A stretch of 57,418 nucleotides of DNA from an uncultured Verrucomicrobiota bacterium (GTDB taxonomy: Bacteria; Verrucomicrobiota; Kiritimatiellia; RFP12; UBA3636). Every line of letters begins with the position of its first letter. Within the stretch, counting starts at the first letter, position 1. The translations under genes and the position numbers were made by a program. The DNA lies in contig CASFKR010000006.1 in assembly GCA_949295265.1 (NCBI GenBank), forward strand, positions 1-57,418, given 5' to 3'. Of this stretch, positions 1-57,418 are shown piece by piece. The notes below the pieces were generated by a model. That model worked only from the letters and a program-made list of their open reading frames with translations. It was not told the origin of the DNA and ran no database searches.

Positions 1-110
1 CGCACCTTCGGAAGATGCTTTGCATCCACCCGACACCATCGGAAGAATATCGCAGTACAATCACATACGAAAGTGTCTACTTTAAATCAGGACTTGACAC
101 TTGTCTCGGT

Positions 111-396
111 GTGCGCAAAAGCAAGCCGTCCTGTCTGTCCTGTACGTCGTGTTCGTCCTGTACGTCGTGTTCGTCCTGTTCCGACTCGCCGCGCTGGTTC
201 ACTGCGCTGACATCGCTACGATCTGGGGCCTCTGGGAGTGGGGCTGCTGGGATTGCCGCTTTGATTCTGCTGCGCTGGCTTCGTCCCGATGATTCCGAAT
301 CCTCCGATGACTCCGATGATTGCGTCAGCATTTGGTACCTTGGCCGGAACATAGTGGAGACTTCAAAACGGGGCTTCGCCCCTCCGTGTGGCTCAA
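111..396 (+). repeat. Mosaic intergenic repeat region R1. Modules: GCGCAAAAGC flank plus 9-nt GTnCGTCnT array (111-196); inverted CCCAGnnGC-type array (221-257); CCGATGAnTCC module (286-324); hairpin module (331-396).
   Basis: Each module recurs elsewhere in the window: 22101-22350, 40803-41290, 45250-45599, 6081-6257, 9128-9191. ORFs predicted across it (15..563 and others) read low-complexity repeat sequence. Confidence 0.8.
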
Positions 397-508
397 TAAC
401 CAAAAAAACTTCGCGCGGCTCCGCCTCGCTGGCTCTCTTCTTCTTTCTCTCGCCCCGTCCGCATGACTTCCCTCCACGCTCCCCGCGCACCGCGGGCTGG
501 GAGGCGGG

Positions 509-1873
509 TTATTTGCCGATGCAGAAACGGCCAAAGACGTTGTCGAGCAAATCTTCGGTGTAGGAACGGCCGGTAATACTGCCCAGCGTACGGGCGGCCT
601 CGCGGAGATGCGAGGCAGCCGGGACCGCCGCCTCTTCCGCACAGCTGTCATACAGGCTGCAAGCCGCTTCCAACTCTTTCCGCGCCGATTGCAGAAGGGC
701 CGCATGCCGTTCATTGATGGTCACGGCCGGTGCCGAAAGGTGGTCCGCCCGGAGCTGCAGGACGCGCCGCAGCGCGGCAAATAGCGCGTCCATTCCCTGC
801 CCTGTCTGCGCAGACAGCAGGATGCCGTCCTCCGGAACAGCCGCACCCGTGGAGAGCATATCCGCCTTGGTGTAAACCCGGATGACGGGCGGACCGTCGG
901 CGGGAGCCTCCGGTATGGACGCCACTGCGGGTGCGGTCACATCCCGGAGAAAAAGCACCACATCGGCGGACTTCGCCAGTGCGCGGGCACGGGCGATGCC
1001 TTCGCGCTCGATTTCATTGCCGGTGGCACGCAACCCGGCCGTGTCGACCAGCCGCAGCACAATGCCATCCAGAAAGAAGGATTCCTCGATGGAATCGCGC
1101 GTCGTCCCCGGCTGATCCGTGACGATGGCGCGGTTCGTCCCCAGCAACGCATTGAACAGCGTGGATTTTCCGGCATTGGCGGGGCCCGACAGCACGACCA
1201 GGGCTCCCTCGCGCAAGAGGCGTCCCTCGCGGAAGAGCGCCATGAGCGCATCGAGCTCCGCCAGCACCGGTTCGAGGCGCGCATGCAGATGCGGCACCGG
1301 AAGGATGCCCCCGACATCCTCATCGGCGAAATCGAGCGTCGCCTCCAGATCGGCGCAAAGCGCGAGCAAGGCGTCGTAAGCGCCGTTGACGCGTTTGCCC
1401 AGCGCGCCGGAAAGCAGTTCCGCCGCCGCCCGTGCCGCCCGTTCGCTGCGGGCGCCCACCAGTTCCATGACGCCTTCCGCCTGCTCCAGCGACAGGCGTC
1501 CATTCAGGAAGGCGCGGCGCGTAAACTCGCCGGGGCCGGCAGGGGCGGCACCCAGCGCAAGCAGCGCATTCAGCACGCGCGCGGGCACTGCCCGCCCGCC
1601 ATGAACCTGAATTTCGACGACATCCTCGCCCGTGTAGCTGTGCGGTGCGCGGAACATCAGCACAATGGCTTCATCGAGCGGCGAACCGTCCGCGGGATCG
1701 CGCAACCGGTAAAACCGGAAAGTGCCGCCCGCCAGATGGGAGGGCGGCACCGCCGTGCCGGGCGCACAAAGACCGTCCGCCAGCGACCCGGCGGCAGGAC
1801 CCGAAACGCGAATCACCGCCAGCCCCGCAGGACCCGGAGCCGTCGCCAGTGCCGCAATCGTCGTTCCGTCCAT
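509..1873 (-). CDS. mnmE: tRNA modification GTPase MnmE (TrmE)
   Basis: 454-aa ORF. N-terminus TIAALATAPGPAGLAVIRVSGP. G-domain motifs GPANAGKSTLFNALLG, DTAGLR, TKADM. Ends in the family-typical C-terminal CIGK. Confidence 0.95.
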   Translation of the reverse strand: MDGTTIAALATAPGPAGLAVIRVSGPAAGSLADGLCAPGTAVPPSHLAGGTFRFYRLRDPADGSPLDEAIVLMFRAPHSYTGEDVVEIQVHGGRAVPARVLNALLALGAAPAGPGEFTRRAFLNGRLSLEQAEGVMELVGARSERAARAAAELLSGALGKRVNGAYDALLALCADLEATLDFADEDVGGILPVPHLHARLEPVLAELDALMALFREGRLLREGALVVLSGPANAGKSTLFNALLGTNRAIVTDQPGTTRDSIEESFFLDGIVLRLVDTAGLRATGNEIEREGIARARALAKSADVVLFLRDVTAPAVASIPEAPADGPPVIRVYTKADMLSTGAAVPEDGILLSAQTGQGMDALFAALRRVLQLRADHLSAPAVTINERHAALLQSARKELEAACSLYDSCAEEAAVPAASHLREAARTLGSITGRSYTEDLLDNVFGRFCIGK

Positions 1874-1878
1874 GGGCG

Positions 1879-3387
1879 CTACTTCCGGCGAAGGGAGAGC
1901 CCGCCAATGGTCACTTCCCCGCGAAAGGCACCGCTCAACTCCACGTAGACGCCGGCGGCGTCCGGGTCGATAACGGCATCGCTCGTGCCGCGCGCGAGCT
2001 TCCAGCCATCCTGATAGCGCAAGCCGCGCAGCGCGAAGGGGGTCGCCTCGTTGCTGAGATTCTGATCCACGAAATTCCGGAAGAAAAGCGGTTTTTCGCC
2101 TTTGGATTTGTCGACCTGAATGACGTAAATCTGGAAGGAACCTTCAAAATCCTCCGAAAACCGGACGCGGCTCATGCCTTCGATGCGGGTGCCGGGGAAG
2201 CAGGTAATCAGCGGGGAAATGAACCGGGTTTCCAACTCAGGGCGGGAAGAGCGCAACACGAGCCGCTTTTCCGAATCGATGCCGATGGATTGCACGCGGC
2301 GGTCATCGAGGAAAATCCGGTACGGGAAACAGTAGACCGCATCATTTTTCGCGTAGCAGGGCTCGAGCGCGGGCAGCGCATTGCCATCGCTGTTGAGAAT
2401 GGAGACGGCGGTAATGGGCGGCAGTGAATAGGCGGGCAGAGAAACATCGTGCGGAAGCAGGGTCTGCACAGCCACGATGCCCAGCACCAGTGCCGCCAGA
2501 CCGCCCGCGATCAGCAGCGCAACCGTGGTGCGGAGCATCCGGTTGGTGCGCTTGAGGCGCGACAAATCCGCCTCGAGCTCCGCACCGCCCTCCACGCGCG
2601 CCGCCTCATTCGGCTCGAAGTCCATCTCCTCGCGGACCTGAGAGGCACCTTCGCTGACCGCCGCCGTACGCAGCAGTTGCACATCCTCCGCACGAAGCCC
2701 CGGCGCCGCCGCTACGGCAGCCCGGAACGCCGCAAAATCAAAGGGAACCCGGATGAAAAAGACGGCCTGACGCTCTTCGTCGTAAATGACGTACGAAGCG
2801 CGCGGATCGCCATCGCGCGGAGAGCCGACGGACCCCACATTGATGAGGTAGCGCTTGCCTTCCTCCAGCGCAAAATCCTGCGGCGGAATTTCATGCACCA
2901 CGCCGCTGTGCCCGATGATGTAGAGCGCCGCTTTGTGCGTGTGCCCGCAGAAGAGCAACTGCTCCGGACAGGCGGCAAAGGATTCCGCCGCCTCTTCCGG
3001 AGTCGACACGTACCGGAACATCGCCGGGTCCACAAAGTCGCCGTGCGTACAGCGGAAATTCGGACCCTTGATGACGAGCGGGAGCTCCGCAAAAAGCGAT
3101 TGCGCTTTGTCCCCGAGGCGCGATTGCGTCCAGGTGATAACCCGCTGCGCACGGTCGTTGAAGACGGCCGCCGACATGCGCCCGCCCACCACCGCATCGT
3201 GGTTGCCCAGCAACATCGCCGCCGCATGCGAATAGACCGATTTCAGGCACTCCGCCGGTTGCGGACCATACCCGACAATGTCGCCCAGACACAGGATACG
3301 GTCGACCTTCCGAACGGCCAAATCGCTCAGAACAGTATTCCAGGCGGGCAGGTTCCCGTGGATGTCGGACAGGATGGCGTATCGCAT
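1879..3387 (-). CDS. Calcineurin-like metallophosphoesterase fused to one TM helix and a C-terminal domain of about 200 aa, predicted extracytoplasmic
   Basis: MRYAILSDIHGN, LGDIVGYGP, GNHD and GHTH metallophosphoesterase motifs in the first 245 aa or so. Hydrophobic segment TTVALLIAGGLAALVLGIVAV. The C-terminal half is unassigned. Lies 6 nt upstream of mnmE on the same strand. Confidence 0.8.
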   Translation of the reverse strand: MRYAILSDIHGNLPAWNTVLSDLAVRKVDRILCLGDIVGYGPQPAECLKSVYSHAAAMLLGNHDAVVGGRMSAAVFNDRAQRVITWTQSRLGDKAQSLFAELPLVIKGPNFRCTHGDFVDPAMFRYVSTPEEAAESFAACPEQLLFCGHTHKAALYIIGHSGVVHEIPPQDFALEEGKRYLINVGSVGSPRDGDPRASYVIYDEERQAVFFIRVPFDFAAFRAAVAAAPGLRAEDVQLLRTAAVSEGASQVREEMDFEPNEAARVEGGAELEADLSRLKRTNRMLRTTVALLIAGGLAALVLGIVAVQTLLPHDVSLPAYSLPPITAVSILNSDGNALPALEPCYAKNDAVYCFPYRIFLDDRRVQSIGIDSEKRLVLRSSRPELETRFISPLITCFPGTRIEGMSRVRFSEDFEGSFQIYVIQVDKSKGEKPLFFRNFVDQNLSNEATPFALRGLRYQDGWKLARGTSDAVIDPDAAGVYVELSGAFRGEVTIGGLSLRRK

Positions 3388-3515
3388 GAAAGAACCGAGG
3401 AATGACCAGGATGGCTTCTGCGACGGGGTTGGCAGGGGGCGGGCCGGAACCGGACCGCATCAGCAGGAAGAAAGGTGGACGGGGGCGACGGCAGAAGCCG
3501 ACAGGAACGGGGTTG

Positions 3516-4688
3516 TCAGTGGAGCCAGTTCGGGGAAAGACCCGGGACGATTTCCTCGACGGCGGGGGCGAGCTTCTTCATCTGGTTTTTCAGATTCTGG
3601 AGCGTCGGCGTATTGGGCACATCGTCCATTGAGAGCGGATTCTGCTTTTCCCATTCGCTCCACTTCCGGTACACGGGTTCGTAACGGTTGTTCATCGTCA
3701 CCTGCTCCCCGCGGAGTTTCTCCAGCTTGGTGCGGAGATTGGCGCGGAGATTGCGGTCGCTGATTTCCGTATCCGTCTTGCGGAACAGCTCCATCGTTTT
3801 GTTGATATCCGTCTGGAGGGCGTCGCGCTCCGCCTTGATTCTCCGGTATTCGGTCTCGTGGGGATTGCGATGGCGGGCCCGCATACGCTCGAACAGGTCG
3901 TTGCGCGTCTGTTCGTAGGTGCCGTAGGCTGTGCAGAAATCGATAAGGGCATCGCGCTGTTCGCGGTTGCTCTCGCTGTAGCGCACGCCTTCAAACAGGA
4001 CCATATCGTTCTCGTACACGTACGTGGGCGCCTGCGCCCACAGCCCGTTTTCGAGCGGATACACCGCATACACACGCCCGTGCGGCAGCATCTTGTCGTC
4101 CGCATAGGCGACGGGGGTGCCGCCCTTGATGACGCCGACGGCCGTGCCGTCCGCCGCCATGGAGAAGGAATTGGTCACCACGATGCCCCACGGATAGGGC
4201 GGCTCTTCATTCTGCGCGGCGCGCGGATCGGGCGGCAGTTCCTCCTCCACCACGACCACCGTCACATTGGTCACCACGGACGGCTTCGACGCCTCTTCCG
4301 GAGAAATCGCCTTTTTCGCGGCGGAAACCGCACTCGCCGCCATGGAGGCGAATTTTTCCGCGGCGGAACCGACCACCGATTCGGCGGGCCTCGCCGGTGC
4401 GGGTGCGGGAGGCTGCGGCGAAGCGGGAGCCTCTTCCGCCACCAGTCCGGGAACCGGGTGCGCCTCCGGCAGAGGTGCGGTATCCCGGGAAGCGTGATTC
4501 GTCGGGCCTTCGTCATCCATCGCCATCATCATTTCATTGGTGGATGCCGATGCGCCGGAAAGCCCGACAATCGCGGACAGAATCTTTGTCGCCTCCGGAG
4601 AAACCGAGTGGAGGACGGGCAAGCCGAACCAAATCAGAAGAAAGCCCGCAATGGCCACGATAAATGCGCGCAAAAGGAACTGTGCCAT
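3516..4688 (-). CDS. Hypothetical membrane-anchored protein: N-terminal TM helix, Ala/Pro-rich linker, C-terminal coiled-coil-like region
   Basis: 390-aa ORF with GC3-rich codon usage. N-terminus MAQFLLRAFIVAIAGFLLIWFGL. No family recognised. Confidence 0.6.
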   Translation of the reverse strand: MAQFLLRAFIVAIAGFLLIWFGLPVLHSVSPEATKILSAIVGLSGASASTNEMMMAMDDEGPTNHASRDTAPLPEAHPVPGLVAEEAPASPQPPAPAPARPAESVVGSAAEKFASMAASAVSAAKKAISPEEASKPSVVTNVTVVVVEEELPPDPRAAQNEEPPYPWGIVVTNSFSMAADGTAVGVIKGGTPVAYADDKMLPHGRVYAVYPLENGLWAQAPTYVYENDMVLFEGVRYSESNREQRDALIDFCTAYGTYEQTRNDLFERMRARHRNPHETEYRRIKAERDALQTDINKTMELFRKTDTEISDRNLRANLRTKLEKLRGEQVTMNNRYEPVYRKWSEWEKQNPLSMDDVPNTPTLQNLKNQMKKLAPAVEEIVPGLSPNWLH

Positions 4689-4963
4689 AACAAGCGTGGA
4701 GAAATAATATCAATCGAAATTCTGTCCGGCTGTCCAACCGGGAAGATGCCGGAGCCCGAAAAGCCCCTCCGGGAAGCCTCCAATCCGTAAAACCGGATTC
4801 ACGAAATCATCGGATAATTTCAGGAATTTGTCAAATGATAAACCCTCTCGCGCACGCTTTTCAGACCCTTTTCCGAATGGTGTCTCTGCCATGGTCGACG
4901 CCGCCGACTCCGGCGCCCCGAAACGGCCTCCGCCGGGGCGCCGGATGGTGGCACTTTCCGGCT

Positions 4964-5803
4964 TTATTGATAGACGCGAACGTACTCGATTTCGAAGCGG
5001 GCCGGGAAAATACCCGGGTCAATCCCCTTCTGTCCGCCCCAGGCGCCGCCGATGGCAAGGTTCAGCAGCAGATAATGAGGTTTGCGGAAGGGATACGGAG
5101 AAAACTCGCTCAAATCGCCCGTTTTCGTGTATTCCCCGGCCTTTTTCCCGTCGATAAACAGCCGGAGCGCCGAGGGTTCCCACTCCAGGACGTACGTCAC
5201 AAAACTGTCGAGGGCGGGCGGATGCACGAGCCGACAGCCGGGCGTCATAACATGCCGGACCGGGGCAAGACGCTTTCCCGCTGCCTTGCTCCTCCGTGCG
5301 GAGGGTTTCCCGCCGCCGTCCGGCTTCTGCCCCGGCCCGTGAAGCGTGAAATGGAGCACATCCGGCTCAAACCCAACGTATTCCATGATGTCGATTTCGC
5401 CGCACCGGGGCCAGCCGACCTCGCCGATATCTTCGCCCAGCATCCAGATGGCGGGCCAGACCCCGCGTCCGCCGGGAACGCGCGCCCGGATTTCGAACCG
5501 GCCATACGTCCAGGCATGCTTTCCAAGGGTCGTAATGGCCGCCGAGGTGCACAGCTCCGTTTCGCCGCCATGTTTGTAGGCATCCAAATGCGCCTCGAGG
5601 ATGAGACGTCCGCCCGATACGCGTGCATTTTTGCGGCGTTCCCGGGTGTAGTATTGGAGTTCCTGATTGCGGCAATACCCTTCCTCATAGGTCCAATTCG
5701 CCGGATCGGGCAACCCGGGCTTGTCGAATTCATCATGCCAGACGAGTTTCAGCCGCTTTCCGGTTGAGGAAAGCACGGTTTCGGGCGCGGGTGTCTTTTT
5801 CAT
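4964..5803 (-). CDS. Glycoside hydrolase family 16 (beta-glucanase / laminarinase-like)
   Basis: WPAIWMLG followed by the GEIDIMEYVG catalytic E-x-D-x-x-E signature. Start placed at the ATG at 5803, which is preceded by AGGAGA. The track ORF extends to 5869. No obvious signal peptide. Confidence 0.85.
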   Translation of the reverse strand: MKKTPAPETVLSSTGKRLKLVWHDEFDKPGLPDPANWTYEEGYCRNQELQYYTRERRKNARVSGGRLILEAHLDAYKHGGETELCTSAAITTLGKHAWTYGRFEIRARVPGGRGVWPAIWMLGEDIGEVGWPRCGEIDIMEYVGFEPDVLHFTLHGPGQKPDGGGKPSARRSKAAGKRLAPVRHVMTPGCRLVHPPALDSFVTYVLEWEPSALRLFIDGKKAGEYTKTGDLSEFSPYPFRKPHYLLLNLAIGGAWGGQKGIDPGIFPARFEIEYVRVYQ

Positions 5804-6080
5804 GCGGTTATCTCCTAAGAAACAGAGAGCGGCGATGCCTCCTGAAAATGGGCTCTCCGTTTTCCCCATTGTAGCGAGAGCGGCCGCACCCCTGCAACCC
5901 CATCCGTGTACAGGTTTATCCCGGTTTTTTTCGGGATAATTTATCCAGATTTCTTGAAAGAAGTCTCCTGTAGCCTCTTTTTAAGACTAGATACTCGTGA
6001 ATAGCCCGCCAATACTTTTTCACCCGAAAGTTCGGTAAAATAACTTTGCCGTCGGTCGCTCCAATGGTTGCGGTGACTTC

Positions 6081-6257
6081 GTTCAGGCGGCTCTGCCGCC
6101 GAGAAAAAGTTCTTATTTGACACCTTGGTCGGAACGTTAGTGGAGACTTCAAAACGGGGCTTCGCCCCTCCGTGTGGCTCAATTTTCTTAACTCATCGCG
6201 AGGCTGAGTTTCACAACCTTCCTCCGTGTGGCTCACAAATCCGGGATAAGCCTGGTG
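6081..6257 (+). repeat. 177-nt composite repeat; inverted copy at 45250-45420
   Basis: Aligns end to end with the reverse complement of 45250-45420, mostly identical by eye. Contains TTGACACCTTGGTCGGAACG, the hairpin GGGGCTTCGCCCC, two copies of CTCCGTGTGGCTCA, and CCGGGATAAGCCTGG. Confidence 0.9.
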
Positions 6258-6270
6258 TACAGCGGGCACA

Positions 6271-6407
6271 GCAAAGCCGCGCGAGGGATTTGTTTCCCGC
6301 AGAGACACAGAGGGAGGGAGAGGGAAAAAGGGAGCGAAGCCGCCGCCACGACCCCGGAGGGGGCGAACTGTCATGCAAAGGATGAGCGAAACGAGTCCTG
6401 AAGCAGG
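6271..6407 (+). repeat. Repeat modules TGTTTCCCGCAGAGACACAGAG (6290-6312) and GCGAAGCCGCCGCCACGACCC...GAACTGTCATGCAAAGGATGAGCG...CTGAAGCAGG (6331-6407)
   Basis: The first module recurs at 16442, 22016 and 50637. The second recurs at 41009-41098 and partly at 16464-16507. Confidence 0.85.
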
Positions 6408-6483
6408 AACAGATACAGAAGCCCTTCGGCCTGTTACAAAGGGAGGTCAGCGCAGAGAACATCAGGACAATCAGGTACAGATT

Positions 6484-6945
6484 TTACTCCTGGAATTTCC
6501 GATTCCAAAAACGGAATGAACAGGCAGTATACCAGTCTACGGAAAATTCACCCGTTGTCCGGTTTAAAATAGCAGCCTCCATCGTTATGTAACAGAAGAC
6601 GCCTTGCGGAGCGGACCATCCGTTTTCAAAGTTTTCAAAGGGGAATGAGATAAGTTTTGTTTCTCCGGGTTCCAGACAGTTGGTCGTCATAACGTAGGAA
6701 AGCCGTTGTAACAGAGCCCCTCTCTCATCGAAAGCATCCGTTCTTGCGGCCACGTCCAGACGGGCTGGAACAGCCAATGAATTGGTCAGAAAGACTGTCC
6801 AAAGAAATGCTTCTCCTTTTTCAATCGAATAGGGAGCGGTAAACGAACATCCGTTTTCAAGGGGCGCATGAACCAAAAGATCCGGCTGCCCAAGACAAAA
6901 TCCAACCGTGAAGAAAATGCAAGCAAGAACAGTCAGCCGTTTCAT
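6484..6945 (-). CDS. Secreted single-domain beta-barrel protein, type B, copy 2 (Transglut_C-like); paralog of 9293-9760
   Basis: Start at the internal Met gives MKRLTVLACIFFTVGFCLGQ, a Sec-type signal peptide. Core motif FTAPYSIEKGEAFLWTVFLTNSLAVPARLDV. Aligns along its length with the 155-aa ORF 9293-9760. AT-rich codon usage unlike the flanks. Confidence 0.8.
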   Translation of the reverse strand: MKRLTVLACIFFTVGFCLGQPDLLVHAPLENGCSFTAPYSIEKGEAFLWTVFLTNSLAVPARLDVAARTDAFDERGALLQRLSYVMTTNCLEPGETKLISFPFENFENGWSAPQGVFCYITMEAAILNRTTGEFSVDWYTACSFRFWNRKFQE

Positions 6946-7057
6946 AACAAATCTGAATTTCAGAAATCCATCAACCAAGGATGCGGCCACTTTCTGGTGC
7001 AGGGGCGTTGTTTTCTCAAACAATTTCATTTCCGCAGCCTGGCCGCCACATATTCTT

Positions 7058-7566
7058 TTATAGAGCCCCTGAATCGCCGTCTTCTGTCAGTGCGGGAAAA
7101 TCGTCCTGTGTAATCGGATTTCCCCGGAGATCCGGCACACGCCATTCGGGAAGAGGAACCACAGCCTGAAAGATTCTCAGGGAGCTGGCGCCTGTCGTCA
7201 GGTTGGTTGTAAAAATAAAAAAATCAATGCAGTCCGGAACCATATTGGACGGCATCCAGTCTTTGAGGGGAAAGACTATTTTTTAAAATCCCCGGCAGCA
7301 AGAAAATTCGTCGTGCATACTATGCCTGCTGAAAAAGAATATGTTGCCCAGGCATTTTTGCCGAGAACGTTGGCATAAATCATTCGTTGGACAGGAAAAT
7401 CCTCTTTGTTGGTTATCGTAAGAGCCCATTCATATGGAACTCCTTTTTCCATCACGCGTGGAGCAAAAAGCCGCACTGCTTCATCGACAACAACCTCACA
7501 GATTTGGACGCCGGATGAAGCAATTGAAAAGAACATCAACGCGATGAATGCGAGCCGTGTTTTCAT
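7058..7566 (-). pseudogene. Secreted beta-barrel protein, type A, copy 2, interrupted by a frameshift at a homopolymer; paralog of 9846-10340
   Basis: ORF 7276-7566 (MKTRLAFIALMFFSIASSG...EWALTITNKEDFPVQ) and ORF 7058-7255 (MPSNMVPDCIDFFIFTTNLTTG...ITQDDFP) match the N- and C-terminal halves of the 9846-10340 protein. Adding one base to the A6 run (plus-strand T6, 7279-7284) restores a single frame reading ..GDFKKIVFPLKDWMPSN.. Confidence 0.8.
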
Positions 7567-7850
7567 CTGTAAAACTCCTTTAAGGATATCCATTTGTTGG
7601 TGTCAGCAAGCTTTGTGTAAATGGAATCTCCGAGTGAATTAAGAACGGTTTTCACATGATTCGTAATCGCTCCATTGACGCTGAAATAATGAACTGGAGC
7701 GGAAACCGCGGCATGGAAATCATTCACATCATACACACAGTTTCCATTCGGTTTCACAGCCGAACGCGGAGCCGGTCCACATTGATATTTCCCGCCACTG
7801 AAAATTTGCGGTGTCCCAATTCGGGGCGCGGCGAACGACCAGCGCATTCG
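7563..7850 (-). pseudogene. Animal-type transglutaminase core, C-terminal remnant (fragment 3)
   Basis: RIGTPQIFSGGKYQCGPAPRSAVKPNG..YDVNDFHAAVSAPVHYFSVNG parallels 10337-10903. It lacks the Cys and His motifs, and the Asp position reads R-I-G-T-P-Q. It begins right after the stop of the upstream gene. Its stop overlaps the next start as ATGA. Confidence 0.75.
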
Positions 7851-7862
7851 TCCCGGTTAATT

Positions 7863-8876
7863 TTACAGTCCCGGACTCAACTGTGATTCCGTTGGAATAG
7901 AGTTTGTGCATTCGGCTACATCAATATCAAGCAGATTCCAATTGAAATTCGTATCTGTACGGTTGATAATATTGATGCTGAACTCCACACAATCGAATGG
8001 AGGCGGATTCGTAGGGTACCAGTTTTCAGCCACAGAAAACGGAAGCAGCCGGGACTCCCCGGGGGCGATATTGTTCGTTGAAATCACTGCGGCCAGACGT
8101 TTGTATGGTCGCCCATAATCATACTTGGCATCAACGCTGGAGCAGACATCCAGCCGAAGCGTTTTGGCTGTTGTATTCGTAATAAAGACACTCCACTCGA
8201 TTGGTTGAAAAATACTTACCCTTGAAGGAACTGTAAAATAACACCCATCGGCAAGCGGCATCACTTTCATTGGCGCATTTGTCTTATCCTTTAAAGAAAG
8301 CGTGTTATTGGAAGCCGCCCGAAGCATTTTTTGAATCAGCGCCGGATTGTCGCGAATCCGGAAGTTGTTCGTGGACGTAATGTAATAACCATCTATCTTT
8401 CCTGATATATGTTTTTTCGTTTCCAGATTAGTGATATCAGCAGTAAATCGGATATCTCTACCTTTCGGAACCCAATGATCCACTTTATAGGACATAACCC
8501 CGGATTCACCGGGAGCCAACAGATTCGTTGTTATATTGTTGTAAAGATTAGCGATTTCCACCCCATTATAGTACCTCCATCGGGCTGTGGTCCTGACAAT
8601 CAGATGAACGGGGAAAGAGAATTGATTGGTTATACCGATAGACCACTCTATCGGCTTCCCTTTGTAAACGATACCGGGTGAGGTGATTGAAAAACCATTG
8701 CCAAGATGCTGCTCACGTGGTCCCGATGACCATTTTACCATCTTAATCCGCCCCTTAACTGGGCTTCGGTTCGTTATACAATTAACAATTTCACTATTCG
8801 AAATTTCATGCGCTTCCTGTCCTTGACAGAAAGTCGCAAATATAAACCAGACAAATGCTAAAATAAAACTTTTCAT
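7863..8876 (-). CDS. Secreted two-domain beta-barrel protein (two tandem Transglut_C-like domains)
   Basis: Signal peptide MKSFILAFVWFIFATFCQGQ. Domain 1 has KGKPIEWSIGITNQFSFPVHLIV. Domain 2 has FQPIEWSVFITNTTAKTLRLDV ... IAPGESRLLPFSVAENWY. Confidence 0.8.
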   Translation of the reverse strand: MKSFILAFVWFIFATFCQGQEAHEISNSEIVNCITNRSPVKGRIKMVKWSSGPREQHLGNGFSITSPGIVYKGKPIEWSIGITNQFSFPVHLIVRTTARWRYYNGVEIANLYNNITTNLLAPGESGVMSYKVDHWVPKGRDIRFTADITNLETKKHISGKIDGYYITSTNNFRIRDNPALIQKMLRAASNNTLSLKDKTNAPMKVMPLADGCYFTVPSRVSIFQPIEWSVFITNTTAKTLRLDVCSSVDAKYDYGRPYKRLAAVISTNNIAPGESRLLPFSVAENWYPTNPPPFDCVEFSINIINRTDTNFNWNLLDIDVAECTNSIPTESQLSPGL

Positions 8877-9133
8877 GGATTAACTGAAGTTTCTTTATTT
8901 TTGTATTCGTCCGTTAAATCTACACCATAAATTGTCCGGGGATACTGAGTCATAATCAAAATTCCAGCCTCATGTTCACCGTTTGTTGATACACATTCAA
9001 CTCCGTTTTCATACTTGTAAACATTGCAGTTAACACCGTTTTTTACGAAACTCCGGGGAGCCGGTCCGCACTGAAACTTACCATCACTGAGTTCCTGTGG
9101 AGTTCCATCATGTGGCACATGGAAAATCTTAAT
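8873..9133 (-). pseudogene. Animal-type transglutaminase core remnant (fragment 2), 5-prime end replaced by a repeat module
   Basis: ..KIFHVPHDGTPQELSDGKFQCGPAPRSFVKNG.. The FHV and DGTPQ motifs are joined by an apparent internal deletion. The upstream reading frame runs into repeat module 9128-9191 and hits an in-frame stop at 9164-9166. The 3-prime end overlaps the next ATG as ATGA. Confidence 0.7.
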
Positions 9134-9191
9134 TTGACACCTTGGTTGGAACGTAGTGGAGATTCAAAACGGGGCTTCGCCATATGGCTCA
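9128..9191 (+). repeat. Hairpin repeat module (copy inside the island)
   Basis: CTTAATTTGACACCTTGGTTGGAACGTAGTGGAGATTCAAAACGGGGCTTCGCCATATGGCTCAA matches 6111-6181 and 331-396. Confidence 0.85.
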
Positions 9192-9292
9192 ATCATCCGG
9201 AAACTTCAATTGAAATTTTCCGGTCAAATTGAGGAAGACGCCCCGTTATTTGATTTTGTACGGAGGGTTCCCAAACCTTACCGTTACATGCC

Positions 9293-9760
9293 TTATCGAT
9301 TGCGGTCCTTGTCCGAAAACGGATTTGGGCGATAGAACGTACTGGCGGAATGCCAGTTAACAGAAAATTCTTCTGTCGTCCGGTTTAAGACGGCTGCTTC
9401 CATAGTCATATACGACATGCGACCGGACGGCGCCGTCCATCCCGGTTCTACTGAAATGAGAAGGCGTTTGAACGCTCCCGGAGCCAGATAATTTGTGGTC
9501 AACCCATACGAAAGCCGAAGAAGCCGTTCTCCGGAATCACCAATCAAATCCGTCCTTGTCAGGACATCCAGCCGGACAGGAATACTGGCTGAATTCGTTA
9601 GAGATACCGACCATTGAACAGGCATTCCTTTACGGACATCATAAGGAGCCGTCAAATAACTGCCGTTCCCAATTGTTGCGTGAACAACAACGTCCGAACG
9701 GCCAAAGCAGAAGACCGCACATGCAATCCAACACAAGGAAATAGCAAATAGAGTTTTCAC
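9293..9760 (-). CDS. Secreted single-domain beta-barrel protein, type B, copy 1 (Transglut_C-like)
   Basis: Signal peptide MKTLFAISLCWIACAVFCFG. Core motif LTAPYDVRKGMPVQWSVSLTNSASIPVRLDV. Paralog of 6484-6945. Confidence 0.8.
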   Translation of the reverse strand: MKTLFAISLCWIACAVFCFGRSDVVVHATIGNGSYLTAPYDVRKGMPVQWSVSLTNSASIPVRLDVLTRTDLIGDSGERLLRLSYGLTTNYLAPGAFKRLLISVEPGWTAPSGRMSYMTMEAAVLNRTTEEFSVNWHSASTFYRPNPFSDKDRNR

Positions 9761-9845
9761 AGCGGCAGGTTTTCGTATGGGGAACGCATGATTCTATCCG
9801 ACAGGAAGATGACATCCAAAACGAAACTTCACATAAAAAGGTCAA

Positions 9846-10340
9846 TCATTCTGGCGGAAAATCGTCTCGTGTGATGGGAGTTCCACGGGTATCCGGTATC
9901 GGCAGCCCTGGAATCGCCGGAAACGAAGTGCCGACGCAGAAAAGATTTCCAGCATGCGACCCTGTTGTCAGATTGGTTGTAAAGATCAAAAATTCAATGG
10001 TATCCGGGGCCCGGTTCGAGGGCATCCAATTCTCATCGAGAGGATTTCGTATCTGTAAACTTTTTCCTGGATCAAGATGATTCGTCACGCAAATATGGCC
10101 AACGGAAAAAGAATACTCACCCCAATAGTGTTTTCCGTTGGCAAAGGCCATAATCCCGATTTGAACAGGAAAATCATTTTTGTTTGTTACAGAAACAGAC
10201 CATTCGCAGGGGGTTCCAGCGGTCATGAAAAAAGGCGTAAACAGCCGGACTTCATCTCCGACCGTAATTTCACAGATTTTTCCCCCATGGCAAAAACCTG
10301 TAAACAGGAGCAACCAGACGATTGGGAAATGCTTTTTCAT
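9846..10340 (-). CDS. Secreted beta-barrel protein, type A, copy 1 (Transglut_C-like)
   Basis: Start placed at MKKHFPIVWLLLFTGFCHGG (ATG at 10338-10340), which overlaps the stop of the upstream transglutaminase fragment as ATGA. Core motif TAGTPCEWSVSVTNKNDFPVQIGI. Confidence 0.8.
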   Translation of the reverse strand: MKKHFPIVWLLLFTGFCHGGKICEITVGDEVRLFTPFFMTAGTPCEWSVSVTNKNDFPVQIGIMAFANGKHYWGEYSFSVGHICVTNHLDPGKSLQIRNPLDENWMPSNRAPDTIEFLIFTTNLTTGSHAGNLFCVGTSFPAIPGLPIPDTRGTPITRDDFPPE

Positions 10341-10903
10341 TGATTGTTCTCCAACAAAGAAAACCATTCATTTGTTCCTGGTTTCTTTGTAATGACATCC
10401 GTACCAAGACACCCGTATACGGTTTCTATCAAATTTGTATTTCCACCATTCACGCTAAAATACTGAACAGGTGCAGAAACTGCAGAAGAAATGAAATCCA
10501 CATCATACTGACCTCCTGCATTGTTTTTCACGAACGAATACGGAGCGGGTCCACATTGATATTTTCCTCCACTAAGAATCTGTGGTGTTCCATCGATAAT
10601 TTGCCAACCATCCCCATTTGTGACATCTGGCCGTGCCATCCAGATTTCCGTCCAGACATGAAAATTCCAGATTTTGTCATACGAATCACCTGTTAAAATC
10701 TGATTATTCGGGAACACGTATAAATCGATTTTTTTGTTTCCATTTTTGTCAACACCGGAATCAAAGCAAGTCACTGGACGGGCGGGCAGTCCGCAAGCTC
10801 TTGCCAGACTTGTTATCATTCCAGCAAAAACCCAGCACTGTCCATATTTGACGGGACTCTCTAAAGAAAGATACTGCTCAAAAATTTCGGCGCTACTTCC
10901 AAT
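10337..10903 (-). pseudogene. Animal-type transglutaminase catalytic core, 5-prime truncated; Cys-His-Asp motifs present but no usable start codon
   Basis: The open frame begins right after a TAA at 10904-10906 and reads IGSSAEIFEQYLSLESPVKYGQCWVFAGMITSLARACGLPARPVT...KIWNFHVWTEIWMARPD...GWQIIDGTPQILSGGKYQCGPAP. There is no ATG, GTG or TTG upstream of the Cys codon (10835-10837). The first Met (10819) lies after the catalytic Cys. The N-terminal sandwich domain and about half of the core are missing. Confidence 0.8.
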
Positions 10904-10914
10904 TTAGTGAAAAA

Positions 10915-10953
10915 GGCCTTGTTTGCCGAAGGAATCGCACCTGATTCGATGCG
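10915..10953 (+). repeat. Repeat module GGCCTTGnTTGCCGAAGnAAnCGCACCTGATTCGATGCG (second copy at 57324-57361)
   Basis: Near-identical 39-nt strings at both sites. This copy abuts the right edge of the AT-rich island. Confidence 0.8.
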
Positions 10954-11003
10954 CCTTTTCCTGAGGTCTACGCCCTTTTACCCGGCAGCAGCAGCGGACG
11001 AAG

Positions 11004-11927
11004 CTAGCGCGACACGGAGGCGGATGAAGGGTCCGGGGAGAAGGAGCGGAGGCGCGCTTCCACGGCGGCAATGACAGATTCCGGAGTACTGGCGCCCGCA
11101 GTGACACCGACACAGGAACAGCCGCGAAAATCATCGGGGCGGAGCTCATCGGCCGTTTCCACGACAATCGTCGGACGCTTCGCGCGGGCAAGCGATGCCA
11201 GGCGCATGGTGTTGGCGCTGGTGGCAGAACCGACGACGACAATGCAGTCGCTTTCGTCCGCCAACTCGCTCAAGGCGCGCTGCCGGGCTTGCGTGGCACC
11301 GCAGATGGTGTTGATGATGTGCGCCGCAGGCCAGCGGCGGCGGATGGCTTCCGCCACCGTGCCGAAAAGCGCTTCGTTTTGCGTCGTCTGCGAAACAAAG
11401 GTGACCATGGGCACGCCGTCGCCGTCCCTCGGCAAGGCGTCCTCAGAGAGGGCGTCGACCGCCTCCGGGGAATCGACAACGCACGCTCCCGGATTGGTGC
11501 AGCACCCCAAAATACCCACCACCTCGGCATGCTGGGGATCGCCCAGCACGAGAACATAGCGCCCGGCGGCAGCGGCTTCGGAGACGATTTTGTGGATGCG
11601 CGCCACATTGGGGCACGTCGCATCAATCAGGCGGAGTCCCAGCCGCTCCAGCCAGCGATACCGGGATGCCGGGATGCCGTGGGCGCGAATCAGGAGTGCG
11701 GCACCTTCGGGCAGCCCTGCGGGGTCATTGCAGACGCGCACGCCGACCGTTGCCAGGCGGGCAATCTCCTGATGGTTGTGAATCAGCGGGCCGTCCGTCC
11801 AGATACCCGGCTCCGGAGTTCCCGCCGAAGCCGCTTCTACAGCCGTCTGTGCGGCTTTTTCCGCCATCTCCACGGCGCGGCGGACGCCCCAGCAAAAGCC
11901 GGCGTTTTTGGCGCGGATGACCTTCAT
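11004..11927 (-). CDS. ispH: 4-hydroxy-3-methylbut-2-enyl diphosphate reductase
   Basis: MKVIRAKNAGFCWGVRRAV, ATCPNV and NTICGAT, the three conserved Cys contexts of IspH/LytB. Confidence 0.93.
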   Translation of the reverse strand: MKVIRAKNAGFCWGVRRAVEMAEKAAQTAVEAASAGTPEPGIWTDGPLIHNHQEIARLATVGVRVCNDPAGLPEGAALLIRAHGIPASRYRWLERLGLRLIDATCPNVARIHKIVSEAAAAGRYVLVLGDPQHAEVVGILGCCTNPGACVVDSPEAVDALSEDALPRDGDGVPMVTFVSQTTQNEALFGTVAEAIRRRWPAAHIINTICGATQARQRALSELADESDCIVVVGSATSANTMRLASLARAKRPTIVVETADELRPDDFRGCSCVGVTAGASTPESVIAAVEARLRSFSPDPSSASVSR

Positions 11928-13147
11928 CGTGCAGCGGCGGACCCGGATTTTCCGCGCAGGATGTCCTGCGCAAAAACCGTCGGCAGCTCCGTATCGCGGA
12001 ACCAGTAGATGGCGCCGGAAATGGTCAGCGTCTCCCCGAGAAAGGAGGTCAGTTGACCGGAATTGCCGTAGACGTACGCCACGGTTGTTTCGCGGTTGTC
12101 GCGGTTTTTGGTGACGAGCCGGAACTTGGTCGGATGAGAGCCGAAGAGCGGGGAAGACGCGAGGGTGCCGGAATAGACGCCGGGCTGCGCCTGTTCGGAC
12201 TGGCTGCGAAGGCGGGCGGCGGGGATTTTGGCGGGCCCGATGCGCTCATCGGAGGCGCGATTTCCGAGGAGCGTGCGGCGGGTCGGCGAGGAAAGGGACG
12301 CGGGATAGGCGGGGGTTGCCGTGGCGGACGACTCCATTTTGGAGGCGGTTTCGGTCTCGGGGGTGGCGGCGGGGATGGTGGCGACCGAGGTCACGGCATT
12401 CGTGGGCTCGGGCTGAGGTACCGCCGCTGTTTCGGACGCGGCGGGGGCCGCGGACGCGGCGGGGGGCGTCTCGGCCTTCGGGGCCGGCACGACGGAATCG
12501 TAGGTAAAGACAATGGGCTGCTCCGGCACGGGCGCGGGAGCGGGTGTTTCTGCAACGGGCGCGGCTTCCGGTGCGGGCGCTGCGGGTACCGCAGGCGCCG
12601 CAGGTGCTGCGGGTGCAGGTGCTGCGGGTGCTTCGGCGGCGGGTACGGCAGGAGCGGGAGCCGCGGGCGCCTCGACGGCGGGTGCGGCGGGCGTAGCAGA
12701 GCCCGGCTGCGCCGCTTCTTCCGGCGTCAGCACGCGCACATACAGATTGGTAATGAAAACGGAGCAGTTCGCGGGCGGCGCAATCTTGGTCCATTCCTTG
12801 AAGGTGCCGCGAATCTCCACGCGGTCCCCACGGACCAGCTGCCCGACGGCATGATAATTGAGCCCGGCACCGGCACGCACCTGCGCTTTGTCGGCAATGA
12901 CCAGATCATTGCGCAGCAACTCCGAAAAAATCCACACATCGCAGGTCGGCGGAATGCCCACCTTGACCCATACGTCAGTCGGCGCACCATGCAGCGTCAG
13001 CCGGTCATCGTACGAGACCTGCCCGACCACTTCGGAATGTCCATGAGGAGCCGCGCGCAGATTCACGCGATTGCCGGTGACCATGACGGTATCCGCCAGC
13101 GCCGCCTGAACCAGACAGAGAGAAAGAAAAAGGAGCGTTTTTTTCAT
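11924..13147 (-). CDS. Secreted protein with two SH3b-like domains, an Ala/Pro-rich linker and an unassigned C-terminal domain
   Basis: Signal peptide MKKTLLFLSLCLVQAALA. GNRVNLRAAPHGHSEVVGQV and KAQVRAGAGLNYHAVGQLVRGDRVEI are SH3b-like. Long PAAPA low-complexity stretch. Its stop overlaps the ispH start. Confidence 0.75.
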   Translation of the reverse strand: MKKTLLFLSLCLVQAALADTVMVTGNRVNLRAAPHGHSEVVGQVSYDDRLTLHGAPTDVWVKVGIPPTCDVWIFSELLRNDLVIADKAQVRAGAGLNYHAVGQLVRGDRVEIRGTFKEWTKIAPPANCSVFITNLYVRVLTPEEAAQPGSATPAAPAVEAPAAPAPAVPAAEAPAAPAPAAPAAPAVPAAPAPEAAPVAETPAPAPVPEQPIVFTYDSVVPAPKAETPPAASAAPAASETAAVPQPEPTNAVTSVATIPAATPETETASKMESSATATPAYPASLSSPTRRTLLGNRASDERIGPAKIPAARLRSQSEQAQPGVYSGTLASSPLFGSHPTKFRLVTKNRDNRETTVAYVYGNSGQLTSFLGETLTISGAIYWFRDTELPTVFAQDILRGKSGSAAAR

Positions 13148-13233
13148 GGCTCAAAGCCTATCATAAAAAGGACGCAAGACGCCAATCGGACTTTGAATGA
13201 AAAGAGGTTTTTGATAGACTCCCCGGAACACAT

Positions 13234-13761
13234 TTGCCCCCAACACCCATGAATGAACAAGCTCCTTTGGTCGGCCTCGTAATGGGGTCTGACTCCGACT
13301 GGCCCGTGGTTTCCAAAGCGCACGAAACGCTTCAGGAACTGGGCATCCCGCATGAAGTCCGCGTCATCTCCGCCCACCGGACGCCGGAAACGGCGCACGA
13401 ATATTCATCCACGGCGGAAAGCCGCGGGCTGAAGGTCATCCTCGCGGCGGCGGGCGGCGCGGCGCATCTGGCGGGCGTTCTGGCGGCTTCGACCATCCTG
13501 CCGGTTGTCGGCATCCCGGTGGCGGGCGGCGCGCTCAATGGTCTGGATGCGCTGCTGGCGACGGTGCAGATGCCTTCGGGCATCCCGGTGGCGACGGTCG
13601 CGCTGTCGTCTTCCGGCCCCGTGAACGCCGCCCTGCTGGCCGCGCAGATGCTCGCGCTTTCCGATGCGGACCTGGCCGCAAAACTGCGGGCCCGCAAGCA
13701 GAAACTCGCGGAAAAAGTTGCCGCAGCCGACGAAAAGCTGCAGAACTCGCTCCAGGGCTGA
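13234..13761 (+). CDS. purE: N5-carboxyaminoimidazole ribonucleotide mutase
   Basis: [14 protein letters not shown] ... VISAHRTPE ... AGGAAHLAG family motifs. The start could be the Met at 13249. Confidence 0.93.
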
Positions 13762-13794
13762 ACCCCGGCTTTCTCCCCCTCCCCTTTCAGACAC

Positions 13795-13819
13795 GCCTGC
13801 CTTCAGGCTTTTCTTTTTT
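13795..13819 (+). terminator. Candidate intrinsic terminator after purE
   Basis: GCCTG-CCTT-CAGGC hairpin followed by TTTTCTTTTTT. Confidence 0.5.
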
Positions 13820-13848
13820 GAGGCGACTCATTCAGTCGTGTACCGCCC

Positions 13849-15144
13849 ATGATTCGCGTCCGTTTTGCTCCCTCTCCCACCGGCAACGTCCATATCGGCA
13901 ACATCCGTGCCGCCATCTTCAACTGGCTCTATGCCCGCCACACCGGCGGCAAGTTCCTGTTGCGCATTGAAGACACGGATCTGCAGCGCTCGACGCCGGA
14001 AGCCATCCAAAAGGTGCTCGACGCCATGCAATGGCTGGGGCTCGACTACGATGAAGAGGCGGTCTACCAGACGCACAACCGCCCCGACCACGAAGCGGCG
14101 GTGGAGAAGCTCCTCGCCACGGGGCATGCCTACCGCGCCAAAAAGGGCGAAGGCGGCGAATGCGTCCTCTTCCGGATGCCCACGGAGGGCACCGTGGAGT
14201 TCGACGACCTCGTCAAGGGGCACATGCGCAAAAAAGCCGAGGATTTGCAGGACTTCGTGATTGTCCGCTCGGACGGCTCGCCGGTTTTCCACCTGGCCAA
14301 TGTGGTGGACGACATCAAGCAGGGCATCACGCACGTCATCCGCGGCGATGACCATGTGGAGAACACCTTCAAGCACATCCAAATCTTCAAGGCGCTGGGC
14401 GCGCCCGTGCCCGTGTACGCGCACCTGCCGATGATTGTCAACGCGCAGGGCAAGCCGTATTCGAAGCGCGACGGCGCGGCCTTCATCGGCGAATTCAAGG
14501 AGCAGGGTTTCCTGCCGGAAACGCTCTTCAACTTCCTGCTGCTGCTCGGCTGGGCGCCGGGGGATGACCGCGAGATCATGACGCGCGAAGAGATGATTGA
14601 AGCCTTCTCGCTGGAGCGCTGCAAATCGAGTCCCTCGCGGTTCGACATGAAGAAGCTCCTCTGGATGAACGGCGAATACATTGCGCACATGCCGCGGGAA
14701 GCGTTCCGCGCCTTCTTCGCCGGACGCCTGGCGGAGGCGGGGCTCCCGCCGCAACCGCTGGCCTGCACGCTCGATGAACTGATTCCCTGCATCCAGATCC
14801 GCACGAAGACGCTCAACGACATCCCGAAGAACTGCGCCTTTTTCTTCACCGATGACGTCGCCTACGATCCGGCGGCCGTCGAAAAGCGGTTGCACAAGCC
14901 GGAGGTTCCGGCGCGGCTGCTCGCCGTGGCGGAAGCCTTCGAAAAACTCCCGGAATTCACGGAAGCGGCAACGGAGGAGGTCATCCGCGCCATGGCGGCT
15001 GAACTCGGCGGCATGGGACCGCTCGTCCACCCCGTCCGCGTCGCCGTCTCCGGCGTCATGGAGGGTCCCGGCCTCTTCGAGATGCTCGCGCTGCTCGGGC
15101 GCGACCGCGTCCTCGCGCGTCTGCGCAAAGCCGCCACGCTCTGA
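13849..15144 (+). CDS. gltX: Glutamate--tRNA ligase
   Basis: RVRFAPSPTGNVHIGNIR (HIGH region), LLRIEDTD, and KPYSKRDG (KMSKS-like). Confidence 0.93.
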   Translation: MIRVRFAPSPTGNVHIGNIRAAIFNWLYARHTGGKFLLRIEDTDLQRSTPEAIQKVLDAMQWLGLDYDEEAVYQTHNRPDHEAAVEKLLATGHAYRAKKGEGGECVLFRMPTEGTVEFDDLVKGHMRKKAEDLQDFVIVRSDGSPVFHLANVVDDIKQGITHVIRGDDHVENTFKHIQIFKALGAPVPVYAHLPMIVNAQGKPYSKRDGAAFIGEFKEQGFLPETLFNFLLLLGWAPGDDREIMTREEMIEAFSLERCKSSPSRFDMKKLLWMNGEYIAHMPREAFRAFFAGRLAEAGLPPQPLACTLDELIPCIQIRTKTLNDIPKNCAFFFTDDVAYDPAAVEKRLHKPEVPARLLAVAEAFEKLPEFTEAATEEVIRAMAAELGGMGPLVHPVRVAVSGVMEGPGLFEMLALLGRDRVLARLRKAATL

Positions 15145-15263
15145 CCCCCGCGCCCGGGCGGAATCCATTTCATTCGGTAACAGAAACGGGGGGAACCGCC
15201 ACAACTGTGCCACCCCCGTGCCCCTAAAAAAACGCCACACCCGTGGCCGACATTTGATTCGTC

Positions 15264-16322
15264 ATGTATACGGCAAAAGTAATTGGTGCCACCGGTTATG
15301 GTGGCATCGGCATCATCGAACTGCTCCTCCGCCATCCGGAGGTCAAACTCCAGACGCTGGTCGCCAAGGAAAGTGCCGGAACGACGCTCTCCTCGCTCTA
15401 TCCGCACCTGCTCGGCTTCTGCGACATGCCCGTCGTCGACCCGGATTCCGAGGCGGCGCAGGAACCGGCGGACATCGTCTTTTTCTCGACGCCGGACCGC
15501 GTCGGCATGTATGGCGCCCGCGCCGAACTCGAGCGCGGCGCAAAAGTCATCGACTACTCCGGCGATTTCCGCGCCAACACCGTCGAGGACTACGCGGAAT
15601 ACGCGCGCCGCATCGGCAAAGACCCGGTGCACGCCTCGCCCGATCTGCTCCCGGAATCCGTCTACGGCGCCGCGGAACTGCACCGCGCCGATCTCACCCC
15701 GGCGCGGCGCCTCGTCGGCAACCCCGGCTGCTTCGCGATTTCCTGCATCCTCGGGCTCGCGCCCGCCGCCGCCGCGAAAGCCTTCCGCGCCAACTCCGTC
15801 ATCTGCGACTGCAAATCCGGCATTTCCGGCGCCGGTAAAAAAACCGCCGCCGCGCACCACTACCCGAACCGCTACGACATGATGAATGCATACCGGCTTT
15901 CCGGGCACCAGCATGTGTGCGAAATCGAGCGCGAACTCGGCAAACTGGCCGGGGCCCCCGTAACGGTCACCTTCACGGCGCAGGTCGTCCCCGTCTGCCG
16001 CGGCATCATGTCGTGCCTCTATGCGGATTTGCTGGAGCCGAAGACCGAGGAGCAGATGCTCGAAATCTACCGGGACTTCTACAAAGACTCACCTTTCATC
16101 CGCGTCTTCCCCTCGACGGCATCCATCGGCTCGATGCATGTTCGCGGCACGAATTACGCAAATCTGGTCGTCTCCGTCGATCCCCGCACGAACCGGCTGC
16201 GGGTTGTCTCCTACATCGACAACCTGATGAAGGGTCAGGCCGGGTCGGCCTGCCAGGCCATGAACCTGATTCTGGGGCTCCCGGAAACCATGGCGCTGGA
16301 TCATCCCGGCTTCTACCCGTAA
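15264..16322 (+). CDS. argC: N-acetyl-gamma-glutamyl-phosphate reductase
   Basis: KVIGATGYGGIGIIELLLRHPEV with the active-site context GNPGCFAISCILGLAP. Confidence 0.92.
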   Translation: MYTAKVIGATGYGGIGIIELLLRHPEVKLQTLVAKESAGTTLSSLYPHLLGFCDMPVVDPDSEAAQEPADIVFFSTPDRVGMYGARAELERGAKVIDYSGDFRANTVEDYAEYARRIGKDPVHASPDLLPESVYGAAELHRADLTPARRLVGNPGCFAISCILGLAPAAAAKAFRANSVICDCKSGISGAGKKTAAAHHYPNRYDMMNAYRLSGHQHVCEIERELGKLAGAPVTVTFTAQVVPVCRGIMSCLYADLLEPKTEEQMLEIYRDFYKDSPFIRVFPSTASIGSMHVRGTNYANLVVSVDPRTNRLRVVSYIDNLMKGQAGSACQAMNLILGLPETMALDHPGFYP

Positions 16323-16357
16323 GGCAGCGGAGGCGGAGCCCTCCGCCTGAAGCCTTT

Positions 16358-16418
16358 CACAAAACAGCATTCGCCTTTTCGCATTTTCCATGCGGAAAGG
16401 CGAATGTTCTGTTTTGTG
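16358..16418. repeat. Long imperfect inverted repeat / hairpin (arms about 27 nt, loop TTTCC)
   Basis: CACAAAACAGCATTCGCCTTTTCGCAT-TTTCC-ATGCGGAAAGGCGAATGTTCTGTTTTGTG, lying 36 nt downstream of the argC stop. Confidence 0.75.
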
Positions 16419-16441
16419 GCAACGGAAGCCCATGGGAAGGT

Positions 16442-16655
16442 TGTTTCCCGCAGAGACACAGAGCAAAGCCGCCGGAAGGAACCGCCGCCACGACCCTCGA
16501 AGGGGGGCACGTCGGCGGCTTCGTTTCGCCGGCTTCGCCCGCCCTCAGTGTGGGCGGGCGACTCGTCAGCCGCCGGCTTAGGCCGGTCGGTCTAACGCCG
16601 GCCGGCAGACGGCAACCGCCGCCCGCCCGTGTGGCTCAAAAATCCGGAACAACCC
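16442..16655 (+). repeat. Mosaic intergenic repeat region R5
   Basis: TGTTTCCCGCAGAGACACAGAG, then CAAAGCCGCCGGAAGGAACCGCCGCCACGACCC (compare 41015-41045), ending in CCGTGTGGCTCAAAAATCCGGAA. Confidence 0.8.
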
Positions 16656-16661
16656 GGAATG

Positions 16662-16701
16662 GGAAAAGAGAGCCCGGTCAGGCACGAGGCCTGGCCGGGC
16701 T
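16662..16701 (-). terminator. Intrinsic terminator after adhE
   Basis: On the minus strand, AGCCCGGCCAGGC-CTCGT-GCCTGACCGGGCT followed by CTCTTTTCC. Confidence 0.6.
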
Positions 16702-16731
16702 GTGTTCAGGGCAACTGCCTGAGCGGACGGC

Positions 16732-19404
16732 TTATTTGCCGTAGTAGCACTTGAGCAGGATGTCCTTGATTTCCGAGATCAGCGGGTAGCGCGGGTTGGC
16801 ACCCGTGCACTGGTCGTCGAACGCCTTGGTGGCAAGCTCGTCGAGCTGATCGAGGAAGACCTTCTCCGTGACGCCCTTGGCATCGAGCCATTCCTTGAGG
16901 GTCTTGGGGATGTTGCAGAGCGTCTTGAGCTCCTCGATCTTGCCGATGAGGGCTTCCACGAGCTCGTCGTCATTCTTGCCGGTCAGGCCGACATAGCGGG
17001 CGACGTTGGCGTAGTCGGCCTTCGCATTCGGGAAGTGGTACTGCGGGAAGGTGCCCTGCTTCGTGGGCTTGTCCGTCGCGTTGAAGCGGATGACTTCGCA
17101 GATGAGCAGCGCGTTGGCCAGGCCGTGCGGCACGTGGTACATGCCGCCGAGCTTGTGGGCGATCGAGTGGCAGAGACCGAGGAACGCATTGGCGAAGGCC
17201 ATGCCGGCCATGGCGGCGGCGTTGAACATGTGCTCGCGGGCCTCTTCGTCCATCGGACCATTCGTGTAGCAGCGCGGCAGGTACTCAAAGATGAGGCGGG
17301 TGGCCTCATTGGCGAGCGCGTTGTTGTAGTCCGACGCCATGACGGAGACGCGGGATTCGAGCGCGTGGGTGAGCGCGTCGATACCGGAGATGGCGGTGAG
17401 GCCCTTGGGCAGCTTCATGACCATTTCGGTGTCGATGATGGCCATGTTCGGCGTCAGCGCATAGTCCGTGACCGGGTACTTGGCCTGCGTATCGGCGTCC
17501 GTGATGACCGCGAACGGCGTGACTTCCGAGCCGGTACCGGAGGTGGTGGGCACGCAGACGAGCATCGCCTTCTTGCCGAGGTCGGGCACCTTGACGATAC
17601 GCTTGCGGATGTCGAGGAAGCGGCCGGCGATGTCCTCGAACTTGATCTGCGGCTGCTCGTACATGAGCCACATGATCTTGGCGCAGTCCATCGGGGAGCC
17701 GCCGCCGACGGCGATGATGACATCGGCGTCGAACGACTTGAGCTGGGAGAGACCCACCCGGGCCGTCTGGATGGTCGGGTCCGGCAGCACGTCTGCGAAC
17801 ACGTGGCAGACGATGCCCATGCTCTCGAGTTTGCGGATCATCGGCGCCATGATGCCGGAATTGTAGAGGAAGTGGTCCGTGACGATGAAGGCGCGCTTCT
17901 TGCCCTCGAGGTCACCCAGCGCGGTGCACAGGCAGCCGTATTTGAAGTAAATCTTTTGGGGGACACGGAACCAGAGCATGTTCTCTCTCCGTTTGGCGAT
18001 ATTCTTGATGTTGACCAGGTTTTTGGGGCCGACGTTCTCACTGACGTAGTTTCCGCCCCAGCTGCCGCAACCGAGCGTCAGCGAAGGAGGCAGGGCGAAG
18101 TTGTAGAGATCGCCGATGCCGCCCTGGGAAGCGGGGGTGTTGATGAGCACGCGCGAGGCGAGCACATCGTGCCCGAACTTGCGGATCCGCTCTTCGTTCT
18201 GCGTGTTCGTGTAGAGAACCGCCGTGTGGCCGAGGCCGCCGTAGGCCAGCAACGCCTTCGCATTCTCGACCGCCTGTTCGTAGGTGTCGACCTTGTACAT
18301 CGCCAGCGTGGGCGAAAGTTTTTCGCGGGAGAACGGGACCTCCGGACCGATGCCGGAAACCTCGCCGATGAGCACCTTCGTACCCTCCGGCACCTTGATG
18401 CCCGCCATTTCCGCAATCGTCATCGCCGTCTGGCCCACGATGGCCGGATTGATGCCGCCGTTCGGAAGCTGGATGAGGTCGCCGACCTTCTTGAGCTCCG
18501 TCTTGTTCAGCACATAGCCGCCGCGGTAGACGAATTCGTCACGGACCTGGTCGTAGATGTTCGCGAGCACCGTCACGCTCTGCTCCGAAGCGCAAATCAT
18601 GCCGTTGTCGAAGGTCTTCGACATCAGGATGGAGGAAACCGCCATCTTGATGTCCGCCGTATCATCGATGATGACCGGGTCGTTGCCGGGTCCGACGCCG
18701 ACGGCGGGGTTGCCGGAGGAGTAGGCCGCCTTGACCATGCCGGGGCCGCCGGTCGCCAGAATCAGCGCCGTATCCTGGTGCTTCATCAAGTACGCGGAAA
18801 GTTCAATCGACGGATGCTCGATCCAAGCGATGATATCCTCGGGAGCGCCCGCCTTGACCGCTGCATCGAGGCAGATCTTGGCCGCGGCGATGGTGCACTT
18901 GGCGGCGCGGGGGTGCGGCGAGAAGATAATCGCATTGCGCGTCTTGAGCGCGATGAGCGACTTGAAAATCGCCGTCGAGGTCGGGTTCGTCGTCGGAACA
19001 ATGCCGGCGAGAATGCCGCGGGGTTCGGCGACCTTGATCAGGCCGAACGCCTCGTCCTCTTCGATGATGCCGCACGTTTTGTCGTGCAGGTACTTGTTGC
19101 AGATATATTCCGAGGCAAAGTGGTTTTTGATGACTTTGTCCTCGACGACGCCCATGCCCGTTTCCTCAACGGCCATTTGCGCCAGCGGGATGCGCTGCTC
19201 GGCGGCAGCGAGTGCGGCCGCCTGGAAAATGCGGTCCACCTGCTCCTGCGTGTAGTTGGCAAACTTCTGCTGCGCGGCCTTGACGCGCTTGATGAGAGCC
19301 TCCAGTTCAGCTTGATCGCGGGCGGCTTTCTCCGCCTTCTCCTTCGCGATGCACTCAGCCTCCTCGGGGGTCAATTCGGGCTTTTTCTCTGTTTTGGTGG
19401 CCAT
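16732..19404 (-). CDS. adhE: Bifunctional acetaldehyde-CoA / alcohol dehydrogenase
   Basis: 890-aa ORF. The N-terminal half is aldehyde-dehydrogenase-like and the C-terminal half is an iron-type ADH ([10 protein letters not shown], HxxxH context [16 protein letters not shown]). Confidence 0.95.
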
Positions 19405-19475
19405 GTTCGGTCTCCTGAACGCTGATTTCTCTTTGATATTGATACAAAAAGGTTAAATCCGTTTGATGGCTCGCA

Positions 19476-19504
19476 AGGATAGTAAAACCCTTCTGCGAAG
19501 TCAA
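19476..19504 (-). promoter_or_regulatory. Candidate sigma-70-type promoter for adhE
   Basis: The minus strand reads TTGACT, a 17-nt spacer, then TATCCT, inside an AT-rich leader about 75 nt upstream of the adhE ATG. Pattern match only. Confidence 0.3.
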
Positions 19505-19719
19505 TTGGGAAATTGAGATTTTTTTAGTAATTTAACCGGAGACGCTCAAATCGGGCGTTTCCGTCTGTTGCGGGCGGGTTAGCGAACGGTTTGCGGGGTG
19601 GCGTCGCCTGCGCGAAACCGCGCGAAAACACGGCTTTACGCGCGGGCGTGCCATTGTCAGTCCTTTGTATCATACTTTACCTTCCGGCACAACCGCGCCC
19701 GCCCGCGCGTGCGAACCGT

Positions 19720-19830
19720 AAACAGGACGGCTCGCTACGGCACACAGCTCGCCATCGCACGCAACGGAGCCAGCGTAGCTCCCCCAGTAGCCCCAGTTGC
19801 CCCAGCACTCCCAGTAGCCTCAGTGGCCCA
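19720..19830. repeat. Mosaic intergenic repeat region R6
   Basis: AAACAGGACGGCTCGCT (flank of the GTnCGTCnT array, inverted), GGAGCCAGCG, then a 9-nt periodic CCCAGTAGC-type array at 19778-19830 ending in CCCAGATAGCG. Confidence 0.8.
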
Positions 19831-19911
19831 GATAGCGGGCGCGGCGGGGAATCTCCGCCCTGCCGAATTTCCGTGCGGAAAGGTCCGGCGATTTCTGATA
19901 CACTTCGCTCC

Positions 19912-21144
19912 ATGCTTCCCTTTCCCCTCTTTGTCGCCTCTACGTATCTGCGCCCGAAACGCGGGTTTGCGTCCGTCATCCCGGTCATCACCGTCTGCGG
20001 GGTGATGCTCGGCGTCGCTATCCTGATGATTGTGCTCGCCGTTATGACGGGCTTCGGCGATGTGTGGCGCGAAAAGATTCTCTCCTTCAAGCCCCATCTC
20101 ACGGTAACGGAACACCGGGGAATCGTTACGGAACCGGACTGGGTCTGCGAACAGGCGCTCGAAGTGCCGGGCGTCACGGAAGCCGCACCGGCCATCATCC
20201 TGCAGGCAATGGTCCGGCCCGATACGCCCTCGGCGGAAACCATTCCCGTCACCGTTATCGGCATCGATGCCGAACGCCCCTCCATTCTTTCGCATGTTTC
20301 CGAAGCGCTCATCGACGGCACCTTTGCGCCCGTTGAAGACGGCATCGTCCTCGGCGCCGATCTGGCCATCCGCCTCGGGGAACGCCCCGGCGGCAGCCTG
20401 CTCTGCTACTCGCCGCTCAACCTCAATGCGCAGAGACAGCTCTTCCTGCCGGAGGAAATGCTGGTGCGCGGCGTGTACAACATGGGCATGCGCGACTTCG
20501 ATGACGGCGTCATCATCTGCTCCCTCGGCATGGCGCGCGAACTGCTCGGCATGGATGACGGCGCACGCCTCGTGCAAATCCAGACGGAAGACCCCGAGCG
20601 CGTTCACGAAGCGCAGCTCGCCCTGCAGGAAAAACTGGGACCCGCCTACTACGTCTCGACCTGGCTCGAGCAGGACCGCGTCCTGTTCGATGCCCTGCGC
20701 ACGGAAAAAGCGATGATGTTTGTGCTGCTCGCGTTCATCGCGATTGTCGCGGCTTTCTGCGTCACGAACACGCTCATCGTCATTACGATTCAGAAAACGC
20801 GCGAGATCGGTCTCATGAAAGCGCTGGGCTTTTCCGGGCGGCAAATCCGCTCCGCCTTCGTGCTCAGCGGGCTGATTCAGTGCGTCCTCGGCGAAGTCCT
20901 CGGGGCCGGGCTCGGCGTGCTGGTGCTGCACAATCTGCAACGCATTGTGGCGGGGCTCGCCAATATCGGCATCGAAGTCTTTCCCAAATCGGTTTACGGG
21001 CTGGCGGAGATTCCGTGGCGCATCGTCCCCTTCGATGTGCTGTCCGTACTGGGCACCGTCTTTTTCTTCTGCCTGATTGCCAGTCTGCTCCCGGCGTGGC
21101 TGGCTTCGCGCCTTGATCCGGTCCGGGCTATTTCTCAGGAGTGA
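19912..21144 (+). CDS. lolE: LolC/LolE-family lipoprotein-releasing ABC transporter permease (FtsX/MacB type)
   Basis: Start placed at MLPFPLFVASTYLRPKRGFASVIPVITVCGVMLGVAILMIVLAV. Periplasmic domain followed by three C-terminal TM helices. The track ORF (from 19591) reads through repeat sequence. Confidence 0.85.
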   Translation: MLPFPLFVASTYLRPKRGFASVIPVITVCGVMLGVAILMIVLAVMTGFGDVWREKILSFKPHLTVTEHRGIVTEPDWVCEQALEVPGVTEAAPAIILQAMVRPDTPSAETIPVTVIGIDAERPSILSHVSEALIDGTFAPVEDGIVLGADLAIRLGERPGGSLLCYSPLNLNAQRQLFLPEEMLVRGVYNMGMRDFDDGVIICSLGMARELLGMDDGARLVQIQTEDPERVHEAQLALQEKLGPAYYVSTWLEQDRVLFDALRTEKAMMFVLLAFIAIVAAFCVTNTLIVITIQKTREIGLMKALGFSGRQIRSAFVLSGLIQCVLGEVLGAGLGVLVLHNLQRIVAGLANIGIEVFPKSVYGLAEIPWRIVPFDVLSVLGTVFFFCLIASLLPAWLASRLDPVRAISQE

Positions 21145-21149
21145 TTCGC

Positions 21150-21902
<753 letters not shown>

Positions 21903-22015
21903 CCGGGTCCCCTGTTCGTTCAGACAGCGGAATTCCCCGGCTGTCCCGGATTCTTGAAACGCACGGACGAGAAGGTGAGGAAAGCCGGAGGAAGCGAAGA
22001 AAAGCCGCACGAGGG

Positions 22016-22358
22016 TTTTGTTTCCCGCAGAGACACAGAGGCAAAGAGTTACTTTGAAAAGTTACACACAGAGGCAAAGCCGCGAGAGGGATTAGAAAAT
22101 TTAGCCACACGGAGGGGCGAAGCCCCCTTCTGGAGCCTCCACTTCGTTCCGACCAAGGTATCAAATAAGGACATTTCTCGGCGGCAAGCCGCCTGATACT
22201 AAGCCGTGCAATCGAGCCGAAAACAGGACGAACACGACGCACAGGACGAACACGACAGACAGGACGGCTCGCTTTTGCGCACAAGGAGACCAGCGAAGCA
22301 TTCCCAGGAGCCTCAGTAGCCTCCCCCAGCGACTCCAGATAGGAGCGAAGCCAGCGCA
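22016..22358. repeat. Mosaic intergenic repeat region R7
   Basis: TTTTGTTTCCCGCAGAGACACAGAGG; inverted hairpin module at 22101-22196; inverted GTnCGTCnT array with GCGCAAAAGCGAGCC flank at 22220-22282; CCCAGnAGC-type array at 22301-22343; GCCAGCGCA at 22350-22358. Confidence 0.85.
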
Positions 22359-22665
22359 ACGAGGCCGCGCTCATGGGGAGGGCGCTCGCGCCCGGAAAGA
22401 TAGGTAAGGACACCGCCACTATGACCCGAAGGGATTGAAAGATGCAATCTCAGGCGGCACCGGCAATCTGCCGGCTGAAAAACCGCCCTCGGGATACCGG
22501 GGGGCAAAATACCGCGCCCTGCAGAGCGGCAGGCGGAAACAGGGTCGTAATTGAGACAGAACATCTCAAATATATGAGACATTTTGTCCCAGACAAGGCT
22601 CTATGGAGGCTTTTGGAGGGCTGGCATGGCATTTGCTCTTTTTCCAGCCAAAAGGAGACTTACCC

Positions 22666-25290
<2,625 letters not shown>

Positions 25291-25326
25291 GTTCCGGAGG
25301 GCTTCCCCGCCCGCCGGAAAAGCTCG

Positions 25327-25367
25327 CCCCGCCGCTTCCCGACCGGAATCGGCGGGGTCTTTCTTTT
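25327..25367 (+). terminator. Intrinsic terminator after clpB, between convergent genes
   Basis: CCCCGCCG ... CGGCGGGG stem followed by TCTTTCTTTTCC. Confidence 0.6.
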
Positions 25368-25385
25368 CCAGACGTCCGCTGCCGC

Positions 25386-28124
25386 TCAGCGCAGGAGGAG
25401 CATCGTCTCTTCCGGGACGGCAACGGCCGTCACCGTCCAGCCCGTTTCGGCATCCCCTTCCGTTTCGAAGCGGACCGGAAGCGACTCCGCGGAGCGCTTG
25501 AGGTTCGCCTGGAAGCCCGTGAGGTTCTTTGCCGCCGGAATAGTGAAGAGCGTCCAGGCTGTGCCGACGGGTACGCGATGCGTGTCGGGGGTGACCGTCA
25601 CTTCGCCCTGCAGGAGACACTCGCCGGTGCTGATCCGAAGGGAGACGGTGTCGCCCTCCGTGCCGTCGGCGGCGACATCGAACCGCCACTGCACGCCGGG
25701 CTCCGTCTGCAGTGCTCCCGTGTAAAGCGTCAGCGTTCCGTACCCGGTTCCATCCACGCCGGCCGGGGAGAAGCGGGCGCCCTCCGCAAAGGTAACACCG
25801 CGGTAGCCCCGGACGCTGTTCCATTCATCGCGCCATTCCGTCGAGAGACGTCCATTGCCATGAAGCGCGCGTTTGAAGACGTTCTGGCTGTGGGTGGAGG
25901 AGAGGTAGAGACGGCTGTTGTTGTGCAGGAAGATTTCGTTGGCCGGGTGTCCGAGCATTTCGTCCGTGAAATTCGTCGTGGAATGCCCCACATACAGCTC
26001 GGAGTAGGTTTCGCGCACATACTCTTCGCCGATGTGGATATCCGCCCGGAAATCATTGGCGGGATTGATCAGGTAAACCCGCACGTACGTCCATTGGTCA
26101 AACTGCGAATGCACATCGAAACGGAGCGGATGCTCTTCCGTGCCGCCCGTGAGCGGTGCCCAGAAGAAGTATGAATGCTTGTACGCGGAGGTGGCGAAAC
26201 ACTCGAGCGTCTCCGTCATTTCCACGGTGAGGCGCGTCGTGAGGTTGCTCCCGAATTGCACCGCCGATGCCTTTCCGGTGAAGCCGATGCGGCTCGTGCC
26301 GTCCGTAGCGCCCGCAAAGCGAAGCGTGACGGGGTCTTCCGCCGCTTCAAGCGTCAGGCGGTAGCTGCCGTTGTTTTCGCCGCCGGTGATCCGCAGCGTA
26401 GCAAGCGACACGTCGTTGGTCAGCAGGAACGTGCGCGCCCACTTGCCCATCTGGAAATCCGCCTGGTCGCCCGGATAGCCGGGCACCATGCGCGAGAGCG
26501 TGGAATCGTGCGTCCAGATGGAGGCGTCGTGGAAGAAGGCATTCGTCACGGCAACTGACTGCTTGAAGACGTCGGGCGTCGTCAGTTCCTGCGTGGTGAG
26601 CGTCTGGGCAATGGGGGAGAAATACTCCCCGGCGTCCGTGGCAATGGCGTGGCGCAGGTAGTAGGTGCGGTTGACCTCGAGCCCCTCCACGGCAAACTCC
26701 ATTTCGCCGGTGGTGGAGACGGGGGCGGCGATTTCCCGGACGATGGCCCAGCCCTCGGGGGTCGGTCCCGGATCGGAATCCGGGTTGAGATAGATGCGAA
26801 CGGTGGCCTCCGCGGCGGTGCCCAACGTCTGGATTTTCGCCGGAACAATGGCGGTGGTTGCGGCGACATCGTGCGGCGTCAGGGTCGTAATCCCCGGGAG
26901 CTCCGCGGACGCGTTCCGGATGGCGAAAACCTCCCATCCATCCGCCGCCGAACCGGTCCAGCTCACCGAATAGCCTGGCGTCACCGCGGCGGGATTCAGC
27001 GTCAATGCACCGCAGGATTTCGAAACTTCCGCAATTTTCCAAACGGTTCCGACGGGTGCCGCGTCTCCGCCGGAAAACGCAAATTGTCCGCACAGGTTGA
27101 GCGCAGCCGTGGACCCGAGAACCAGCGAGTCGCACGAGCCATCGGGCAAAACATCCAGCGAAAAGACTGCGTCCTCCGCCATCGTGAGCGGATAGCCGTT
27201 AATGCGGATCAGGCCGCACTCGCTGCCCGTATTCGGGTTCGAAGGCCGCACATCCATACCGCTTCCCAAATAGAGCGGTTCTTCCAGCGACAGATTCGTC
27301 CATTCCGGGTTCACCGAAGAGCCAACGATGCGGCCCGTACCTTCCACGACGCGCCGCAACCCTTCCGGATCGCCCGTGTGAACGCGCAGATACGTCTCGT
27401 TTCCATACAAGACGACCTTGTTGTCCGGATGCCCGAGGCAGGAATTCCAGCCGATGGCATTGCGATAGCCGACGTCCACCCGGAACCGGTTGTCGCCTCC
27501 GGGTGTGCCCAGATGCAAATCGCCGCGAAAATCATTGTCCGGATGCAGGAGCGTAAGCCGCGCCTGAAACCACTCGTTAAACCCGTCGCGGCGGAAGCGG
27601 ATATCCGATGGATTGTCCGCCGTACCGCCAGTCAGTTTTCCCCGGGCATAGACAATCAGCGAGCCTTCTACGATGGGGTGGATCAGCAGGGGCGATGCGA
27701 GGGAAACTTCGAGGTTTTCATCGTAATCGAGTCCCTCCGTAATCGAGCCGAGAGCCAGCGAAAGGGTCTGATGCATCGTACCCCCTGCGATGCGGTTGGT
27801 CAGCGTTGCATCCCCGCCTTTGTCGAAAATAAGCCGGGCGCCAGGCGCACCGGCGGTGAGCGAGGTCCACGAGGCGCGCAAGTCAACGAGCGAGGAAATC
27901 GTCTTTTCGCCTGTGAAGGAAAGATTCACCGTGTCGGTGGCGCTCAAACTGACGATATCCCCCGGGACGCCAGGCGCGGTGCGGGCGGGGTCTGAGCTGA
28001 CCCAGGCCCCGGCGGCATCCCAGTCCGAAGACCCCTCCACCCAGGAAAATGTTGCGGGCGTTTGTGCCCAGGCGCACAGGGCCATAAGCCCCCACAAACA
28101 GAACGGAAAAGCAGATTTTGGCAT
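25386..28124 (-). CDS. Large secreted / surface protein with a two-fold internal duplication (beta-strand-repeat type)
   Basis: Signal peptide MPKSAFPFCLWGLMALCAWAQ. The two halves share landmarks: LTGGTADNPSDIRF / LTGGTEEHPLRF, HPDNDFRGDLHLG / NPANDFRADIHIG, LGHPDNKVVLYGN / LGHPANEIFLHNN. Confidence 0.8.
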   Translation of the reverse strand: MPKSAFPFCLWGLMALCAWAQTPATFSWVEGSSDWDAAGAWVSSDPARTAPGVPGDIVSLSATDTVNLSFTGEKTISSLVDLRASWTSLTAGAPGARLIFDKGGDATLTNRIAGGTMHQTLSLALGSITEGLDYDENLEVSLASPLLIHPIVEGSLIVYARGKLTGGTADNPSDIRFRRDGFNEWFQARLTLLHPDNDFRGDLHLGTPGGDNRFRVDVGYRNAIGWNSCLGHPDNKVVLYGNETYLRVHTGDPEGLRRVVEGTGRIVGSSVNPEWTNLSLEEPLYLGSGMDVRPSNPNTGSECGLIRINGYPLTMAEDAVFSLDVLPDGSCDSLVLGSTAALNLCGQFAFSGGDAAPVGTVWKIAEVSKSCGALTLNPAAVTPGYSVSWTGSAADGWEVFAIRNASAELPGITTLTPHDVAATTAIVPAKIQTLGTAAEATVRIYLNPDSDPGPTPEGWAIVREIAAPVSTTGEMEFAVEGLEVNRTYYLRHAIATDAGEYFSPIAQTLTTQELTTPDVFKQSVAVTNAFFHDASIWTHDSTLSRMVPGYPGDQADFQMGKWARTFLLTNDVSLATLRITGGENNGSYRLTLEAAEDPVTLRFAGATDGTSRIGFTGKASAVQFGSNLTTRLTVEMTETLECFATSAYKHSYFFWAPLTGGTEEHPLRFDVHSQFDQWTYVRVYLINPANDFRADIHIGEEYVRETYSELYVGHSTTNFTDEMLGHPANEIFLHNNSRLYLSSTHSQNVFKRALHGNGRLSTEWRDEWNSVRGYRGVTFAEGARFSPAGVDGTGYGTLTLYTGALQTEPGVQWRFDVAADGTEGDTVSLRISTGECLLQGEVTVTPDTHRVPVGTAWTLFTIPAAKNLTGFQANLKRSAESLPVRFETEGDAETGWTVTAVAVPEETMLLLR

Positions 28125-28374
28125 GTCGGGAATCCTCGTCAGAGTATGACCCTATCGTAGCACGGGCGGCTATTCTGTTGCCACTCTTTCCGTCTCTGTA
28201 AGAAGATGATTCTTTCAGCGGCGGAGGCGAAGCCGACGATTACAACATGCATGCGTATTGCGCGGATGCCGGGGCCTCCCATTTCCCATGGGCCCCATTT
28301 CTCAGGCACCGGCATCTCGCGAGGGGTGCGGCGCGAACGAGCGGGGGCGCGGCACGCTGAACCGCAGTGGGCAC

Positions 28375-28404
28375 AAAAAAAAGACCGCGCCAAGGGGCGC
28401 GGCC
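28375..28404 (-). terminator. Intrinsic terminator after rplO
   Basis: The minus strand reads GGCCGCGCC-CCTT-GGCGCGGTC followed by a T8 run. Confidence 0.8.
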
Positions 28405-28437
28405 TTTGCAGAGACGGGGTGATTCCGTCGGAGACAA

Positions 28438-28893
28438 TCAGACGAGTTCGACGGAACCGCCGGCAGCCTCGATGATGGACTTGGCCTTCTCGGAGACGGC
28501 GTTGGCCTTGACCTGGAGGTTCTTGCTGGTCAGCTCGCCCTTGGCGAGGACCTTGAAACCGCCATTGGCAAAAGCCTTGACGAGACCGAGCGAGAGAAGC
28601 GCTGCGGCGTCGACCGTCGTGCCATCCTTGAACGCATTGAGCGCGGAGAGGTTGACGGGCGTGTAGGCGACGCGGGCGGGGTTCTTGAAGCCGCGCTTGG
28701 GCAGACGGCGGATGAGAACCATCTGGCCGCCTTCGAAGCCGATCTTCCGCTTGTGACCCTTGCGGGCCATCTGACCCTTGGTACCCTTGCCGGAAGTGCC
28801 ACCCTTGCCGGAGGCATCGCCGCGGCCGAGGCGCTTGGCGCTCTTGTGGGAGCCGGGCGTGGAATACAGATTGGAGAGATCCATGTTCAGCAC
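28438..28893 (-). CDS. rplO: 50S ribosomal protein L15
   Basis: MDLSNLYSTPGSHKSAKRLGRG..GKGGTSGKGTKGQ. Position after rpsE. Confidence 0.93.
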   Translation of the reverse strand: MLNMDLSNLYSTPGSHKSAKRLGRGDASGKGGTSGKGTKGQMARKGHKRKIGFEGGQMVLIRRLPKRGFKNPARVAYTPVNLSALNAFKDGTTVDAAALLSLGLVKAFANGGFKVLAKGELTSKNLQVKANAVSEKAKSIIEAAGGSVELV

Positions 28894-28896
28894 TCC

Positions 28897-29529
28897 TTAT
28901 TCAGCAGCCGCGGGAGCGGCGGGTTCCTCGGAAACAGGGGCGGCGGGAGCCTCCGCGGGCGCGGTGACTTCGACGACCTCAGGCGCAGGGGCCGCTTCCT
29001 CGACGACGGGCACGGCATCCGCGGCGGGTTCCGCCAGCGGAGCACCGAAGCGGTCGGTGTGGATAGCCTCGGCAGTGCGGAGCTGCGAGAGCGCGTCAAA
29101 CGTGGCCTTGACCACATTGAGGCGGTTCTTGGAGCCCTGCGACTTGCCGATGACGTTGTGGACGCCGGCCATTTCGAGCACGGGGCGCATGCCGCCGCCG
29201 GCAATCACGCCGGTACCATCGGAGGCGGGCATCAGCAGGACGCGACCGCCGTCGCACTGACCCTGGACGGGATGCGGAATGGTCGAGCCCTTCATGACGA
29301 TGCGCACGAGCGAGCGGCGGGCGGCCTCACCACCCTTGCGGATGGCTTCGGCGACCTCGTTGGCCTTGCCATAGCCCAGACCGACGCGGCCCTTGCGGTC
29401 ACCGACGACGATCACGGCGGAGAAAGACATGCGGCGACCGCCCTTGGTGGTCTTGCAGCAGCGGTTCACGAAGACGACGTCTTCTTCGAACTCCGAATCC
29501 TGCCCTTTCTTGAAATCATCGCGGGCCAT
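28897..29529 (-). CDS. rpsE: 30S ribosomal protein S5, with an Ala/Pro/Glu-rich C-terminal tail
   Basis: VNRCCKTTKGGRRMSFSAVIVVGDRKGRVGLGYGKANEV. Tail ..PAADAVPVVEEAAPAPEVVEVTAPAEAPAAPVSEEPAAPAAAE. Confidence 0.94.
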   Translation of the reverse strand: MARDDFKKGQDSEFEEDVVFVNRCCKTTKGGRRMSFSAVIVVGDRKGRVGLGYGKANEVAEAIRKGGEAARRSLVRIVMKGSTIPHPVQGQCDGGRVLLMPASDGTGVIAGGGMRPVLEMAGVHNVIGKSQGSKNRLNVVKATFDALSQLRTAEAIHTDRFGAPLAEPAADAVPVVEEAAPAPEVVEVTAPAEAPAAPVSEEPAAPAAAE

Positions 29530-29963
29530 TATTTAGCCTCCTTGGTTTTCTTGTCCGCCTTGGCGGTGGCGGGGGTGCGCTTCTTGTCGACGCCCATGGG
29601 GGTGTATTCCTCGTCATTGACCTTGAGGCCATTGGAGAGGGCCGCCTCGACGACGCAACGGACACGGCCATGGTACTGGAAGCCGCCGCGGTCGACGACG
29701 ATGAGCGAGATGCCGGCGGTCTTGGCGGCCTCGGCAGCGAGCTCACCGACCTTGGTGGCGGTCTCCTTGTTGAGCTTGGCCTTAAGCGGCAGGGAGGAGG
29801 CGGACGCCAGCGTACGGCCGGCATCGTCGTCCACAAACTGCACGTAGATGTTCGTGTTCGAGATGAAAATCGCCATGCGGGGGCGCGCAGCGGTGCCCTT
29901 CACCTTCTGGCGAAGGCGCATGTGGCGGCGCCGGCGATAGTCCTTGAGATTGTTGAGCTTCAT
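29529..29963 (-). CDS. rplR: 50S ribosomal protein L18, with a basic C-terminal extension
   Basis: RRRHMRLRQKVKGTAARPRMAIFISNTNIYVQ...VDRGGFQYHGRV. About 30 extra residues after the usual end. Confidence 0.92.
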   Translation of the reverse strand: MKLNNLKDYRRRRHMRLRQKVKGTAARPRMAIFISNTNIYVQFVDDDAGRTLASASSLPLKAKLNKETATKVGELAAEAAKTAGISLIVVDRGGFQYHGRVRCVVEAALSNGLKVNDEEYTPMGVDKKRTPATAKADKKTKEAK

Positions 29964-29989
29964 GCTGAAATACTTTCTCCCGAACGGGG

Positions 29990-30529
29990 TTAGGCGACAG
30001 TCTTGCCTTCCTTGCGGCGGATCTTCTCGCCCGTGTAGCGGATGCCCTTGCCCTTATAGGGTTCGGCCGGGTAGAAGGACCGGATATCCGCAGCCACGCG
30101 TCCGACGAGCTCCTTGGAGATGCCGGAGATATCGAGGTGGAGACCGCCGGCGCCGACCGTGCAGGTCACGCCATCGGGAATGTTGTAGAGCTTCGGGTTC
30201 GCATAGCCGATGGAGAGGGCGATCTGCTTGCCCTTGAGATCGAACTTGAAACCGACGCCCTCGATGTCGAGGTGCTTGGCATAGCCGGCGGAGACGCCGA
30301 TGACCATATTCTGGATGAGCGCGCGGGTCAGGCCGTGGAAAGCCTTGATCTGGCGCTGATCGGAAGCGCGGGTCACATGCACGAAGCCATCCTTGACTTC
30401 AACGGAGATGCCGGGCTGGAGCTTGCAGGTCAGTTCGCCGAGCTTGCCCTTGGCGGTGACAACGCCGTCCTGGACGGAGACCTGGACGCCGTCGGCAACC
30501 TTAACGGGTTCTTTACCGATACGAGACAT
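29990..30529 (-). CDS. rplF: 50S ribosomal protein L6
   Basis: MSRIGKEPVKVADGVQVSV... and operon position. Confidence 0.93.
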   Translation of the reverse strand: MSRIGKEPVKVADGVQVSVQDGVVTAKGKLGELTCKLQPGISVEVKDGFVHVTRASDQRQIKAFHGLTRALIQNMVIGVSAGYAKHLDIEGVGFKFDLKGKQIALSIGYANPKLYNIPDGVTCTVGAGGLHLDISGISKELVGRVAADIRSFYPAEPYKGKGIRYTGEKIRRKEGKTVA

Positions 30530-30541
30530 GTTTGGACTCCT

Positions 30542-30937
30542 TTACCAGATGGTGCAGAGGACTTCACCGCCGAGGTGACGGCGGCGGGCTTCGCCACCGG
30601 ACATGACGCCGGCGGAGGTGGAAACGACGGCGGTCCCGAGACCACCGAGAACGCGCGGAATTTCCTTCCAGCCGCAGTATTCGCGCAGACCCGGGGAGGA
30701 CTTGCGCTGGATGCCGCGGATGACGGGTTTGTGTTCGGCGTTGTACTTGAGCTCGATGCGGAGCGTTTTCTTGACCTCGCCCTCGACCTCGTAATCGGCA
30801 ATGTACCCTTCCTCCTTAAGAACCTTGACGATTGCCGTCTTGAGGTTCGAGGAGGGCATTTCGATGACGTCCTGGCCGGCGGACTGGCCGTTACGGATAC
30901 GGGTGAGCATATCCGCGATGGGATCAGACCAACTCAT
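30542..30937 (-). CDS. rpsH: 30S ribosomal protein S8
   Basis: SDPIADMLTRIRNG... and operon position. Confidence 0.94.
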   Translation of the reverse strand: MSWSDPIADMLTRIRNGQSAGQDVIEMPSSNLKTAIVKVLKEEGYIADYEVEGEVKKTLRIELKYNAEHKPVIRGIQRKSSPGLREYCGWKEIPRVLGGLGTAVVSTSAGVMSGGEARRRHLGGEVLCTIW

Positions 30938-30958
30938 GGGATTGTTCTCCTTTCCGGG

Positions 30959-31144
30959 TTACCAGGATGCCTTCGTGACGCCGGGAATCTGACCGCTGAG
31001 CGCGAGCTCGCGGAAGCAGATGCGGCAGAGTTTGAATTTCGAGATATAGCCGCGGGCGCGTCCGCAACGGGTGCAACGGTGATAGCTGCGAACCCCGAAT
31101 TTGGGCTTGCGGTTCGCCTTGACCATAAGACATTTCTTAGCCAT
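30959..31144 (-). CDS. rpsN: 30S ribosomal protein S14, short zinc-binding (type Z) form
   Basis: 61 aa with CTRCGR...CRICFRE cysteine pairs, ending KASW. Confidence 0.93.
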
Positions 31145-31162
31145 TGTGAATCAGTGCTCCGT

Positions 31163-31702
31163 TTAGCGGCCGATGAACGGCATGCCCAGACCTTCGAGAA
31201 GGGCGCGGGCCGCCTGGTTGTCTTTCGCGGTGGTCACAATCGTGACGTCCATGCCCTGCTCGGGCGCGCCATGACGGGAGAGATCGATTTCCGGGAAAAT
31301 GGTCTGCTCCTTCAGGCCCATGGAGTAATTCCCGCGGCCGTCAAAGCCGCGCGTGGGAATGCCATGGAAGTCGCGGATACGCGGCAACGCGATGTTGATG
31401 TAACGGTCGAGGAAGTCCCACATGCGGTCGCGGCGCAGCGTGACGCGGGCGCCGATGACCATGCCTTCGCGCAGTTTGAAGTTCGAGACGGACTTCTTGG
31501 CGGTGCACAGAACGGGCTTCTGGCCGGTGATGCGGGCGAGATCGTCCACCACGGACTTCTGCGTGTCCTTGTCGACAATGCCGAAGGCCATGTTGATGAC
31601 AATCTTTTCGAGGCGGGGCGTCTCCATCGGGTTTTTGAACCCGAACTTCTCGCGCAGGGCGGGAACGACTTTCTCCGTGTAAACTTTTTTGAGGTCAGCC
31701 AT
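31163..31702 (-). CDS. rplE: 50S ribosomal protein L5
   Basis: NPMETPRLEKIVINMAFG ... and operon position. Confidence 0.94.
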   Translation of the reverse strand: MADLKKVYTEKVVPALREKFGFKNPMETPRLEKIVINMAFGIVDKDTQKSVVDDLARITGQKPVLCTAKKSVSNFKLREGMVIGARVTLRRDRMWDFLDRYINIALPRIRDFHGIPTRGFDGRGNYSMGLKEQTIFPEIDLSRHGAPEQGMDVTIVTTAKDNQAARALLEGLGMPFIGR

Positions 31703-31711
31703 GGCGTCTCC

Positions 31712-32029
31712 TTATTCGAACCGATGCCCGGTACCCTTGGCGACGCGGACGGACTTGCCGTCTTCGCGGACGTACGAAACGCGCACGCCCTTCTTGGCCT
31801 TGGGGTCGTAAGGCATGAGATTGGACAGATGGATCGGCGCAGGAATCTCGAGAATCTGGCCTTTGGGAAGCTGCTCGTTCTTGCGGATGGTCTTCTTGAT
31901 CATCTTGACGCCTTCCACGATGGCACGCTGCGTCTTGTAGTTGATCATGAGAACCTTGCCGGTCTGGCCGGCGCCGCGGCCGGAGCGGACGAACACGATG
32001 TCGTCCTTCTTGATACGCTGAGCGGACAT
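31712..32029 (-). CDS. rplX: 50S ribosomal protein L24
   Basis: Start placed at [27 protein letters not shown] (ATG at 32027-32029, one nt after the rplN stop). The longer track ORF overlaps rplN. Confidence 0.92.
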
Positions 32030-32030
32030 G

Positions 32031-32396
32031 TCAGAGAACCTCCGGGGCAAGAGAGAGAATTTTGGCATTGTCGCCTTCGCGCAGTTCACGCGCGACCGGC
32101 CCGAAAATGCGGGTGCCGATGGGCGACTTCTTGGCGTCGACAATCACGCAAGCGGAGTTGTCGAACTTGATGTAGGAGCCATCGGGGCGGCGAATCGGAT
32201 ACCCCGTGCGCACGATGATGGCCAGGCAGACCTGGCCCTTCTTGACGGCGCCGGTGGGCTGCGCCTCCTTGACGGCGACGCGGATGCAGTCGCCCAGGTG
32301 CGCATACTTCTTACGCTGCCCGAGAACGCGGAAGCAGCGCACGCGGCGCGCGCCCGTGTTGTCGGCGACGGCGAGATCAGTACCTTCTTGGATCAT
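32031..32396 (-). CDS. rplN: 50S ribosomal protein L14
   Basis: [26 protein letters not shown]. Confidence 0.95.
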
Positions 32397-32399
32397 GGC

Positions 32400-32732
32400 T
32401 TACTTTCCTTCCTCGCCGGCGATCACGGCGGCGGCCTTGGACTCGGCGGCGGCCGCGAGGGCGCGGGCCGAGATGAGCACCTTGGCGAGACGCCAGCGCT
32501 TCGTGGCGCTGAGCGGGCGGGTTTCGACGATTTCAACGGTGTCGCCGACGGCGGCCTCGTTCTTCTCGTCGTGCGTGTGATATTTCTTGGTCAGGGTAAT
32601 CTGTTTGCCGTAGACGGGGTGACGGTAGCGGCGCTCGACGAGCACCGAAATCGTCTTGTCGCCAGACTTCTTGACGACGATCCCGCGACGGACCTTGCGC
32701 AGATTGCGCGCCTGCTTGGATTCTTCGGACAT
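32400..32732 (-). CDS. rpsQ: 30S ribosomal protein S17, with an Ala-rich C-terminal tail
   Basis: [32 protein letters not shown]. Tail ..[24 protein letters not shown]. Confidence 0.92.
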
Positions 32733-32735
32733 GGC

Positions 32736-32942
32736 TTACTTGTTCTCCTGGAGCTCGCGTTCGCGAAGAACGGTGAGCATGCGGGCGACCTGGCGGCGCA
32801 GAACGCGGCGCTTGAGGGGGTTGGACGCGATATCGGAGGCGGTCTTCTTGATGCGCATCTCCAGAATCTGTTTTCCGGCTTCCTCGACCTGAGCCTTGAG
32901 CTCCTCGGAGGAGGTTTCGCGGATTTGCTTCATCTTCATCAT
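32736..32942 (-). CDS. rpmC: 50S ribosomal protein L29
   Basis: 68 aa, MKMKQIRETSSEELKAQVEEAGKQILEMR, operon position. Confidence 0.9.
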   Translation of the reverse strand: MMKMKQIRETSSEELKAQVEEAGKQILEMRIKKTASDIASNPLKRRVLRRQVARMLTVLRERELQENK

Positions 32943-32966
32943 GGGATGGATTCTCCGGATTGATGC

Positions 32967-33386
32967 TTAGCCCTGGTTCTCACGGGTGACCATGCAGCAA
33001 TGGACGCCGAGCTTCGCGGAAGCGAGGCGGAAAGCCTCACGGGCGAGGGAGTCGGGAACACCGGCCAGCTCGAAGAGCATGGTGCCGGGCGTCACAACGG
33101 CGCACCAGAATTCAGGATCGCCTTTGCCCTTACCCATGCGGACTTCGATAGGCTTCTTGGACACCGGCTTGTCCGGAAAGACGCGGACCCAAAGTTTGCC
33201 GCGACGCTTGAGGTGGCGGTTGATGCACACACGGCAGGCTTCGATCTGGATGGCGGTGATCCAGCCGCGATCGAGCGTCTTGAGGCCGTAGTCGCCCTGG
33301 GCGAGTTGCGTGTTGCGGGTGGCGAGCCCGGCGCGGGAACCGCGCTGGACCTTGCGGTGCTTGACGCGCTTAGGCATTAGCGGCAT
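32967..33386 (-). CDS. rplP: 50S ribosomal protein L16
   Basis: [16 protein letters not shown]... and operon position. Confidence 0.94.
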
Positions 33387-34056
33387 GGCTGTTCCTCCGT
33401 TTCTGCGTGCGAGGCTGATAGTGTTCGGACTTGCAGACCCAGACCTTGACGCCGATCAGACCGGCCGTCGTCTTGGCTTCGGCAAAGCCGTATTCGATGT
33501 GGGCGCGGAGCGTGTGCAGGGGGACGCGGCCCTCCTTCATCCATTCCGTGCGGGAAAGCTCGGCGCCGCCGATGCGGCCGCAGGCGAGCATTTTGATGCC
33601 GTCGACACCCAGGTCCATCGCCGTCTTCTGGGCGCGCTTCATCGCGCGCTTGAGCGTGACGCGGCGCACGAGCTGGTCGGCGATGTTCTCGGCAATGAGC
33701 TGCGCATTGGCATCCTGGTCGCGGATTTCGTCGATCTGGAAAAAGATCTTCTTACCCGTCTTCTTCAGGAGGTATTGCTTCATCTCATCCAAGAGCAGCG
33801 TCTTGTCGTCCTTGCCCTTCGCGGACATGAGGACGCCGGGGCGTGCGGTGAGAATCTGAATGCGGACGCGGTTGGCCGCGCGCTCGATCTGAATCGAGGC
33901 GAGTGCGGCGCTGCGGGCCTTGTCCTTGATGTAGTCGCGGATCATGCAGTCCTCGGCGAGGAAATCGCCAAAGGAGCGCTTGTCGGCGAACCAGCGGGAA
34001 CGCCAGTCGTGGTTGACGCTTACGCGGAACCCGATCGGATTAACTTTCTGTCCCAA
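33370..34056 (-). CDS. rpsC: 30S ribosomal protein S3
   Basis: MGQKVNPIGFRVSVNHDWRSRWFA. Confidence 0.95.
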   Translation of the reverse strand: MGQKVNPIGFRVSVNHDWRSRWFADKRSFGDFLAEDCMIRDYIKDKARSAALASIQIERAANRVRIQILTARPGVLMSAKGKDDKTLLLDEMKQYLLKKTGKKIFFQIDEIRDQDANAQLIAENIADQLVRRVTLKRAMKRAQKTAMDLGVDGIKMLACGRIGGAELSRTEWMKEGRVPLHTLRAHIEYGFAEAKTTAGLIGVKVWVCKSEHYQPRTQKRRNSHAANA

Positions 34057-34067
34057 GGTTTTGCTCC

Positions 34068-34403
34068 TTATTTTTCGTCGCTGAGAACCACGGTGATGTG
34101 GCTCGTCTGTTTTTCAATGGGGCTGGCCGAGCCACGGGCGCGGGGCCAGTAGCGGCGCATGCTGGGGCCTTCGTCGAAGACGCACTTGGCGACGAAGAGG
34201 GTGTCCTGATCCAGGCCGAAATTGTGGCTCGCGTTGGCAGCGGCCGAACGAAGAGTCTTGGCCAGGAGGCCGGCAGCTTTGCGCGGCGAAAAGTCCGTAA
34301 TCTTGAGTGCATCCGCCAGGGACTTGCCCTTGACGGCGCGCGCCAGATCGCGGCCCTTCGAAGCGGAAATCCGCACGTTGCGGGAAATGGCTTTAACTTC
34401 CAT
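34068..34403 (-). CDS. rplV: 50S ribosomal protein L22
   Basis: MEVKAISRNVRISASKGRDLARAVKG. Confidence 0.93.
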   Translation of the reverse strand: MEVKAISRNVRISASKGRDLARAVKGKSLADALKITDFSPRKAAGLLAKTLRSAAANASHNFGLDQDTLFVAKCVFDEGPSMRRYWPRARGSASPIEKQTSHITVVLSDEK

Positions 34404-34416
34404 GTGAAGCCTCCGG

Positions 34417-34695
34417 TTACTTGGTCACCTTGTCCGTGGTGGCGCCATGGTGGCGGAAGGTGCGCGTGGGCGCAAATTCGCCGAGACGGTGGCCGACCAT
34501 GTTTTCGGTGATGAAGATGGGAAGGAATTGCTTCCCGTTGTGGATGGCGAAGGTAAGACCGACGAAGTCGGGCGTGATCATCGAGCGGCGCGACCAGGTC
34601 TTGATGGGCTGCTTGCGCTGCGCGGCGTTCATCGCTTCCACCTTCTTGAGGAGTTTCTCCTCGACGTAGGGTCCTTTCTTGAGAGAACGGGGCAT
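34417..34695 (-). CDS. rpsS: 30S ribosomal protein S19
   Basis: [20 protein letters not shown]...HNGKQF. Confidence 0.95.
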
Positions 34696-34701
34696 GGCGG
34701 A

Positions 34702-35526
34702 TTACTTTCTGCGCTTGAGAATGACACGATCGGAGGCCTTGCGCGGCTTGCGGGTCTTGCCGCCCTTGGCCAGTTTGCCCCACGGGGAGACGGCGGGGCC
34801 GCCACCGGAGGTACGGCCTTCACCACCGCCCATCGGGTGGTCGACAGGGTTCATGGCAACGCCGCGGACGGTCGGGCGGATGCCCAGCCAGCGTTTGCGG
34901 CCGGCCTTGCCGAGCATGATGCCGAGGGCCTCGCCGTTGCCGACGACGCCGATGCAGGCGCGGCAGTTGGCCAGGAAGCGGCGCTCTTCGCCCGAAGGCA
35001 TGCGGAGCGTCACATAACCGGCGTCGCGGCTCATGACCTGCGCGGAGGAGCCGGCGGTGCGGACGATCTTGCCGCCGCGGCCGGGGACGAGCTCGATGTT
35101 GTGCACGCTCATGCCCAGCGGAATTTTGCCGAGCGTGAGGTAGTTGCCGACTTTGGGCTCCGCCTCATCGGAAGCGATGACGGTGGTGCCGACGGTGAGC
35201 GACTCGGGGGCGAGAATGTAGCGCTTCTCGCCGTCGACGTACGCGAGCAGGGCGATGTAGCAGGTACGGTTGGGATCGTACTCAATCGCCTGAACCTTCG
35301 CGGGAACGCCGACCTTGTCGCGGCGGTAATCGATGATACGGTAACGGCGCTTGACGCCGCCGCCGCGATGGCGGATGGAAATGTGGCCGAAGCAGTCGCG
35401 ACCGGCCTTCGAGCGCTTGGCGACCGTGAGGCTGCGCTCCGGCTTGGTCTTCGTGACTTGCTCGAAGGTCGAACCCGTCGCAGTGCGGCGGCTCGGCGTG
35501 TACGGCTTGTAGGATTTGATACCCAT
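34702..35526 (-). CDS. rplB: 50S ribosomal protein L2
   Basis: [13 protein letters not shown] ... [18 protein letters not shown]. Confidence 0.96.
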
Positions 35527-35563
35527 GGATGATTCTCCGTGAAGAGGGTTGCGGTCTCGCGCC

Positions 35564-35848
35564 TTAGAGCAGGTCGATCTTGTCGCCCGGCTTGAGCGTC
35601 ACAATCGCGCGCTTCCAATCGGGAGCCTTCACCGTCTTGCGCGTACGAAGCGTCCGGGTTTTGCCCAGATAGTTCTGCGTGTTGACGGCCAGGACGGTTA
35701 CATTGAAGAAGTCCTCAACGGCCTTCTTGATTTCGGCCTTGTTCGCGGCGCGGTCCACACGCAGCATGTAGCGGTTCTGTTCCGCCTGCATGCCCGTGCC
35801 CTTCTCCGTGGACATCACGGCCTTGATGACAGTGTTTGCGTGCTTCAT
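35564..35848 (-). CDS. rplW: 50S ribosomal protein L23
   Basis: 94 aa, ..[11 protein letters not shown]...[14 protein letters not shown], operon position. Confidence 0.9.
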
Positions 35849-35851
35849 GCC

Positions 35852-36490
35852 TTAAGATTCCTTGCGGGGAGCGGCGATGCGGGCCTTGAGGTCCTCCCAG
35901 GCGGGCTGGGAGACGATGACCTTGCGGTGCAGCATCATCTGGTAGAGGGACGCGCCGGAGGCCGTGGCGACTTCCACGTCCGGCAGGTTGCGCGAAGCCA
36001 GCGTGAGCGTCTCGTCAAACGCTTTGACGACGAGCAGGGCGTTGGCGGCGTCGAGCCCCTTGAGCACCTGAACGAGTGCCTTGGTCTTGGGGGCCTCCAG
36101 AGAGAGGTCGTCCACGACGATGAGCGAGCCGTCGGCAATGCGGTCGGAAACCGCGCGGCGGAACGCGAGGCGGGCGACCTTCTTGTTGACTTTGAGCGAG
36201 AAGTCGCGCGGCTTGGGCCCGAAGGCTACGCCGCCGCCACGCCACACGGGCGACTGGCGCAGACCGGCACGGGCGCGGCCCGTCTTCTTCTGCTTCCAGG
36301 GCTTCTTGTTGGAACCCGCAACCTCGCCCTTGGACAGCGTGGAGGCGGTGCCGGCACGGTAGTAGGCCATGCGGCTGACAATGGTATCGCGGACGGCTTG
36401 CTCGCCACGGTCCAGAACGAGGTCCTGGTCGGCGAGTTCGAGCGCGCCTTTTTCCTGGCCGTCACGGCCAAACAGTTTGATGGTAGCCAT
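35852..36490 (-). CDS. rplD: 50S ribosomal protein L4
   Basis: ..KKPWKQKKTGRARAG..SPVWRGGGVAFGPKPRD. Confidence 0.94.
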   Translation of the reverse strand: MATIKLFGRDGQEKGALELADQDLVLDRGEQAVRDTIVSRMAYYRAGTASTLSKGEVAGSNKKPWKQKKTGRARAGLRQSPVWRGGGVAFGPKPRDFSLKVNKKVARLAFRRAVSDRIADGSLIVVDDLSLEAPKTKALVQVLKGLDAANALLVVKAFDETLTLASRNLPDVEVATASGASLYQMMLHRKVIVSQPAWEDLKARIAAPRKES

Positions 36491-36498
36491 ATCGCCTC

Positions 36499-37131
36499 TT
36501 ACGCCTTCTTGATAGCCTTGCGAATAATCACCATCGAGCCATTGGCGCCCGGAACGGCACCGCGCACGAGGATGAGGTTCTGCTCAGGGCGAACCGATTC
36601 GATTTTGAGGTTCTGGACGGTGCACTGGCGGTTGCCCGTATCGCCGGGCATGGGGTGCCCCTTCTCGACCGAGCCGGGGGACTGGCGCATGCCGATGGAG
36701 CCCGGACGCCGCTTGACGTGGCCGCCGTGCGTCATCGGGCCGCCGGCAAAGCCCCAGCGGCGCATGACGCCCATGAAGCCCTTGCCCTTGGAGGTCGCCG
36801 TGACGTCCACGTACCGGACGTCCTTGAAAATTTCGACCGTGTAAACCGTGCCGGCTTCGAGCTTGTCCGAAGCGTCCGCCTGAAATTCACGCAGAACGCG
36901 GACCGGCTGCTCAAGCCCGGCCTTTTGAGTGTGGCCCAATTCCGCCTTGGAGAGGCGGGAAGCCTTCTGGGGAGCCCAGCCAAGCTGGACGGCCTCGTAG
37001 CCATCCTTGCCGGCTTCCTTGACTTGGACGACGGGGCAGGGACCCGCCTCGATGACCGTCACCGGAACGCGGACGCCGTCCTTGTCCCAAATCTGGGTCA
37101 TCCCGATTTTCTTTCCGATCAAGCCTTGCAT
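36499..37131 (-). CDS. rplC: 50S ribosomal protein L3
   Basis: MQGLIGKKIGMTQIWD...TSKGKGFMGVMRRWGFAGG. Confidence 0.95.
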   Translation of the reverse strand: MQGLIGKKIGMTQIWDKDGVRVPVTVIEAGPCPVVQVKEAGKDGYEAVQLGWAPQKASRLSKAELGHTQKAGLEQPVRVLREFQADASDKLEAGTVYTVEIFKDVRYVDVTATSKGKGFMGVMRRWGFAGGPMTHGGHVKRRPGSIGMRQSPGSVEKGHPMPGDTGNRQCTVQNLKIESVRPEQNLILVRGAVPGANGSMVIIRKAIKKA

Positions 37132-37142
37132 GGGATGGTTCC

Positions 37143-37451
37143 TTAAATCTTGATGGTGATGTCGACGCCGGCGGGCAGGTTGAGCTTCTTGAGCTCCTCG
37201 ACCGTCTTGCCGGTGGGATTGACGATGTCGAGCACGCGCTTGTGCGTGCGCATCTCGAACTGATCCATGGACTTCTTGTCCACATGGGGGCTGCGATTGA
37301 CCGTGAACCGCTCAATGCGGGTCGGCAGCGGGATGGGTCCGACCACTTCGGAGCCATTGGAGCGGGCCGTGGTGACAATTTCGGACACGGCTCCATCCAG
37401 GACGCGGTGATCGTAGCCCTGCATGCGGATTCTGATGCGTTGATTAGGCAT
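37143..37451 (-). CDS. rpsJ: 30S ribosomal protein S10
   Basis: [16 protein letters not shown]...[21 protein letters not shown]. Confidence 0.95.
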
Positions 37452-37457
37452 GGTGCT

Positions 37458-39578
37458 TTACCTGTTCAGGATTGCTTCTTTGACGGCGCGGGGGACGACG
37501 GCGAACTGCTCGGGCTGCATCGAGTAGGAGGCGCGTCCCCGCGAGAGGGAACGGATTGCCGTTGCGTACCCGAAGAGTTCCGCCAGCGGGACCGCCGCAC
37601 GAATGGTCTGCATGTCGCCACGCATTTCCATTTCGCGGACTTGCCCGCGGCGGCCGTTCAGGTCGCCCATGAGTTCGCCCGTAAATTCGGGCGGCGTCAC
37701 GAGCTCAACGGCCATAATGGGTTCGAGCAGTTCAGGGTTGGCCTTCGCTGCGGCCTCGCGGAAGGCGAGAATCGCCGCAGTGCGGAAGGCCGTCTCCGTC
37801 GCGCTGTCGGGGTCGACAATGCCGCCGTCCGTGACGCGGACATACACGTCCTGCATCGGGAAGCGGGCAAGCACGCCGGTGAGAATGGCATCCTGGATCC
37901 CCTGCTCGATCGGGGTCCAGAATTCAGGCGGAATCGTGTTGCGGGGCGGCTTGACCTCGACGAGGGAACCCTCGCCGCGGGCACGCGGAGAGACGCGCAG
38001 CCCCACGATGGCGGCCTGGCGGCGACCGCCGATTTCGCGGTCGAACGTCTCGCGTCCTTCCCCTTCGCCGGTCACCGTTTCCGTGTACGAAACCATGGGC
38101 TTACCCGTATTGGCGGGCACCTTGAATTCGCGCAACAGACGGTCGCGCAGAATGTCCAGATGCAGCTCGCCCATACCGGAGACGATGGTCTGCCCCGTCT
38201 CTTCGTCCTCGCGGATGCGGCAGGTGGGATCTTCATCGGCGAGCGTTTGCAGCGCCGCCTGAAGCTTCTCCTTGTCCGCGCGGGAACGCGGCTCGATGGC
38301 CATAGACATAACCGGCTCGGGGAATTCAATCGCGTCGAGCGCGATTTGCGCATTTTCCGCGCAAACCGTGTCGCCGGTCGTGAATTTCCCGATGCCACCG
38401 AGCACGCCGATTTCCCCGCTGTAAATCGCATCCGTGTCCGTTTGCGTATTGGCATGCATCCGAAGCAGCCGAAGAACACGGTCGCGCGTCCGGGTGCGGG
38501 GATTCCAGACGTTCATGCCTTTGCGCAGAACGCCGGAGTAAACCCGGACGAAGAGAAGGCGCCCCAGATAGGGGTCCGAGGCCACCTTGAAAATGAGTCC
38601 GGCCAGGGGCGCATTGTCGTCCGCCGGCCGCTGCACGGTCTTGCCCGTGCGAATCTCCGTTCCTTCCACCGGGGGCACGTCCAGCGGCGAGGGCAGATAG
38701 CGCACCACCGCGTCCAGGAGGGGCTGCACGCCCTTGTCCCGAAGTGCCGTTCCGCAAAGGACCGGAACCATTTTCCGGGCGACAACGCAGCGGCGCAGCG
38801 CCGCATGGATGTCGTCCTCCCGAATCTCACCACCAGCGAGGTAGATATCGGCAAAAGCCTCATCGGCTTCCGCAATCTGCTCGATCATCTCTTCCCGAGC
38901 GGCCAGCGCCTCATCGCGAAGCTCGGCAGGCACGTCTTCCACAACGGGGCGCGCGCCGAGGTCCTCCTCGAGATAGGTCACAGACTTCAGGGAGATGAGG
39001 TCAATCGCACCGCGGAATGTTTCGGCGCAACCCAGCGGGAGCTGCAGCGCCACAGGATGCGCGCCGAGCTTCGTGCGGATTTCGTCAACAACATTTTGGA
39101 AGTTCGCACCCATGCGGTCCATCTTGTTGACGAACGCAAGGAGCGGAACCTGGTAACGGTCGGCCTGACGCCAAACGGTTTCCGACTGAGGCTGGACGCC
39201 CGCCACGGCGCAGAAGACGCCGACGGCACCGTCCAGTACGCGCAGGCTCCGCTCCACCTCCACGGTGAAGTCGACGTGCCCGGGCGTATCGATGAGATTG
39301 ACCTGACGGCTCATCCACTCACAGGTGGTTGCAGCCGATGTGATGGTAATCCCGCGCTCGCGCTCCTGAATCATCCAGTCCATCGTGGCATTGCCGTCGT
39401 GGACTTCGCCAATCTTGTGAATCTTGCCGGCGTAGTACAGGATGCGTTCGGAAACCGTGGTCTTTCCGGCATCGATATGAGCGATGATTCCGATGTTGCG
39501 AACATCGCAAAGCGCATGGCTGCGCCCCTCGGGGGACGCCTGCGTGCGCTTGCCGTTGTTGTTGGAATCGTTGCTCAC
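37458..39578 (-). CDS. fusA: Elongation factor G
   Basis: [36 protein letters not shown]. There is no in-frame ATG near the G domain. I propose the GTG at 39576-39578, preceded by GGAG. The track ORF start at 39677 would add an implausible leader. Confidence 0.93.
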
Positions 39579-39734
39579 CGATGAACTCCGGAGAGAATGG
39601 GTTTCGTACGTTAGGTTTTCAAAGAGCAAACCGAATCGCGGGATTCGGGATCCGGACCGCAGTCGCGGTGCCGTCAAGAAAGGGAGCGGGTGGTTCCGTC
39701 CGGCAGGATGCAGGAGCCGGAACCGGGGGCCTCT

Positions 39735-40214
39735 TTAGAAGCCGTAGTGCGCAAACGCGCGGTTGGCCTGCGCCATCTTGTGCGTGTCGTCACGCTTCTT
39801 GATGACGTTGCCCGTGTTGTTGTAGGCGTCGAGCAGCTCGGCGGCGACAGCCTTGGGCATCGAAATGCCGCGGCGGCCGGAGGCGTACGTCGTAAGCCAG
39901 CGCAGCGCCAGCGCCAGACGGCGGGGCTGCTTGATTTCAACGGGCACCTGATACGAGGCGCCGCCCACGCGGCGGGACTTGACCTCGACGGAGGGCTTCA
40001 TGTTGTTCACCGCAGTGTCGAGCACCTCGAGAACGTCCTTGCCTTCAACCTTCGTGGCAAGCTCGGCAATGGCGCCGTAAACGATGCGCTGGGCCGTCGT
40101 CTTCTTGCCCTTGCGCATAAAGTAGTTGATCATGTGAGCGACCAGCTCGGATCCGAACTTGGGATCGACCTGGACGTGGCGCTTGGCCATGCTCTTATTG
40201 GGCCTTCTGGACAT
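39735..40214 (-). CDS. rpsG: 30S ribosomal protein S7
   Basis: MSRRPNKSMAKRHVQVDPKFGS... Confidence 0.95.
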   Translation of the reverse strand: MSRRPNKSMAKRHVQVDPKFGSELVAHMINYFMRKGKKTTAQRIVYGAIAELATKVEGKDVLEVLDTAVNNMKPSVEVKSRRVGGASYQVPVEIKQPRRLALALRWLTTYASGRRGISMPKAVAAELLDAYNNTGNVIKKRDDTHKMAQANRAFAHYGF

Positions 40215-40241
40215 GTTGTGTGGCTCTTTCTGTCTGAGAGA

Positions 40242-40613
40242 TTACTTACCGCGCTTCATGCCGTACTTGGAACGGCCTTGCTTGCGACCATTGACGCCAA
40301 GGCAGTCAAGCGTGCCGCGGACAACGTGGTAACGGACACCCGGAAGGTCTGCCACACGGCCGCCGCGGACGAGCACGACGCTGTGTTCCTGCAGGTTGTG
40401 GCCAACGCCGCCAATGTAAGCGGTCACTTCATACCCGGTGGTGAGACGAACACGGCACACCTTGCGGAGCGCGGAGTTCGGCTTCTTCGGCGTCTGGGTC
40501 TTCACCAGGAGGCACACGCCGCGGCGCTGCGGGCAATTCTTAAGGGCCGGAGACTTGCTCTTCTTCGAGAGCGACGTGCGGCCTTTGCGAACAAGCTGGT
40601 TGATGGTGGGCAT
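40242..40613 (-). CDS. rpsL: 30S ribosomal protein S12
   Basis: Start at [12 protein letters not shown] (ATG at 40611-40613). ..[17 protein letters not shown].. The track ORF extends upstream into repeat sequence. Confidence 0.96.
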
Positions 40614-40802
40614 AGGAAATGAAATTCTTTTAATGGAAAAGCGGTTATCAATCCTATCAGAAGGATTTTTGGAAATCAATCCCCGATTGTAAAATTTCCT
40701 ATTTTCGGCTGAAAGACCGCTCTGGGAGCGGAGAATCAAGGAATAACAGATACCGGATTCCCCGGTTGCCGCAGGCGGAGCCGAGCGAGGATCTGGGAAA
40801 AT

Positions 40803-41290
40803 GAGCCACACGGAGGGGCAAAGTCACACGGAGGCAAAGCCAGCGCAGAATGATGACAACGAAGGCGATGCCAGCGCAACGAGTCAAAACAGGACGAACA
40901 CGACGAACAGGACGAACACGACGAACAGGACGAACAGGACAGCTCGCTTTTGCGCACAACGAGGCTATCGGAGACAGCGCTGCCGAGCGAAGCCGTCAAT
41001 AGTACCAGGGGCGAAGCCGCCGGAAGGAACCGCCGCCACGACCCTGAAGGAGTCGAACTGTCATGCGAAGGATGAGCGCGAGCGAATTCTGAAACAGGGT
41101 TGGTATTAGAAGCGCGCCCCGGACTGTCACAGACGGAGGTTCTTCATCGGCCCCGGAGCGCGCAGGTTGTCTGCGGCGAAGCGGCGGAGACGAAGCCGAT
41201 GATTCCAGCGGCTTCGCCTCCGATCTTCCCGATACTTCCGAGGATTCCGATTTTGCCCTGTCCTGTTCGTCGTGTTCGTCCTGCTTGCGC
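40803..41290. repeat. Mosaic intergenic repeat region R8
   Basis: GAGCCACACGGAGGGGCAAAG; two GCCAGCGCA; inverted GTnCGTCnT array with GCGCAAAAGCGAGC flank at 40871-40957; GCGAAGCCGCCGGAAGG...CTGAAACAGG at 41009-41098; CCGATGATTCC module at 41192-41257; forward short array at 41258-41290. Confidence 0.85.
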
Positions 41291-41312
41291 GGACCGGGCT
41301 GCAGACGGCGAA

Positions 41313-42728
41313 TCACCGGGCGGGGGTGTGGGAGCGGAGCCAGTCGTCGAGAAAGCGGAGCCCGGCTTCGCGGGTCTGAAAGAGACCCGAAATCTGCGCA
41401 TCGAAGCAGGCGTCGAGAATCGGTTTGAAGGCGGGCCCGGGGGCCATGCCGCGCGCAATCAGGTCGCGCCCGAGCACCAGCGGCTCCGGCGGAGAAGCCG
41501 CAATGGACAGCTCCGCCGTCTTTTCGCGGAACCGCTTCACGAGATCCAGCCGCTCCGGCGGCGCCAGCGTAGCCCGGATGTCGCATTCCACCAGATCCGC
41601 CAGCAGGTCGAGCCGCACGACCTCGAGCGACAGCCGCCGGTAGGCTTTGGGTCCGCATGCATCCAGCACCATTCGCACCGGGCGCATGTGCGCGCGCACG
41701 AGGCGCACGACCTGCTGCACGAGTTTGGGCTGGTTCCAGAGGCGCGACACGAACCGCTCCACCAGCGGCAACCCTTCGACTTCGTGTCCGTAGCTTACGA
41801 GGGTGCCGCGCGGACCTGTCCGGGTCGTCAGCGGCTTGCCCACGTCGTGCGTCAGCGCCGCCAACGTCAGCAGGAGGTTATCCTCGCGGTTTTCCCGGCG
41901 CAACGCTACCGCGGCATCGAGTGCGAGACACGTGTGGCGCCACACGTCGCCCTCCGGATGGAAGGCGGGGTTCTGCGGACAGCCGATCATCGCCTCGAGC
42001 TCAGGATAGCCGTGAATCCAGCCGCAGGCACGCAAAAATTCGAGACCCCGGGATGGCTTTTCGCCCTGCAGCAGGAGTTTTTCCCATTCGGCGGCCAGCC
42101 GCTCGAACGGGAGCGCATCCTGCGGCATCGTTGCGCACAGCGCCACCGTCTCCGGGGCCGCCGTGAGCGGAAAGCGCGCCAGAAATTGCATTGCGCGCAG
42201 GACGCGCAGCGGGTCCTCGGAGAAATGGTCGCTCACATGCCGCAAAATGCCGCGCGCGAGGTCCGCGCGCCCGCCCCAGGGGTCGACCACTTCGCCGGTC
42301 AGCGGATCGAGCAGAATGGCGTTAATCGTGAAATCGCGCCGCGCAGCCGCTTCGCGGACCGGCATCTGGGGATCGGCGGCAATCGCAAAATCGCGATGCC
42401 CGCGCCCGATGAGATTCTCGCGGCGCGGCAAGGCGATATCGATGTCGTGATGCGAGAGCTTGACGACCCCGAAGCTGGCGCCGACCTGGTTGAGCGTCCA
42501 GCGGGACGAAAGCAGGGCGAGCAGCGCATCGGGTGCGATGCCGTAGATTTCGACGTCGAAATCGTGCACCGGCACGCCGCGCAGCGCATCGCGCACGCAA
42601 CCGCCGACGAGCAGGGCGCGGCCGCCCCGGTCCCGCACGCATTGCGCCACTGCGCGGACGCATGCGAAATCTTCCGGCGCGGAGCGAGCCAGCGCGGAAA
42701 GCAGCGAATCGGAGGAGGACGGCAACAT
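41313..42728 (-). CDS. cca: CCA-adding enzyme / tRNA nucleotidyltransferase with an HD domain
   Basis: LLVGGCVRDALRGVPVHDFDVEIYG (pol-beta nucleotidyltransferase head), RRDFTINA, and HD motif AALTHDVGKP. Start placed at MLPSSSDSLL (42728). Confidence 0.85.
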   Translation of the reverse strand: MLPSSSDSLLSALARSAPEDFACVRAVAQCVRDRGGRALLVGGCVRDALRGVPVHDFDVEIYGIAPDALLALLSSRWTLNQVGASFGVVKLSHHDIDIALPRRENLIGRGHRDFAIAADPQMPVREAAARRDFTINAILLDPLTGEVVDPWGGRADLARGILRHVSDHFSEDPLRVLRAMQFLARFPLTAAPETVALCATMPQDALPFERLAAEWEKLLLQGEKPSRGLEFLRACGWIHGYPELEAMIGCPQNPAFHPEGDVWRHTCLALDAAVALRRENREDNLLLTLAALTHDVGKPLTTRTGPRGTLVSYGHEVEGLPLVERFVSRLWNQPKLVQQVVRLVRAHMRPVRMVLDACGPKAYRRLSLEVVRLDLLADLVECDIRATLAPPERLDLVKRFREKTAELSIAASPPEPLVLGRDLIARGMAPGPAFKPILDACFDAQISGLFQTREAGLRFLDDWLRSHTPAR

Positions 42729-42868
42729 GGCGGGAAACAGGAAAACGGAACGGCGGAATCCGGCGCGGGTGTGCGGGTGTGCAGGGCGGCGCGGACCGGG
42801 GAAAGCATCACGCAAACTGGTGCGGAAAACCCGGAAAAAACGGTGCGACCCCGCGCGGGGCGGCGCGG

Positions 42869-44047
42869 TCAGCGCTGCAGCGCTTCCGCGAGGCGCTGAC
42901 GCACCGCATCGGGCGCATAGCGCGCCACCGTGTAGCGGCGCCCCTGCTCCGCGAGGACGCGCGTAATCTCCGGATGATCCAGATACAGCAGAAGTTCTTC
43001 CTCAAACTGCGGATAATCGGCAAACCAGAGCCCGCCGTTGGACGACTCGCATTGCCAGCGCAGCACTTCGCCCTTCGCATGAACGAGTGCCGGGGTGCGC
43101 GCCAGCCAGGCTTCCAGCAACACGATGCTCAGGCTTTCATTGACGGACGGATGCACAAAGGCGACCGCGCCCGCCATCGCTTCGCGCTTTTCCTGCTCGC
43201 TCACAAAACCCAGATCGTGGAAGGCGGACTTGAGACCCGGCGGAATCTCCACTTCGCCCGAGCCGGTCATCACCAGATGCACGTCGCGCCCGGTGCGCTT
43301 CCGGAACGCGTCCATGTAATCGACGAGGATGGGCGTCCCCTTGAGTCCCTCGCGGCGGCCGCTGTAGATGACGTACGGGAAATCCCAGCCCTTGGCCGCA
43401 GCCAGGGCCGTCTTCGAAACTTCGAACGGCTCGAGCCCCATCGCCACGACCGCCTCCGTCTTCGGAGAAAGCGACGGCATCAGGCGATGGGCAAGCCTGC
43501 GCTCCGGCTCCGTGTTGAACAGGAAACCGCGGACCGCCAGAAAGGCCTCCTGCATCGCAGGCACCTTCGCAAAGGGCTCATCGTGAAAACAGGGCACGAG
43601 GAGCATCTGCTCCGGGACGGCCAGCGCCGCCTCGCGCACGAGCCCGAACAGGTACGGCCCGGCAATGACGCGGTCGTACCCCGCCGTCCGCAGATGCGCA
43701 ATGAGCGGCGTGGAATTGACGCTGTTGCGGATCCACGCCGCCTGATCCGCCGGCGACAGGGTTGCGCCCCGGGAAAGCGCCATCTGCAGGCGCAGAAACG
43801 TCCCCGGGTCGCGCGCATCCACGGGAAAGCGCCGCACCGTCATGCCGTCGCGCGCAAAGACGCCTTCCGGCAGCTCGTTTTCCCACGTGAAGTGGTTGCG
43901 CGCACAGGTGCAGAGAAAATCAACGCTGTGCCCCAGCCGGACCGCATCCTGCGCCAGACTGTACAGGAGCGTTTCGGCGCCACCCACGGTGCCGGGTTCA
44001 TGCAGACGCGGAGAAAGAAAGGCGATTTTCACGGAGGAACGGTCCAA
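42869..44047 (-). CDS. Glycosyltransferase, GT1/GT4 family
   Basis: KIAFLSPRLHEPGTVGGAETLLYSLA N-terminus and a C-terminal ESLSIVLLEAWLARTPALV (E-x7-E-like) motif. Confidence 0.8.
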   Translation of the reverse strand: MDRSSVKIAFLSPRLHEPGTVGGAETLLYSLAQDAVRLGHSVDFLCTCARNHFTWENELPEGVFARDGMTVRRFPVDARDPGTFLRLQMALSRGATLSPADQAAWIRNSVNSTPLIAHLRTAGYDRVIAGPYLFGLVREAALAVPEQMLLVPCFHDEPFAKVPAMQEAFLAVRGFLFNTEPERRLAHRLMPSLSPKTEAVVAMGLEPFEVSKTALAAAKGWDFPYVIYSGRREGLKGTPILVDYMDAFRKRTGRDVHLVMTGSGEVEIPPGLKSAFHDLGFVSEQEKREAMAGAVAFVHPSVNESLSIVLLEAWLARTPALVHAKGEVLRWQCESSNGGLWFADYPQFEEELLLYLDHPEITRVLAEQGRRYTVARYAPDAVRQRLAEALQR

Positions 44048-44074
44048 GGCTCGGGCGGGACTTCTGCCCCACCC

Positions 44075-44524
44075 TTATTTTCCGGCGGCAAGCTGCTTTT
44101 CGAGGGCTTCGATGCGCGCTTGCAGACGCTCGATTTCCCGGTTGTGGCGGCGGTTGATGCCCTCAATGCCTGCAAGGAGCACGTTGTTCGTCTGGTTCTG
44201 CTGACTCCACAGCCGGAACGTATAGAACTTGAGCAGTTTCCAGATGCTCTTTTTGAGCGCCTTGAGCAGCGGTGCGAAGCGCGCGCGGTGCTCGATGATT
44301 TCGAAGTCGTCGATATCCACGACGATGAGCTGGCGGAGACACGCGAGATAGCGCTCGACAAAATTCTCGTCATCCTGCATCGTCATGAGGTTGCTCCGCT
44401 CCGCGCGGGCCACGGCGGCGTCATCGTATGCGCCGTTCTTGCGCTTTTCGGCAACAGCCTGGAGGATTTCCTCCTCGAGTTTCTTTGCGTCGATGCCATC
44501 GGCGCCGATGGAGATGGTGGGCAT
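44075..44524 (-). CDS. Hypothetical protein with a coiled-coil C-terminus
   Basis: Start placed at MPTISIGADGIDAKKLEEEIL to avoid overlap with the upstream gene. No family recognised. Confidence 0.55.
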   Translation of the reverse strand: MPTISIGADGIDAKKLEEEILQAVAEKRKNGAYDDAAVARAERSNLMTMQDDENFVERYLACLRQLIVVDIDDFEIIEHRARFAPLLKALKKSIWKLLKFYTFRLWSQQNQTNNVLLAGIEGINRRHNREIERLQARIEALEKQLAAGK

Positions 44525-44571
44525 AGCGGGAAAAAGATAGCGGATGAAAAACGGAGGGCGCGCCGCAGGGC

Positions 44572-45210
44572 TCAGGCCAGATCGAGCACTTGCAGGAAGG
44601 GATTGACGCGGCATTCACGCCCGATGCTCGTGGCAGGGCCGTGGCCGGGATAGACCGGCAGCGCGGGCGGCAGCGCGGCAAGGCGACGGAGCGATTTGCC
44701 CATGGCGGCGTTGTCCCCGCCCGGGAAATCCGTGCGCCCGATTGACCCGGCGAAGAGCGTATCGCCGGAAAACAGCACGTCCGTCTCTCCGTCCTTCACC
44801 TGGAAGCAGACGCTTCCCGGGGAGTGTCCGGGCGTTGCCAGCACCGTCACCGTTGCGGAGCCGAACATCAGGGTTTGTCCGTCCGTGAGGTCCTTGAGTT
44901 TTTCCGGCACCATCCCGACGGGCTGGTAGCACGGGATTTCATTTTGCGCGGTAAAGGCAAAACGCGCGTCCCCTGCCGCCAGATAAACGGGGACGGACCA
45001 CACCGCCAGCAGTTCCGTCAGCGCGCTGATGTGGTCGAGGTGGCCATGCGTCAGCAAAATGGCTTCCGGCGTGACCTTGGCCTCCAGCAAAGCGGCGCGG
45101 ATGCGCCCGGCGTCATCGCCCGGATCGATGATGACGGCCACGCCGTCACCACAATCACACACATAGCAGTTCGCCTGATATGCACCGGTTTCGAGGGTTA
45201 GCAGTTTCAT
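44572..45210 (-). CDS. MBL-fold metallo-hydrolase (glyoxalase II-like)
   Basis: LLTHGHLDHISAL (HxHxDH motif), TPGHSPGS, ending ..GHGPATSIGRE. Confidence 0.88.
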   Translation of the reverse strand: MKLLTLETGAYQANCYVCDCGDGVAVIIDPGDDAGRIRAALLEAKVTPEAILLTHGHLDHISALTELLAVWSVPVYLAAGDARFAFTAQNEIPCYQPVGMVPEKLKDLTDGQTLMFGSATVTVLATPGHSPGSVCFQVKDGETDVLFSGDTLFAGSIGRTDFPGGDNAAMGKSLRRLAALPPALPVYPGHGPATSIGRECRVNPFLQVLDLA

Positions 45211-45249
45211 GACTTCATCCTATCAAAAACCGGCCAAGAACCCAACCTG

Positions 45250-45420
45250 CACCAGGCTTATCCCGGATTTTTGAGCCACACGGAGGAAGGTTGTGAAACT
45301 CAGCCTCGCGATGAGTTAAGATAATTGAGCCACACGGAGTAGCCCCCTTCTAAAGTCTCCACTAACGTTCCGACCAAGGAGTCAAATAAGGACTTTTTCA
45401 CGGCGGCACAGCCGCCTGGA
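45250..45420 (-). repeat. Inverted copy of the 177-nt composite repeat (6081-6257)
   Basis: The reverse complement aligns end to end with 6081-6257. Confidence 0.9.
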
Positions 45421-45456
45421 GCGGAGCCAGCGCAGTGTTGTGGTCAGGTGTGGCGG

Positions 45457-45599
45457 CAAGCCGTCCTGTTCGTCGTGTCCGTCCTGTTCGTCGTGTTCGT
45501 CCTGTTCTCGGTAGCCGCCACACCGCCCCACTCCCAGTGGCCCCAGTAGCCCCAGTAGCCCCATCTGCCCCAGTAGCCCCAGTGACTCCAGTGGCCCCA
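45457..45599 (+). repeat. Two adjacent 9-nt periodic arrays: GTTCGTCGT/GTCCGTCCT units (45457-45508) and CCCAGTAGC units (45526-45599)
   Basis: ..GTCCTGTTCGTCGTGTCCGTCCTGTTCGTCGTGTTCGTCCTGTTC.. then CCCAGTGGC CCCAGTAGC CCCAGTAGC CCCATCTGC CCCAGTAGC CCCAGTGAC TCCAGTGGC. Confidence 0.9.
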
Positions 45600-45682
45600 T
45601 ACTGCGGCGGGACGTCACGTTGCTCCGCAGGTTGTGCGCTCGTAACGGCGGAGCCGACGGGGCGCGGGAACGGGCGGGTGCG

Positions 45683-45714
45683 AAAAAGGCGGCCGGGAAA
45701 CCCGACCGCCTTTT
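45683..45714 (-). terminator. Intrinsic (bidirectional-looking) terminator after the surface-protein gene
   Basis: GGCGGCCGGG-AAA-CCCGACCGCC stem flanked by A5 and T4. On the minus strand the hairpin is followed by TTTTT. Confidence 0.65.
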
Positions 45715-45744
45715 GTCCGCCGCAGCGGAAGAGTGTTACCCCGA

Positions 45745-47172
45745 TTACTTGAGGACAATGAACGTCATCGTCGGCGCTTCCGGCGTCTTGAGCGTATACA
45801 CCGTGTCGAGCACCGTGCCGTCAACACCATCATAGGTGAAGAACTGCACGTAGTAGAGGGTGTCGGCACGGGCATTGGTCATCTCATAAGAGTCGACCGA
45901 CTTGTCGAGCGCAAGCGGCGCCGACGCAGACCCGACCGCAATCGTGGCACCCGCACCCGCATAGACGGCATCCACAGACCGGAGGCGGATGTTCCCGTTT
46001 GCTTTCGTGGTGTAGACGAAGCGGAAGCGGCGGTAGCCCAGCGATTCATCGAACGTCAGCACCGTATCCCCGTTCACAATGTTGGCCGCACCGACAAAAT
46101 CCGAAATCAGGGTCCATGCGGGCGTATCCGATGTATCCGCCGTTGCATAGACGCTGAACTGCGCCGACGCTGTGGTGCTGTCGCTCACGCGTTCCTTGTT
46201 GATGTTGTAGGTGAGCCGGGTGACCGGGCTCGGATAGAGAGCGGTGATGATGCCTTCGCCGCTGTCGCCGAGCTGAAGCGAACCGTCGCTGTAGAAGGAC
46301 ACGCTGCCTTCCGCCTCCCAGAGCAGCGGAATCGTGCCCGCGAAGGTGCAGGTGTCGACGCCGCCCGTGGAGGTGTAATCATCTGCGCCGTACCAGATGC
46401 GGAGCCCGTAGCCGGAAGTCCGGAGCTGCGCGTCCGTCCAGTCGAGCTGGAAGTGATTGTACCCGACGTCGGAAATGGTCGGAACGACTTCCGCGAGATC
46501 ATCCACGGTGACCGTCACGGGAACGGCATGGGTGAAGGTCTCGGCACCGACGGCGGCCTGGAAGGTCACGGTGTAAGCGCCGACATCCTGCACCGTCGGC
46601 GTCCACGTGAAGGAGGTTCCATCGAAGGTCCCCTGCGAGGTCGCAGGCACCGGCGAAATCCCGGCGAGCGTTACAACGGCGGCCGTGCCGTCCGTCTTCA
46701 TCGCCGTCACCGTGAAGGAACCCGCCGTGCCGGCCGGAATCGCCACAGATGCGGGCGCGGTAAAGGTCGGCGCATTCTCGGAAACCTCGACCAGCGTCTG
46801 CTGGACGGTGATGGTGTCGAAAATGACCGCGCCATCCGGCTGCGCCGGGTCCAGCCGGAGCATGAAGCCCGTCGGGACATTCGTAAAGGAAAGCGTCTTG
46901 AAGTTCCCTTCCGCCGTGATATCGGCCGCTGCGGTGACGTTCGTCAGATTCGCGAGCGTCTGCGACTCCAGCGTGGCACCGGAGGCGTCCAGGATGGAAA
47001 CGATGGCGCCGTTGGCTTCTTCACGGGATTTGCACGCATAGAGCGTCACCGTGATGTCGGCCGTGGCAACGCCGTTCGTGAGCGTAATCGCCGGGCTCTG
47101 CGCCCAGCCTTTGTTCTCGGACCGCCTGACCGATCCATCCTGCGTGATCCGCGGTGTCGGAAAGGAATTCAC
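45745..47172 (-). CDS. Surface protein module 2: beta-sandwich, Ig-like repeats and an FN3-like C-terminal region
   Basis: 475-aa ORF. ..SENKGWAQSPAITLTNGVATADITVTLYACKS.. then repeats of the type FTAPASVAIPAGTAGSFTV / TFTWTPTVQDVGAYTVTF. No signal peptide at the annotated Met. Paralogous to 47021-48100. Confidence 0.7.
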   Translation of the reverse strand: MNSFPTPRITQDGSVRRSENKGWAQSPAITLTNGVATADITVTLYACKSREEANGAIVSILDASGATLESQTLANLTNVTAAADITAEGNFKTLSFTNVPTGFMLRLDPAQPDGAVIFDTITVQQTLVEVSENAPTFTAPASVAIPAGTAGSFTVTAMKTDGTAAVVTLAGISPVPATSQGTFDGTSFTWTPTVQDVGAYTVTFQAAVGAETFTHAVPVTVTVDDLAEVVPTISDVGYNHFQLDWTDAQLRTSGYGLRIWYGADDYTSTGGVDTCTFAGTIPLLWEAEGSVSFYSDGSLQLGDSGEGIITALYPSPVTRLTYNINKERVSDSTTASAQFSVYATADTSDTPAWTLISDFVGAANIVNGDTVLTFDESLGYRRFRFVYTTKANGNIRLRSVDAVYAGAGATIAVGSASAPLALDKSVDSYEMTNARADTLYYVQFFTYDGVDGTVLDTVYTLKTPEAPTMTFIVLK

Positions 47173-48100
47173 CGGGTTCCGAGCGGCTCGGGCTGACCAG
47201 CGCGGAGGATCCCATGGCGGTGGTGGAGAGATCGCTTCCGGAGAAGGTTTCGGTAAAGACCGTTTCCATCGGAACCGGAATTTCCACCGTAATGGTCACG
47301 GACTGCTGCCAGGTCGTGCCGTTGACAACCGTCTCGAAAATCAGCGTGTAAACCCCTTCATCCGCCTCAGTGGGCGTCCACGAAAGTGTGGAGCCAACGA
47401 ACGCCGGCTGTGCGGAGGCAGGCACCGGTGTGACAGACGCCAGCGTCACGGTGCAAACCGTTCCATCGACCTGAGCGGCACTGACCGTGAAGGAGGTTTC
47501 AACACCGGTTTCAAACGTTGCTTCGGTCGGTGCCGTGAAAACGGGCGCCGCGGACGCAACCGTCACAGGAACAACCTGCGTGTATGCCGCCCCGGAAACC
47601 ATTGTCTGGAACGTCAATTCATAGTCGCCGACTTCGGCCTCTGCGGGTGTCCACGAGAGCGTGGAGCCTTCCCAAGTGGGCGTTGTAGAGGCGGGAGTGG
47701 GCGAAACGGACGCCAGCGTGACGTCGAGAACGGTCACGCCATCGGAGGCGAGCGCACTCACGTCAAACGTACCGGCCTTACCGGCCACCAAGGTCACCGA
47801 TTCCGGCGCTGTGAACGACGGGGCATCACCCGTGCTTTCCGGGATGTCTTGCGTGACGGTGATGGTGTCGAGCACGACAGCGCCGTCATCCTGCGCCGGG
47901 TCGAACCGGAGCATGAAGCCCGTCGGAACATCCGTAAAGGTAAGCGTCTTGAAGTTGCCTTCCGCCGTAATTTCTGCGGCCGTGGAAACCAACGTCAGCC
48001 CCGAAAGCGTTTGCGAAGTCAGAGCCGTCCCGTCTGCATCCAGAATGGAGACGACGGCGTCGTTGGCAGCTTTACGGGATTTGCACGCATAGAGCGTCAC
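47021..48100 (-). CDS. Surface protein module 1 (Ig-like repeats). Its 3-prime part reads into the module-2 leader and ends out of frame.
   Basis: ..TLYACKSRKAANDAVVSILDADG.. and Ig-like repeats, then ..PVPMETVFTETFSGSDL.., which repeats the mature N-terminus of 48097-48384. The frame is not continuous with either neighbour. Confidence 0.55.
   Translation of the reverse strand: MTLYACKSRKAANDAVVSILDADGTALTSQTLSGLTLVSTAAEITAEGNFKTLTFTDVPTGFMLRFDPAQDDGAVVLDTITVTQDIPESTGDAPSFTAPESVTLVAGKAGTFDVSALASDGVTVLDVTLASVSPTPASTTPTWEGSTLSWTPAEAEVGDYELTFQTMVSGAAYTQVVPVTVASAAPVFTAPTEATFETGVETSFTVSAAQVDGTVCTVTLASVTPVPASAQPAFVGSTLSWTPTEADEGVYTLIFETVVNGTTWQQSVTITVEIPVPMETVFTETFSGSDLSTTAMGSSALVSPSRSEPGEFLSDTADHAGWIGQAVREQRLGAEPGDYAHERRCHGRHHGDALCVQIP
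47023..47124. repeat. 102-nt perfect direct repeat, copy 2
   Basis: Identical base for base to 48074-48175. The flanks are only partly similar. Confidence 0.95.
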
Positions 48101-48175
48101 CGTGATGTCGGCCGTGGCAACGCCGTTCGTGAGCGTAATCGCCGGGCTCTGCGCCCAGCCTTTGTTCTCGGACCG
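48074..48175. repeat. 102-nt perfect direct repeat, copy 1
   Basis: Identical base for base to 47023-47124. Confidence 0.95.
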
Positions 48176-48384
48176 GCATTGTCTGCCGTGTTAGCAGCAA
48201 AATTCTCGGCCGTCGTGCGGCTTGCAACCAGTCCAGTGGCGGCCATGGACGTAGTCCCTGCGAGCACACTTCCGGAAAAGGTCTCGGTAAAAATCGTTTC
48301 CGTTGCCGCAGAAGCGGTGGAGGCAACGGCAAGGGCTGCAAGCCCAAGCGAAAGGGTTCGTACGAAGGAATGGAAGGATTTCAT
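48097..48384 (-). CDS. Signal-peptide N-terminal segment of the surface-protein locus, frame-interrupted before the conserved block
   Basis: MKSFHSFVRTLSLGLAALAVASTASAATETIFTETFSGS.. After ..NTADNAG the frame departs from the conserved SENKGW frame. Confidence 0.5.
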   Translation of the reverse strand: MKSFHSFVRTLSLGLAALAVASTASAATETIFTETFSGSVLAGTTSMAATGLVASRTTAENFAANTADNAGPRTKAGRRARRLRSRTALPRPTSR

Positions 48385-48850
48385 GGAGAATCCAAGAGTA
48401 GTTCTGGGGAGAGCGACGAAAAATGCGGTAAGACGGCGAAAATCAGGCGCTTGCGCCTCTGGAGATGCCAGGAACTCATCCTTTGCGGAAGAAGACCCTT
48501 ACACTATTTCTTGTGTACGTGAATGTATTCTACCACAAAATGTATGGGGTCTTATCAGAAAAATGACGGTTGAATGCAAATTTCTCCAAGTCAGGCTCTG
48601 AAAAGGCTTTCTCCGGAAATTCCGGAATTTCGCGCGGGCGCAAAGACGGTTTTCGGCGTTCCGGAGAATATACTACCCGATTCCGCGCTTGAGAGGGTGT
48701 TCGGTTTTCGTGAGTTATCGGTTCCCTCCCCGTCAGAAAATCCGGGAATTTGGAATTTTTGTCTTGCTTTTTTGAAATAGAGGTGCGATTCTTGTCGCAC
48801 CGCTGAAGGTTCAGTCTTTTTCACACGACACGGATAATCGGAGAGCTTTT

Positions 48851-50527
48851 TTGAACATGTCCACCATACGCACGTTGTTGCTTGATGCCGCCCTGCAATG
48901 TCCCAACCGGACCTTTGTCCGCTGGAAGGCCGACAAAGTCTGGACGGAATGGACGTTTGCGGATTTGCTTTCGCGTGTCCGGTGTGTGGCGGAAACGCTC
49001 GCCGAGATGGATGTAAAGCCTGGCGACCGGTGCGCAATCATGATGGAAAACCGGGCCGAGTGGATGGCCACCTATCTGGGCATCGCCTGCTGCGGCGTTG
49101 TGGCGGTTCCTATCGATGCGCGGCTCCAGGCGATGGAAGTCTCGCACATTTTGCGCGACTCCGAAACGAAGGTCATTTTTGCGACAGGCTCCGTGTGGAC
49201 GCTCCTGCGCGACATTGAATCCGATTTGCGCAAGCTCGAGAGCATCGTCATGCTCGACGATATCGTGACGCAGACCTTCAAGGACAACGGGGTGCGCCAC
49301 TACGATTACAACCGGTTTCTTACGGATATGATTCCGAAAGCGGCCAAGCCGGATTCCTATTTCGACCGTCATGTTCCGGAACCGGAAAACACGGCTTCCA
49401 TCATTTACACCTCGGGAACGACCGGACGCTCCAAAGGCGCGGTGCTCTCCCACCGGAATTTTCTCTCGCAGGTCCGTGCGCTTGAGCAGTTTGAGGTCAC
49501 GCGGGAAGACAATTTCCTGCTGGTGCTGCCGCTCCATCACGGCTTTGCGTTTTCCGCATGCCTGCTGGTGCCGCTGGCGGCGCAGTGTTCCGTCTCCATC
49601 GTGGAAAATCTCCGCACGATTCCGGAAAACATGCGAGAAACGAGTCCCACGGTGCTGATTTCGGTTCCGCTGCTGGCGGAGAAGATGATGAACGCGATTG
49701 AGCGGAAGCTTTCGAAGAATCTCGTCGCAAAATCGCTGATTGCAGCGGGAATGGGTACACTGGTCGGCCGGAAGATCATCGGCAGTCTGGGCGGGCGGCT
49801 GCGGCTGGTCATCTGCGGCGGCGCACCTTCCGACCCCAAGATGCTGCGCGCCTGGAAGCGGCTGGGGATTCCGATTCTCGAAGGCTACGGTCTCACCGAA
49901 ACCTCGCCCATCTGCGCGGTCAATCCGCAACACCACATCCGACTGGGCACCGTGGGTCCTGCGGTTCCGGGCAACGAACTGCGCATTGCCGAGCCCAATG
50001 CGGAAGGCATCGGCGAAATCGAAGTGCGCGGGCCGTGCGTCATGAAGGGCTATTTCCGCAATGAAGCGGCGACCCGCGAGTGTTTCGACGGCGAGTGGTT
50101 CCGCACCGGCGACCTCGGCAAGCTCGACGGCGACGGGTATCTGACGATTACCGGACGCAAGAAGAACCTGATTGTGAACCGCGAGGGCAAGAACATCTAT
50201 CCGGAAGAGGTGGAGAATGTTCTCAATGCCTGTCCGCACATTCTCGAATCGCTCGTACTCGGCTACCACATCCCCGAAGAGGAAAAGGGCGAACACGTGG
50301 GCTGTATTCTCGTGGCCGACGTGGACCGGTTTGAGGAAGAGCGCAAATCCAGCACCGACTCTCCGCTTTCCGATGACCAAATCAAGGAAATCTGCCTCGG
50401 AGAAGTGCGCGCCGCGCTCAAGAAAATCGCCACCTACAAGCATCCGCGCCGGATGCAGGTCGTCTTCCAGCCTCTCCAAAAGACGCAGACCCTCAAAATC
50501 AAGCGCTATCTCTATTCTCTCGATTAG
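48851..50527 (+). CDS. Long-chain fatty acid--CoA ligase (AMP-dependent synthetase family)
   Basis: AMP-binding signature IIYTSGTTGRSKGAVLSHRN, then GYGLTETSP and TGDLGKLDGDGYLTITGRKK. Confidence 0.9.
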   Translation: MNMSTIRTLLLDAALQCPNRTFVRWKADKVWTEWTFADLLSRVRCVAETLAEMDVKPGDRCAIMMENRAEWMATYLGIACCGVVAVPIDARLQAMEVSHILRDSETKVIFATGSVWTLLRDIESDLRKLESIVMLDDIVTQTFKDNGVRHYDYNRFLTDMIPKAAKPDSYFDRHVPEPENTASIIYTSGTTGRSKGAVLSHRNFLSQVRALEQFEVTREDNFLLVLPLHHGFAFSACLLVPLAAQCSVSIVENLRTIPENMRETSPTVLISVPLLAEKMMNAIERKLSKNLVAKSLIAAGMGTLVGRKIIGSLGGRLRLVICGGAPSDPKMLRAWKRLGIPILEGYGLTETSPICAVNPQHHIRLGTVGPAVPGNELRIAEPNAEGIGEIEVRGPCVMKGYFRNEAATRECFDGEWFRTGDLGKLDGDGYLTITGRKKNLIVNREGKNIYPEEVENVLNACPHILESLVLGYHIPEEEKGEHVGCILVADVDRFEEERKSSTDSPLSDDQIKEICLGEVRAALKKIATYKHPRRMQVVFQPLQKTQTLKIKRYLYSLD

Positions 50528-50557
50528 CGCCCTGCCCTGTTCTCATAACAGCTTACC

Positions 50558-50594
50558 ACACGGAGGAGCCGCCGCCCCTCCGTGTTTCTTTTTC
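50558..50594 (+). terminator. Intrinsic terminator after the acyl-CoA ligase gene
   Basis: ACACGGAGG-(10 nt)-CCTCCGTGT followed by TTCTTTTTCC. The stem reuses the CACACGGAGG motif of the repeat family. Confidence 0.7.
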
Positions 50595-50636
50595 CTCCCG
50601 CACTGCCGCCCGGAGCCGACCGGAAAGGGGGGAGAT

Positions 50637-50966
50637 TTTGTTTCCCGCAGAGCCGCAGAAAAAAGCAGGCGAAGCTAAGCAGACGACTGCCGCTAACAAA
50701 GCCAGCGTCGGACAGGACGTACAGGAGCGCCAAACTGCCGCCTGTGAAAAGGAGCGTCACGCGAAACCAGCGGGAAGGCAGACTTTCAAGCGATGCTGCG
50801 GAGAGACTGCCCCACTCCCAGTGATCCCAGTAGCCTCAGTGGTCCCATCCTGTGGCGCGCTTGTCCGGCCCCGGTGTAGCTGGTGCGACTGCTTTCCGGC
50901 TGCCGAGCAGCCGCAATGCCAGCGGGGGCTCCCCGCCCGCATTGCCAGCGGGGGCTCCCCGCCCGC
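50637..50966. repeat. Mosaic intergenic repeat region R10, including a 2 x 26-nt tandem duplication (50915-50966)
   Basis: TTTGTTTCCCGCAGAGCCGCAG; GCCAGCGTCGGACAGGACGTACAGGAG; CCCACTCCCAGTGATCCCAGTAGCCTCAGTGGTCCCA at 50810-50847; A(A/T)TGCCAGCGGGGGCTCCCCGCCCGC twice. Confidence 0.85.
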
Positions 50967-50982
50967 ACCAAAAGGGCGGAAC

Positions 50983-52440
50983 TCAGTTGTCGTTGGCGGG
51001 ATTTTCGTCGGAACCGGCGTCAATCCGGTCCATAAACTGGGTCAAATTGTCAATGAAGGTGAGCCGCACTTCGCCAACGGCACCATTGCGATTTTTCGCG
51101 ATATCGACGACCGCCAGATCTTTGATATCCGACTCGTGGGAGCCGGGATATTTACAGGGACGGCGCAGGAGCATCACAACGTCGGCATCCTGCTCGATGG
51201 AGCCGGAATCGCGCAAATCGGACAGGCGCGGCTTGCCTTCCTTGTCGCGCTGCTCGGTCTGCCGCGACAGCTGCGACAGCACGATGACGGGAATATTGAG
51301 TTCCTTGGCCATCGCTTTGATACCGGCGGAAATGCGGGTCGTCTCGAGCTGACGCCCTTCGGACGCGGCGTCGCGGCAGTTGAGCAGCTGCAGATAGTCA
51401 ATCATGATGAGCCGGATGCCGTAACGCTTCTTCATGCGGCGCGCGCGGGCCCGCACGTCGGCAATGTCGAGACCGCCCGAATCATCGATATAGAGGGGCA
51501 CATTCTGGAGTTCGGTGGCGCTTTGCGTGAGCGCATTGAAGTAGCGCCTGTTCTGCTCCTCGGAGTTGAACCGGTTGTTGATGATGTCGATGTAGGGAAC
51601 GTGGGCATGCGCACACAGGAGGCGCGTGATGAGCGCGTCCGTCGACATTTCGCAGGAGAAAATTCCGACGGGCATCGGCTCTTTGCCGCGCAGTTTCTTC
51701 CCGGTGCCGTCCGCACCCAGCGCCACCGCCGCGCAGATGTTCATCGCCAGCGATGTTTTGCCCATCGAGGGGCGCGCCGCCAGCACAATCATCTCGGAAT
51801 CGCGCAACCCCTGCATCTTCTTGTCGAGATCTTTGAACCCGGTCGAAAGGCCGTTCAGACCCGTCGTGTTGTTGAACAGGGTATCGAGCTTTTTGAACGT
51901 CTGCTTGAGCGACTCGGTAAAGGTGGGCAGATTGTTGGCATCGCTGCGCTCGCCGATGGCGAACATCGCCTCCTGGCTTTCACTCAGAATCGTGTTGACC
52001 GAGCGGTTGGGCTCGTAGCACTTGCCGGCGGCCTCCTCGGCGGCGCGGATGATGCGCCGCAGCGTGGCCTTTTCCCGCAGAATGTTGGCGTAGTATTCGG
52101 CGTGAGCGACGACCATTTCGCCGCGCGTGAGGGCTTCCAGCGCGGGCATGCCGCCCACCTGGTCGGCGATGCCCGCCTCCTGCAGAGCGTCGAAAACCGT
52201 CACGGAGTCGATGCCCGTCGCCTTCTGCTGATACATCCGGGCGGCGGTCTCGTAAATCAGGCGATGGGCTTCCACATAGAACCATTCCGGCTGCAGGCTG
52301 ACGCCCGCGAGCAACTCAAACGTCTGCTCCGGTTCCAGCAGAATGGCACCCAGAATGCCGCGCTCCGCCTCCGTGCTGTACGGCGGAATGCGCAGAGTTT
52401 CGGACGGGTCCACAACCTTTTTTCGCGATGATTTAGCCAT
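50983..52440 (-). CDS. dnaB: Replicative DNA helicase
   Basis: PPYSTEAERGILGAILLEPE N-terminal domain, Walker A ARPSMGKTSLAMNI, and IMIDYLQLL. Confidence 0.95.
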   Translation of the reverse strand: MAKSSRKKVVDPSETLRIPPYSTEAERGILGAILLEPEQTFELLAGVSLQPEWFYVEAHRLIYETAARMYQQKATGIDSVTVFDALQEAGIADQVGGMPALEALTRGEMVVAHAEYYANILREKATLRRIIRAAEEAAGKCYEPNRSVNTILSESQEAMFAIGERSDANNLPTFTESLKQTFKKLDTLFNNTTGLNGLSTGFKDLDKKMQGLRDSEMIVLAARPSMGKTSLAMNICAAVALGADGTGKKLRGKEPMPVGIFSCEMSTDALITRLLCAHAHVPYIDIINNRFNSEEQNRRYFNALTQSATELQNVPLYIDDSGGLDIADVRARARRMKKRYGIRLIMIDYLQLLNCRDAASEGRQLETTRISAGIKAMAKELNIPVIVLSQLSRQTEQRDKEGKPRLSDLRDSGSIEQDADVVMLLRRPCKYPGSHESDIKDLAVVDIAKNRNGAVGEVRLTFIDNLTQFMDRIDAGSDENPANDN

Positions 52441-52497
52441 CTCTCACCTCCAGGGGGCTCCCCGGCCGGAGCGGGTCCGGCGGGAAATCCGCGCCGC

Positions 52498-53055
52498 TTA
52501 CCGCCGCCGGCGGGCAAGCAAATTGCTGAAATTCGTTTCAATGAACCGTTCCACCAGCTCCACGAGATAGCGGTTGTCCGTGGCGCAGGAAAACTTCGTA
52601 TTGTTGATTTTGCCCACATACCGGATCTGCGGCTTTTTCTCCACGGGCGGCAAAAGGCGCGGAAAGACGGGCATCAGCCCTTCATCCACGAAGATCTGGA
52701 GAATCTCGGCCATCATGGCGGGGTCGACGTTGATGCTGTCTTCAAGGATGTCATTCCATGTTGCGGCATCGTGGCTCATCGCAAAATCGTTGACTACCTG
52801 CTCGCTGGAGCCGATTTTCATCGTGATGGAGCCGGAGCCCAGCAGGGAAAGGCGCACCGTGTCGCGGATGGCGACGCGGCGGTTCTCGCCGGGGACGTAG
52901 ATGAATTCGACCCAGTTCAGGGACGAATCATCGACCTGAATGCGCTTGCCGCGGATATGCCCGTCGTCCTTTACCGCCCACGACCGGCACCCGGTTGCGC
53001 AGGTGCAGACGGCGAGGGCCAGGACCGGAAGCAGGCGGCGAAAACGGCGGTTCAT
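52498..53055 (-). CDS. Hypothetical lipoprotein
   Basis: MNRRFRRLLPVLALAVCTCATGC, a lipobox-like signal. No family recognised. Confidence 0.65.
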   Translation of the reverse strand: MNRRFRRLLPVLALAVCTCATGCRSWAVKDDGHIRGKRIQVDDSSLNWVEFIYVPGENRRVAIRDTVRLSLLGSGSITMKIGSSEQVVNDFAMSHDAATWNDILEDSINVDPAMMAEILQIFVDEGLMPVFPRLLPPVEKKPQIRYVGKINNTKFSCATDNRYLVELVERFIETNFSNLLARRRR

Positions 53056-54062
53056 GACGCAGAGGATGGTGGCAGGGGCGTGGCAGAGGAGGGCTCGGGA
53101 GCGCGGGGGCCGGCGGGCTGGTAGACGTGGACGTTGTCCAGCGCCCAGACGGGCTGGGAGAATTCGCCGGGCGCGACGCCCTGGCGGGCCGCCTGCATCT
53201 CGAAGAGGCGGGCATCGAGCCGGTCGAGCGTCGAAAGGAGCACGGCTTCCGGAATGGCGGGGAAAACGGGCGAGCCGAATTCCGGCTTTTCGTGATGGGA
53301 CAGAATGAGGTGCTGCAGGAGCGTCGCCCGCTCGCGGTCGGCGCCCACTTCGCTGGCGGCGCGCTCGATGTTGACGACGCCGCGCACGAGGTGCCCGATG
53401 AGATGCCCGTCGACGGTGTAGGCGTCGACGAGCCCGAGCTCGTTGGTCTGCATCTCATCGAGTTTGCCCAAATCGTGCGCAATGACGCCTGCGTAGAGCA
53501 GATCCTTGTCGAGCCCCGGATAGACGCTCATCAGCGCGCGGGCGGCCCGGAGAATCGTCACCGTGTGGTGCAGGAGCCCGCCCAGTTCGGCGTGATGCAT
53601 CGATTTGGCGGCGGGGGCCGTCAGGAGGCGGCCGTCGGCATTGGCCCACGTGAGCAGCTGGAGCGTGATGCCGCGCAGGGAATCGTCGCGCAGCGCCCGG
53701 GCGCAGGAGAGGATTTCCTCGAGCATCGATTCCGGGGTTTCCGGTGCCGACGGGATGAAGTCCGACGCCTGTTTGCCGTCTTCCGGGACTGCCGCACGGA
53801 ACGAATCAATGCGGAGCTGTAGATGCCCGTTGTAGAGATTCCCGAGCCCCTCCACATAGACCACCGTCCCGACGGCGGGCGCGTCTCCGGTGTAATCCCA
53901 GAACTTGCCGGGCACCACACCGGTGCAGTCGACCAGCCGCATATCGAGGAATGACTTTCCGGAGGCGGTCTGGCGGACGGTTGCCTCTTTGACGAGGAGC
54001 CAGCCCGCGAACCGGACGCCGTTCCGGATATCGGTTACGGTCTGCTGATAGACGTCATCCAT
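53052..54062 (-). CDS. OB-fold plus HD-domain nuclease (YhaM-like 3-prime-5-prime exoribonuclease family)
   Basis: N-terminal OB-like segment (FLDMRLVDCTGVVPGKFW), then HD region HHAELGGLLHHTV ... IAHDLGKL. Confidence 0.75.
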   Translation of the reverse strand: MDDVYQQTVTDIRNGVRFAGWLLVKEATVRQTASGKSFLDMRLVDCTGVVPGKFWDYTGDAPAVGTVVYVEGLGNLYNGHLQLRIDSFRAAVPEDGKQASDFIPSAPETPESMLEEILSCARALRDDSLRGITLQLLTWANADGRLLTAPAAKSMHHAELGGLLHHTVTILRAARALMSVYPGLDKDLLYAGVIAHDLGKLDEMQTNELGLVDAYTVDGHLIGHLVRGVVNIERAASEVGADRERATLLQHLILSHHEKPEFGSPVFPAIPEAVLLSTLDRLDARLFEMQAARQGVAPGEFSQPVWALDNVHVYQPAGPRAPEPSSATPLPPSSAS

Positions 54063-54079
54063 GGCGCAAAACTCCGTAC

Positions 54080-57000
54080 TCAGTTTTTGCCGTGGCAGTT
54101 CTTGTACTTCTTGCCGGAGCCGCAGGGGCAGGGATCGTTGCGGCCGATTTTGCGGTGCCCGCCCGGCTGAGTGCCGGGCTGCGCGGACGCTCCGCCGGAG
54201 GCCTGTTGCGCGGCGCGGCTGGCGGCGGCGCGGGCCAGAAGCTGGTCAAAGGCGGCATTGGCGCGGCTGGCGGCGGGGGAAGGTTGCGCCACGGTGCGCG
54301 TCTGCTGGGCGGTATTTTCCGGACTGATGAGCTGCACGCGGCGGGGGCGGCGCAGCTCGGCCATGAAGTTCTGCATCGTCTCCACGGACGTGGAGGCGCG
54401 GAAGAGGCCGGCGCAGGCGCTCGTTTTGATGGAGAGCATCAGGCGCTCAAAGAGTCCGTACGCCTCACGCTTGTACTCGATGAGCGGGTCGCGCTGGCCG
54501 TAGGCGCGCAGACGCACCGCATCGCGCAGATCGTCCATGGCGCGCAGATAATCCTGCCATTCCCGGTCGATGGCGCGCAGGAGCACGAAACGTTCGAGGC
54601 GCGGGAGAATCTCCGCATCTTCCATGGAGCACTTCAGTTCGTAGGCCTCCTGAACGCGCGCGTAAATCATGTCCGCCGCGCCTTCGGGATTGCCCGCGAA
54701 GGACTTGAGTTCTTCGGCCTGGACGGGCACCGGGAAGATGCCGCTGATCCACTCGGCGAAATCCTCGGGCTGCGCATCCTTTTCGCCGCCCGTCAGGTAG
54801 GTCTCCGCCTGCGTCAGCACGATATCGTGCAGAATGTCGAGCGCCAGCCCGTGGATATCCTCCTTGGCGAGGACGTCGGAGCGGAAATCGTAGACGATGG
54901 CGCGCTGGCGGTTCATCACATCATCGTATTCGAGCGTGCGCTTGCGGATGGAGAAGTTGCGCTCCTCGACGCGCCGCTGCGCCGTTTCGATGCTGTGGTT
55001 GAGCCAGCGGTGCTCAATCGGCTCGCCTTCCTGCATACCCAGGCGCGTCATAATCGAGGCAATGCGGTCGGACCCGAACAGGCGCATCAGACTGTCTTCC
55101 AGCGAAACGTAGAAGCGCGAGGCGCCGGGGTCGCCCTGGCGGGCGCAACGGCCGCGCAGCTGGCGGTCGATGCGGCGGGATTCGTGGCGCTCCGAGCCGA
55201 TGACGTAGAGCCCGCAGGGCCGCTCGTTGAGCAGGTCGCGCAGCGTCTTGCTTTCGCCGGCGGGCTTTTCATCCAGCGACAGCTGCGAATGGATGAGCTC
55301 CTGCGGCGTCCAGACGACGCCGGGGCCGAGCTTGATGTCCGTGCCGCGGCCCGCCATGTTGGTGGCGATGGTCACGGCACCCTTTTGTCCGGCCAGCGCG
55401 ACGATTTCCGCTTCGCGGGCGTGGTTCTTGGCGTTGAGCACGTTGTGCGGAATGCCCGCCTGGCGGAACTGGCGCGAAAGCTGTTCGGAGGTTTCGACGG
55501 ACACCGTGCCGATGAGCACGGGCTGTCCGTTGCGGTGGCACTCGGAAACCTCCTTGATGATGGCGGCGAATTTCTCGCGCTGCGTGCGGAACATCAGGTC
55601 ATTGCGGTCCACGCGCCGAATCGGCCGGTTCGTGGGAATGACGACCACATCGAGATGGTAGATGTCGTTGAATTCGGAGGCTTCCGTTTCCGCCGTACCG
55701 GTCATGCCGGAGAGCTTCTTATAGAGGCGGAAGTAATTCTGAATGGTGATGGTGGCCAGCGTCTGCGTTTCGCGCTCGATCTGGACGCCTTCCTTGGCTT
55801 CGACGGCCTGGTGGAGGCCGTCGCTCCAGCGCCGTCCCGGCAGAATGCGCCCGGTGAATTCGTCGACGATGAGCACCTTGTTGTCCATCACGACGTAATC
55901 CGTGTCCTTCTCGAAGAGCGTATACGCCTTGAGGAGCTGGGCGATGTTCTGAATGCGCTCGGTGCGCTCGGCAAAGCGCTGTTGCACTTCGTGGCGGCGC
56001 CTGGCGCGTTCTTCGCGCGGCAGGTTCTCGCTGTCGATTTCCGCCATCGCCGAGACGATGTCCGGCACCACGAAGAGTTCCGGATCGGAGGGATTGAGTT
56101 CAGCGCAGCCGCGGTCCGTGAGCGCCGCGTCGCGCATCTTTTCATCGACCGTGAAGAAGAGTTCCTCGCGATACGTGCGCGCCTCGTCCTTGTGCATGTC
56201 CGTCAGCATCATGTTTTCGACGGTTTCATGAAGCTTGCGGACGGCCGGGTCTTCGAGCATGGCCATGAAGACCTTGCTCTTCGGCATGCCGTGATAAATC
56301 TGGTAAAGGCACTTCTGAGCGCGCGCCTCATCGCCGGTTTCGAGCGCCTTTTTGCAGGCGGCGAGCCGCTCGTCGATGAGTTTTTCCTGGCGGCGGAAGA
56401 GGGCGGCCACGCGGGGCTGCAGATCTTTGTACTGGTTGGAGGAATACTCGGCGGGACCGCTGATGATCAGCGGCGTGCGCGCCTCGTCGATCAGGATGGA
56501 GTCCACCTCGTCGACAATCGCAAAAGTATGCCCGCGTTGCACCTGGTCGCGCACATCCTGCGCCATGCCGTTGTCGCGCAGATAGTCGAACCCGAACTCG
56601 GAGTTCGTGCCGTACGTGATGTCGCACGCATACTGCTCGCGCCGTTGCATCGGATGCATCGTATTCTGGATGCACCCGACCGTCAGCCCCAGCCACTTGT
56701 ACAGGTGCCCCATCCACTGGGAGTCGCGCAACGCCAGGTAGTCGTTGACCGTGACGAGCTGCACGTTTTCGCCCGTAAGCGCATTCAGATAGAGCGGAGC
56801 CGTCGCGACGAGCGTCTTGCCTTCGCCCGTCTGCATTTCTGCGATTTTACCCTGATGCAGGACGATGCCGCCCATCAGCTGCACGTCGAAGGGGACCATG
56901 TCCCACGTCAACGTGTGCCCGCAAACCTCGCACGTCGTGCCGCACAGGCGGCGGCATGCATTTTTCACGACGCCAAACGCCTCGGGGAGCAGTTGGTCGA

Positions 57001-57172
57001 GCGTTTCGCCGTCTGCAAGCCGCTTCTTGAACTCCGGCGTCTTCGCCTGGAGCTCTTCGTCGCTCAACGCCTTGTACTTTTCATCCCACTCATTGATCTT
57101 GTTGACAATGGGACGGAGACGCTTGACGTCGCGGGCATGCTTTGTGCCGAAAATTGCTTCAAAAATATTCAT
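54080..57172 (-). CDS. secA: Preprotein translocase ATPase SecA
   Basis: 1030 aa. MQTGEGKTLVA (Walker A), TVNDYLA, DEVDSILIDEARTPLIISG, and a C-terminal zinc finger CPCGSGKKYKNCHGK. Confidence 0.97.
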   Translation of the reverse strand: MNIFEAIFGTKHARDVKRLRPIVNKINEWDEKYKALSDEELQAKTPEFKKRLADGETLDQLLPEAFGVVKNACRRLCGTTCEVCGHTLTWDMVPFDVQLMGGIVLHQGKIAEMQTGEGKTLVATAPLYLNALTGENVQLVTVNDYLALRDSQWMGHLYKWLGLTVGCIQNTMHPMQRREQYACDITYGTNSEFGFDYLRDNGMAQDVRDQVQRGHTFAIVDEVDSILIDEARTPLIISGPAEYSSNQYKDLQPRVAALFRRQEKLIDERLAACKKALETGDEARAQKCLYQIYHGMPKSKVFMAMLEDPAVRKLHETVENMMLTDMHKDEARTYREELFFTVDEKMRDAALTDRGCAELNPSDPELFVVPDIVSAMAEIDSENLPREERARRRHEVQQRFAERTERIQNIAQLLKAYTLFEKDTDYVVMDNKVLIVDEFTGRILPGRRWSDGLHQAVEAKEGVQIERETQTLATITIQNYFRLYKKLSGMTGTAETEASEFNDIYHLDVVVIPTNRPIRRVDRNDLMFRTQREKFAAIIKEVSECHRNGQPVLIGTVSVETSEQLSRQFRQAGIPHNVLNAKNHAREAEIVALAGQKGAVTIATNMAGRGTDIKLGPGVVWTPQELIHSQLSLDEKPAGESKTLRDLLNERPCGLYVIGSERHESRRIDRQLRGRCARQGDPGASRFYVSLEDSLMRLFGSDRIASIMTRLGMQEGEPIEHRWLNHSIETAQRRVEERNFSIRKRTLEYDDVMNRQRAIVYDFRSDVLAKEDIHGLALDILHDIVLTQAETYLTGGEKDAQPEDFAEWISGIFPVPVQAEELKSFAGNPEGAADMIYARVQEAYELKCSMEDAEILPRLERFVLLRAIDREWQDYLRAMDDLRDAVRLRAYGQRDPLIEYKREAYGLFERLMLSIKTSACAGLFRASTSVETMQNFMAELRRPRRVQLISPENTAQQTRTVAQPSPAASRANAAFDQLLARAAASRAAQQASGGASAQPGTQPGGHRKIGRNDPCPCGSGKKYKNCHGKN

Positions 57173-57302
57173 GGAATCAAAAAGAGACCCGCGGCCCGCA
57201 TGTTGAAACCGAAACGGGACCGCGAACCGGAAAGAGAACGAATCGGGACGCTTTCCATGCTAGCACAACACCCCGGCTCTGTCCATGCCGGCAACCCCCC
57301 CC

Positions 57303-57361
57303 GGGCTTATCCCGGTTTATTCGGCCTTGATTGCCGAAGTAAACGCACCTGATTCGATGCG
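57303..57361 (+). repeat. Repeat modules GGGCTTATCCCGG and GGCCTTGATTGCCGAAGTAAACGCACCTGATTCGATGCG
   Basis: The first motif recurs at 5913, 6241 (inverted) and 45254. The second matches 10915-10953. Confidence 0.8.
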
Positions 57362-57418
57362 TTTACTTTTGCAATCCTGGACGGGTCGGGGTTCGGGTGC
57401 TGCAATCGAGGCGGGGAA

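Follow-up and report, generated by a model that had tools for sequence, protein, structure and literature searches.

Long intergenic gaps of an uncultured Kiritimatiellia bacterium hold a species-specific set of small repeat modules

The long intergenic gaps of an uncultured Kiritimatiellia bacterium hold a real, species-specific set of small repeat modules. The initial annotation had described these modules as one family; instead, at least four kinds can be told apart, namely a MITE with its fragments, tandem arrays of period 9, and two sorts of short element, hairpin modules and junction motifs. On balance, we think it likely that the modules are small repeats of several families, non-coding and either selfish or neutral, heaped in the intergenic DNA of one species and reshuffled by slippage and ectopic recombination. 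The pattern, which the initial annotation could not place, belongs to no named family, but at the level of kind it fits known intergenic mosaic elements and MITE nests. In our view this is one more 'intergenic mosaic element', a known kind, rather than a system of a new kind.

Repeat clusters in intergenic spacers

Self-comparison of the window (the entire 57,418-nt stretch of DNA analysed) returned 40 repeat pairs at E < 1e-3, compared with none in each of 20 composition-preserving shuffles, and the matches covered 1,440 of 5,009 spacer bases. All nine modules (A–I) were found again where they had been noted, and the spacers do hold a dense non-coding mosaic. Repeat-covered bases outside the listed spacers were confined to paralogous segments at 7191/9961 and 7672/10446, in an AT-rich island, and at 46804/47855. 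Independent ENA and Logan assemblies, made from several samples, contain the same clusters, showing that they are not an assembly artefact.

Clusters had been assigned to eleven spacers. Repeats are present in the listed spacers, but 9119–9292 and 10904–11003 carry a single module apiece rather than a cluster, and gene starts called in other assemblies move the start of spacer 19590 to 19405 and place the end of spacer 21903 at 22665. The clusters sit in spacers of all three types (tandem, convergent and divergent), and their orientation with respect to the genes is not fixed. Module order and orientation vary, as proposed: B is inverted between 40888–40940 and 41260–41286, and C is found both ways round. 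However, the shuffling is only partial, as the clusters have a common polarity (approximately 30% A versus 10–14% T on one strand) and a loosely conserved module order. CRISPR was rejected as a candidate, in agreement with the reported lack of regular spacing: the arrays are head-to-tail 9-mers without spacers, the dispersed modules are irregular and there are no cas genes in the window or fetched loci.

A 344-bp MITE and its fragments

A complete MITE, Element-1, occupies 5911..6254 on the minus strand. It is 344 bp long, flanked by the direct repeat GTGTA at 5906–5910 and 6255–6259, and comprises, in order, an inverted terminus, a unique AT-rich interior, the hairpin CGGCGGCagaGCCGCCG, the A-core, two CTCCGTGTGGCTCA motifs (S motifs) and the other inverted terminus. 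The site is filled in the window and in strains L002 and L003, whereas strain L001 has an empty site with a single GTGTA (TACAC as printed) and lacks the 344 bp. Its 14-nt inverted termini (CAGGYTTATCCCGG), the duplication of 5 bp of target and the filled versus empty site identify Element-1 as a MITE of the cut-and-paste type; it is also small, non-coding and multicopy, with one complete two-ended copy seen. As single-stranded DNA it folds end to end (z = −3.8), and its 160-nt interior has a second copy at a different locus (approximately 21362–21640 in L014).

This revises the earlier statement that no terminal inverted repeats are evident. Module H is the MITE terminus, found as CAGGTTTATCCCGG at 5911..5924 on the plus strand and CAGGCTTATCCCGG at 6241..6254 on the minus strand; the termini are 14 nt long with one Y position and, when extended to 18 nt, are complementary at 16 of 18 positions (89%). 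Module H is located at 5911, 6241, 45253 and, with one mismatch, 57302, where the terminus-like CGGGCTTATCCCGG (57302..57315, plus strand) folds into a small hairpin with a T-run behind it. The subterminal repeat of the MITE is the CTCCGTGTGGCTCA motif, present in 8 copies at up to 2 mismatches versus 0.4 expected, and module A is the interior of the MITE.

Most occurrences of A, H and S are one-ended or truncated MITE copies. Module A is found at 330–397, 6083–6183, 9132–9190, 22094–22196 and 45339–45418. The A-core copy at 330..397 (plus strand) lacks the upstream hairpin and ends in an S motif at 382–395; that at 9132..9190 (plus strand) is degenerate and lies within the AT-rich island; and that at 22094..22196 (minus strand) has its hairpin at 22179–22193 and an S motif at 22101–22114. 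A one-ended copy of the left 170 nt of the MITE at 45250..45418 (plus strand) contains a terminus (45253–45266), two S motifs, the A-core and the hairpin, lacks the second terminus and runs straight into modules E, B and C. It is 91% identical to 6084–6257, in opposite orientation; other strains differ here by the loss of 79 nt (L008) or 25 nt (L018) or by a 43-nt tandem duplication (L014). Two spurious ORFs, P0127 and P0129, contain further copies of the long A end with terminus. One MITE accounts for A, H and the S motif only; no terminal inverted repeats were found to bound modules B–G.

Period-9 tandem arrays

Modules B, C and D are tandem arrays with a 9-nt period. Gains and losses of units come in multiples of 9 nt, and strains differ in copy number by the equivalent of 27, 27 and 36 nt. 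Module B is found at 103–197, 19720–19746, 22217–22290, 40871–40963, 41258–41290 and 45456–45511. The element at 103..197 (plus strand) consists of the head CTCGGTGTGCGCAAAAGCAAGCC, 6 units (CGTCSTGTN) and a tail, and has 10 units (+36 nt) in L001. Array and head are also present at 22217..22290 (minus strand), and a minimal element at 19720..19746 (minus strand) is reduced to the head and one unit. The 6-unit element at 40871..40963 (minus strand) has 3 units in L008 and 4 in L013, and is replaced by an A-core in L014. A short array at 41258..41290 (plus strand) is inverted relative to 40888–40940. The 5-unit array at 45456..45511 (plus strand) lies inside an 11–18-nt inverted repeat (45440–45457 / 45514–45531); in L013, this position holds a short segment with a B unit in the opposite orientation.

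Module C is found at 224–252, 19782–19838, 22303–22345, 45525–45606 and 50809–50849. The array at 45525..45606 (plus strand) has approximately 7.4 units of CCCAGTRGC and a G-quadruplex motif, (GGGGCYACT)n, on the other strand; it is 27 nt shorter in L008 and has more units plus a 24-nt insert in L014. Arrays at 19782..19838 and 50809..50849 run in the same direction (plus strand), as does a degenerate one at 22303..22345 that ends in CCAGATAG, and the array at 224..252 has the opposite orientation (minus strand), with the G-quadruplex motif on the plus strand. The latter is part of a block (202–286; E, C, E) that is found again at L027 5670–5751 with 85% identity. Module D (CCGATGAYT, period 9) forms two plus-strand arrays, at 286..319 and 41195..41255.

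Junction motifs and hairpin modules

The junction motif E (GCCAGCGCA; extended, GCGRAGCCAGCGYAGC) is present in 7 exact copies compared with 1.35 expected, 5 of which are within spacers. Two copies at 40839..40878 (plus strand) lie 31 nt apart, and the 31-nt unit between them is missing in L008; other exact copies are at 271–279 (minus strand), 22350–22358 and 45426–45434. At L027 5570–5830, E stands between modules. Module F (TTGTTTCCCGCAGAGACACAGAG) has four copies, at 6290..6312 (plus strand), 16441–16463, 22018–22040 and 50638–50652, and module G three, at 6340..6388 (plus strand), 16466–16497 and 41014–41078; the last of these carries an insert of approximately 105 nt with a hairpin, at GGGTCG, in L013 and L014. 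Module I (TTGCCGAAG..CGCACCTGATTCGATGCG) at 10915..10953 (plus strand) is 92% identical to the copy at 57323..57361 (plus strand), which lies within a hairpin with 26-nt arms (57322–57383).

A GC-rich, REP-like imperfect palindrome (GCAATGCCAGCGGGGGCTCCCCGCCCGCATTGC) at 50911..50967 (plus strand), formed by 2.2 copies of a 26-nt tandem repeat, is a member of a second repeat family. It has one unit fewer in L018, L020 and L021, and its core occurs again at L027 11215–11239. Mini-hairpin motifs of the sequence GCGAAGC are enriched fivefold in spacers, with 13 of 29 occurrences in 8.7% of the sequence.

Strain variation and distribution

Among strains whose flanks are more than 99% identical, we found five structural haplotypes at 45211–45744 and four at 40614–41312. 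Indels and duplications of modules, an apparent inversion and the replacement of modules distinguish these forms. A repeat-free spacer (48250–48850) showed base substitutions and 1-nt indels only in the same strains; hypervariability is thus restricted to the repeats. A segment of approximately 200 nt in the rpsL spacer of L013 and L014, missing from the window, is colinear with L027 5860–6010, arguing for ectopic exchange.

The modules are not confined to the window: they also occupy over 10 loci elsewhere in the same population, including L027, L028 (downstream of a 5S rRNA gene) and approximately 10 further representative ORFs. In GTDB representative genomes and JGI metagenomes, collections from which the species itself is absent, they were not found, bar one chance coding hit in each, and they are absent from a relative with an 89% identical EF-G and from another with an 82% identical EF-G, in which the rpsL leader spacer measures only 122 nt. 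From these absences, the modules are species-specific and recent. The relative with the 82% identical EF-G carries octamer arrays.

Origin of the clusters

If the clusters are, as we favour, neutral or selfish repeats, a DDE-type transposase encoded elsewhere in the genome would move the MITE; the absence of a transposase from the window, reported initially, extends to the approximately 100 kb covered by the window and other fetched loci, in which no other mobilizing enzyme was seen either. Replication slippage would alter the arrays, probably assisted by the G-quadruplex-forming C array, and nested insertion together with ectopic recombination or gene conversion between clusters could yield the mosaics. 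Such exchange may be anchored on short shared motifs: E, S, GGGTCG and the mini-hairpin GCGAAGC. The clusters would persist because insertions are presumably tolerated in the zone between the terminator of the upstream gene and the next promoter, and effects on transcription or recombination of neighbours, if any, would be by-products. Several observations are not predicted if unrelated elements pile up in a purely neutral way, namely the strong and consistent A>T asymmetry of one strand, the recurrence of junction motif E and the string E, B, E, G′, E, A, S, S, terminus, found in this order in several spurious ORFs; together they are a hint of some larger composite unit or shared mechanism. 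Also counting against the favoured reading, modules B–G have no demonstrated ends or target duplications, the MITE is seen in only one complete two-ended copy and those approximately 100 kb contain no mobilizing enzyme.

An alternative, which we consider unlikely, is that E and/or S are sites of a dedicated site-specific recombinase that inserts, excises and exchanges cassette-like modules and may promote exchange of flanking genes, as in NIME-like recombination arrays. Such a recombinase could account for the L027 modules being parted by E (B, E, C′, E, B, E), for the two E copies that bound a 31-nt indel and for a recurrent junction made of S, then AATMATMATYC, then E. Moreover, GTGTGGCTCA is always joined to the A-core, with the 79-nt A-core indel falling at CTCC^GTGTGGCTCA; the GH16 gene adjoining cluster 5870–6483 is only approximately 81% identical between strains; and Neisseria NIME arrays behave similarly (PMC1797815). 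However, E is not an inverted repeat and is, in the window, far less regular than dRS3 in NIMEs; the 79-nt indel is not a clean insertion, as its left flank differs by 3–4 nt; most tracts that diverge between strains (42.0–43.0 kb and 47.25–48.0 kb) end away from clusters; and no recombinase gene was seen in the sequence examined.

Equally doubtful is mobilization of the hairpin-bearing modules as single-stranded DNA by an HUH/Y1 enzyme (RAYT or IS200/IS605-type TnpA), in the manner of REP, REPIN or PATE-like elements. This would cover the A-core with its two hairpins (the GC hairpin CGGCGGCnnnGCCGCCG near one end and GGGGCTTCGCCCC near the other), the approximately 105-nt insert in module G and the palindrome at 50911–50967, which is of the typical GC-rich imperfect kind, and the enrichment of GCGAAGC mini-hairpins would agree with it. 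The A-core indel has no inverted termini and has the tetranucleotide CTCC on both sides, but these flanks are equally explained by microhomology-mediated deletion. Most modules are non-palindromic, their starts have no conserved GTAG-type 5′ tetranucleotide head, the left hairpin is missing in two A-core copies and the right one in GGGGGCTACTCC-variant copies, and neither the window nor the fetched loci contain a RAYT or TnpA gene. There is a similarly small chance that a dedicated enzyme of either type, site-specific recombinase or HUH-type, inserts and exchanges tiny cassettes at CTCC^GTGTGGCTCA and GCGRAGCCAGCGYAGC and so builds strand-polarized, T-poor arrays. If this were true, the clusters would be no passive accumulation but a NIME-like system with chemistry of its own within the PVC superphylum, and intergenic regions, possibly with the expression of neighbouring genes, would be hypervariable within the population.

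Slightly less probable still is that the modules serve a function, as RNA or in regulation, and were duplicated before and after many genes; they could be small RNAs, leader or anti-Shine–Dalgarno elements, terminators or promoters (module A contains TTGACA). One strand is rich in GGAGG/AAGGA-like motifs, making its complement rich in CCUCC; module H is a short hairpin followed by a T-run and module I a hairpin; and clusters lie in 5′ leaders, such as those of rpsL and clpB, and in 3′ trailers, such as that of 5S rRNA. Against such functions, the A-core alignment has no covariation (1 compensatory pair, covariation term +0.53), modules are not enriched in promoter-like or terminator-like sites, the spacing from TTGACA to downstream bases differs among copies, the polarity of a cluster does not consistently follow the direction in which its flanking genes run, and whole modules are dispensable between strains. 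Membership of a known RNA family was rejected: no cluster had an Rfam match at gathering or relaxed thresholds, and two sub-threshold matches fall outside clusters.

Finally, the clusters are non-coding, given the stop codons in every frame of most of them, the lack of Pfam matches for ORFs called within repeats and between-strain indels of 79, 25, 43, 31 and 1 nt, which are not multiples of 3. It is highly improbable that they are genes, whether real or in decay, that encode small, repetitive proteins of low complexity, such as acidic SSESSE...EQDEHD or hydrophobic FVLFVVFVL peptides from the period-9 arrays. In favour of genes, the period of the arrays is divisible by 3, ORFs of 105–313 aa are called across clusters and, reasoning from the sequence, D (SES) and B (EQDEHD) are open in the same frame at two loci. 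Against them, the strain indels break every frame, modules occur in both orientations and in differing orders, no start codon opens the most protein-like frame of B, and the frame of the predicted ORFs changes from locus to locus.

Relation to known repeat elements

Like the MITEs Correia/CREE of Neisseria, RUP of Streptococcus pneumoniae and ERIC/IRU, Element-1 is a small, non-coding intergenic element that has inverted termini and a short target duplication, occurs in some strains and not in others, and folds on itself end to end. It differs from them in that no parent insertion sequence with the same termini was identified in the window or fetched loci, only one complete copy was seen and most copies are one-ended or fused to other modules. 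We know of no MITE family whose termini match those of Element-1.

In NIMEs, RS modules are separated by dRS3 (PMC1797815). Both NIMEs and the clusters described here are exclusively intergenic and comprise many different short modules (20–200 nt) parted by a short recurring motif, with strain differences in module number and array length and with insertion of other small elements into the arrays (PMC1797815). Here, however, junction E is no 20-bp inverted repeat, is less regular than dRS3 and flanks only some modules; no phage or recombinase link is known, no clear association with flanking-gene divergence was found and the sequences are unrelated. We therefore rejected NIME membership for want of a dRS3-like 20-bp inverted-repeat unit around the modules; the resemblance holds in some respects only.

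BIMEs are built from REP units and mobilized by RAYT (PMC3184786). They share with the clusters the character of extragenic mosaics of short motifs with GC-rich hairpins, clustered between genes, and the window has one REP-like palindrome family (50911–50967). Unlike in BIMEs, most modules are non-palindromic, REP orientations do not alternate, there is no GTAG-type head and no RAYT was seen in the window or fetched loci, and tandem 9-mers and a strong A/T strand asymmetry are not BIME features. REP/BIME membership was rejected in turn: modules A–G are not palindromic, and only 50911–50967 is REP-like.

BOX elements of Streptococcus pneumoniae consist of boxA, a variable number of boxB subunits and boxC, with a subunit of approximately 45 nt and matching A and C ends that can pair. 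The B element likewise has a head, variable tandem subunits and a tail, with a unit number that varies between strains, but its subunit is 9 nt instead of approximately 45 nt and the sequences are unrelated. Cyanobacteria have STRR heptamer arrays with small dispersed repeats, and Deinococcus radiodurans has mosaic small non-coding repeats (SNR). As in the clusters, intergenic short-period arrays (7–9 nt) are mixed there with very small mobile repeats into lineage-specific mosaics; the phyla, unit lengths and sequences differ, and the likeness is one of sequence pattern. The closest counterparts of the clusters are MITE nests together with BIME, NIME and BOX elements.

Genomic setting of the repeat clusters

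The window is chromosomal, has a G+C content of about 62% and carries mnmE, lytB, asd, adhE, a MacB-type ABC pair and clpB, together with the rpsL-rpsG-fusA-S10 ribosomal operon and genes for CCA/polyA polymerase, dnaB and secA. Its EF-G shares 99–100% identity with proteins in a number of ENA and Logan assemblies, and no more than 82% with proteins named 'Kiritimatiellae bacterium'. Judged by sequence similarity, the host is an uncultured member of the Kiritimatiellia (PVC group), whose closely related strains occur in several samples. The source samples carry the ENA accessions ERZ16268162-296, with runs ERR10610613-681.

At E < 1e-3, self-comparison returned 40 repeat pairs for the window and 0 for 20 block shuffles, confirming that the repeats are real. 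All modules, A to I, were recovered at the positions given in the initial annotation. The limits of some spacers need minor correction. Self-matches cover 1440 of 5009 spacer bases, and those beyond the spacers are paralogous segments only. The motifs S (CTCCGTGTGGCTCA) and E (GCCAGCGCA) occur eight and seven times, compared with 0.4 and 1.35 occurrences expected from shuffles. The clusters recur in independent assemblies and are therefore not artefacts.

A MITE and its fragments

L001, a contig of a close strain, lacks window positions 5911-6254, with flanks on both sides 98–100% identical to the window. The extra 344-bp segment carries CAGGYTTATCCCGG at both ends in inverted orientation and is bordered by a GTGTA direct repeat (5906-5910 and 6255-6259), of which the empty site in L001 retains one copy (TACAC, on the opposite strand). 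As single-stranded DNA, the segment is predicted to pair end to end (z = -3.8). It shows the defining features of a MITE, and module H is its terminus; because of these inverted termini, the earlier statement denying any evident terminal inverted repeats is wrong for the MITE part. Two copies of S lie just inside one end of the element, and module A with a GC hairpin is a portion of its interior. A 160-nt stretch of this interior, otherwise unique, has a second copy after rplO in L014, another close-strain contig, at a locus different from that of the 344-bp element and occupied in the window by an unrelated spacer. Positions 45250-45418 hold a MITE copy with one end only, and the copies of A found at 330, 9132 and 22094 are fragmentary.

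The copy at 9132 (9132-9190) is the one degenerate core of module A (A-core) within an AT-rich island of hypothetical genes at 6400-10900, with 43–50% G+C compared with 62% overall. Parts of this island are only 56–63% identical in L001, or are rearranged or duplicated there; the island is probably horizontally acquired and strain-variable.

Tandem arrays and a junction motif

The remaining modules are of different kinds. In B, C and D, units repeat head to tail with a period of 9; the B array comes with a conserved head, TGTGCGCAAAAGCGAGCC, and tail, a layout that resembles a miniature BOX element. On one strand, the C array reads (GGGGCYACT)n, a canonical G-quadruplex motif as predicted from sequence (225-251, 19781-19812 and 45526-45580), and of the six G4 motifs in the window, five are in the repeat spacers. 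A DnaA-box reading of the 9-mers was ruled out by their mismatch to TTATCCACA. E is a short junction motif with the extended form GCGRAGCCAGCGYAGC. At another locus of the same population (L027 5570-5830), it separates successive modules in the order B, E, C', E, B, E; within the window, E is less regular. Module I is a hairpin, and a REP-like palindrome occupies 50911-50967.

A common polarity marks the clusters: about 30% A and 10–14% T on one strand, against a window average of 19% each. This polarity did not consistently follow the orientation of flanking genes, and no relation to gene direction or GC skew was apparent at the sample size here. The repeat spacers are five-fold enriched in GCGAAGC, a DNA mini-hairpin of unusual stability; they make up 8.7% of the sequence and hold 13 of its 29 copies. 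The motif is frequently found at module borders.

Clusters change structure between strains

The behaviour of the clusters between strains was our most informative result. Spacer 45211-45744 occurs in five structural forms among strains with identical or near-identical flanks: the form in the window; one with a 25-nt deletion; one in which the A-core loses 79 nt and the C array is short by three units; one in which the B and C arrays are swapped for a short segment that carries an inverted B unit; and one with a 43-nt tandem duplication, additional C units and a 24-nt insert. Spacer 40614-41312 has four forms across strains, which vary in the number of B units (6, 3 or 4), in a 31-nt unit flanked by two E motifs, in an insertion at GGGTCG within module G that measures about 105 nt or more, and in an A-core that stands in place of a B element. 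L001 has 10 units in the B array at 103-197, compared with 6 in the window, and the palindrome at 50911 differs between strains by one 26-nt unit. In the same strains, the repeat-free spacer 48250-48850 shows base substitutions and 1-nt indels only. Protein coding by the clusters is excluded because the indel lengths (79, 25, 43, 31 and 1 nt) break the reading frame.

Neighbouring regions also vary. Between the window and L001, identity is only about 81% for the GH16 glycoside hydrolase gene at 4964-5869, compared with 98–100% for neighbouring genes, and this allelic replacement adjoins the cluster at 5870-6483; divergent patches at 42.0-43.0 kb (L008) and 47.25-48.0 kb (L013 and L014) do not abut clusters. 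Two adjacent genes for large hypothetical proteins share a 320-nt duplicated segment (46804-47124 and 47855-48175, 84% identity); in L013 and L014 they are called as a single 907-aa gene, with 17-65 nt indels near 48170-48240. Ten contigs, assembled from different samples, all break off inside the 3' end of secA (about 54100-54300), at points 70-260 nt upstream of the HD-domain gene, suggesting that strain-variable or repeated sequence at this site breaks assemblies.

A young family in a repeat-prone lineage

Among GTDB representative genomes, the B-array pattern matched once, within coding sequence of an unrelated Chloroflexia MAG; these representatives do not include the species or its repeats. 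In JGI metagenomes, the A-core pattern gave one chance match, on a coding contig, and scanning viral contigs with CCTCCGTGTGGCTCA gave 37 single matches, judged to be at chance level for a 15-mer. A spurious ORF across the cluster at 21903-22665, used as a query, retrieved ORFs from two further loci. The DNA at both contains the same modules; one is L027 5100-6030 and the other L028 1-300, which begins just after a 5S rRNA gene. At the latter, two A-cores, B and E directly follow the 5S gene and its terminator, so that the rRNA operon trailer is colonised too. An exhaustive profile search with one such ORF yielded about 10 more representative ORFs, which hold translated B, E, G, A, S and terminus sequences, frequently in the order E, B, E, G', E, A, S, S, terminus. 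Given their presence at these other loci and ORFs, the modules are dispersed through the genome rather than restricted to the window.

A relative with 89% identical EF-G has a long repeat-filled spacer before rpsL, of a different family that is shared with L027 11000-11580. This second family (L027 11000-11580 and L012 1-560) is very GC-rich (for example, GCAAGTAGCACACGCTGAGAGTTTTGC and CCCGTGGCGGCTCGCCACCGCGG), lacks the A/T strand asymmetry, includes the window palindrome at 50911-50967 and is 83–100% identical between this population and the relative. A relative with 82% identical EF-G has 122 nt only before rpsL, and carries tandem octamer arrays (CAGACCGT, GGTTCTCG and GTCCTGAG) in the spacer after rplO (L066 15269-15802). 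Short-period intergenic arrays may be a trait of the wider lineage. As these relatives lack the family of the window, it is young and species-specific, in a lineage prone to intergenic repeats.

Searches for function

Rfam searches at gathering and relaxed thresholds gave zero matches in the clusters, and a tRNA/tmRNA search found nothing there. Between rpsG and fusA, positions 39590-39748 (minus strand) gave a sub-threshold match to the Rfam SrbA sRNA (31 bits compared with a gathering threshold of 69, E 4e-4), probably a chance match or an unrelated leader structure. The consensus RNA fold of 8 A-core copies showed no covariation, and scans for sigma-70 promoters and intrinsic terminators found neither enriched in the modules. 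For the A-core, sigma-54 and ECF promoters were ruled out by eye, as the required GC/CGT elements and spacing are unconserved.

Interpretation

The clusters are best read as several families of small repeats, selfish or neutral, nested together. One MITE and fragments of it, 9-mer tandem arrays of variable copy number, and module-level indels and replacements between strains are all observed. The MITE would have been transposed by an unseen DDE enzyme and the arrays changed through replication slippage, with ectopic recombination possibly anchored at short shared motifs. Genes for a transposase, a REP-associated tyrosine transposase (RAYT), TnpB or a recombinase were found neither in the window nor in the fetched loci.

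This reading leaves the strand asymmetry, the junction motif E and the recurrent module order unexplained, which keeps two other mechanisms alive. One, which is unlikely, is NIME-like. The other, equally doubtful, would involve an HUH enzyme, of the single-strand-acting class. Of the divergent tracts between strains, one adjoins a cluster and the others do not; such tracts generally do not end at clusters. If the ordinary explanation of a repeat nest alone holds, the clusters are one more lineage-specific repeat family; the period-9 arrays (one predicted to form G-quadruplexes), the strong excess of A over T on one strand and the recurring junction motifs go beyond a simple MITE model.

Intergenic regions of this uncultured Kiritimatiellia population, among them the rpsL and clpB leaders and the rRNA operon trailer, change in structure far faster than the surrounding genes. 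Such variation could be a source of strain-to-strain differences in expression, and it offers fine-scale strain markers. The repeats also break metagenome assemblies of the lineage, with several contigs ending inside clusters, and seed spurious ORFs of 100–300 aa that are now in protein databases. As a type, the clusters group with MITE nests and with BIME, NIME and RIME, which are intergenic mosaic elements (PMC3184786, PMC1797815); judged by defining features, they are members of none of these families.

Follow-up and report, generated by a model that had tools for sequence, protein, structure and literature searches.

The AT-rich island at positions 6484–10903 of the 57,418-nucleotide stretch of DNA analyzed here (the window), from an uncultured Verrucomicrobiota bacterium that is probably a member of the Kiritimatiellia (PVC), is, judged from its sequence, a 5′-deleted and enzyme-less allele of a polymorphic locus for a secreted transglutaminase (TGase). 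The small exported proteins encoded in it are newly identified, by profile comparisons, as detached homologs of TGase β-barrel 1 (Pfam Transglut_C), and the locus as a whole looks like a new toxin–immunity system with cassette swapping.

The island lies between ispH and a GH16 gene and has a GC content of 45.2% versus 62.4% for the remaining window (z = −11.9, windowed GC); the lowest value among other 4.4-kb stretches of the window was 58.4%. The GC content at third codon positions was 0.35–0.47 for island genes and 0.70–0.75 for ispH, an SH3 gene, and the GH16 gene. An initial annotation of this DNA, which had described the region as AT-richer than its flanks and occupied by minus-strand ORFs, was borne out on both points, all ORFs being present at the coordinates it gave. 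The following features were assigned:

10904–11003, minus strand: host flank, a spacer following the ispH stop codon that holds a terminator-like inverted repeat (GAAAAGGC...GCCTTTTTC) and directly adjoins the island start
10337–10903, minus strand: cassette 1, 5′-truncated TGase core of type CT1 (core profile 96–281; core HMM E = 2e-94)
10539–10592, minus strand: conserved 54-nt block encoding GTPQ..S.GKYQCGPAP (repeat family D2, 70–81% identity)
9846–10340, minus strand: barrel protein A1, signal peptide and one barrel-1-like domain (barrel HMM E = 7e-50; barrel-1 HMM 16.8 bits)
9293–9760, minus strand: barrel protein B1, signal peptide and one barrel-1-like domain (barrel HMM E = 1e-60; barrel-1 HMM 30.8 bits)
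9123–9193, no strand assigned: copy of an interspersed host repeat of ~85 nt, located within the island (B1/remnant 2 interval)
8873–9133, minus strand: cassette 2, orphan remnant of a type CT2 core (core HMM positions 197–282, E = 3e-17)
7863–8876, minus strand: 337-aa protein, signal peptide and two barrel-1-like domains (barrel HMM E = 1e-45 and 5e-50; barrel-1 HMM 36.6 and 34.5 bits)
7563–7850, minus strand: cassette 3, orphan remnant of a type CT3 core (core HMM positions 198–281, E = 3e-21)
7058–7566, minus strand: barrel protein A3, frameshifted into two ORFs (7276–7566/7593 and 7058–7255; ORF list and barrel HMM)
6484–6945, minus strand: barrel protein B3, signal peptide and one barrel-1-like domain (barrel HMM E = 3e-62; barrel-1 HMM 27.7 bits)

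Further copies of the host repeat were found at 6106–6183, 330–397, 22099–22166, and 45324–45387. The island contains no recombinase, mobile-element, or type VI secretion system (T6SS) genes, and no recombinase or T6SS genes were found nearby; IS elements were restricted to certain relatives (L001, L095, L010).

The core fragment of cassette 1 matched Pfam Transglut_core with E = 8e-13, at profile positions 50–107 of 108 only, and aligned with factor XIII-A (FXIII-A; E = 8.7e-38, residues 295–472), fish TGase (4e-36), and TG2 (1.7e-31). It shares 45–50% identity with the FXIII and TG2 cores and holds the Cys-His-Asp triad, the motifs GQCW, NFHVW, and DGTPQ all being present. Given these matches, the likeness to animal TGases, noticed in the initial annotation, is real. 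An in-frame TAA (10904–10906) directly precedes the fragment, and its first ATG/GTG/TTG, at 10819, lies downstream of the catalytic Cys codon; thus, none of the three core pieces can yield an active enzyme. Remnants 2 and 3 match the core profile only from position 197/198 on. The CT2 remnant begins at a degenerate His-motif/DGTPQ block and, compared with the complete copy (P0002, L104), lacks 45 nt internally. The CT3 remnant contains the junction MRWSFAAPRIGTPQ, which is also found ahead of CT1 in haplotypes 2 and 4 and in L001. Copies of the 54-nt D2 block are located at 9054–9107 and 7765–7818. Transglut_N is absent from the window and present in the conspecific L104, in L001 and L090, and in P0022, P0025–P0031, and P0038.

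Intact relatives encode a large exported protein with a signal peptide or transmembrane (TM) anchor and TSP3 or β-helix repeats in its N-terminal part, and with Transglut_N and the catalytic core at its C-terminal end. The full-length homologs with a secretion N terminus whose search had been suggested were accordingly found in related genomes: P0027 (3511 aa) comprises a TM or signal segment, Beta_helix, TSP3_bac, Transglut_N, and the core, P0038 has a signal peptide, and P0031 and P0025 carry TSP3_bac. P0022, P0025–P0031, and P0038 all terminate at the core, with the stop at the exact core/barrel-1 boundary of animal TGases (D[LI]T.EYK). In 12 of 12 locus types, a barrel gene lies 3′ of the core-terminated core ORF; the barrels are encoded by the next gene or genes with stop/start overlap (translationally coupled), and every barrel gene includes a signal peptide of its own. 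Fused bacterial relatives, with the barrels in the same polypeptide, are L022, L037, P0033, and P0035. By these relationships the TGase clade is bacterial, and a recent import from animals is thereby ruled out.

Pfam searches of 15 full-length relatives gave no matches to TPS, FHA repeats, VENN/PT, YD, or PAAR, nor were Rhs, LXG, or other known trafficking or pretoxin domains found in them; the locus flanks yielded no cdiB or other secretion-system gene. Contact-dependent inhibition (CdiB/CdiA/CdiI) was rejected as an assignment on these grounds, as was an Rhs/YD-repeat toxin, whose hallmarks are YD repeats and, ahead of the toxin, a core ending in PxxxxDPxGL; only a subthreshold RHS match was obtained, on remnant 2 (13 bits; cut-off 27.9), and the full-length relatives gave none. 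The lack of a linked, recognized toxin-delivery domain or secretion-system gene is a point against a toxin.

A single family comprises types A and B together with the two halves of the 337-aa protein, and each small protein opens with a hydrophobic segment resembling a signal peptide. The barrel-family HMM matched the barrel-1 position, 20–50 residues past the core, in dozens of fused TGases (best E = 1.6e-9), and the residues matched are those called Transglut_C by Pfam in L022 and L037. The link of the window proteins to Transglut_C (PF00927) is transitive, as they score below the Pfam thresholds directly; the gathering score of 26.6 was exceeded by the downstream secreted proteins of L010, L011, L012, and L070 (54, 49, 49, and 27.5 bits, respectively). 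An HMM built from metagenome-locus proteins only (L010–L013, L070, L021) matched all five window barrel domains (16.8–36.6 bits), and a barrel-2 HMM matched none of them. A broadened profile, A6, retrieved only animal TGases from the PDB, always at barrel 1 (TG3, E = 0.0027). The AlphaFold2 model of B1 is all-β (pLDDT 81), and the top Foldseek TM-scores were to FXIII-A and protein 4.2 (0.57–0.60; rmsd 2.2–3.1 in the cleanest alignments). What the initial annotation, which had recognized secreted β-barrel proteins, missed is that these correspond to the TGase's own detached barrel-1 domain.

In closed TG2, FXIII, and TG3, barrel 1 sets a Tyr on the catalytic Cys. In TG2, Tyr516 is bonded to Cys277, which stabilizes the closed inactive form (PMC11048362). 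The Y-N/D-G motif of profile A6 aligned with VSYNG of TG2 and IIYNG of TG3, and the equivalent of Tyr516 is kept in most window barrels, namely A1 (HYWG) and both domains of the 337-aa protein (YYNG, YDYG). It is replaced in B1 (GDSG) and B3 (DERG), an observation that counts against the barrels as inhibitors. A1 has an alternative start at 10367. A3 is in register with A1 (spacing 2774 nt, 70–80% nucleotide identity), and its frameshift, already seen in the initial annotation, recurs in the independent assemblies L004 and L007. In L104 and L001, the gene for the 337-aa protein lies directly 3′ of a complete CT2 core.

In conspecific strains with 98–99% identical flanks, the ispH–GH16 interval displayed these cassettes in at least four different arrangements, and L104 carries an in-frame gene for Transglut_N plus core at this locus. 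The L021 protein was 100% identical to P0008 through Transglut_N and 27–65% identical thereafter; against P0025, identity was 85–90% and thereafter 37–67%. At the nucleotide level, L001 and L090 shared 88–100% and then 43–75% identity, with the break at the Transglut_N/core junction. In the L021 ORF, the GC content dropped from ~70% to ~50% at the start of the TGase module. Swap breakpoints fell at two conserved places, the Transglut_N/core junction (LFNPWS..DSVYM) and the catalytic His-Asp block (WNFHVW...DGTPQ..CGPAP); those at the edge of the 54-nt block correspond to window positions 10592 and 9056. Cores travel with their barrel genes as cassettes, and a displaced cassette persists downstream in orphan form, its core truncated and its barrel genes complete. 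Barrels lacking a complete cognate core were found in L021 (no core piece) and in L003, where a single 97-aa core remnant and a barrel adjoin murC; L007 contains a mosaic remnant. Along split-type cores, sequence variability was not in excess of that in fused cores, and the variable C termini are all one enzyme at 40–60% identity, whereas those of classical polymorphic toxins are unrelated folds; both observations count against a toxin. Of the earlier proposal of an orphan toxin/immunity layout as in CDI and Rhs loci, the layout held, on the evidence of the intact gene in L104, the four arrangements, and the sharp breakpoints, while membership in CDI or Rhs fell for want of markers.

By analogy, the locus behaves like a polymorphic toxin locus that carries orphan cassettes, and from this we infer toxin and immunity functions. 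As the best explanation of the whole, a polymorphic TGase toxin locus with barrels acting in trans as putative inhibitors or immunity proteins has, in our estimation, a little better than an even chance of being correct. The exported TGase would modify or cross-link envelope or surface proteins in competitor cells, and the cognate barrel protein would bind the core in trans and occlude the active site. Such capping would copy the closed state of TG2, FXIII, and TG3, with the barrel-1 Tyr on the catalytic Cys, and the barrels would be allele-specific inhibitors, i.e., immunity proteins. This specific proposal, that detached barrel-1 proteins confer immunity to secreted animal-type TGase toxins by Tyr-on-Cys capping, is put forward tentatively, at somewhat less than even probability. 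The window strain, having lost the enzyme at the locus and kept four intact barrel genes (A1, B1, the 337-aa protein, B3), might thereby be protected from the TGases of sister strains in the same samples. Intact barrels in an enzyme-less allele could also simply reflect a recent deletion; A3 already carries a frameshift, and in L104 and L100 the B3 gene is split.

After cleavage of TG1 and TG3, cores and barrels remain noncovalently associated in the active enzyme (PMC13073648). The barrels could thus equally be regulatory or stabilizing subunits, and the locus could encode a split housekeeping enzyme, a self-serving extracellular cross-linker for matrix, surface layer, or substrate adhesion, whose barrels act as a trans pro-domain or chaperone and whose array arose by duplication and decay in the absence of intercellular conflict. 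We consider this rather unlikely. The gene order follows the domain order of animal TGases, the stop/start overlap suggests stoichiometric coexpression, the TG1/TG3 fragments offer a precedent, and neither delivery domains in the full-length relatives nor excess variability in split cores were found. However, the sharp breakpoints put different cores behind identical N-terminal parts, at least four cassette orders exist within one species, orphan barrel genes exist that have no complete core, several nonidentical barrel genes share a locus (three in L021), and composition breaks within an ORF; such features are unexpected for housekeeping subunits.

A surface enzyme-adhesin undergoing antigenic or phase variation, in which the truncated cores would be pilS-like silent cassettes for gene conversion of an expressed head gene and escape from phages or host antibodies, appears improbable. 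It would account for 5′-truncated silent copies with common conserved recombination blocks, for mosaic remnants such as that in L007, and for a head gene product that is a giant surface-type protein with TSP3 and β-helix repeats. Silent cassettes, however, need no partner genes, and these are complete with signal peptides in every cassette and are kept in enzyme-less alleles; moreover, what is swapped is the entire cassette, partners included, and not patches of surface loops. More doubtful still is that the barrels are substrates, small exported Ig-like blocks polymerized by the TGase into fibers or a coat. Small secreted all-β proteins beside a cross-linking enzyme, with several paralogs per locus, would suit this role, but the homology is specifically to the autoinhibitory barrel 1 with the Cys-capping Tyr conserved, each core type has its own barrel type, and barrel genes remain where the enzyme is gone.

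Eukaryotic contamination or a chimeric assembly fused to a bacterial contig, suggested by the aberrant GC content and the unusually strong likeness to animal TGases, has negligible probability and is refuted by recurrence of the ispH/truncated-core junction across samples, in five independent assemblies (L004, L005, L006, L008, L009; 97.7–99.3% identity), besides a second junction type in 11 further assemblies. Also against it are the bacterial gene organization with stop/start overlaps and signal peptides, and closest relatives among bacterial proteins that carry TSP3_bac, Beta_helix, or FlgD_ig domains. The chimera that the initial annotation had named as its own possible refutation is ruled out by the recurrence. 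In haplotype 2, the host flank stops ~20 nt earlier than in the window.

If the toxin–immunity reading is true, the barrels would give TGase-fold toxins, which have been listed without an immunity protein since 2012, their first family of partners or immunity proteins. An immunity protein and a cis-autoinhibitory domain would then be one evolutionary module, and immunity proteins could arise by detachment of an enzyme's own autoinhibitory domain. The domain architecture of animal TGases would be tied to bacterial conflict systems, perhaps together with PADs, a possible link raised by the L002 cassette. Loss of a toxin with retention of immunity would be traceable in one species over dozens of metagenomic samples. 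TG2- and FXIII-like enzymes are drug targets in celiac disease, fibrosis, and thrombosis, and the barrels would provide natural, diversified inhibitor scaffolds against their active-site face. For the origin of the four-domain animal TGases, the locus is relevant as well: bacteria have both fused and split versions, and the bacterial split point is the site of TG1/TG3 proteolytic activation.

Among known systems, polymorphic toxins (Rhs, CdiA-CT/CdiI; Zhang, Aravind et al. 2012, PMC3482391) share with the TGase loci a large exported protein whose N-terminal part is conserved and whose C-terminal enzymatic module can be exchanged, a small and closely linked downstream gene for a partner, displaced 5′-truncated modules that remain downstream with intact partner genes, recombination at conserved junction motifs, a C-terminal cassette of lower GC content, and strain-to-strain variation. 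The large exported protein with a C-terminal enzyme is seen in the relatives and not in the window allele, and truncated enzymes with intact partners make up three cassettes in the window. In contrast to those toxins, no Rhs/YD, PAAR, VENN, TPS, LXG, CdiB, or T6SS was seen for the TGase loci, every alternative C terminus belongs to the TGase core family, one junction lies inside the catalytic domain, and the partner protein is a homolog of one of the enzyme's own domains.

The Tox-TGases (AvrPphE-like, RtxA-like) of proteobacteria, bacteroidetes, and cyanobacteria are tabulated without an immunity protein, and inactive N-terminal TGase domains are known in Rhs toxins (PMC3482391). In such secreted bacterial toxins, a papain-fold Cys-His-Asp transglutaminase likewise forms the C-terminal payload, a role that would be shared here. 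The present module differs in being of the animal type (FXIII match, E = 1e-37), with Transglut_N, in PVC bacteria, and with a defined partner family. Acquired interbacterial defense (AID) islands of gut Bacteroidales are orphan immunity arrays on a mobile element with a dedicated recombinase, directed against T6SS effectors (bioRxiv 10.1101/471110; PMC12247911). They resemble the TGase island in combining an array of immunity-like genes and toxin remnants with no working toxin, in foreign composition, and in variation among strains of one habitat, whereas the TGase island has no recombinase or mobile-element genes, is not T6SS-linked, and lies at the enzyme's own chromosomal locus, where it arose at least partly by deletion of the head gene.

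In contrast to animal TGases (TG2, TG3, FXIII-A, protein 4.2), in which two barrels are fused to the core, the barrels here are encoded apart from the core, by genes that include a signal peptide, this species has barrel-1-like domains only, with one to three barrel genes per core, and the enzyme is the C terminus of a giant exported bacterial protein. Features in common with them are a core of 45–50% identity that has the Cys-His-Asp triad, Transglut_N in the full-length alleles, conservation of the barrel-1 fold and of the Tyr cap, and a core/barrel boundary at the exact proteolytic cut site of TG1 and TG3.

The composition of the island proved as distinct as it had appeared by eye: windowed GC content was 45.2% in 6484–10903 versus 62.4% in the rest of the window (z = −11.9), the lowest value among all other 4.4-kb stretches was 58.4%, and GC3 was 0.35–0.47 for the island genes versus 0.70–0.75 for the flanking ispH, SH3-domain, and GH16 genes. 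The sole other 500-nt stretch of the window below 50% GC (48501–49000) is intergenic, lies between surface-protein-like and acyl-CoA-synthetase-like genes, and has no relation to the island. Searches of the window for Rfam families and tRNAs gave no matches, so a tRNA-linked integration site is absent from it; a promoter/terminator scan was uninformative in the AT-rich DNA. All open reading frames of the initial annotation were found on the minus strand, in three cassettes that share a conserved, repeated 54-nt block:

10337–10903, minus strand, fragment 1, 5'-truncated transglutaminase (TGase) core of type CT1
9846–10340, minus strand, barrel protein A1
9293–9760, minus strand, barrel protein B1
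8873–9133, minus strand, remnant 2, shorter truncated core of type CT2
7863–8876, minus strand, two-domain barrel protein of 337 aa
7563–7850, minus strand, remnant 3, shorter truncated core of type CT3
7058–7566, minus strand, barrel protein A3, frameshifted
6484–6945, minus strand, barrel protein B3

Fragment 1 matched Pfam Transglut_core (E = 8e-13) at profile positions 50–107 of 108 only and, in the PDB, factor XIII-A (FXIII-A; E = 8.7e-38, residues 295–472), a fish TGase (4e-36), and TG2 (1.7e-31). Thus, the animal-TGase motif matches given in the initial annotation are correct. The core-profile match of remnants 2 and 3 begins only at position 197/198. A stop codon immediately precedes fragment 1 on its 5' side, and its earliest possible start codon (10819) lies 3' of the catalytic Cys codon, so that active enzyme cannot be made from any of the three core pieces. 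The ispH/truncated-core junction was also present in five other assemblies from different samples (97.7–99.3% identity); because of this recurrence, eukaryotic contamination or chimeric assembly was ruled out.

The type A and type B proteins, the two halves of the 337-aa protein, and the partner proteins at other metagenome loci (L-numbers) form one domain family of ~120 residues, preceded in every member by a signal-peptide-like N terminus. The small proteins of the window had no significant match in Pfam and NCBIfam, where only weak matches to Ig-like families were obtained, and a first barrel profile (A4) retrieved no TGase from the PDB sequences; TGase matches in the PDB appeared only once partner proteins from the metagenome loci had joined the profile. 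Four independent lines identify the small secreted proteins as detached homologs of TGase β-barrel 1. The family HMM matched dozens of fused TGases, in which core and barrels form one polypeptide, always 20–50 residues past the core (E down to 1.6e-9), and covered the same residues as Pfam Transglut_C at L022 and L037. Partners at L010, L011, L012, and L070 (54, 49, 49, and 27.5 bits) passed the Transglut_C gathering score of 26.6 bits, those at L010, L011, and L012 carrying two barrels after a single signal peptide, and an HMM made only from metagenome-locus partners (L010–L013, L070, L021) matched all five window barrel domains (16.8–36.6 bits). In the PDB, the broadened profile found animal TGases only, all at barrel 1 (E = 0.0027 for TG3, 0.049 for protein 4.2, and about 0.6–1 for TG2). 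The AF2 model of type B (pLDDT 81) gave its top Foldseek TM-scores with FXIII-A and protein 4.2 (0.57–0.60), the cleanest alignments having an rmsd of 2.2–3.1 Å over 102–115 columns; arrestin and GH2 Ig domains reached similar E-values at lower TM-scores. An assignment of type B to barrel 2 was rejected, as all domains are barrel-1-like and a barrel-2 HMM matched none of the five window domains.

A conserved Y-[ND]-G motif of the barrel family aligned to 'VSYNG' of TG2 and 'IIYNG' of TG3. By our own numbering of the TG2 sequence, the Tyr of the TG2 motif is Tyr516. A1 and the two domains of the 337-aa protein keep the motif Tyr; B1 and B3 have a substitution in its place. In TG2, a bond from Tyr516 to the catalytic Cys277 stabilizes the closed inactive form (PMC11048362).

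The initial annotation had proposed a search for a full-length homolog with a delivery or secretion N terminus. An exhaustive profile search yielded proteins of 383 to 3511 aa with Transglut_N and the core as last domain (P0022, P0024–P0031, and P0038), whose N-terminal parts comprise signal or TM segments, bacterial TSP3 repeats, and β-helix repeats; Transglut_C, Rhs, PAAR, VENN, TPS, and LXG domains were found in none of them. They stop precisely at 'D[LI]T.EYK', the core/barrel 1 boundary of the animal enzymes, and wherever the 3' end of the core-ending reading frame is whole, the next one to three genes encode barrels, with stop and start codons that overlap. This is a split architecture, with the barrels as separate genes. 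A word-indexed protein search with the Transglut_N piece of L001, for the N terminus of the head gene (the full-length exported Transglut_N + core gene) of the window's species, found nothing.

In the neighbor-joining phylogeny of the core, which had been proposed at the outset, the split-type cores had split-type cores only as nearest neighbors. Their closest fused relatives were bacterial, e.g., L037, which has Beta_helix and FlgD_ig domains, and the barrel HMM scored highest on these same proteins. The animal-type TGase of the window is thus a member of a bacterial clade and no recent import from animals. The named records with homologs are Kiritimatiellia/Kiritimatiellae metagenome-assembled genomes, and the window probably comes from this class too; since only one related locus was present among 185,579 GTDB species genomes, the system is either uncommon or recovered poorly in assemblies. 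Per-column conservation did not differ between split and fused cores, giving no independent signal of diversifying selection.

At least four arrangements between ispH and GH16 occur in the window's species, with flanks 98–99% identical.

Arrangements of the ispH–GH16 interval. rCT, truncated core remnant of that type; J, degenerate junction peptide at the remnant 5' end ('MRWSFAAPRIGTPQ' before rCT3 or rCT1; 'KIFHVPHDGTPQ' before CT4 scrap); CT4 scrap, short piece similar to the P0003 core type.
Haplotype 1; window plus five further assemblies; [core-CT1 fragment]-A1-B1 / rCT2-337 / J-rCT3-A3-B3
Haplotype 2; 11 assemblies; [last 57 codons of CT2]-337 / J-rCT1-A1-B1 / J-CT4 scrap-A3-B3
Haplotype 3; L007; long CT1 fragment-A1-B1 / J-CT4 scrap-A3
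Haplotype 4; L104, L001, L107; Transglut_N + core(CT2)-337 / J-rCT1-A1-B1 / J-CT4 scrap-A3-B3

The head reading frame of haplotype 4 is in frame and runs off the contig end; the distal flank carries the same GH16, Metallophos, and MnmE genes. The remnant 5' ends are a degenerate WNFHVW...DGTPQ block. Haplotype 2 resembles a haplotype 4 that has lost its head gene by deletion. About 20 nt separate the deletion endpoints of haplotypes 1 and 2, each of which falls just past the ispH terminator-like repeat. The allele of the window is enzyme-less and keeps four intact barrel genes. Between haplotypes, the 337-aa gene (7863–8876) showed 4–7 differences in 1014 nt (non-synonymous:synonymous 6:1 and 4:0, too few for an interpretation of dN/dS), and ispH (11004–11927) had 10 differences in 924 nt (4:6); cassette exchange seems to postdate the divergence of the flanks. 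GH16, the gene next to the island (4964–5913), was 81–86% identical between haplotypes (L104, L100) versus 99% for the DNA beyond, and therefore the divergent allele block reaches past the island on this side. Three of four near-complete head genes contain frameshifting lesions, namely a 31-nt deletion (L001, ~515–545) and tandem duplications of 52 nt (L107, ~740–800) and 55 nt (L090, 858–967), which represent either recurrent enzyme inactivation or assembly artefacts.

Cassettes are also exchanged between relatives, at sharp breakpoints. The L021 protein was 100% identical to P0008 through Transglut_N and 27–65% from 'DSVYMAD' on; with P0025, the values were 85–90% and then 37–67%. The GC content of the L021 reading frame falls from ~70% to ~50% where the TGase module starts. 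At the nucleotide level, L001 and L090 shared 88–100% over Transglut_N, then 43–75%; L090 shares its N-terminal part with L001 and carries the P0003 core, a third type.

An interspersed ~85-nt repeat (...TTGACACCTTGGTCGGAACGTAGTGGAGACTTCAAAACGGGGCTTCGCCCCTCCGTGTGGCTCAAT...) with a GC hairpin has five copies in the window, one within the island and another just beyond its left edge:

330–397
6106–6183
9123–9193
22099–22166, reverse complement
45324–45387, reverse complement

It had no Rfam match, might be a small RNA or a REP/MITE-like element, and may have been involved in the rearrangements. IS elements accompany TGase/barrel cassettes in several genomes, with none in the window island: DDE transposase genes were located at the distal array end of a haplotype 2 contig (L095:12120–13688) and after a cassette (L010:3865–6765), and the L001 orphan contains an IS5-like element. 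Straight after a core and barrel cassette, a high-GC reading frame (L002:1442–3333) encodes a complete animal-type protein-arginine deiminase (PAD) catalytic domain (PF03068, E = 1e-18) without signal peptide and without PAD_N/PAD_M domains; a 233-aa signal-peptide protein assigned to no family overlaps its stop codon, and the two may be a further enzyme/partner cassette of that array, unrelated to the first. Three further reading frames 3' of other cassettes (L091:1399–1872; L092:1127–3973 and 4064–5644), one with YD/Rhs-like and TSP3 motifs, one encoding a methyltransferase-like protein of 891 aa with an NPPY motif, and one the start of another TSP3-repeat giant, hint at larger conflict-gene neighborhoods.

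The initial annotation had compared the island with orphan toxin/immunity modules. As to layout the comparison stands, since cassette swaps and orphan cassettes were observed, as were enzyme-less alleles with their barrels retained, while the toxin and immunity roles are ones that we infer. On balance, we lean towards a toxin–immunity function. The exported TGase would harm other cells through cross-linking or deamidation of proteins in their envelope or on their surface, and each barrel protein would bind its cognate core in trans and occlude the active site, by analogy with barrel 1 in closed TG2, FXIII, and TG3. In proteolytically processed TG1 and TG3, core and barrels associate as separate chains (PMC13073648). 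Weak points of this function are that no delivery domain was found in the full-length relatives, that split cores show no excess variability, and that B-type barrels lack the Tyr. The main rival, a non-antagonistic split enzyme with the barrels as regulatory or stabilizing subunits, is less likely in view of the polymorphism of the locus and of orphan barrels that have no complete core (L021, L003). Silent-cassette antigenic variation and a role of the barrels as TGase substrates are less likely still.

A literature search found no description of animal-type TGase modules with detached Transglut_C partners and, among the papers covered, none naming both Kiritimatiellae and transglutaminase. 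Zhang et al. (2012) described a Tox-TGase toxin domain, as well as Rhs toxins with an inactive TGase domain at the N terminus; their Tox-TGase entry has no immunity protein and gives proteobacteria, bacteroidetes, and cyanobacteria as hosts (PMC3482391). Like Rhs and CDI loci with orphan modules, the locus of the window's species swaps cassettes and keeps orphans. Orphan-immunity arrays as such are already known from AID islands; the locus described here is a polymorphic exported-enzyme system in which the partner would be the enzyme's own autoinhibitory domain.

Follow-up and report, generated by a model that had tools for sequence, protein, structure and literature searches.

Organisation of the barrel array

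We analysed a 57,418-nt stretch of DNA from an uncultured Verrucomicrobiota bacterium (hereafter the window). Judged from its sequence, a minus-strand array at positions 6484-10340 is a decaying set of genes for small, predicted exported proteins, which correspond to the β-barrel domain of animal transglutaminases (TGases) but are encoded by genes of their own. Relatives show that these barrels are part of a split form of animal-type TGase not described before. The first-pass annotation had recognised five paralogous small proteins here, one with two domains (AB2) and one frameshifted (A3), and this is confirmed; it had overlooked that the TGase cores are remnants and that the 4.5-kb low-GC island, which lies between ispH and a GH16 gene, is an array of three units undergoing recombination and decay. 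The neighbours of the array in the window are ispH, an SH3 protein, GH16, mnmE and a phosphoesterase. The features are as follows:

10904-10923, minus strand: left island junction, about 80-100 nt downstream of the ispH stop
10337-10903, minus strand: core1, 5'-truncated animal-type TGase core, in frame after TAA, corresponding to factor XIII-A residues 295-472
9846-10340, minus strand: A1, signal peptide and A-type barrel-1-like domain with a YWG hairpin; its start overlaps the core1 stop (ATGA)
9293-9760, minus strand: B1, GTG start, signal peptide and B-type barrel-1-like domain without the plug Tyr (DSG)
9119-9292, minus strand: spacer; contains part of a dispersed genomic repeat (9127-9181) and, as a relic of the core His motif, ..KIFHV|PHDGTPQ
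8873-9118, minus strand: core2, 81-codon TGase core remnant starting at DGTPQ; its stop overlaps the AB2 start
7863-8876, minus strand: AB2, signal peptide and two barrel-1-like domains (roughly residues 57-176 and 203-337), with hairpins YNG in domain 1 and YDYG in domain 2
7563-7847, minus strand: core3, 94-codon TGase core remnant, internally deleted; the A3 start overlaps its stop
7058-7566 (7276-7566 and 7058-7270), minus strand: A3, A-type barrel gene with a -1 frameshift at an A6 run (7279-7284)
6484-6945, minus strand: B3, signal peptide and B-type barrel with ERG and without the plug Tyr; the ORF-call start at 7029 is probably too early
5870-6483, no strand assigned: right island end, non-coding, largely dispersed repeats that occur elsewhere in the window too

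The ATGA overlap between the stop of the core ORF and the start of the first barrel gene is found in all three window units. In BLASTP comparisons A1 and A3 share 45-53% identity (E 1e-26 and 2e-17), B1 and B3 share 51% (E 3e-44), and the AB2 domains share 30-42% with A or B (E 1e-9 to 5e-18); the five ORFs are evidently paralogs and chance resemblance is rejected. The core pattern that had been described for them (GxPxxWx[VL]x[ILV]TN, followed by PV) is real, but looser than it was written: B3 has GEA and VPA, domain 1 of AB2 has I in place of [VL], and in domain 2 G is replaced by F and PV by KTL. In the alignment of the 26 members of the barrel family, the N of TN and the last two residues of TTN never vary, and W and the G of YxG are near-invariant. 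The WxVxVTN strand is generic on its own: in an exhaustive profile search it also drew large CARDB/DUF11-type repeat proteins, via that strand only.

Homology to TGase β-barrel 1

The first-pass annotation had lined up the second domain of AB2 with barrel 1 of human TGM2, and the segment it gave is correct (TG2 residues 489-551). No window ORF matches Transglut_C (PF00927) at E<=1 in the Pfam search that it had suggested as a check, and a profile of window-type barrels only finds no TGase among PDB sequences; the direct line-up is thus not significant alone. What stands is a transitive sequence link, backed by the fold. The bacterial protein P0017 passes Transglut_C with 63 bits (E 3e-17; the Pfam gathering score is 26.6 bits) and aligns with factor XIII 517-673, TG3 495-691 and protein 4.2. 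Its barrel 1 is matched by a window-type barrel profile, built without any Transglut_C-positive sequence, at 33.7 bits (E 1.3e-12 per comparison, Z=1). A 370-aa protein of L006 also passes (54 bits, E 2e-14) and L017 scores 27.6 bits; L013 (25.9 bits), P0020 and P0021 (19-20 bits) fall below the threshold. Transglut_C is a Pfam match at E<=1 in half of the family (13 of 26 members). Among PDB sequences, the only significant matches of the family profile are TG3 486-586 (E 3e-4) and barrel 1 of protein 4.2 (E 6e-3).

Profiles of all five barrel subtypes match barrel 1 of six two-barrel proteins, with 9-46 bits, and none of the five matches barrel 2. The possibility that A and B represent barrel 1 and barrel 2 is rejected, since all subtypes match barrel 1 only. 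The earlier description of barrels in the animal order, exported as separate proteins, holds for the separate genes with their own signal peptides but not for the order, as A and B are both barrel-1-like.

Structure prediction had also been proposed as a check. AF2 models of B1 and A1 (pLDDT 82-83) are 8-strand Ig-like sandwiches, best superposed on the barrels of factor XIII, TG2 and protein 4.2 (TM (TMq) 0.56-0.63, rmsd 2.8-4 Å); other Ig-like matches of the two models give TMq 0.35-0.49, and arrestin and GH2 domains have Foldseek E-values similar to those of the TGase barrels. As the Ig-like fold is common, the fold match is supportive and not decisive. We conclude that the window domains are homologous to TGase β-barrel 1, on evidence that is transitive through bacterial Transglut_C-positive proteins and joined by the predicted AlphaFold models.

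Predicted signal peptides and the putative plug tyrosine

Sec signal peptides are marked by a positive n-region, a hydrophobic h-region of 10-15 residues and small residues at -3 and -1. The claim that each ORF begins with such a peptide agrees with a heuristic scan of the N-termini, in which all five have these features: K/R at positions 2-4, a hydrophobic stretch of 12 residues with a mean Kyte-Doolittle hydropathy of 2.07-2.6, and G at -1 together with a C or S at -3 (FCHG|G, FCFG|R, FCQG|Q, ASSG|V, FCLG|Q). The features are kept across about 20 clusters of the barrel family.

In the closed state of TG2, Tyr516 bonds the catalytic Cys277 (PMC11048362). In our alignment the Tyr of the YxG hairpin falls in the column of TG2 Y516 and TG3 Y525; this column is Tyr in 17 of the 26 family members and Phe in 2 more. 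In the window the putative plug Tyr is present in A1 and in domain 1 of AB2, shifted in domain 2, absent from B1 and B3, and changed in A3. Its retention in A1, AB2 domain 1 and most relatives may be taken as one piece of support for the idea, put forward in the first-pass annotation, that the barrels bind and block a TGase core.

Core remnants and decay of the island

The three window cores are 5'-truncated or internally deleted remnants. The best preserved, core1, retains the catalytic Cys (codon 10835-10837), His and Asp, with the motifs YGQCW, NFHVW and WQIIDGTPQ; it matches Pfam Transglut_core (E 8e-13) and factor XIII-A (E 9e-38, about 46% identity). It is without the β-sandwich and the first ~290 residues, and its first in-frame ATG (10819) comes after the Cys. 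The Cys and His regions are absent from core2 and core3. Compared with the intact allele P0005, core2 has a further 15-codon in-frame deletion; in core3, QCWVFAG..PARP..DGTPQ survives as the relic RWSFAA..PR..IGTPQ. The window contains no intact TGase, and tblastn finds no N-terminal TGase part or Transglut_N anywhere in it.

Strains have common sequence up to ...TTCGGCAA at the left junction and then enter different truncated cores. The order of units differs in other strains, the units being re-ordered by recombination within the conserved GTPQ..QCGPAP stretch, and the frameshifts there are independent. Inactivating indels, independent across strains, affect A3 everywhere (at break sites that differ between strains), A1 in 3 of 12 contigs, and AB2 in L030. 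Recent substitutions comprise 5-6 non-synonymous and 0-1 synonymous changes, compared with a dN/dS of 0.23-0.41 over the long term.

Intact and orphan loci in relatives

The metagenomic relatives with the intact form are probably Kiritimatiellia and Verrucomicrobia; only the relatives L018, L013 and L006 provide examples of an intact TGase. In the relatives the TGase gene stops at ...DLT(S/D)EYK, which is the core/barrel-1 boundary, and is followed by one to four signal-peptide barrel genes, two domains per core being commonest. The barrel genes overlap or abut the TGase gene in L006/L010, L011-L013, L015, L017 and L018/L019, and the TGases of L014 and L018 have their own signal peptide. In Pfam the relatives' TGases contain only Transglut_N, Transglut_core and a weak TSP3_bac.

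Possible roles of the barrels

The best explanation, to which we assign a probability of roughly one half, is that the barrels are detachable core-docking auto-inhibitory or regulatory subunits, orphaned in the window. In intact relatives the secreted TGase consists of its own signal peptide, an N-terminal extension, a β-sandwich and a catalytic core without barrels, and it is encoded in one operon, with translational coupling, together with one to four barrel proteins. After export, the barrels would dock non-covalently on the core at the site of the fused barrels of animal enzymes, the A-type or first barrel placing its YxG-hairpin Tyr against the catalytic Cys, and the enzyme would stay closed until barrel release. 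Several observations count against this subunit reading: the B-type barrels are without the plug Tyr; barrels stay open beside broken cores, though an obligate subunit might decay with its core; and the window ORFs fall short of Transglut_C while the Ig-like fold is common.

The survival of barrels, with open ORFs beside broken cores at several unrelated loci (the window, L007, L020, L022-L025), would also fit a polymorphic TGase effector system in which the barrels are the immunity proteins, a reading that we regard as unlikely but as a live rival. The secreted TGase would then serve as an effector, acting between bacteria or damaging the envelope, whose N-terminal part is constant and whose core varies; each barrel would be a periplasmic allele-specific inhibitor protecting the producer and its kin, and the truncated core and barrel units would be orphan cassettes for protection or cassette switching. 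It is consistent with this that L018, L020 and L004 are 94-98% identical in the N-terminal part and then have different cores and different barrel sets, that a 5'-truncated core with barrels occurs downstream of the main gene in L018 and at unrelated sites in the window, L007 and L022-L025, that recombination within the GTPQ..QCGPAP stretch re-orders the units, and that the core and barrel modules are low-GC and the N-terminal extensions and flanks high-GC. Such a GC contrast is also seen with the C-terminal toxin and immunity modules of Rhs/CDI systems. However, a constant N-terminal part with variable modules and orphans would arise just as readily by recombination among tandem paralogs, and at about 50% identity the 'variable' cores are ordinary paralogs. 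Moreover, Pfam detected no Rhs, TPS, PAAR, VENN, pre-toxin or processing domains in the TGases, and there are no secretion-system genes among the window neighbours of the array; the TSP3-type repeats of the N-terminal extension suggest a matrix or adhesion protein; the core remnants have messy internal deletions and not clean cassette boundaries; and the orphan barrels A3, A1 and AB2 are undergoing inactivation in the population.

This inactivation, together with the truncation of every window core, the recent substitution counts and the host repeat inserted into the island, suggests that the island could instead be pure debris: a dead, horizontally acquired TGase array, whose barrel ORFs are open because they are short and decay is recent, and which has no present function. 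We consider this distinctly improbable. Against it, the exact B1 protein is found in 39 indexed blocks of the assembly collection and orphan A and B pairs with the same neighbours recur in at least 4 samples (L022-L025); it also concerns present function in one strain only and leaves the role of the family unexplained. Long odds attach to the barrels being substrates or building blocks, that is, exported Ig-like proteins that would be joined by the TGase into a polymer of the surface or matrix. A cross-linking enzyme does have genes for small secreted Ig-like proteins next to it, much as sortases have pilin genes and Bacillus Tgl coat protein genes, and the conserved disordered A-type tail RG[TN]PIT[RQ]DDFP (RGTPITRDDFP at the C-terminus of A1) could be a recognition or acceptor peptide. 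Yet this tail has no obvious conserved Gln or Lys (Q is in A3 only), the domain derives specifically from barrel 1 of the enzyme and retains the putative plug Tyr, and about two domains per core mirror the architecture of the enzyme and not a polymer subunit.

Comparison with known systems

The window barrels resemble barrel 1 of the animal TGases, which are papain-like and Ca-dependent (TG2, TG3, factor XIII-A, protein 4.2; PF00927), in the Ig-like sandwich (TM 0.56-0.63), in the order of motifs (TN strand, YxG hairpin, [ST]TN..P strand), in their position directly after the core, and, in the A-type, in the putative plug Tyr. They differ in being separate genes with their own signal peptides, not covalent to the core; all copies are barrel-1-like, whereas animal enzymes have barrel 1 followed by barrel 2; they are too diverged for a direct PF00927 match, and the B-type is without the Tyr. 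The TG3 zymogen is proteolytically nicked, its core and barrels being cut apart yet still associated, and PDB entries of TG3 name a '27 kDa non-catalytic chain'. As here, the catalytic part and the barrels of nicked TG3 are two polypeptides, whose association would have to be non-covalent, and the cut lies at the same core/barrel-1 linker; however, the split in TG3 is post-translational and activating, whereas here it is genetic and export would be separate.

Apparent likenesses to Rhs/CDI polymorphic toxins are the constant N-terminal part, the variable C-terminal enzyme module with a small downstream gene, the 5'-truncated orphan units, the low-GC modules and the strain-level shuffling. Here there are no Rhs, filamentous, pre-toxin or secretion-system markers, and the variable modules are paralogs of one fold. 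Zhang et al. (2012; PMC3482391) describe Tox-TGase domains, which are distant TGase-fold toxins without barrels. The bacterial Transglut_core superfamily (Bacillus Tgl, TgpA) and Streptomyces MTG with its pro-peptide also offer secreted or envelope cross-linkers restrained by an extra element, but the present cores are near the animal enzymes (about 46% identity to factor XIII-A) and those of the relatives carry Transglut_N. Streptomyces MTG has an unrelated fold.

On the preferred reading the window system is probably a relic of this split enzyme, with three diverged units, cores without their 5' parts and orphaned barrel genes under relaxed, non-uniform selection. An intact TGase may exist elsewhere in the genome, and the window barrels would then not be relics. 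Across the family, we infer that docking on the core and its inhibition would be the role of the barrels, and that in the window this function has presumably been lost at present.

Layout of the low-GC island

The barrel proteins and the transglutaminase (TGase) core remnants are found in a low-GC island at about 5870-10920 of the window (GC 0.45 over 6484-10903 vs 0.63 in the remaining window), in a wider neighbourhood of ordinary chromosomal genes (SH3 protein, mnmE, phosphoesterase). All coding sequence of the island lies on the minus strand; the plus-strand ORFs there are short and unsupported. The features are listed below in the 5'->3' order of the minus strand, where A and B denote two types of barrel-1-like domain.

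11004-11927, ispH/LytB, bounds the island on one side
10337-10903, minus strand, core1, TGase core remnant of unit 1
9846-10340, minus strand, A1, barrel ORF of unit 1
9293-9760, minus strand, B1, barrel ORF of unit 1
8873-9118, minus strand, core2, TGase core remnant of unit 2
7863-8876, minus strand, AB2, two-domain barrel ORF of unit 2
7563-7847, minus strand, core3, TGase core remnant of unit 3
7058-7566, minus strand, A3, frameshifted barrel ORF of unit 3
6484-6945, minus strand, B3, barrel ORF of unit 3
4964-5869, GH16 gene, bounds the island on the other side

Protein identity is 45-53% between A1 and A3, 51% between B1 and B3, 60% between core1 and core3, and 30-42% between the AB2 domains and A or B. 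A recent tandem triplication was rejected because the units share just 45-60% protein identity; by these comparisons the three units are old paralogs. A dispersed intergenic repeat family (70-190 nt, 84-93% identity) is scattered over the window (6069-6257, 45250-45434, 22094-22196, 330-397, 41030-41098, 21998-22041). A partial copy of this host repeat (9127-9181) lies inside the island, in the spacer between B1 and core2, and the island has therefore been resident long enough for repeat invasion. Scans of the window returned no Rfam families or tRNAs, and the promoter/terminator scan showed a weak promoter-like excess and no terminator excess.

Barrel proteins

The ORF calls bear out the first-pass annotation, which had described five barrel ORFs including a two-domain member and a frameshifted one; in A3 the frame is shifted by -1 within an A6 run (7279-7284). 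The Sec-type signal peptides it had proposed are likewise predicted for all five ORFs, whose N-termini are signal-peptide-like with a conserved C/S-x-G cleavage-type c-region. A lipoprotein reading was rejected, since the residues from -3 to -1 (Cys, then F/H/Q/L, then G) do not form a lipobox. The core motif said to be shared by the barrels exists in the window ORFs, but it is looser than the pattern originally given. Its first strand (WxVxVTN) is generic and alone recruited giant CARDB/DUF11-like repeat proteins when 1.84 billion representative proteins were searched exhaustively by HMM. The true family is very rare, with about 20 clusters in that set, comprising single-domain proteins of 150-205 residues that all bear a signal peptide; NCBIfam has no model or family for them. 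The C-termini of the A-type proteins carry a conserved, predicted-disordered tail, RG[TN]PIT[RQ]DDFP (9849-9893 in A1 and 7079-7123 in A3; also in the relatives' proteins P0019 and P0029 and in L018:9413-9895), which could be a docking or recognition peptide.

Direct tests of the homology to TGase barrel 1 claimed in the first reading fail. A Pfam scan of the window ORFs gave no Transglut_C match and solely a weak IgD3_Trs65, and a profile built from the window barrels alone, run against PDB sequences, recovered arrestin and fimbrial matches below significance and no TGase. Homology was therefore established through intermediate sequences, and several independent lines of indirect evidence agree on it. 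A window-type barrel profile, made without any Transglut_C-positive sequence, matches the first domain of P0017, a protein of a relative, with 33.7 bits (E 1e-12 per comparison). P0017 itself matches Transglut_C (E 3e-17), as does its 370-residue ortholog in L006, from a Verrucomicrobia MAG (E 2e-14), and it aligns with barrels 1 and 2 of factor XIII-A, TG3 and protein 4.2. In the 26-member family the Pfam match is Transglut_C in 13 proteins, and the profile of the whole family has significant PDB matches only to barrel 1 of TG3 and barrel 1 of protein 4.2.

The fold agrees with this assignment: B1 and A1 are each modelled by AlphaFold (pLDDT 82-83) as an eight-strand sandwich that superposes best on factor XIII, TG2 and protein 4.2 (TM 0.56-0.63, rmsd 2.8-4 A). 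Arrestin and GH2 Ig domains reach similar Foldseek E-values, with far poorer TM scores. Transitive homology and predicted fold thus support Transglut_C membership without a direct model match. All five subtypes match barrel 1 only, so by sequence A and B are not a barrel-1/barrel-2 pair, and the assignment of A to barrel 1 and B to barrel 2 was rejected.

Core remnants in the window and split enzymes in relatives

The window contains orphaned remains only, a decaying relic array without an intact enzyme. Core1, which is very similar to the animal enzymes, matches residues 295-472 of factor XIII-A (E 9e-38) and retains the Cys-His-Asp triad. Its reading frame opens at the island boundary immediately behind a stop codon; the first ~290 residues are missing, and no start codon precedes the catalytic Cys. 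Core2 (81 codons) and core3 (94 codons) are remnants with internal deletions, and a tblastn search of the window turned up no further TGase sequence, neither an intact enzyme nor a beta-sandwich. The 15 codons missing from core2 (at 8990-9040; FDTDFVRSEVSSLVE) are found in the related contigs L002, L003 and L004, and their loss is a recent in-frame deletion in the window lineage. At all three core-to-barrel junctions the genes overlap by ATGA.

The intact form is found in relatives. In L018/L019 a TGase of 1363 residues begins with a signal peptide of its own, continues through a long N-terminal extension and Transglut_N to the core, and terminates at ...DLTNKYKKED; 3' of it lie a signal-peptide barrel of 164 residues, another core remnant and then barrels of the A, B and D types. 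In L006/L010, L011, L012/L013, L015 and L017 the TGase also stops at the core/barrel-1 boundary (...TxxYK); the gene that follows overlaps or abuts it and encodes a signal peptide and one or more barrels. The TGase of L014 bears a signal peptide as well. Because the relatives' TGases end at the core/barrel boundary and are followed by signal-peptide barrel genes, and because the window has the ATGA overlaps, the family is a split animal-type TGase, the catalytic part and the barrels of which are predicted to be exported as separate polypeptides.

The neighbours of these genes differ. In L018 two GH71 genes (L018:1-3893), of which one is fused to an FGE-sulfatase domain, are found immediately upstream of the intact TGase operon; this hints at a polysaccharide- or matrix-related setting of the enzyme. 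At 1523-2635 of L005 (a Logan SRR33322338 contig), directly after a TGase core (35-883) and barrel (880-1350), there are a protein-arginine deiminase (PAD) homolog (Pfam PAD, E 9e-19) and a further 233-aa signal-peptide protein. Both PAD and TGase are Ca-dependent protein-modifying enzymes best known from animals.

Proposed docking of the barrels

In animal TGases (factor XIII, TG2, TG3) the C-terminal barrels cover the active site in cis and thereby control the enzyme. The closed inactive state of TG2 is stabilised by Tyr516 of barrel 1, which bonds the catalytic Cys277 (PMC11048362). Tyr516 is the Y of SYNG in TG2, and Tyr525 of TG3 is the Y of the aligned YNG in the same column. Among the 26 family members this column holds Y in 17, including A1 (YWG) and the first domain of AB2 (YNG), and F in two; the tyrosine is lost in B1, B3 and their orthologs. 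The model of A1 has the tyrosine at the tip of the hairpin joining strands 41-50 and 56-65. On these grounds we propose that the A-type or first barrel would dock on the core and act in trans to plug the active site; an accessory role may fall to the second barrel. This proposal, drawn from sequence and models, accords with the earlier suggestion that the barrels bind and block a core.

Instability and decay of the array

The array is unstable and decaying. The units run 1-2-3 in the window. At least nine metagenome contigs of related strains (L002, L026, L029-L035) have the order 2-1-3 and contain hybrid core fragments joined inside the conserved GTPQ..QCGPAP coding stretch (breakpoints at window 7659/10592 and 9056/7588). 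Homologous recombination that excised a unit and then re-integrated it would fit these two haplotypes. In the short contigs the order may instead stem from an assembly artefact; against this, at least nine independent contigs concur on 2-1-3 and the core fragments of the window are internally contiguous.

A3 is broken by differing mutations from strain to strain, AB2 is split in L030, and A1 is frameshifted in the signal-peptide region in three of 12 contigs. Homopolymer length varies among strains and switches the frame (window 10275-10284 in A1 and 7279-7284 in A3; L002, L026, L035): A1 is in frame with G5A5 and out of frame with G4A7, and A3 is out of frame with A6 and in frame with A10. 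Slipped-strand on/off switching, decay or errors of assembly could each account for this variation. The long-term dN/dS is 0.23-0.41, but recent differences, few in number, almost all change the amino acid. L004, from another sample, contains a fuller unit-2 allele (a sandwich domain, a 293-residue core (P0005) and AB2), itself frameshifted and interrupted by an IS. The ispH-side boundary (..TTCGGCAA) is common to strains (window ~10904-10923, L002 1195-1215, L003 1662-1682); past it lies core1 in the window and core2 from 'NFDTDF' elsewhere. Two independent deletions sharing one identical end point there seem unlikely.

Alternative explanations

The loci resemble polymorphic toxin/immunity loci (Rhs/CDI), which have the same anatomy with orphan cassettes: a constant N-terminal part, switching cores and barrel sets, and orphan truncated units. 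These PVC-group bacteria could possess polymorphic Sec-exported TGase effectors, with the split-off auto-inhibitory barrel 1 as an allele-specific periplasmic immunity family; window-like arrays would be orphan 'core-tail plus immunity' cassettes, recombining at GTPQ..QCGPAP to switch or stockpile specificities. We consider this unlikely, at perhaps one chance in five. The N-terminal part is 94-98% identical in L018, L020 and L004 and is followed by differing cores and barrel sets, truncated core and barrel units occupy unrelated chromosomal sites (the window; L007, adjoining murC; L022-L025, between an RND pump and rpmB), and barrel ORFs tend to outlive cores, all of which would fit. So would base composition: sandwich/core/barrel DNA is low-GC everywhere (0.45-0.53) vs 0.55-0.70 for N-terminal extensions and flanks (L018, L013, L022, L007 and the window; in L013, 0.52 for the core and 0.70 for the extension), which suggests a foreign module grafted on native N-terminal parts. 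However, Pfam scans of the relatives' TGases found no secretion or pre-toxin domains, the N-terminal extension is adhesin-like (TSP3 repeats), the core remnants are messy rather than clean cassettes, and the orphan barrels are themselves being lost. That the barrels are substrates of the TGase, or that the island is pure debris, we hold to be less probable still.

A comparison of L020:5380-9222 with L018:4291-9222 reveals a hybrid TGase in L020, with an N-terminal part 98% identical to that of L018, a different core broken by a 52-nt deletion, and without the core-a and 164-aa barrel segment of L018; this shows that modules are replaced at the sandwich/core boundary inside one population.

Relation to known systems and significance

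The closest known object to the window barrels is barrel 1 of animal TGases, and the bacterial core is ~46% identical to factor XIII-A. The animal enzymes have barrel 1 and then barrel 2 in the polypeptide of the core, an arrangement which the window barrels do not share. The closest functional parallel to the proposed detachable, core-docking auto-inhibitory barrels is the nicked TG3 zymogen, in which core and barrels stay together non-covalently. Literature searches on bacterial TGases gave no description of a split core/barrel arrangement and nothing relevant on bacterial animal-type TGases.

The interest lies in TGase regulation and evolution; for the window itself the result is less far-reaching, as its array is decaying and has no intact enzyme. 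Enzyme/inhibitor cassettes of this kind, orphan arrays included, may represent a novel type of system. A split system with exported barrels would permit a genetically separable test of barrel-mediated auto-inhibition and would bring new evidence on how animal-type TGases originated, a question on which the PAD homolog beside one relative's TGase unit also bears.

Follow-up and report, generated by a model that had tools for sequence, protein, structure and literature searches.

Orphan toxin cassettes such as the CdiA-CT/CdiI and Rhs orphan modules, the orphan immunity gene arrays that form acquired interbacterial defence islands in Bacteroidales, and the silent cassettes of antigenic variation (pilE/pilS and vlsE) are the described systems closest to the locus analysed here. 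Polymorphic toxin systems contain standalone or orphan C-terminal toxin cassettes together with immunity genes; the Sec signal-peptide route is among their listed trafficking modes, and Tox-TGase, a class of T3SS/RTX effectors, is among the listed toxin classes (Zhang et al. 2012, PMC3482391). A literature search on bacterial animal-type transglutaminases (TGases) or on TGases of Kiritimatiellia returned nothing specific, and the literature searched holds no description of a family in which a stalk carries a TGase head and the barrel is a separate gene.

The window (the whole stretch of DNA that was analysed, 57,418 nt) contains a TGase core, fragment A, that an initial annotation took for either a dead relic or a silent cassette needing recombination onto an expressed 5′ part. 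We assign a probability of roughly 0.6 to the reading that fragment A is the 3′ orphan remnant of an exchangeable C-terminal head, derived from a polymorphic secreted protein family of Kiritimatiellia. Most probably this remnant is dead; it may conceivably be used as a donor cassette. Each option of the initial annotation was partly right: the locus resembles systems of the orphan-toxin kind, and the cassette is not complete.

The truncated core and its island

Fragment A (10337–10903, minus strand, as are the other genes given here with coordinates) consists of 188 codons plus TGA. Its frame opens directly after an in-frame TAA (10906–10904) with the codon ATT and runs from 22 residues upstream of the catalytic Cys to a natural C-terminus (..NNQ*), covering an animal-type transglutaminase core. 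The Cys codon TGC (10835–10837, inside YGQCWVFAG), the His codon (10658–10660, inside WNFHVW), and the Asp codon (10592–10594, inside IDGTPQ) place the triad in conserved motifs on alignment to factor XIII-A (FXIII-A), where the corresponding residues are presumably C314, H373, and D396. The initial annotation is confirmed to the base, including the frame start and the lack of a start codon: ATG, GTG, and TTG are all absent from the 22 codons that precede the Cys, and the first Met (10819–10817) lies downstream of it, so there is no translatable gene with a start codon ahead of the Cys. Fragment A aligns to residues 295–472 of human FXIII-A (E = 8.7e-38), to other animal TGases (E about 1e-31), and to Pfam Transglut_core (PF01841; 8e-13); judged by these alignments, the similarity is far above chance.

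Homology to full-length relatives stops within one to two codons of the TAA. In those relatives the variable region begins about 98 residues further upstream, at FNPWS..DSVY, and compared with P0002, P0295, and P0025 it is these first ~98 core residues that fragment A lacks, along with a start codon, signal peptide, stalk, and Transglut_N domain. Transglut_C barrels are likewise not part of the polypeptide; the frame stops where the core ends, and a barrel-like domain is encoded by a separate signal-peptide gene. By this comparison, fragment A is an incomplete cassette. The more than 250 residues that precede the Cys in animal enzymes had been used as a yardstick for the loss; the loss stands, and its size was understated, as full-length bacterial genes have about 1,000 or more residues ahead of the Cys. 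Copy A would yield no active enzyme, because a start codon before the Cys, a signal peptide, and ~98 core residues are missing. No full-length A-type allele at 90% identity or more was found among about 15 billion proteins, and every member of the A-type cluster at 90% identity has at most 160 aa. Annotators should be aware that the 160-aa ‘transglutaminase domain protein’ called at this locus excludes the catalytic Cys.

Fragment A belongs to an island (5940–10914) of 45.9% GC, set between flanks of 62–63% in a Kiritimatiellia-like genome of 62% GC around it; the composition switch reported earlier is real. The proximal edge is formed by ispH (LYTB; 11004–11927), a housekeeping gene of high GC that lies immediately upstream in the same orientation, and the distal edge by a dispersed repeat (5911–6254, with inverted arms at 5911–5928 and 6237–6254; further copies at 45250–45434 and 330–397) and a GH16 glycoside hydrolase gene (4964–5869). 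The island holds three 5′-truncated TGase tails, each followed by a signal-peptide beta-sandwich gene. Fragment A is the most complete core, as first described; the other two frames (9109–8876 and 7847–7563) begin at about the catalytic Asp. Fragment B (8873–9109) starts at the Asp itself (DGTPQ) and shares ~96% identity with the tails of P0002 and P0295, B-type proteins that are intact (293 aa and 503 aa); fragment C (7563–7847), a 94-aa ORF reading MRWSFAAPRI followed by GTPQ, starts one codon past the Asp position and shares 73% DNA identity with A over their common part.

The gene after fragment A, partner X (9846–10340; 164 aa), encodes a signal peptide and a Transglut_C-like beta-sandwich, and starts with an ATG that shares bases with the TGA stop of fragment A (ATGA). 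It is followed by Y (9293–9760; 155 aa, GTG start, signal peptide), a member of the same partner family, and a 57-nt piece of dispersed repeat (9127–9181; 93% to 6111–6166) divides the A-X-Y unit from fragment B. The B stop overlaps the start of a 337-aa gene (7863–8876) encoding a signal peptide and two partner-family domains, again as ATGA, so that two of the three tails (A and B) have this overlap; C is followed by X′ (7058–7593), a paralogue of X that is frameshifted (ORFs 7593–7276 and 7255–7058), with a shift in repeat spacing from 2774 to 2770 nt, and then by Y′ (6484–6945), a paralogue of Y. No recombinase or integrase was found in the island, Transglut_N is absent from the window (it is present in the relatives P0020, P0021, P0024, P0025, and others), and no stalk-TGase gene that could act as acceptor lies within the 57 kb.

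The island could be nothing more than the remains of one horizontally acquired TGase operon array, in which nothing is under selection, the partners included, and open frames reflect youth. The frameshift in X′, the deletion variants that lack whole units, the insertion sequence (IS) in locus L006, and the six non-synonymous changes to one synonymous between the 337-aa genes of the window and L006 all fit plain decay. So does the very low SNP density of the island, which suggests recent spread; no sign of purifying selection on the partners was seen at the available resolution, with too few population SNPs in the island for analysis and no power in the selection tests. Against decay, four signal-peptide partner ORFs of 153–337 aa are intact, and truncated modules are widespread, occurring on more than 20 contigs of many samples with tail clusters of 54–160 aa. 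In another Kiritimatiellia genome the tail-plus-partner unit recurs in a different context, as a 97-aa tail with its own ATG and a partner beside a Mur-ligase-like gene (L009). We consider decay alone unlikely.

Full-length relatives and their partner genes

Related full-length genes, sought at the suggestion of the initial annotation, were found, one of them (P0305, locus L025; 1367 aa, with a partner of 159 aa behind it) in a sample that also contains a window-type locus. Pattern scans for the locus returned one locus from genomes and only three from metagenomes. Intact genes of the family encode 1150–1370 aa, comprising a signal peptide, a long stalk (about 700–1,000 aa, with TSP3 repeats in some members), Transglut_N, and a core that terminates at ..EYK. 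In L011/L010 the signal peptide, Transglut_N, and core lie in one frame followed by the partner gene; in P0020 (1156 aa) the TGase part occupies residues 799–1121, and in P0021, P0025, P0031, and P0029 (3511 aa) it is at the extreme C-terminus. Sec signal peptides were read in P0173, P0188, P0204, P0305, P0035, and L011. Four candidates for further truncated genes (P0003, P0004, P0286, and P0293) were rejected as contig ends or internal Met calls.

The head varies on a conserved stalk. P0025, L013, and L006 are 85–100% identical up to FNPWS..DSVY and ~45% identical beyond it, and DNA identity falls from 97% to about 80% at this stalk/head break. The stalks of L015 and L018 have a GC fraction of 0.62–0.70 and that of L025 0.55–0.61, compared with 0.41–0.53 for head plus partner; in L015 and L018 the boundary shows a sharp break. 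More than 100 proteins of 830–1250 aa match the N-terminal ~380 aa of P0020, most of them without a TGase domain; the three stalk-sharing proteins that were read (P0169, P0173, and P0204) terminate in metallopeptidase heads of the HExxH type, and each head has its own unrelated small signal-peptide gene behind it. A cognate small gene directly 3′ of the variable domain is found in the relatives too, as judged by adjacency and overlap only. In terms of sequence, the conserved stalk, variable head, and orphan modules are hallmarks of polymorphic toxin systems. The analogy to orphan toxins drawn in the initial annotation is borne out as a kind by near-identical stalks with divergent low-GC heads, cognate downstream genes, truncated modules, and mosaics.

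The window partners gave nothing significant against Pfam, and their relationship to Transglut_C emerged through the partners of relatives. PF00927 is matched by the L014 partner (1.7e-12) and by that of L015 (1.4e-4), and a profile of the window partner matches the L014 partner with an hhalign probability of 90% (E 1.7e-6). An AF2 model of the partner has its best query-normalised TM-scores (0.50–0.56) to FXIII/TG3 chains, and the sequence profile of the partner family matched nothing in PDB. The partner genes are therefore Transglut_C relatives, that is, related to the TGase C-terminal barrel.

This kinship also suits a second alternative, in which no conflict system exists and a secreted two-part transglutaminase (stalk-N-core plus an exported barrel subunit) acts on host substrates or on the surface or matrix of the cell itself; phage or host immune pressure would then drive head variation, and the island would consist of leftover alleles. 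Homology of the partner to the C-terminal domain of the enzyme itself, Sec signal peptides on both proteins, and the absence of any known toxin-trafficking domain speak for it: the stalks contain no recognised toxin-delivery or pre-toxin domain, only the signal peptide and TSP3 repeats, and no RHS, TPS, LXG, PAAR, or PT-HINT domains were found in the family proteins examined. Such an enzyme does not account for unrelated metallopeptidase heads on the same stalk, each with its own unrelated small gene, for the sharp breaks in identity and GC described above, or for the arrays of heterologous head/partner pairs in L007, L008, and L011. Those arrays include a truncated TGase behind another head/partner pair (L008) and, in L007, a TGase pair with a PAD and a signal-peptide protein behind it. 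We regard the two-part enzyme as doubtful.

Haplotypes, recombination, and the ispH junction

Several structural haplotypes of the locus exist, with mosaic tails. L006 runs from the stalk through an intact B and the 337-aa gene to a C-junction joined to an A-body (99.5% identical to 10592–10402) and then the IS; L022 carries a 49-aa three-source mosaic and lacks the 337-aa gene. Haplotype II (L026–L033) has the order ispH, a variant of the junction module described below, 66-aa B remnant, 337-aa gene, A94, X, and Y. In all three, the recombinants are joined at the conserved GTPQ..QCGPA stretch.

A hairpin-containing module of 40 nt (10915–10954, minus strand) lies between the ispH stop and fragment A. 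The repeat module noted at 10915 is thus real but short. A second copy (57323–57362, 92%) is upstream of secA and a third is 70 nt upstream of P0305 in L025, while the variant in haplotype II adjoins a different TGase remnant; a search of TGase loci of other species found none. The idea that the module contributes to the region upstream of a stalk gene in the window was rejected, as the 1030-aa ORF by the second copy is SecA; an integron-like or Xer-site reading was dropped because there is no integrase nearby, and the resemblance to dif is only loose. Neither Rfam nor tRNA matches were found in the window, the 100-nt intergenic fold at the junction is no better than shuffles (z = -0.09), and a terminator/promoter scan of the island stayed within the shuffled background, with none at the junction. 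The window and L025 both terminate within one shared 94-nt stretch.

These recombinants, the full-length gene with the same 40-nt upstream module in the sample of a window-type locus, and the still-open 188-codon frame are what would be expected if fragment A were a working silent cassette, kept as a donor to be copied or crossed into an expressed stalk-TGase gene elsewhere (the P0305 locus, for example) and so to make new head/partner combinations, in the manner of orphan CdiA-CT or Rhs modules or pilS cassettes. A donor of this kind lacks the first ~98 residues of the variable region, however, and the DNA that A has in common with known acceptors is confined to short conserved motifs. The full-length genes fetched contain no high-identity A-type tract (none in L025, and in L013 a single 95-nt match at 76%), the A-type cluster has only the short members noted above, and an acceptor is missing from the window. 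A working silent cassette is therefore rather improbable.

The data are short-read metagenome assemblies of mixed haplotypes throughout, and the window could be partly chimeric in its arrangement downstream of Y, because assemblies disagree at 9019–9022 (a 42–45-nt gap in fragment B). The ispH/fragment A junction recurs in at least eight assemblies and therefore is not an assembly error, which was one of the two outcomes that the initial annotation named as refuting it. The sequence 10700–11100 is identical in two independent ENA assemblies of different samples, and the junction is also spanned by contigs from other samples (L019–L021, L023, and L024, the last two built with an independent assembler). 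The Logan contigs L023 and L024 and four more ENA contigs bridge ispH, fragment A, and X. A mis-join of metagenomic contigs as the source of the stop at 10904 and the lost 5′ part, to which the disagreement at 9019–9022, the common end of the window and L025, and three Logan contigs that stop at 10917–10924 might point, is very improbable given these spanning assemblies, and a real second haplotype, which departs from this one at the module, accounts for the Logan stops.

Proposed mechanism and comparison with described systems

The reading we prefer, that of an orphan head remnant, implies the following scheme. An intact gene of the family encodes, in order, a Sec signal peptide, the stalk, a sandwich of the Transglut_N type, and a catalytic core like that of factor XIII, and the next gene, mostly overlapping as ATGA, encodes a signal-peptide protein related to the TGase C-terminal barrel. 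Head and partner would together form a low-GC module exchanged among otherwise near-identical stalks; the island would represent three such modules with 5′-truncated heads (A, B, and C), built and still rearranged through recombination at the most conserved core stretches and beside the 40-nt module downstream of ispH. By analogy, the family may act in the manner of a polymorphic toxin, its cognate inhibitor or immunity factor being the barrel protein that has split off. What still matters in the island may be the partner genes that are intact, possibly expressed by read-through from ispH, and the TGase tails could serve as recombination substrates.

Fragment A alone is a dead gene piece, and its value lies in the family found by following it up. 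This family is rare and lineage-restricted; its large secreted proteins carry, as their variable C-terminal head, a transglutaminase of the animal type, a separate signal-peptide gene encodes the TGase barrel domain, the same stalk can bear alternative heads (metallopeptidase, possibly PAD), and natural populations carry several structural haplotypes from recombination within the enzyme core. The system bears on the role of a factor-XIII-like enzyme in bacterial conflict or surface biology, on the barrel as an inhibitor in trans, and on the direction of gene transfer between animals and bacteria. A bolder version, speculative and on balance not to be expected, is that the factor-XIII-like TGase (Transglut_N plus core) is an exchangeable weapon head of Kiritimatiellia whose own C-terminal barrel is exported separately as an inhibitor or immunity protein, and that the island is an orphan immunity array with toxin tails that continue to seed recombination. 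In that case the auto-inhibitory barrels of animal transglutaminases and the bacterial partners would be two states of one toxin-immunity pair, fused in the former and split in the latter, and phylogeny and biochemistry could test how the animal TGase family arose or whether bacteria captured it.

With the silent cassettes of pilE/pilS and vlsE the locus has in common promoterless 5′-truncated copies, short common conserved stretches, and mosaic recombinants; it differs in the lack of a linked expression site, in having only three copies, and in that these cassettes carry cognate downstream genes. Like the orphan immunity arrays of Bacteroidales, it is a strain-variable island of foreign composition with intact small signal-peptide partners and no working toxin gene; unlike them, it keeps a toxin-gene tail before each partner and is free of recombinases and integrases.

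The likeness in sequence to polymorphic toxin systems extends to a long conserved N-terminal part with a sharp break before the variable C-terminal catalytic domain, a small cognate gene immediately 3′, arrayed 5′-truncated head/partner modules that start at conserved motifs, foreign composition, and IS elements nearby. RHS, filamentous-haemagglutinin, LXG, and PAAR modules are lacking, the main gene is missing from this window, and the cognate partner is homologous to the C-terminal barrel of the enzyme itself. In contrast to the Tox-TGase class (PMC3482391), the family head is a complete animal-type module (Transglut_N plus FXIII-like core).

Animal transglutaminases (factor XIII-A and TGM1-7) share with fragment A the YGQCWVFAG, WNFHVW, and DGTPQ motifs and the Cys-His-Asp triad, and with its relatives the upstream Transglut_N; the Transglut_C-like domains are encoded next door. 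Copy A retains only the equivalents of FXIII residues 295 to about 480. The bacterial polypeptides differ from the animal enzymes in having a stalk of about 700–1,000 aa before Transglut_N and in ending with the core, the barrel or barrels forming a separate gene with its own signal peptide.

Fragment A and its intact relatives

The open frame of fragment A, one of three 5′-truncated transglutaminase (TGase) tails in the low-GC island, runs on the minus strand from 10903 to a TGA at 10339-10337, directly behind a TAA at 10906-10904, and opens with IGSSAEIFEQYLSLESPVKYGQCWVFAGM.... The catalytic Cys codon lies at 10837-10835, and the His (10660-10658) and Asp (10594-10592) stand in their usual motifs on the same strand; none of the 22 codons ahead of the Cys is ATG, GTG, or TTG, and the first Met (10819-10817) lies behind it. 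The initial annotation had described a TGase core with Cys, His, and Asp and no start codon before the Cys, and this holds: the coordinates were verified, and the 188 residues match human factor XIII-A 295-472 far beyond chance (E = 8.7e-38). TGM2, TGM3, and a fish TGase also match (E = 1e-30 to 4e-36), as does Pfam Transglut_core (8e-13). Gene callers place here a 160-aa product starting at the Met behind the Cys, which would be catalytically dead; fragment A cannot give rise to an exported, active enzyme.

Among 5.8 billion sequences, 10 closest proteins were found, most of them cut by contig ends; the single named one is from Kiritimatiellae (taxonomy is based on the source names of relatives). 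In two joined metagenome loci (L011/L010), a single frame comprises a signal peptide (MASFLLRLAICAAVPAAMA), ~80 residues, Transglut_N, and the core, and terminates in ..DLTGEYK; the gene behind it encodes a signal-peptide partner. The top ranks of an exhaustive HMMER search with a related protein (P0008) as query went to long proteins that carry the TGase part at their very C-terminal end: P0020 (1156 aa; TGase part 799-1121), P0021 (1235 aa), P0025 (1285 aa), P0031 (1266 aa), and P0029 (3511 aa; TGase part 3154-3476). Pfam identified Transglut_N and Transglut_core in these long relatives, TSP3 repeats in some of their N-terminal stalks, and Transglut_C in none. The full-length P0305 (1367 aa; contig L025) has a signal peptide (MKRRIQLLSLAAVFCAAVVSASP) and precedes a 159-aa partner with a lipobox-like LAGC, and a B-type protein without interruption exists (P0295, 503 aa). 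The loss had been gauged against animal TGases, with more than 250 residues before the Cys; the truncation stands, but because the intact bacterial relatives are long stalk proteins, the missing part amounts to ~1,000 residues or more. No stalk gene is present within the window.

Island layout and the partner family

The island (~5940-10914; 45.9% GC versus 62-63% in the contig) is bounded by ispH (11004-11927) and a GH16 gene (4964-5869), with fragment A at its proximal edge and all genes on the minus strand. Its first element in gene direction is a 40-nt module (10954-10915, minus strand). The start of partner gene X (10340-9846) overlaps the stop of fragment A (ATGA); behind it lie partner-family gene Y (9760-9293), a 57-nt piece of a dispersed repeat (9181-9127), and fragment B (9109-8873), which begins at the catalytic Asp codon and whose stop overlaps, again as ATGA, a gene for a 337-aa partner (8876-7863). 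Fragment C (7847-7563) begins one codon past the catalytic Asp position and is accompanied by a frameshifted partner gene, X′ (7593-7058), and by Y′ (6945-6484), of the partner family; a dispersed repeat (6254-5911) occupies the distal end. This MITE-like repeat (~190-340 nt; no match in Rfam) occurs at 5911-6254, 45250-45434, 330-397, and 9127-9181, its inverted arms contain CAGG(C/T)TTATCCCGG, and TGAGCCACACGGAGG repeats lie inside it. One copy borders the island, and the 57-nt piece divides two cassette units. Upstream of ispH, an SH3_3-domain protein with an Ala/Pro-rich, low-complexity middle (11924-13147) measures 396, 397, or 407 aa across strains and holds most local SNPs.

X, Y, X′, Y′, and both halves of the 337-aa protein form one family (signal peptide plus beta-sandwich), which is rare (9 matches in 5.8 billion proteins). 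The partner of P0006 (locus L014), with a signal peptide and two barrel domains, matches Pfam Transglut_C (1.7e-12), as does the partner of P0020 (1.4e-4), and the window family profile aligns with the L014 partner (hhalign probability 90%, E = 1.7e-6). AlphaFold models X (pLDDT 74) as an Ig-like sandwich whose best query-normalised TM-scores, 0.50-0.56, are to FXIII/TG3 chains (rmsd ~3 Å, ~118 columns), the E-values of arrestins and GH2 sandwiches being comparable. On the Transglut_C matches and this model, therefore, the TGase barrel is encoded in these bacteria as a separate, predicted exported protein. Selection tests on the partner genes and island had no power; one of the partner copies is disrupted.

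A Kiritimatiellia MAG of 55% GC (JBJEVW010000264.1, locus L009, 7744-8495) contains an isolated TGase tail of 97 aa that has an ATG of its own (MADSANGWQVVDGTPQ...) and is truncated at the same point as fragments B and C; a 153-aa signal-peptide partner overlaps it, and a Mur-ligase-like gene adjoins it.

The junction, the module, and two haplotypes

All evidence is drawn from short-read metagenome assemblies. An assembly error at 10904, which the initial annotation had allowed for, is rejected: 10700-11100 is identical in two ENA assemblies, and the order ispH, 160-aa ORF, X recurs in six further contigs, two of which were built by Logan, an independent assembler. Three Logan contigs end at 10917-10924 because the window arrangement (haplotype I) and a second one (haplotype II; L026-L033, at least seven samples) part at the module. 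Haplotype II proceeds from ispH through a module variant, a 66-aa B remnant (FDTDFVRSEV...), and the 337-aa gene to a C-type junction fused to an A-type tail from GTPQ (94 aa), X, and Y; the repeat and a 49-aa mosaic tail follow, with X′ in contigs long enough and Y′ in L026. Contig L022 has a window-like A-side, the mosaic tail replacing B-337-C, and L006 carries a stalk and an intact core of B type as well as the 337-aa gene; its C-junction/A-tail hybrid, which an IS interrupts, is 99.5% identical to window 10592-10402.

At 9019-9022, within ~10 nt of the start of the haplotype II B remnant, four assemblies differ by 0, +30, +42, and +81 nt (the last containing a 39-nt tandem duplication); mixed haplotypes probably misled the assemblers here, and the exact sequence is therefore uncertain. 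A similar ~34-nt duplication disrupts the TGase frame of L013. This indel aside, the island and distal flank are 100% identical to L001 (window 1088-11750), with ~1% difference in the proximal flank (11750-21951), and SNP density across eleven contigs is much lower in the island than in ispH; the low divergence would fit either a recent spread of the island or a chimeric assembly of strains.

One module adjoins two different TGase remnants in different haplotypes and lies 70 nt upstream of the ATG of P0305 as well. Either it belongs to the upstream region of such genes, with repeated deletions starting directly after it, or its edge is a hot spot of recombination. The final 94 nt of the window (57325-57418; secA, at 54080-57172 on the minus strand, is the next gene) are 100% identical to L025 4-97, the start of the P0305-bearing contig; both contigs end at this tract, with divergence exactly at the 40-nt module edge, and it represents either a repeat that exceeds 94 nt or a rearrangement between strains. 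A second family of short repeats (35-60 nt; window 120-196, 22213-22273, 40888-40948, and 45447-45507; L025 4975-5050) is 84-95% identical between the two. The link between L025 and the window genome consists of the identical end, these repeats, and co-occurrence in one sample; the shared repeats suggest the same or a very close genome.

Variable heads and the comparison with polymorphic toxin systems

In three alleles from the same or related communities (P0025/P0305, L013, and L006), the stalk and Transglut_N share 85-100% protein identity up to the motif FNPWS..DSVY, past which identity in the core drops to ~45%; between L006 and L013, DNA identity falls from 97% to 90% and then to patches of ~80%. 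More than 100 proteins of 830-1250 aa align with the P0020 stalk across its first ~380 residues (43-53% identity), few of them named, those being Kiritimatiellae, and most lacking a TGase domain; the three that were read (P0169, P0173, and P0204) have signal peptides and end in an HExxH metallopeptidase head. In L011, a metallopeptidase tail, with a signal-peptide 235-aa gene behind it, lies ahead of the TGase gene. Stalks of 62-70% GC give way to TGase heads and partners of 47-53% in L015 and L018, and L025 shows a like step (55-61% to 41-52%), so the GC switch at 10904 is a property of the head cassette everywhere and not of the truncation of fragment A.

P0169 (1136 aa; region L016 8001-12831, GCA_018396375.1, and L017) bears an N-terminal YidD fusion and is encoded between rnpA and yidC, with two overlapping small genes (236 and 238 aa) behind it. 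In L007 (region 1442-3333), the TGase/partner pair is directly followed by an ORF with a protein-arginine deiminase domain of animal/cyanobacterial type (PF03068, 1.3e-18), whose downstream neighbour is an overlapping gene for a 233-aa signal-peptide protein. The deiminase adds a second "animal-like" enzyme that modifies proteins to arrays of this kind.

The most likely reading of fragment A is an orphan remnant of a polymorphic toxin-type head. Of the proposal that it is a dead relic or a silent orphan-toxin-type cassette, both halves hold in part; as a cassette it is incomplete, since the variable region begins ~98 residues upstream. A working donor cassette is a less likely reading, although an A-type tail recurs in the hybrids. 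In the 90%-identity cluster of fragment A no member exceeds 160 aa, and the full-length genes fetched (L013 and L025) contain no high-identity A-type tract. Plain decay of the island could also account for the fragments. The pairing of core and barrel might suggest a secreted two-subunit enzyme without a role in conflict, but unrelated heads share one stalk and head/partner arrays are heterologous, which makes this less likely. In the favoured reading, the TGase heads would be toxins that the barrel proteins inhibit or confer immunity to; the intact partner genes may be kept for protection, and the truncated tails may serve as substrates for recombination.

Four features were not found in the literature searched: a factor-XIII-like Transglut_N-plus-core head, the TGase's barrel encoded apart from it as a signal-peptide partner, recombination within the catalytic core, and the Kiritimatiellia stalk family itself. 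By the definition of Zhang et al. 2012 (PMC3482391), the TGase stalk family bears the sequence hallmarks of a polymorphic toxin system: the N-terminal part is conserved and the C-terminal domains vary, a cognate gene lies immediately behind the head, cassettes occur standalone or truncated, and the heads are of foreign composition. The kind of system is already known, both as polymorphic toxin-like loci with orphan cassettes and as TGase-fold toxin domains.
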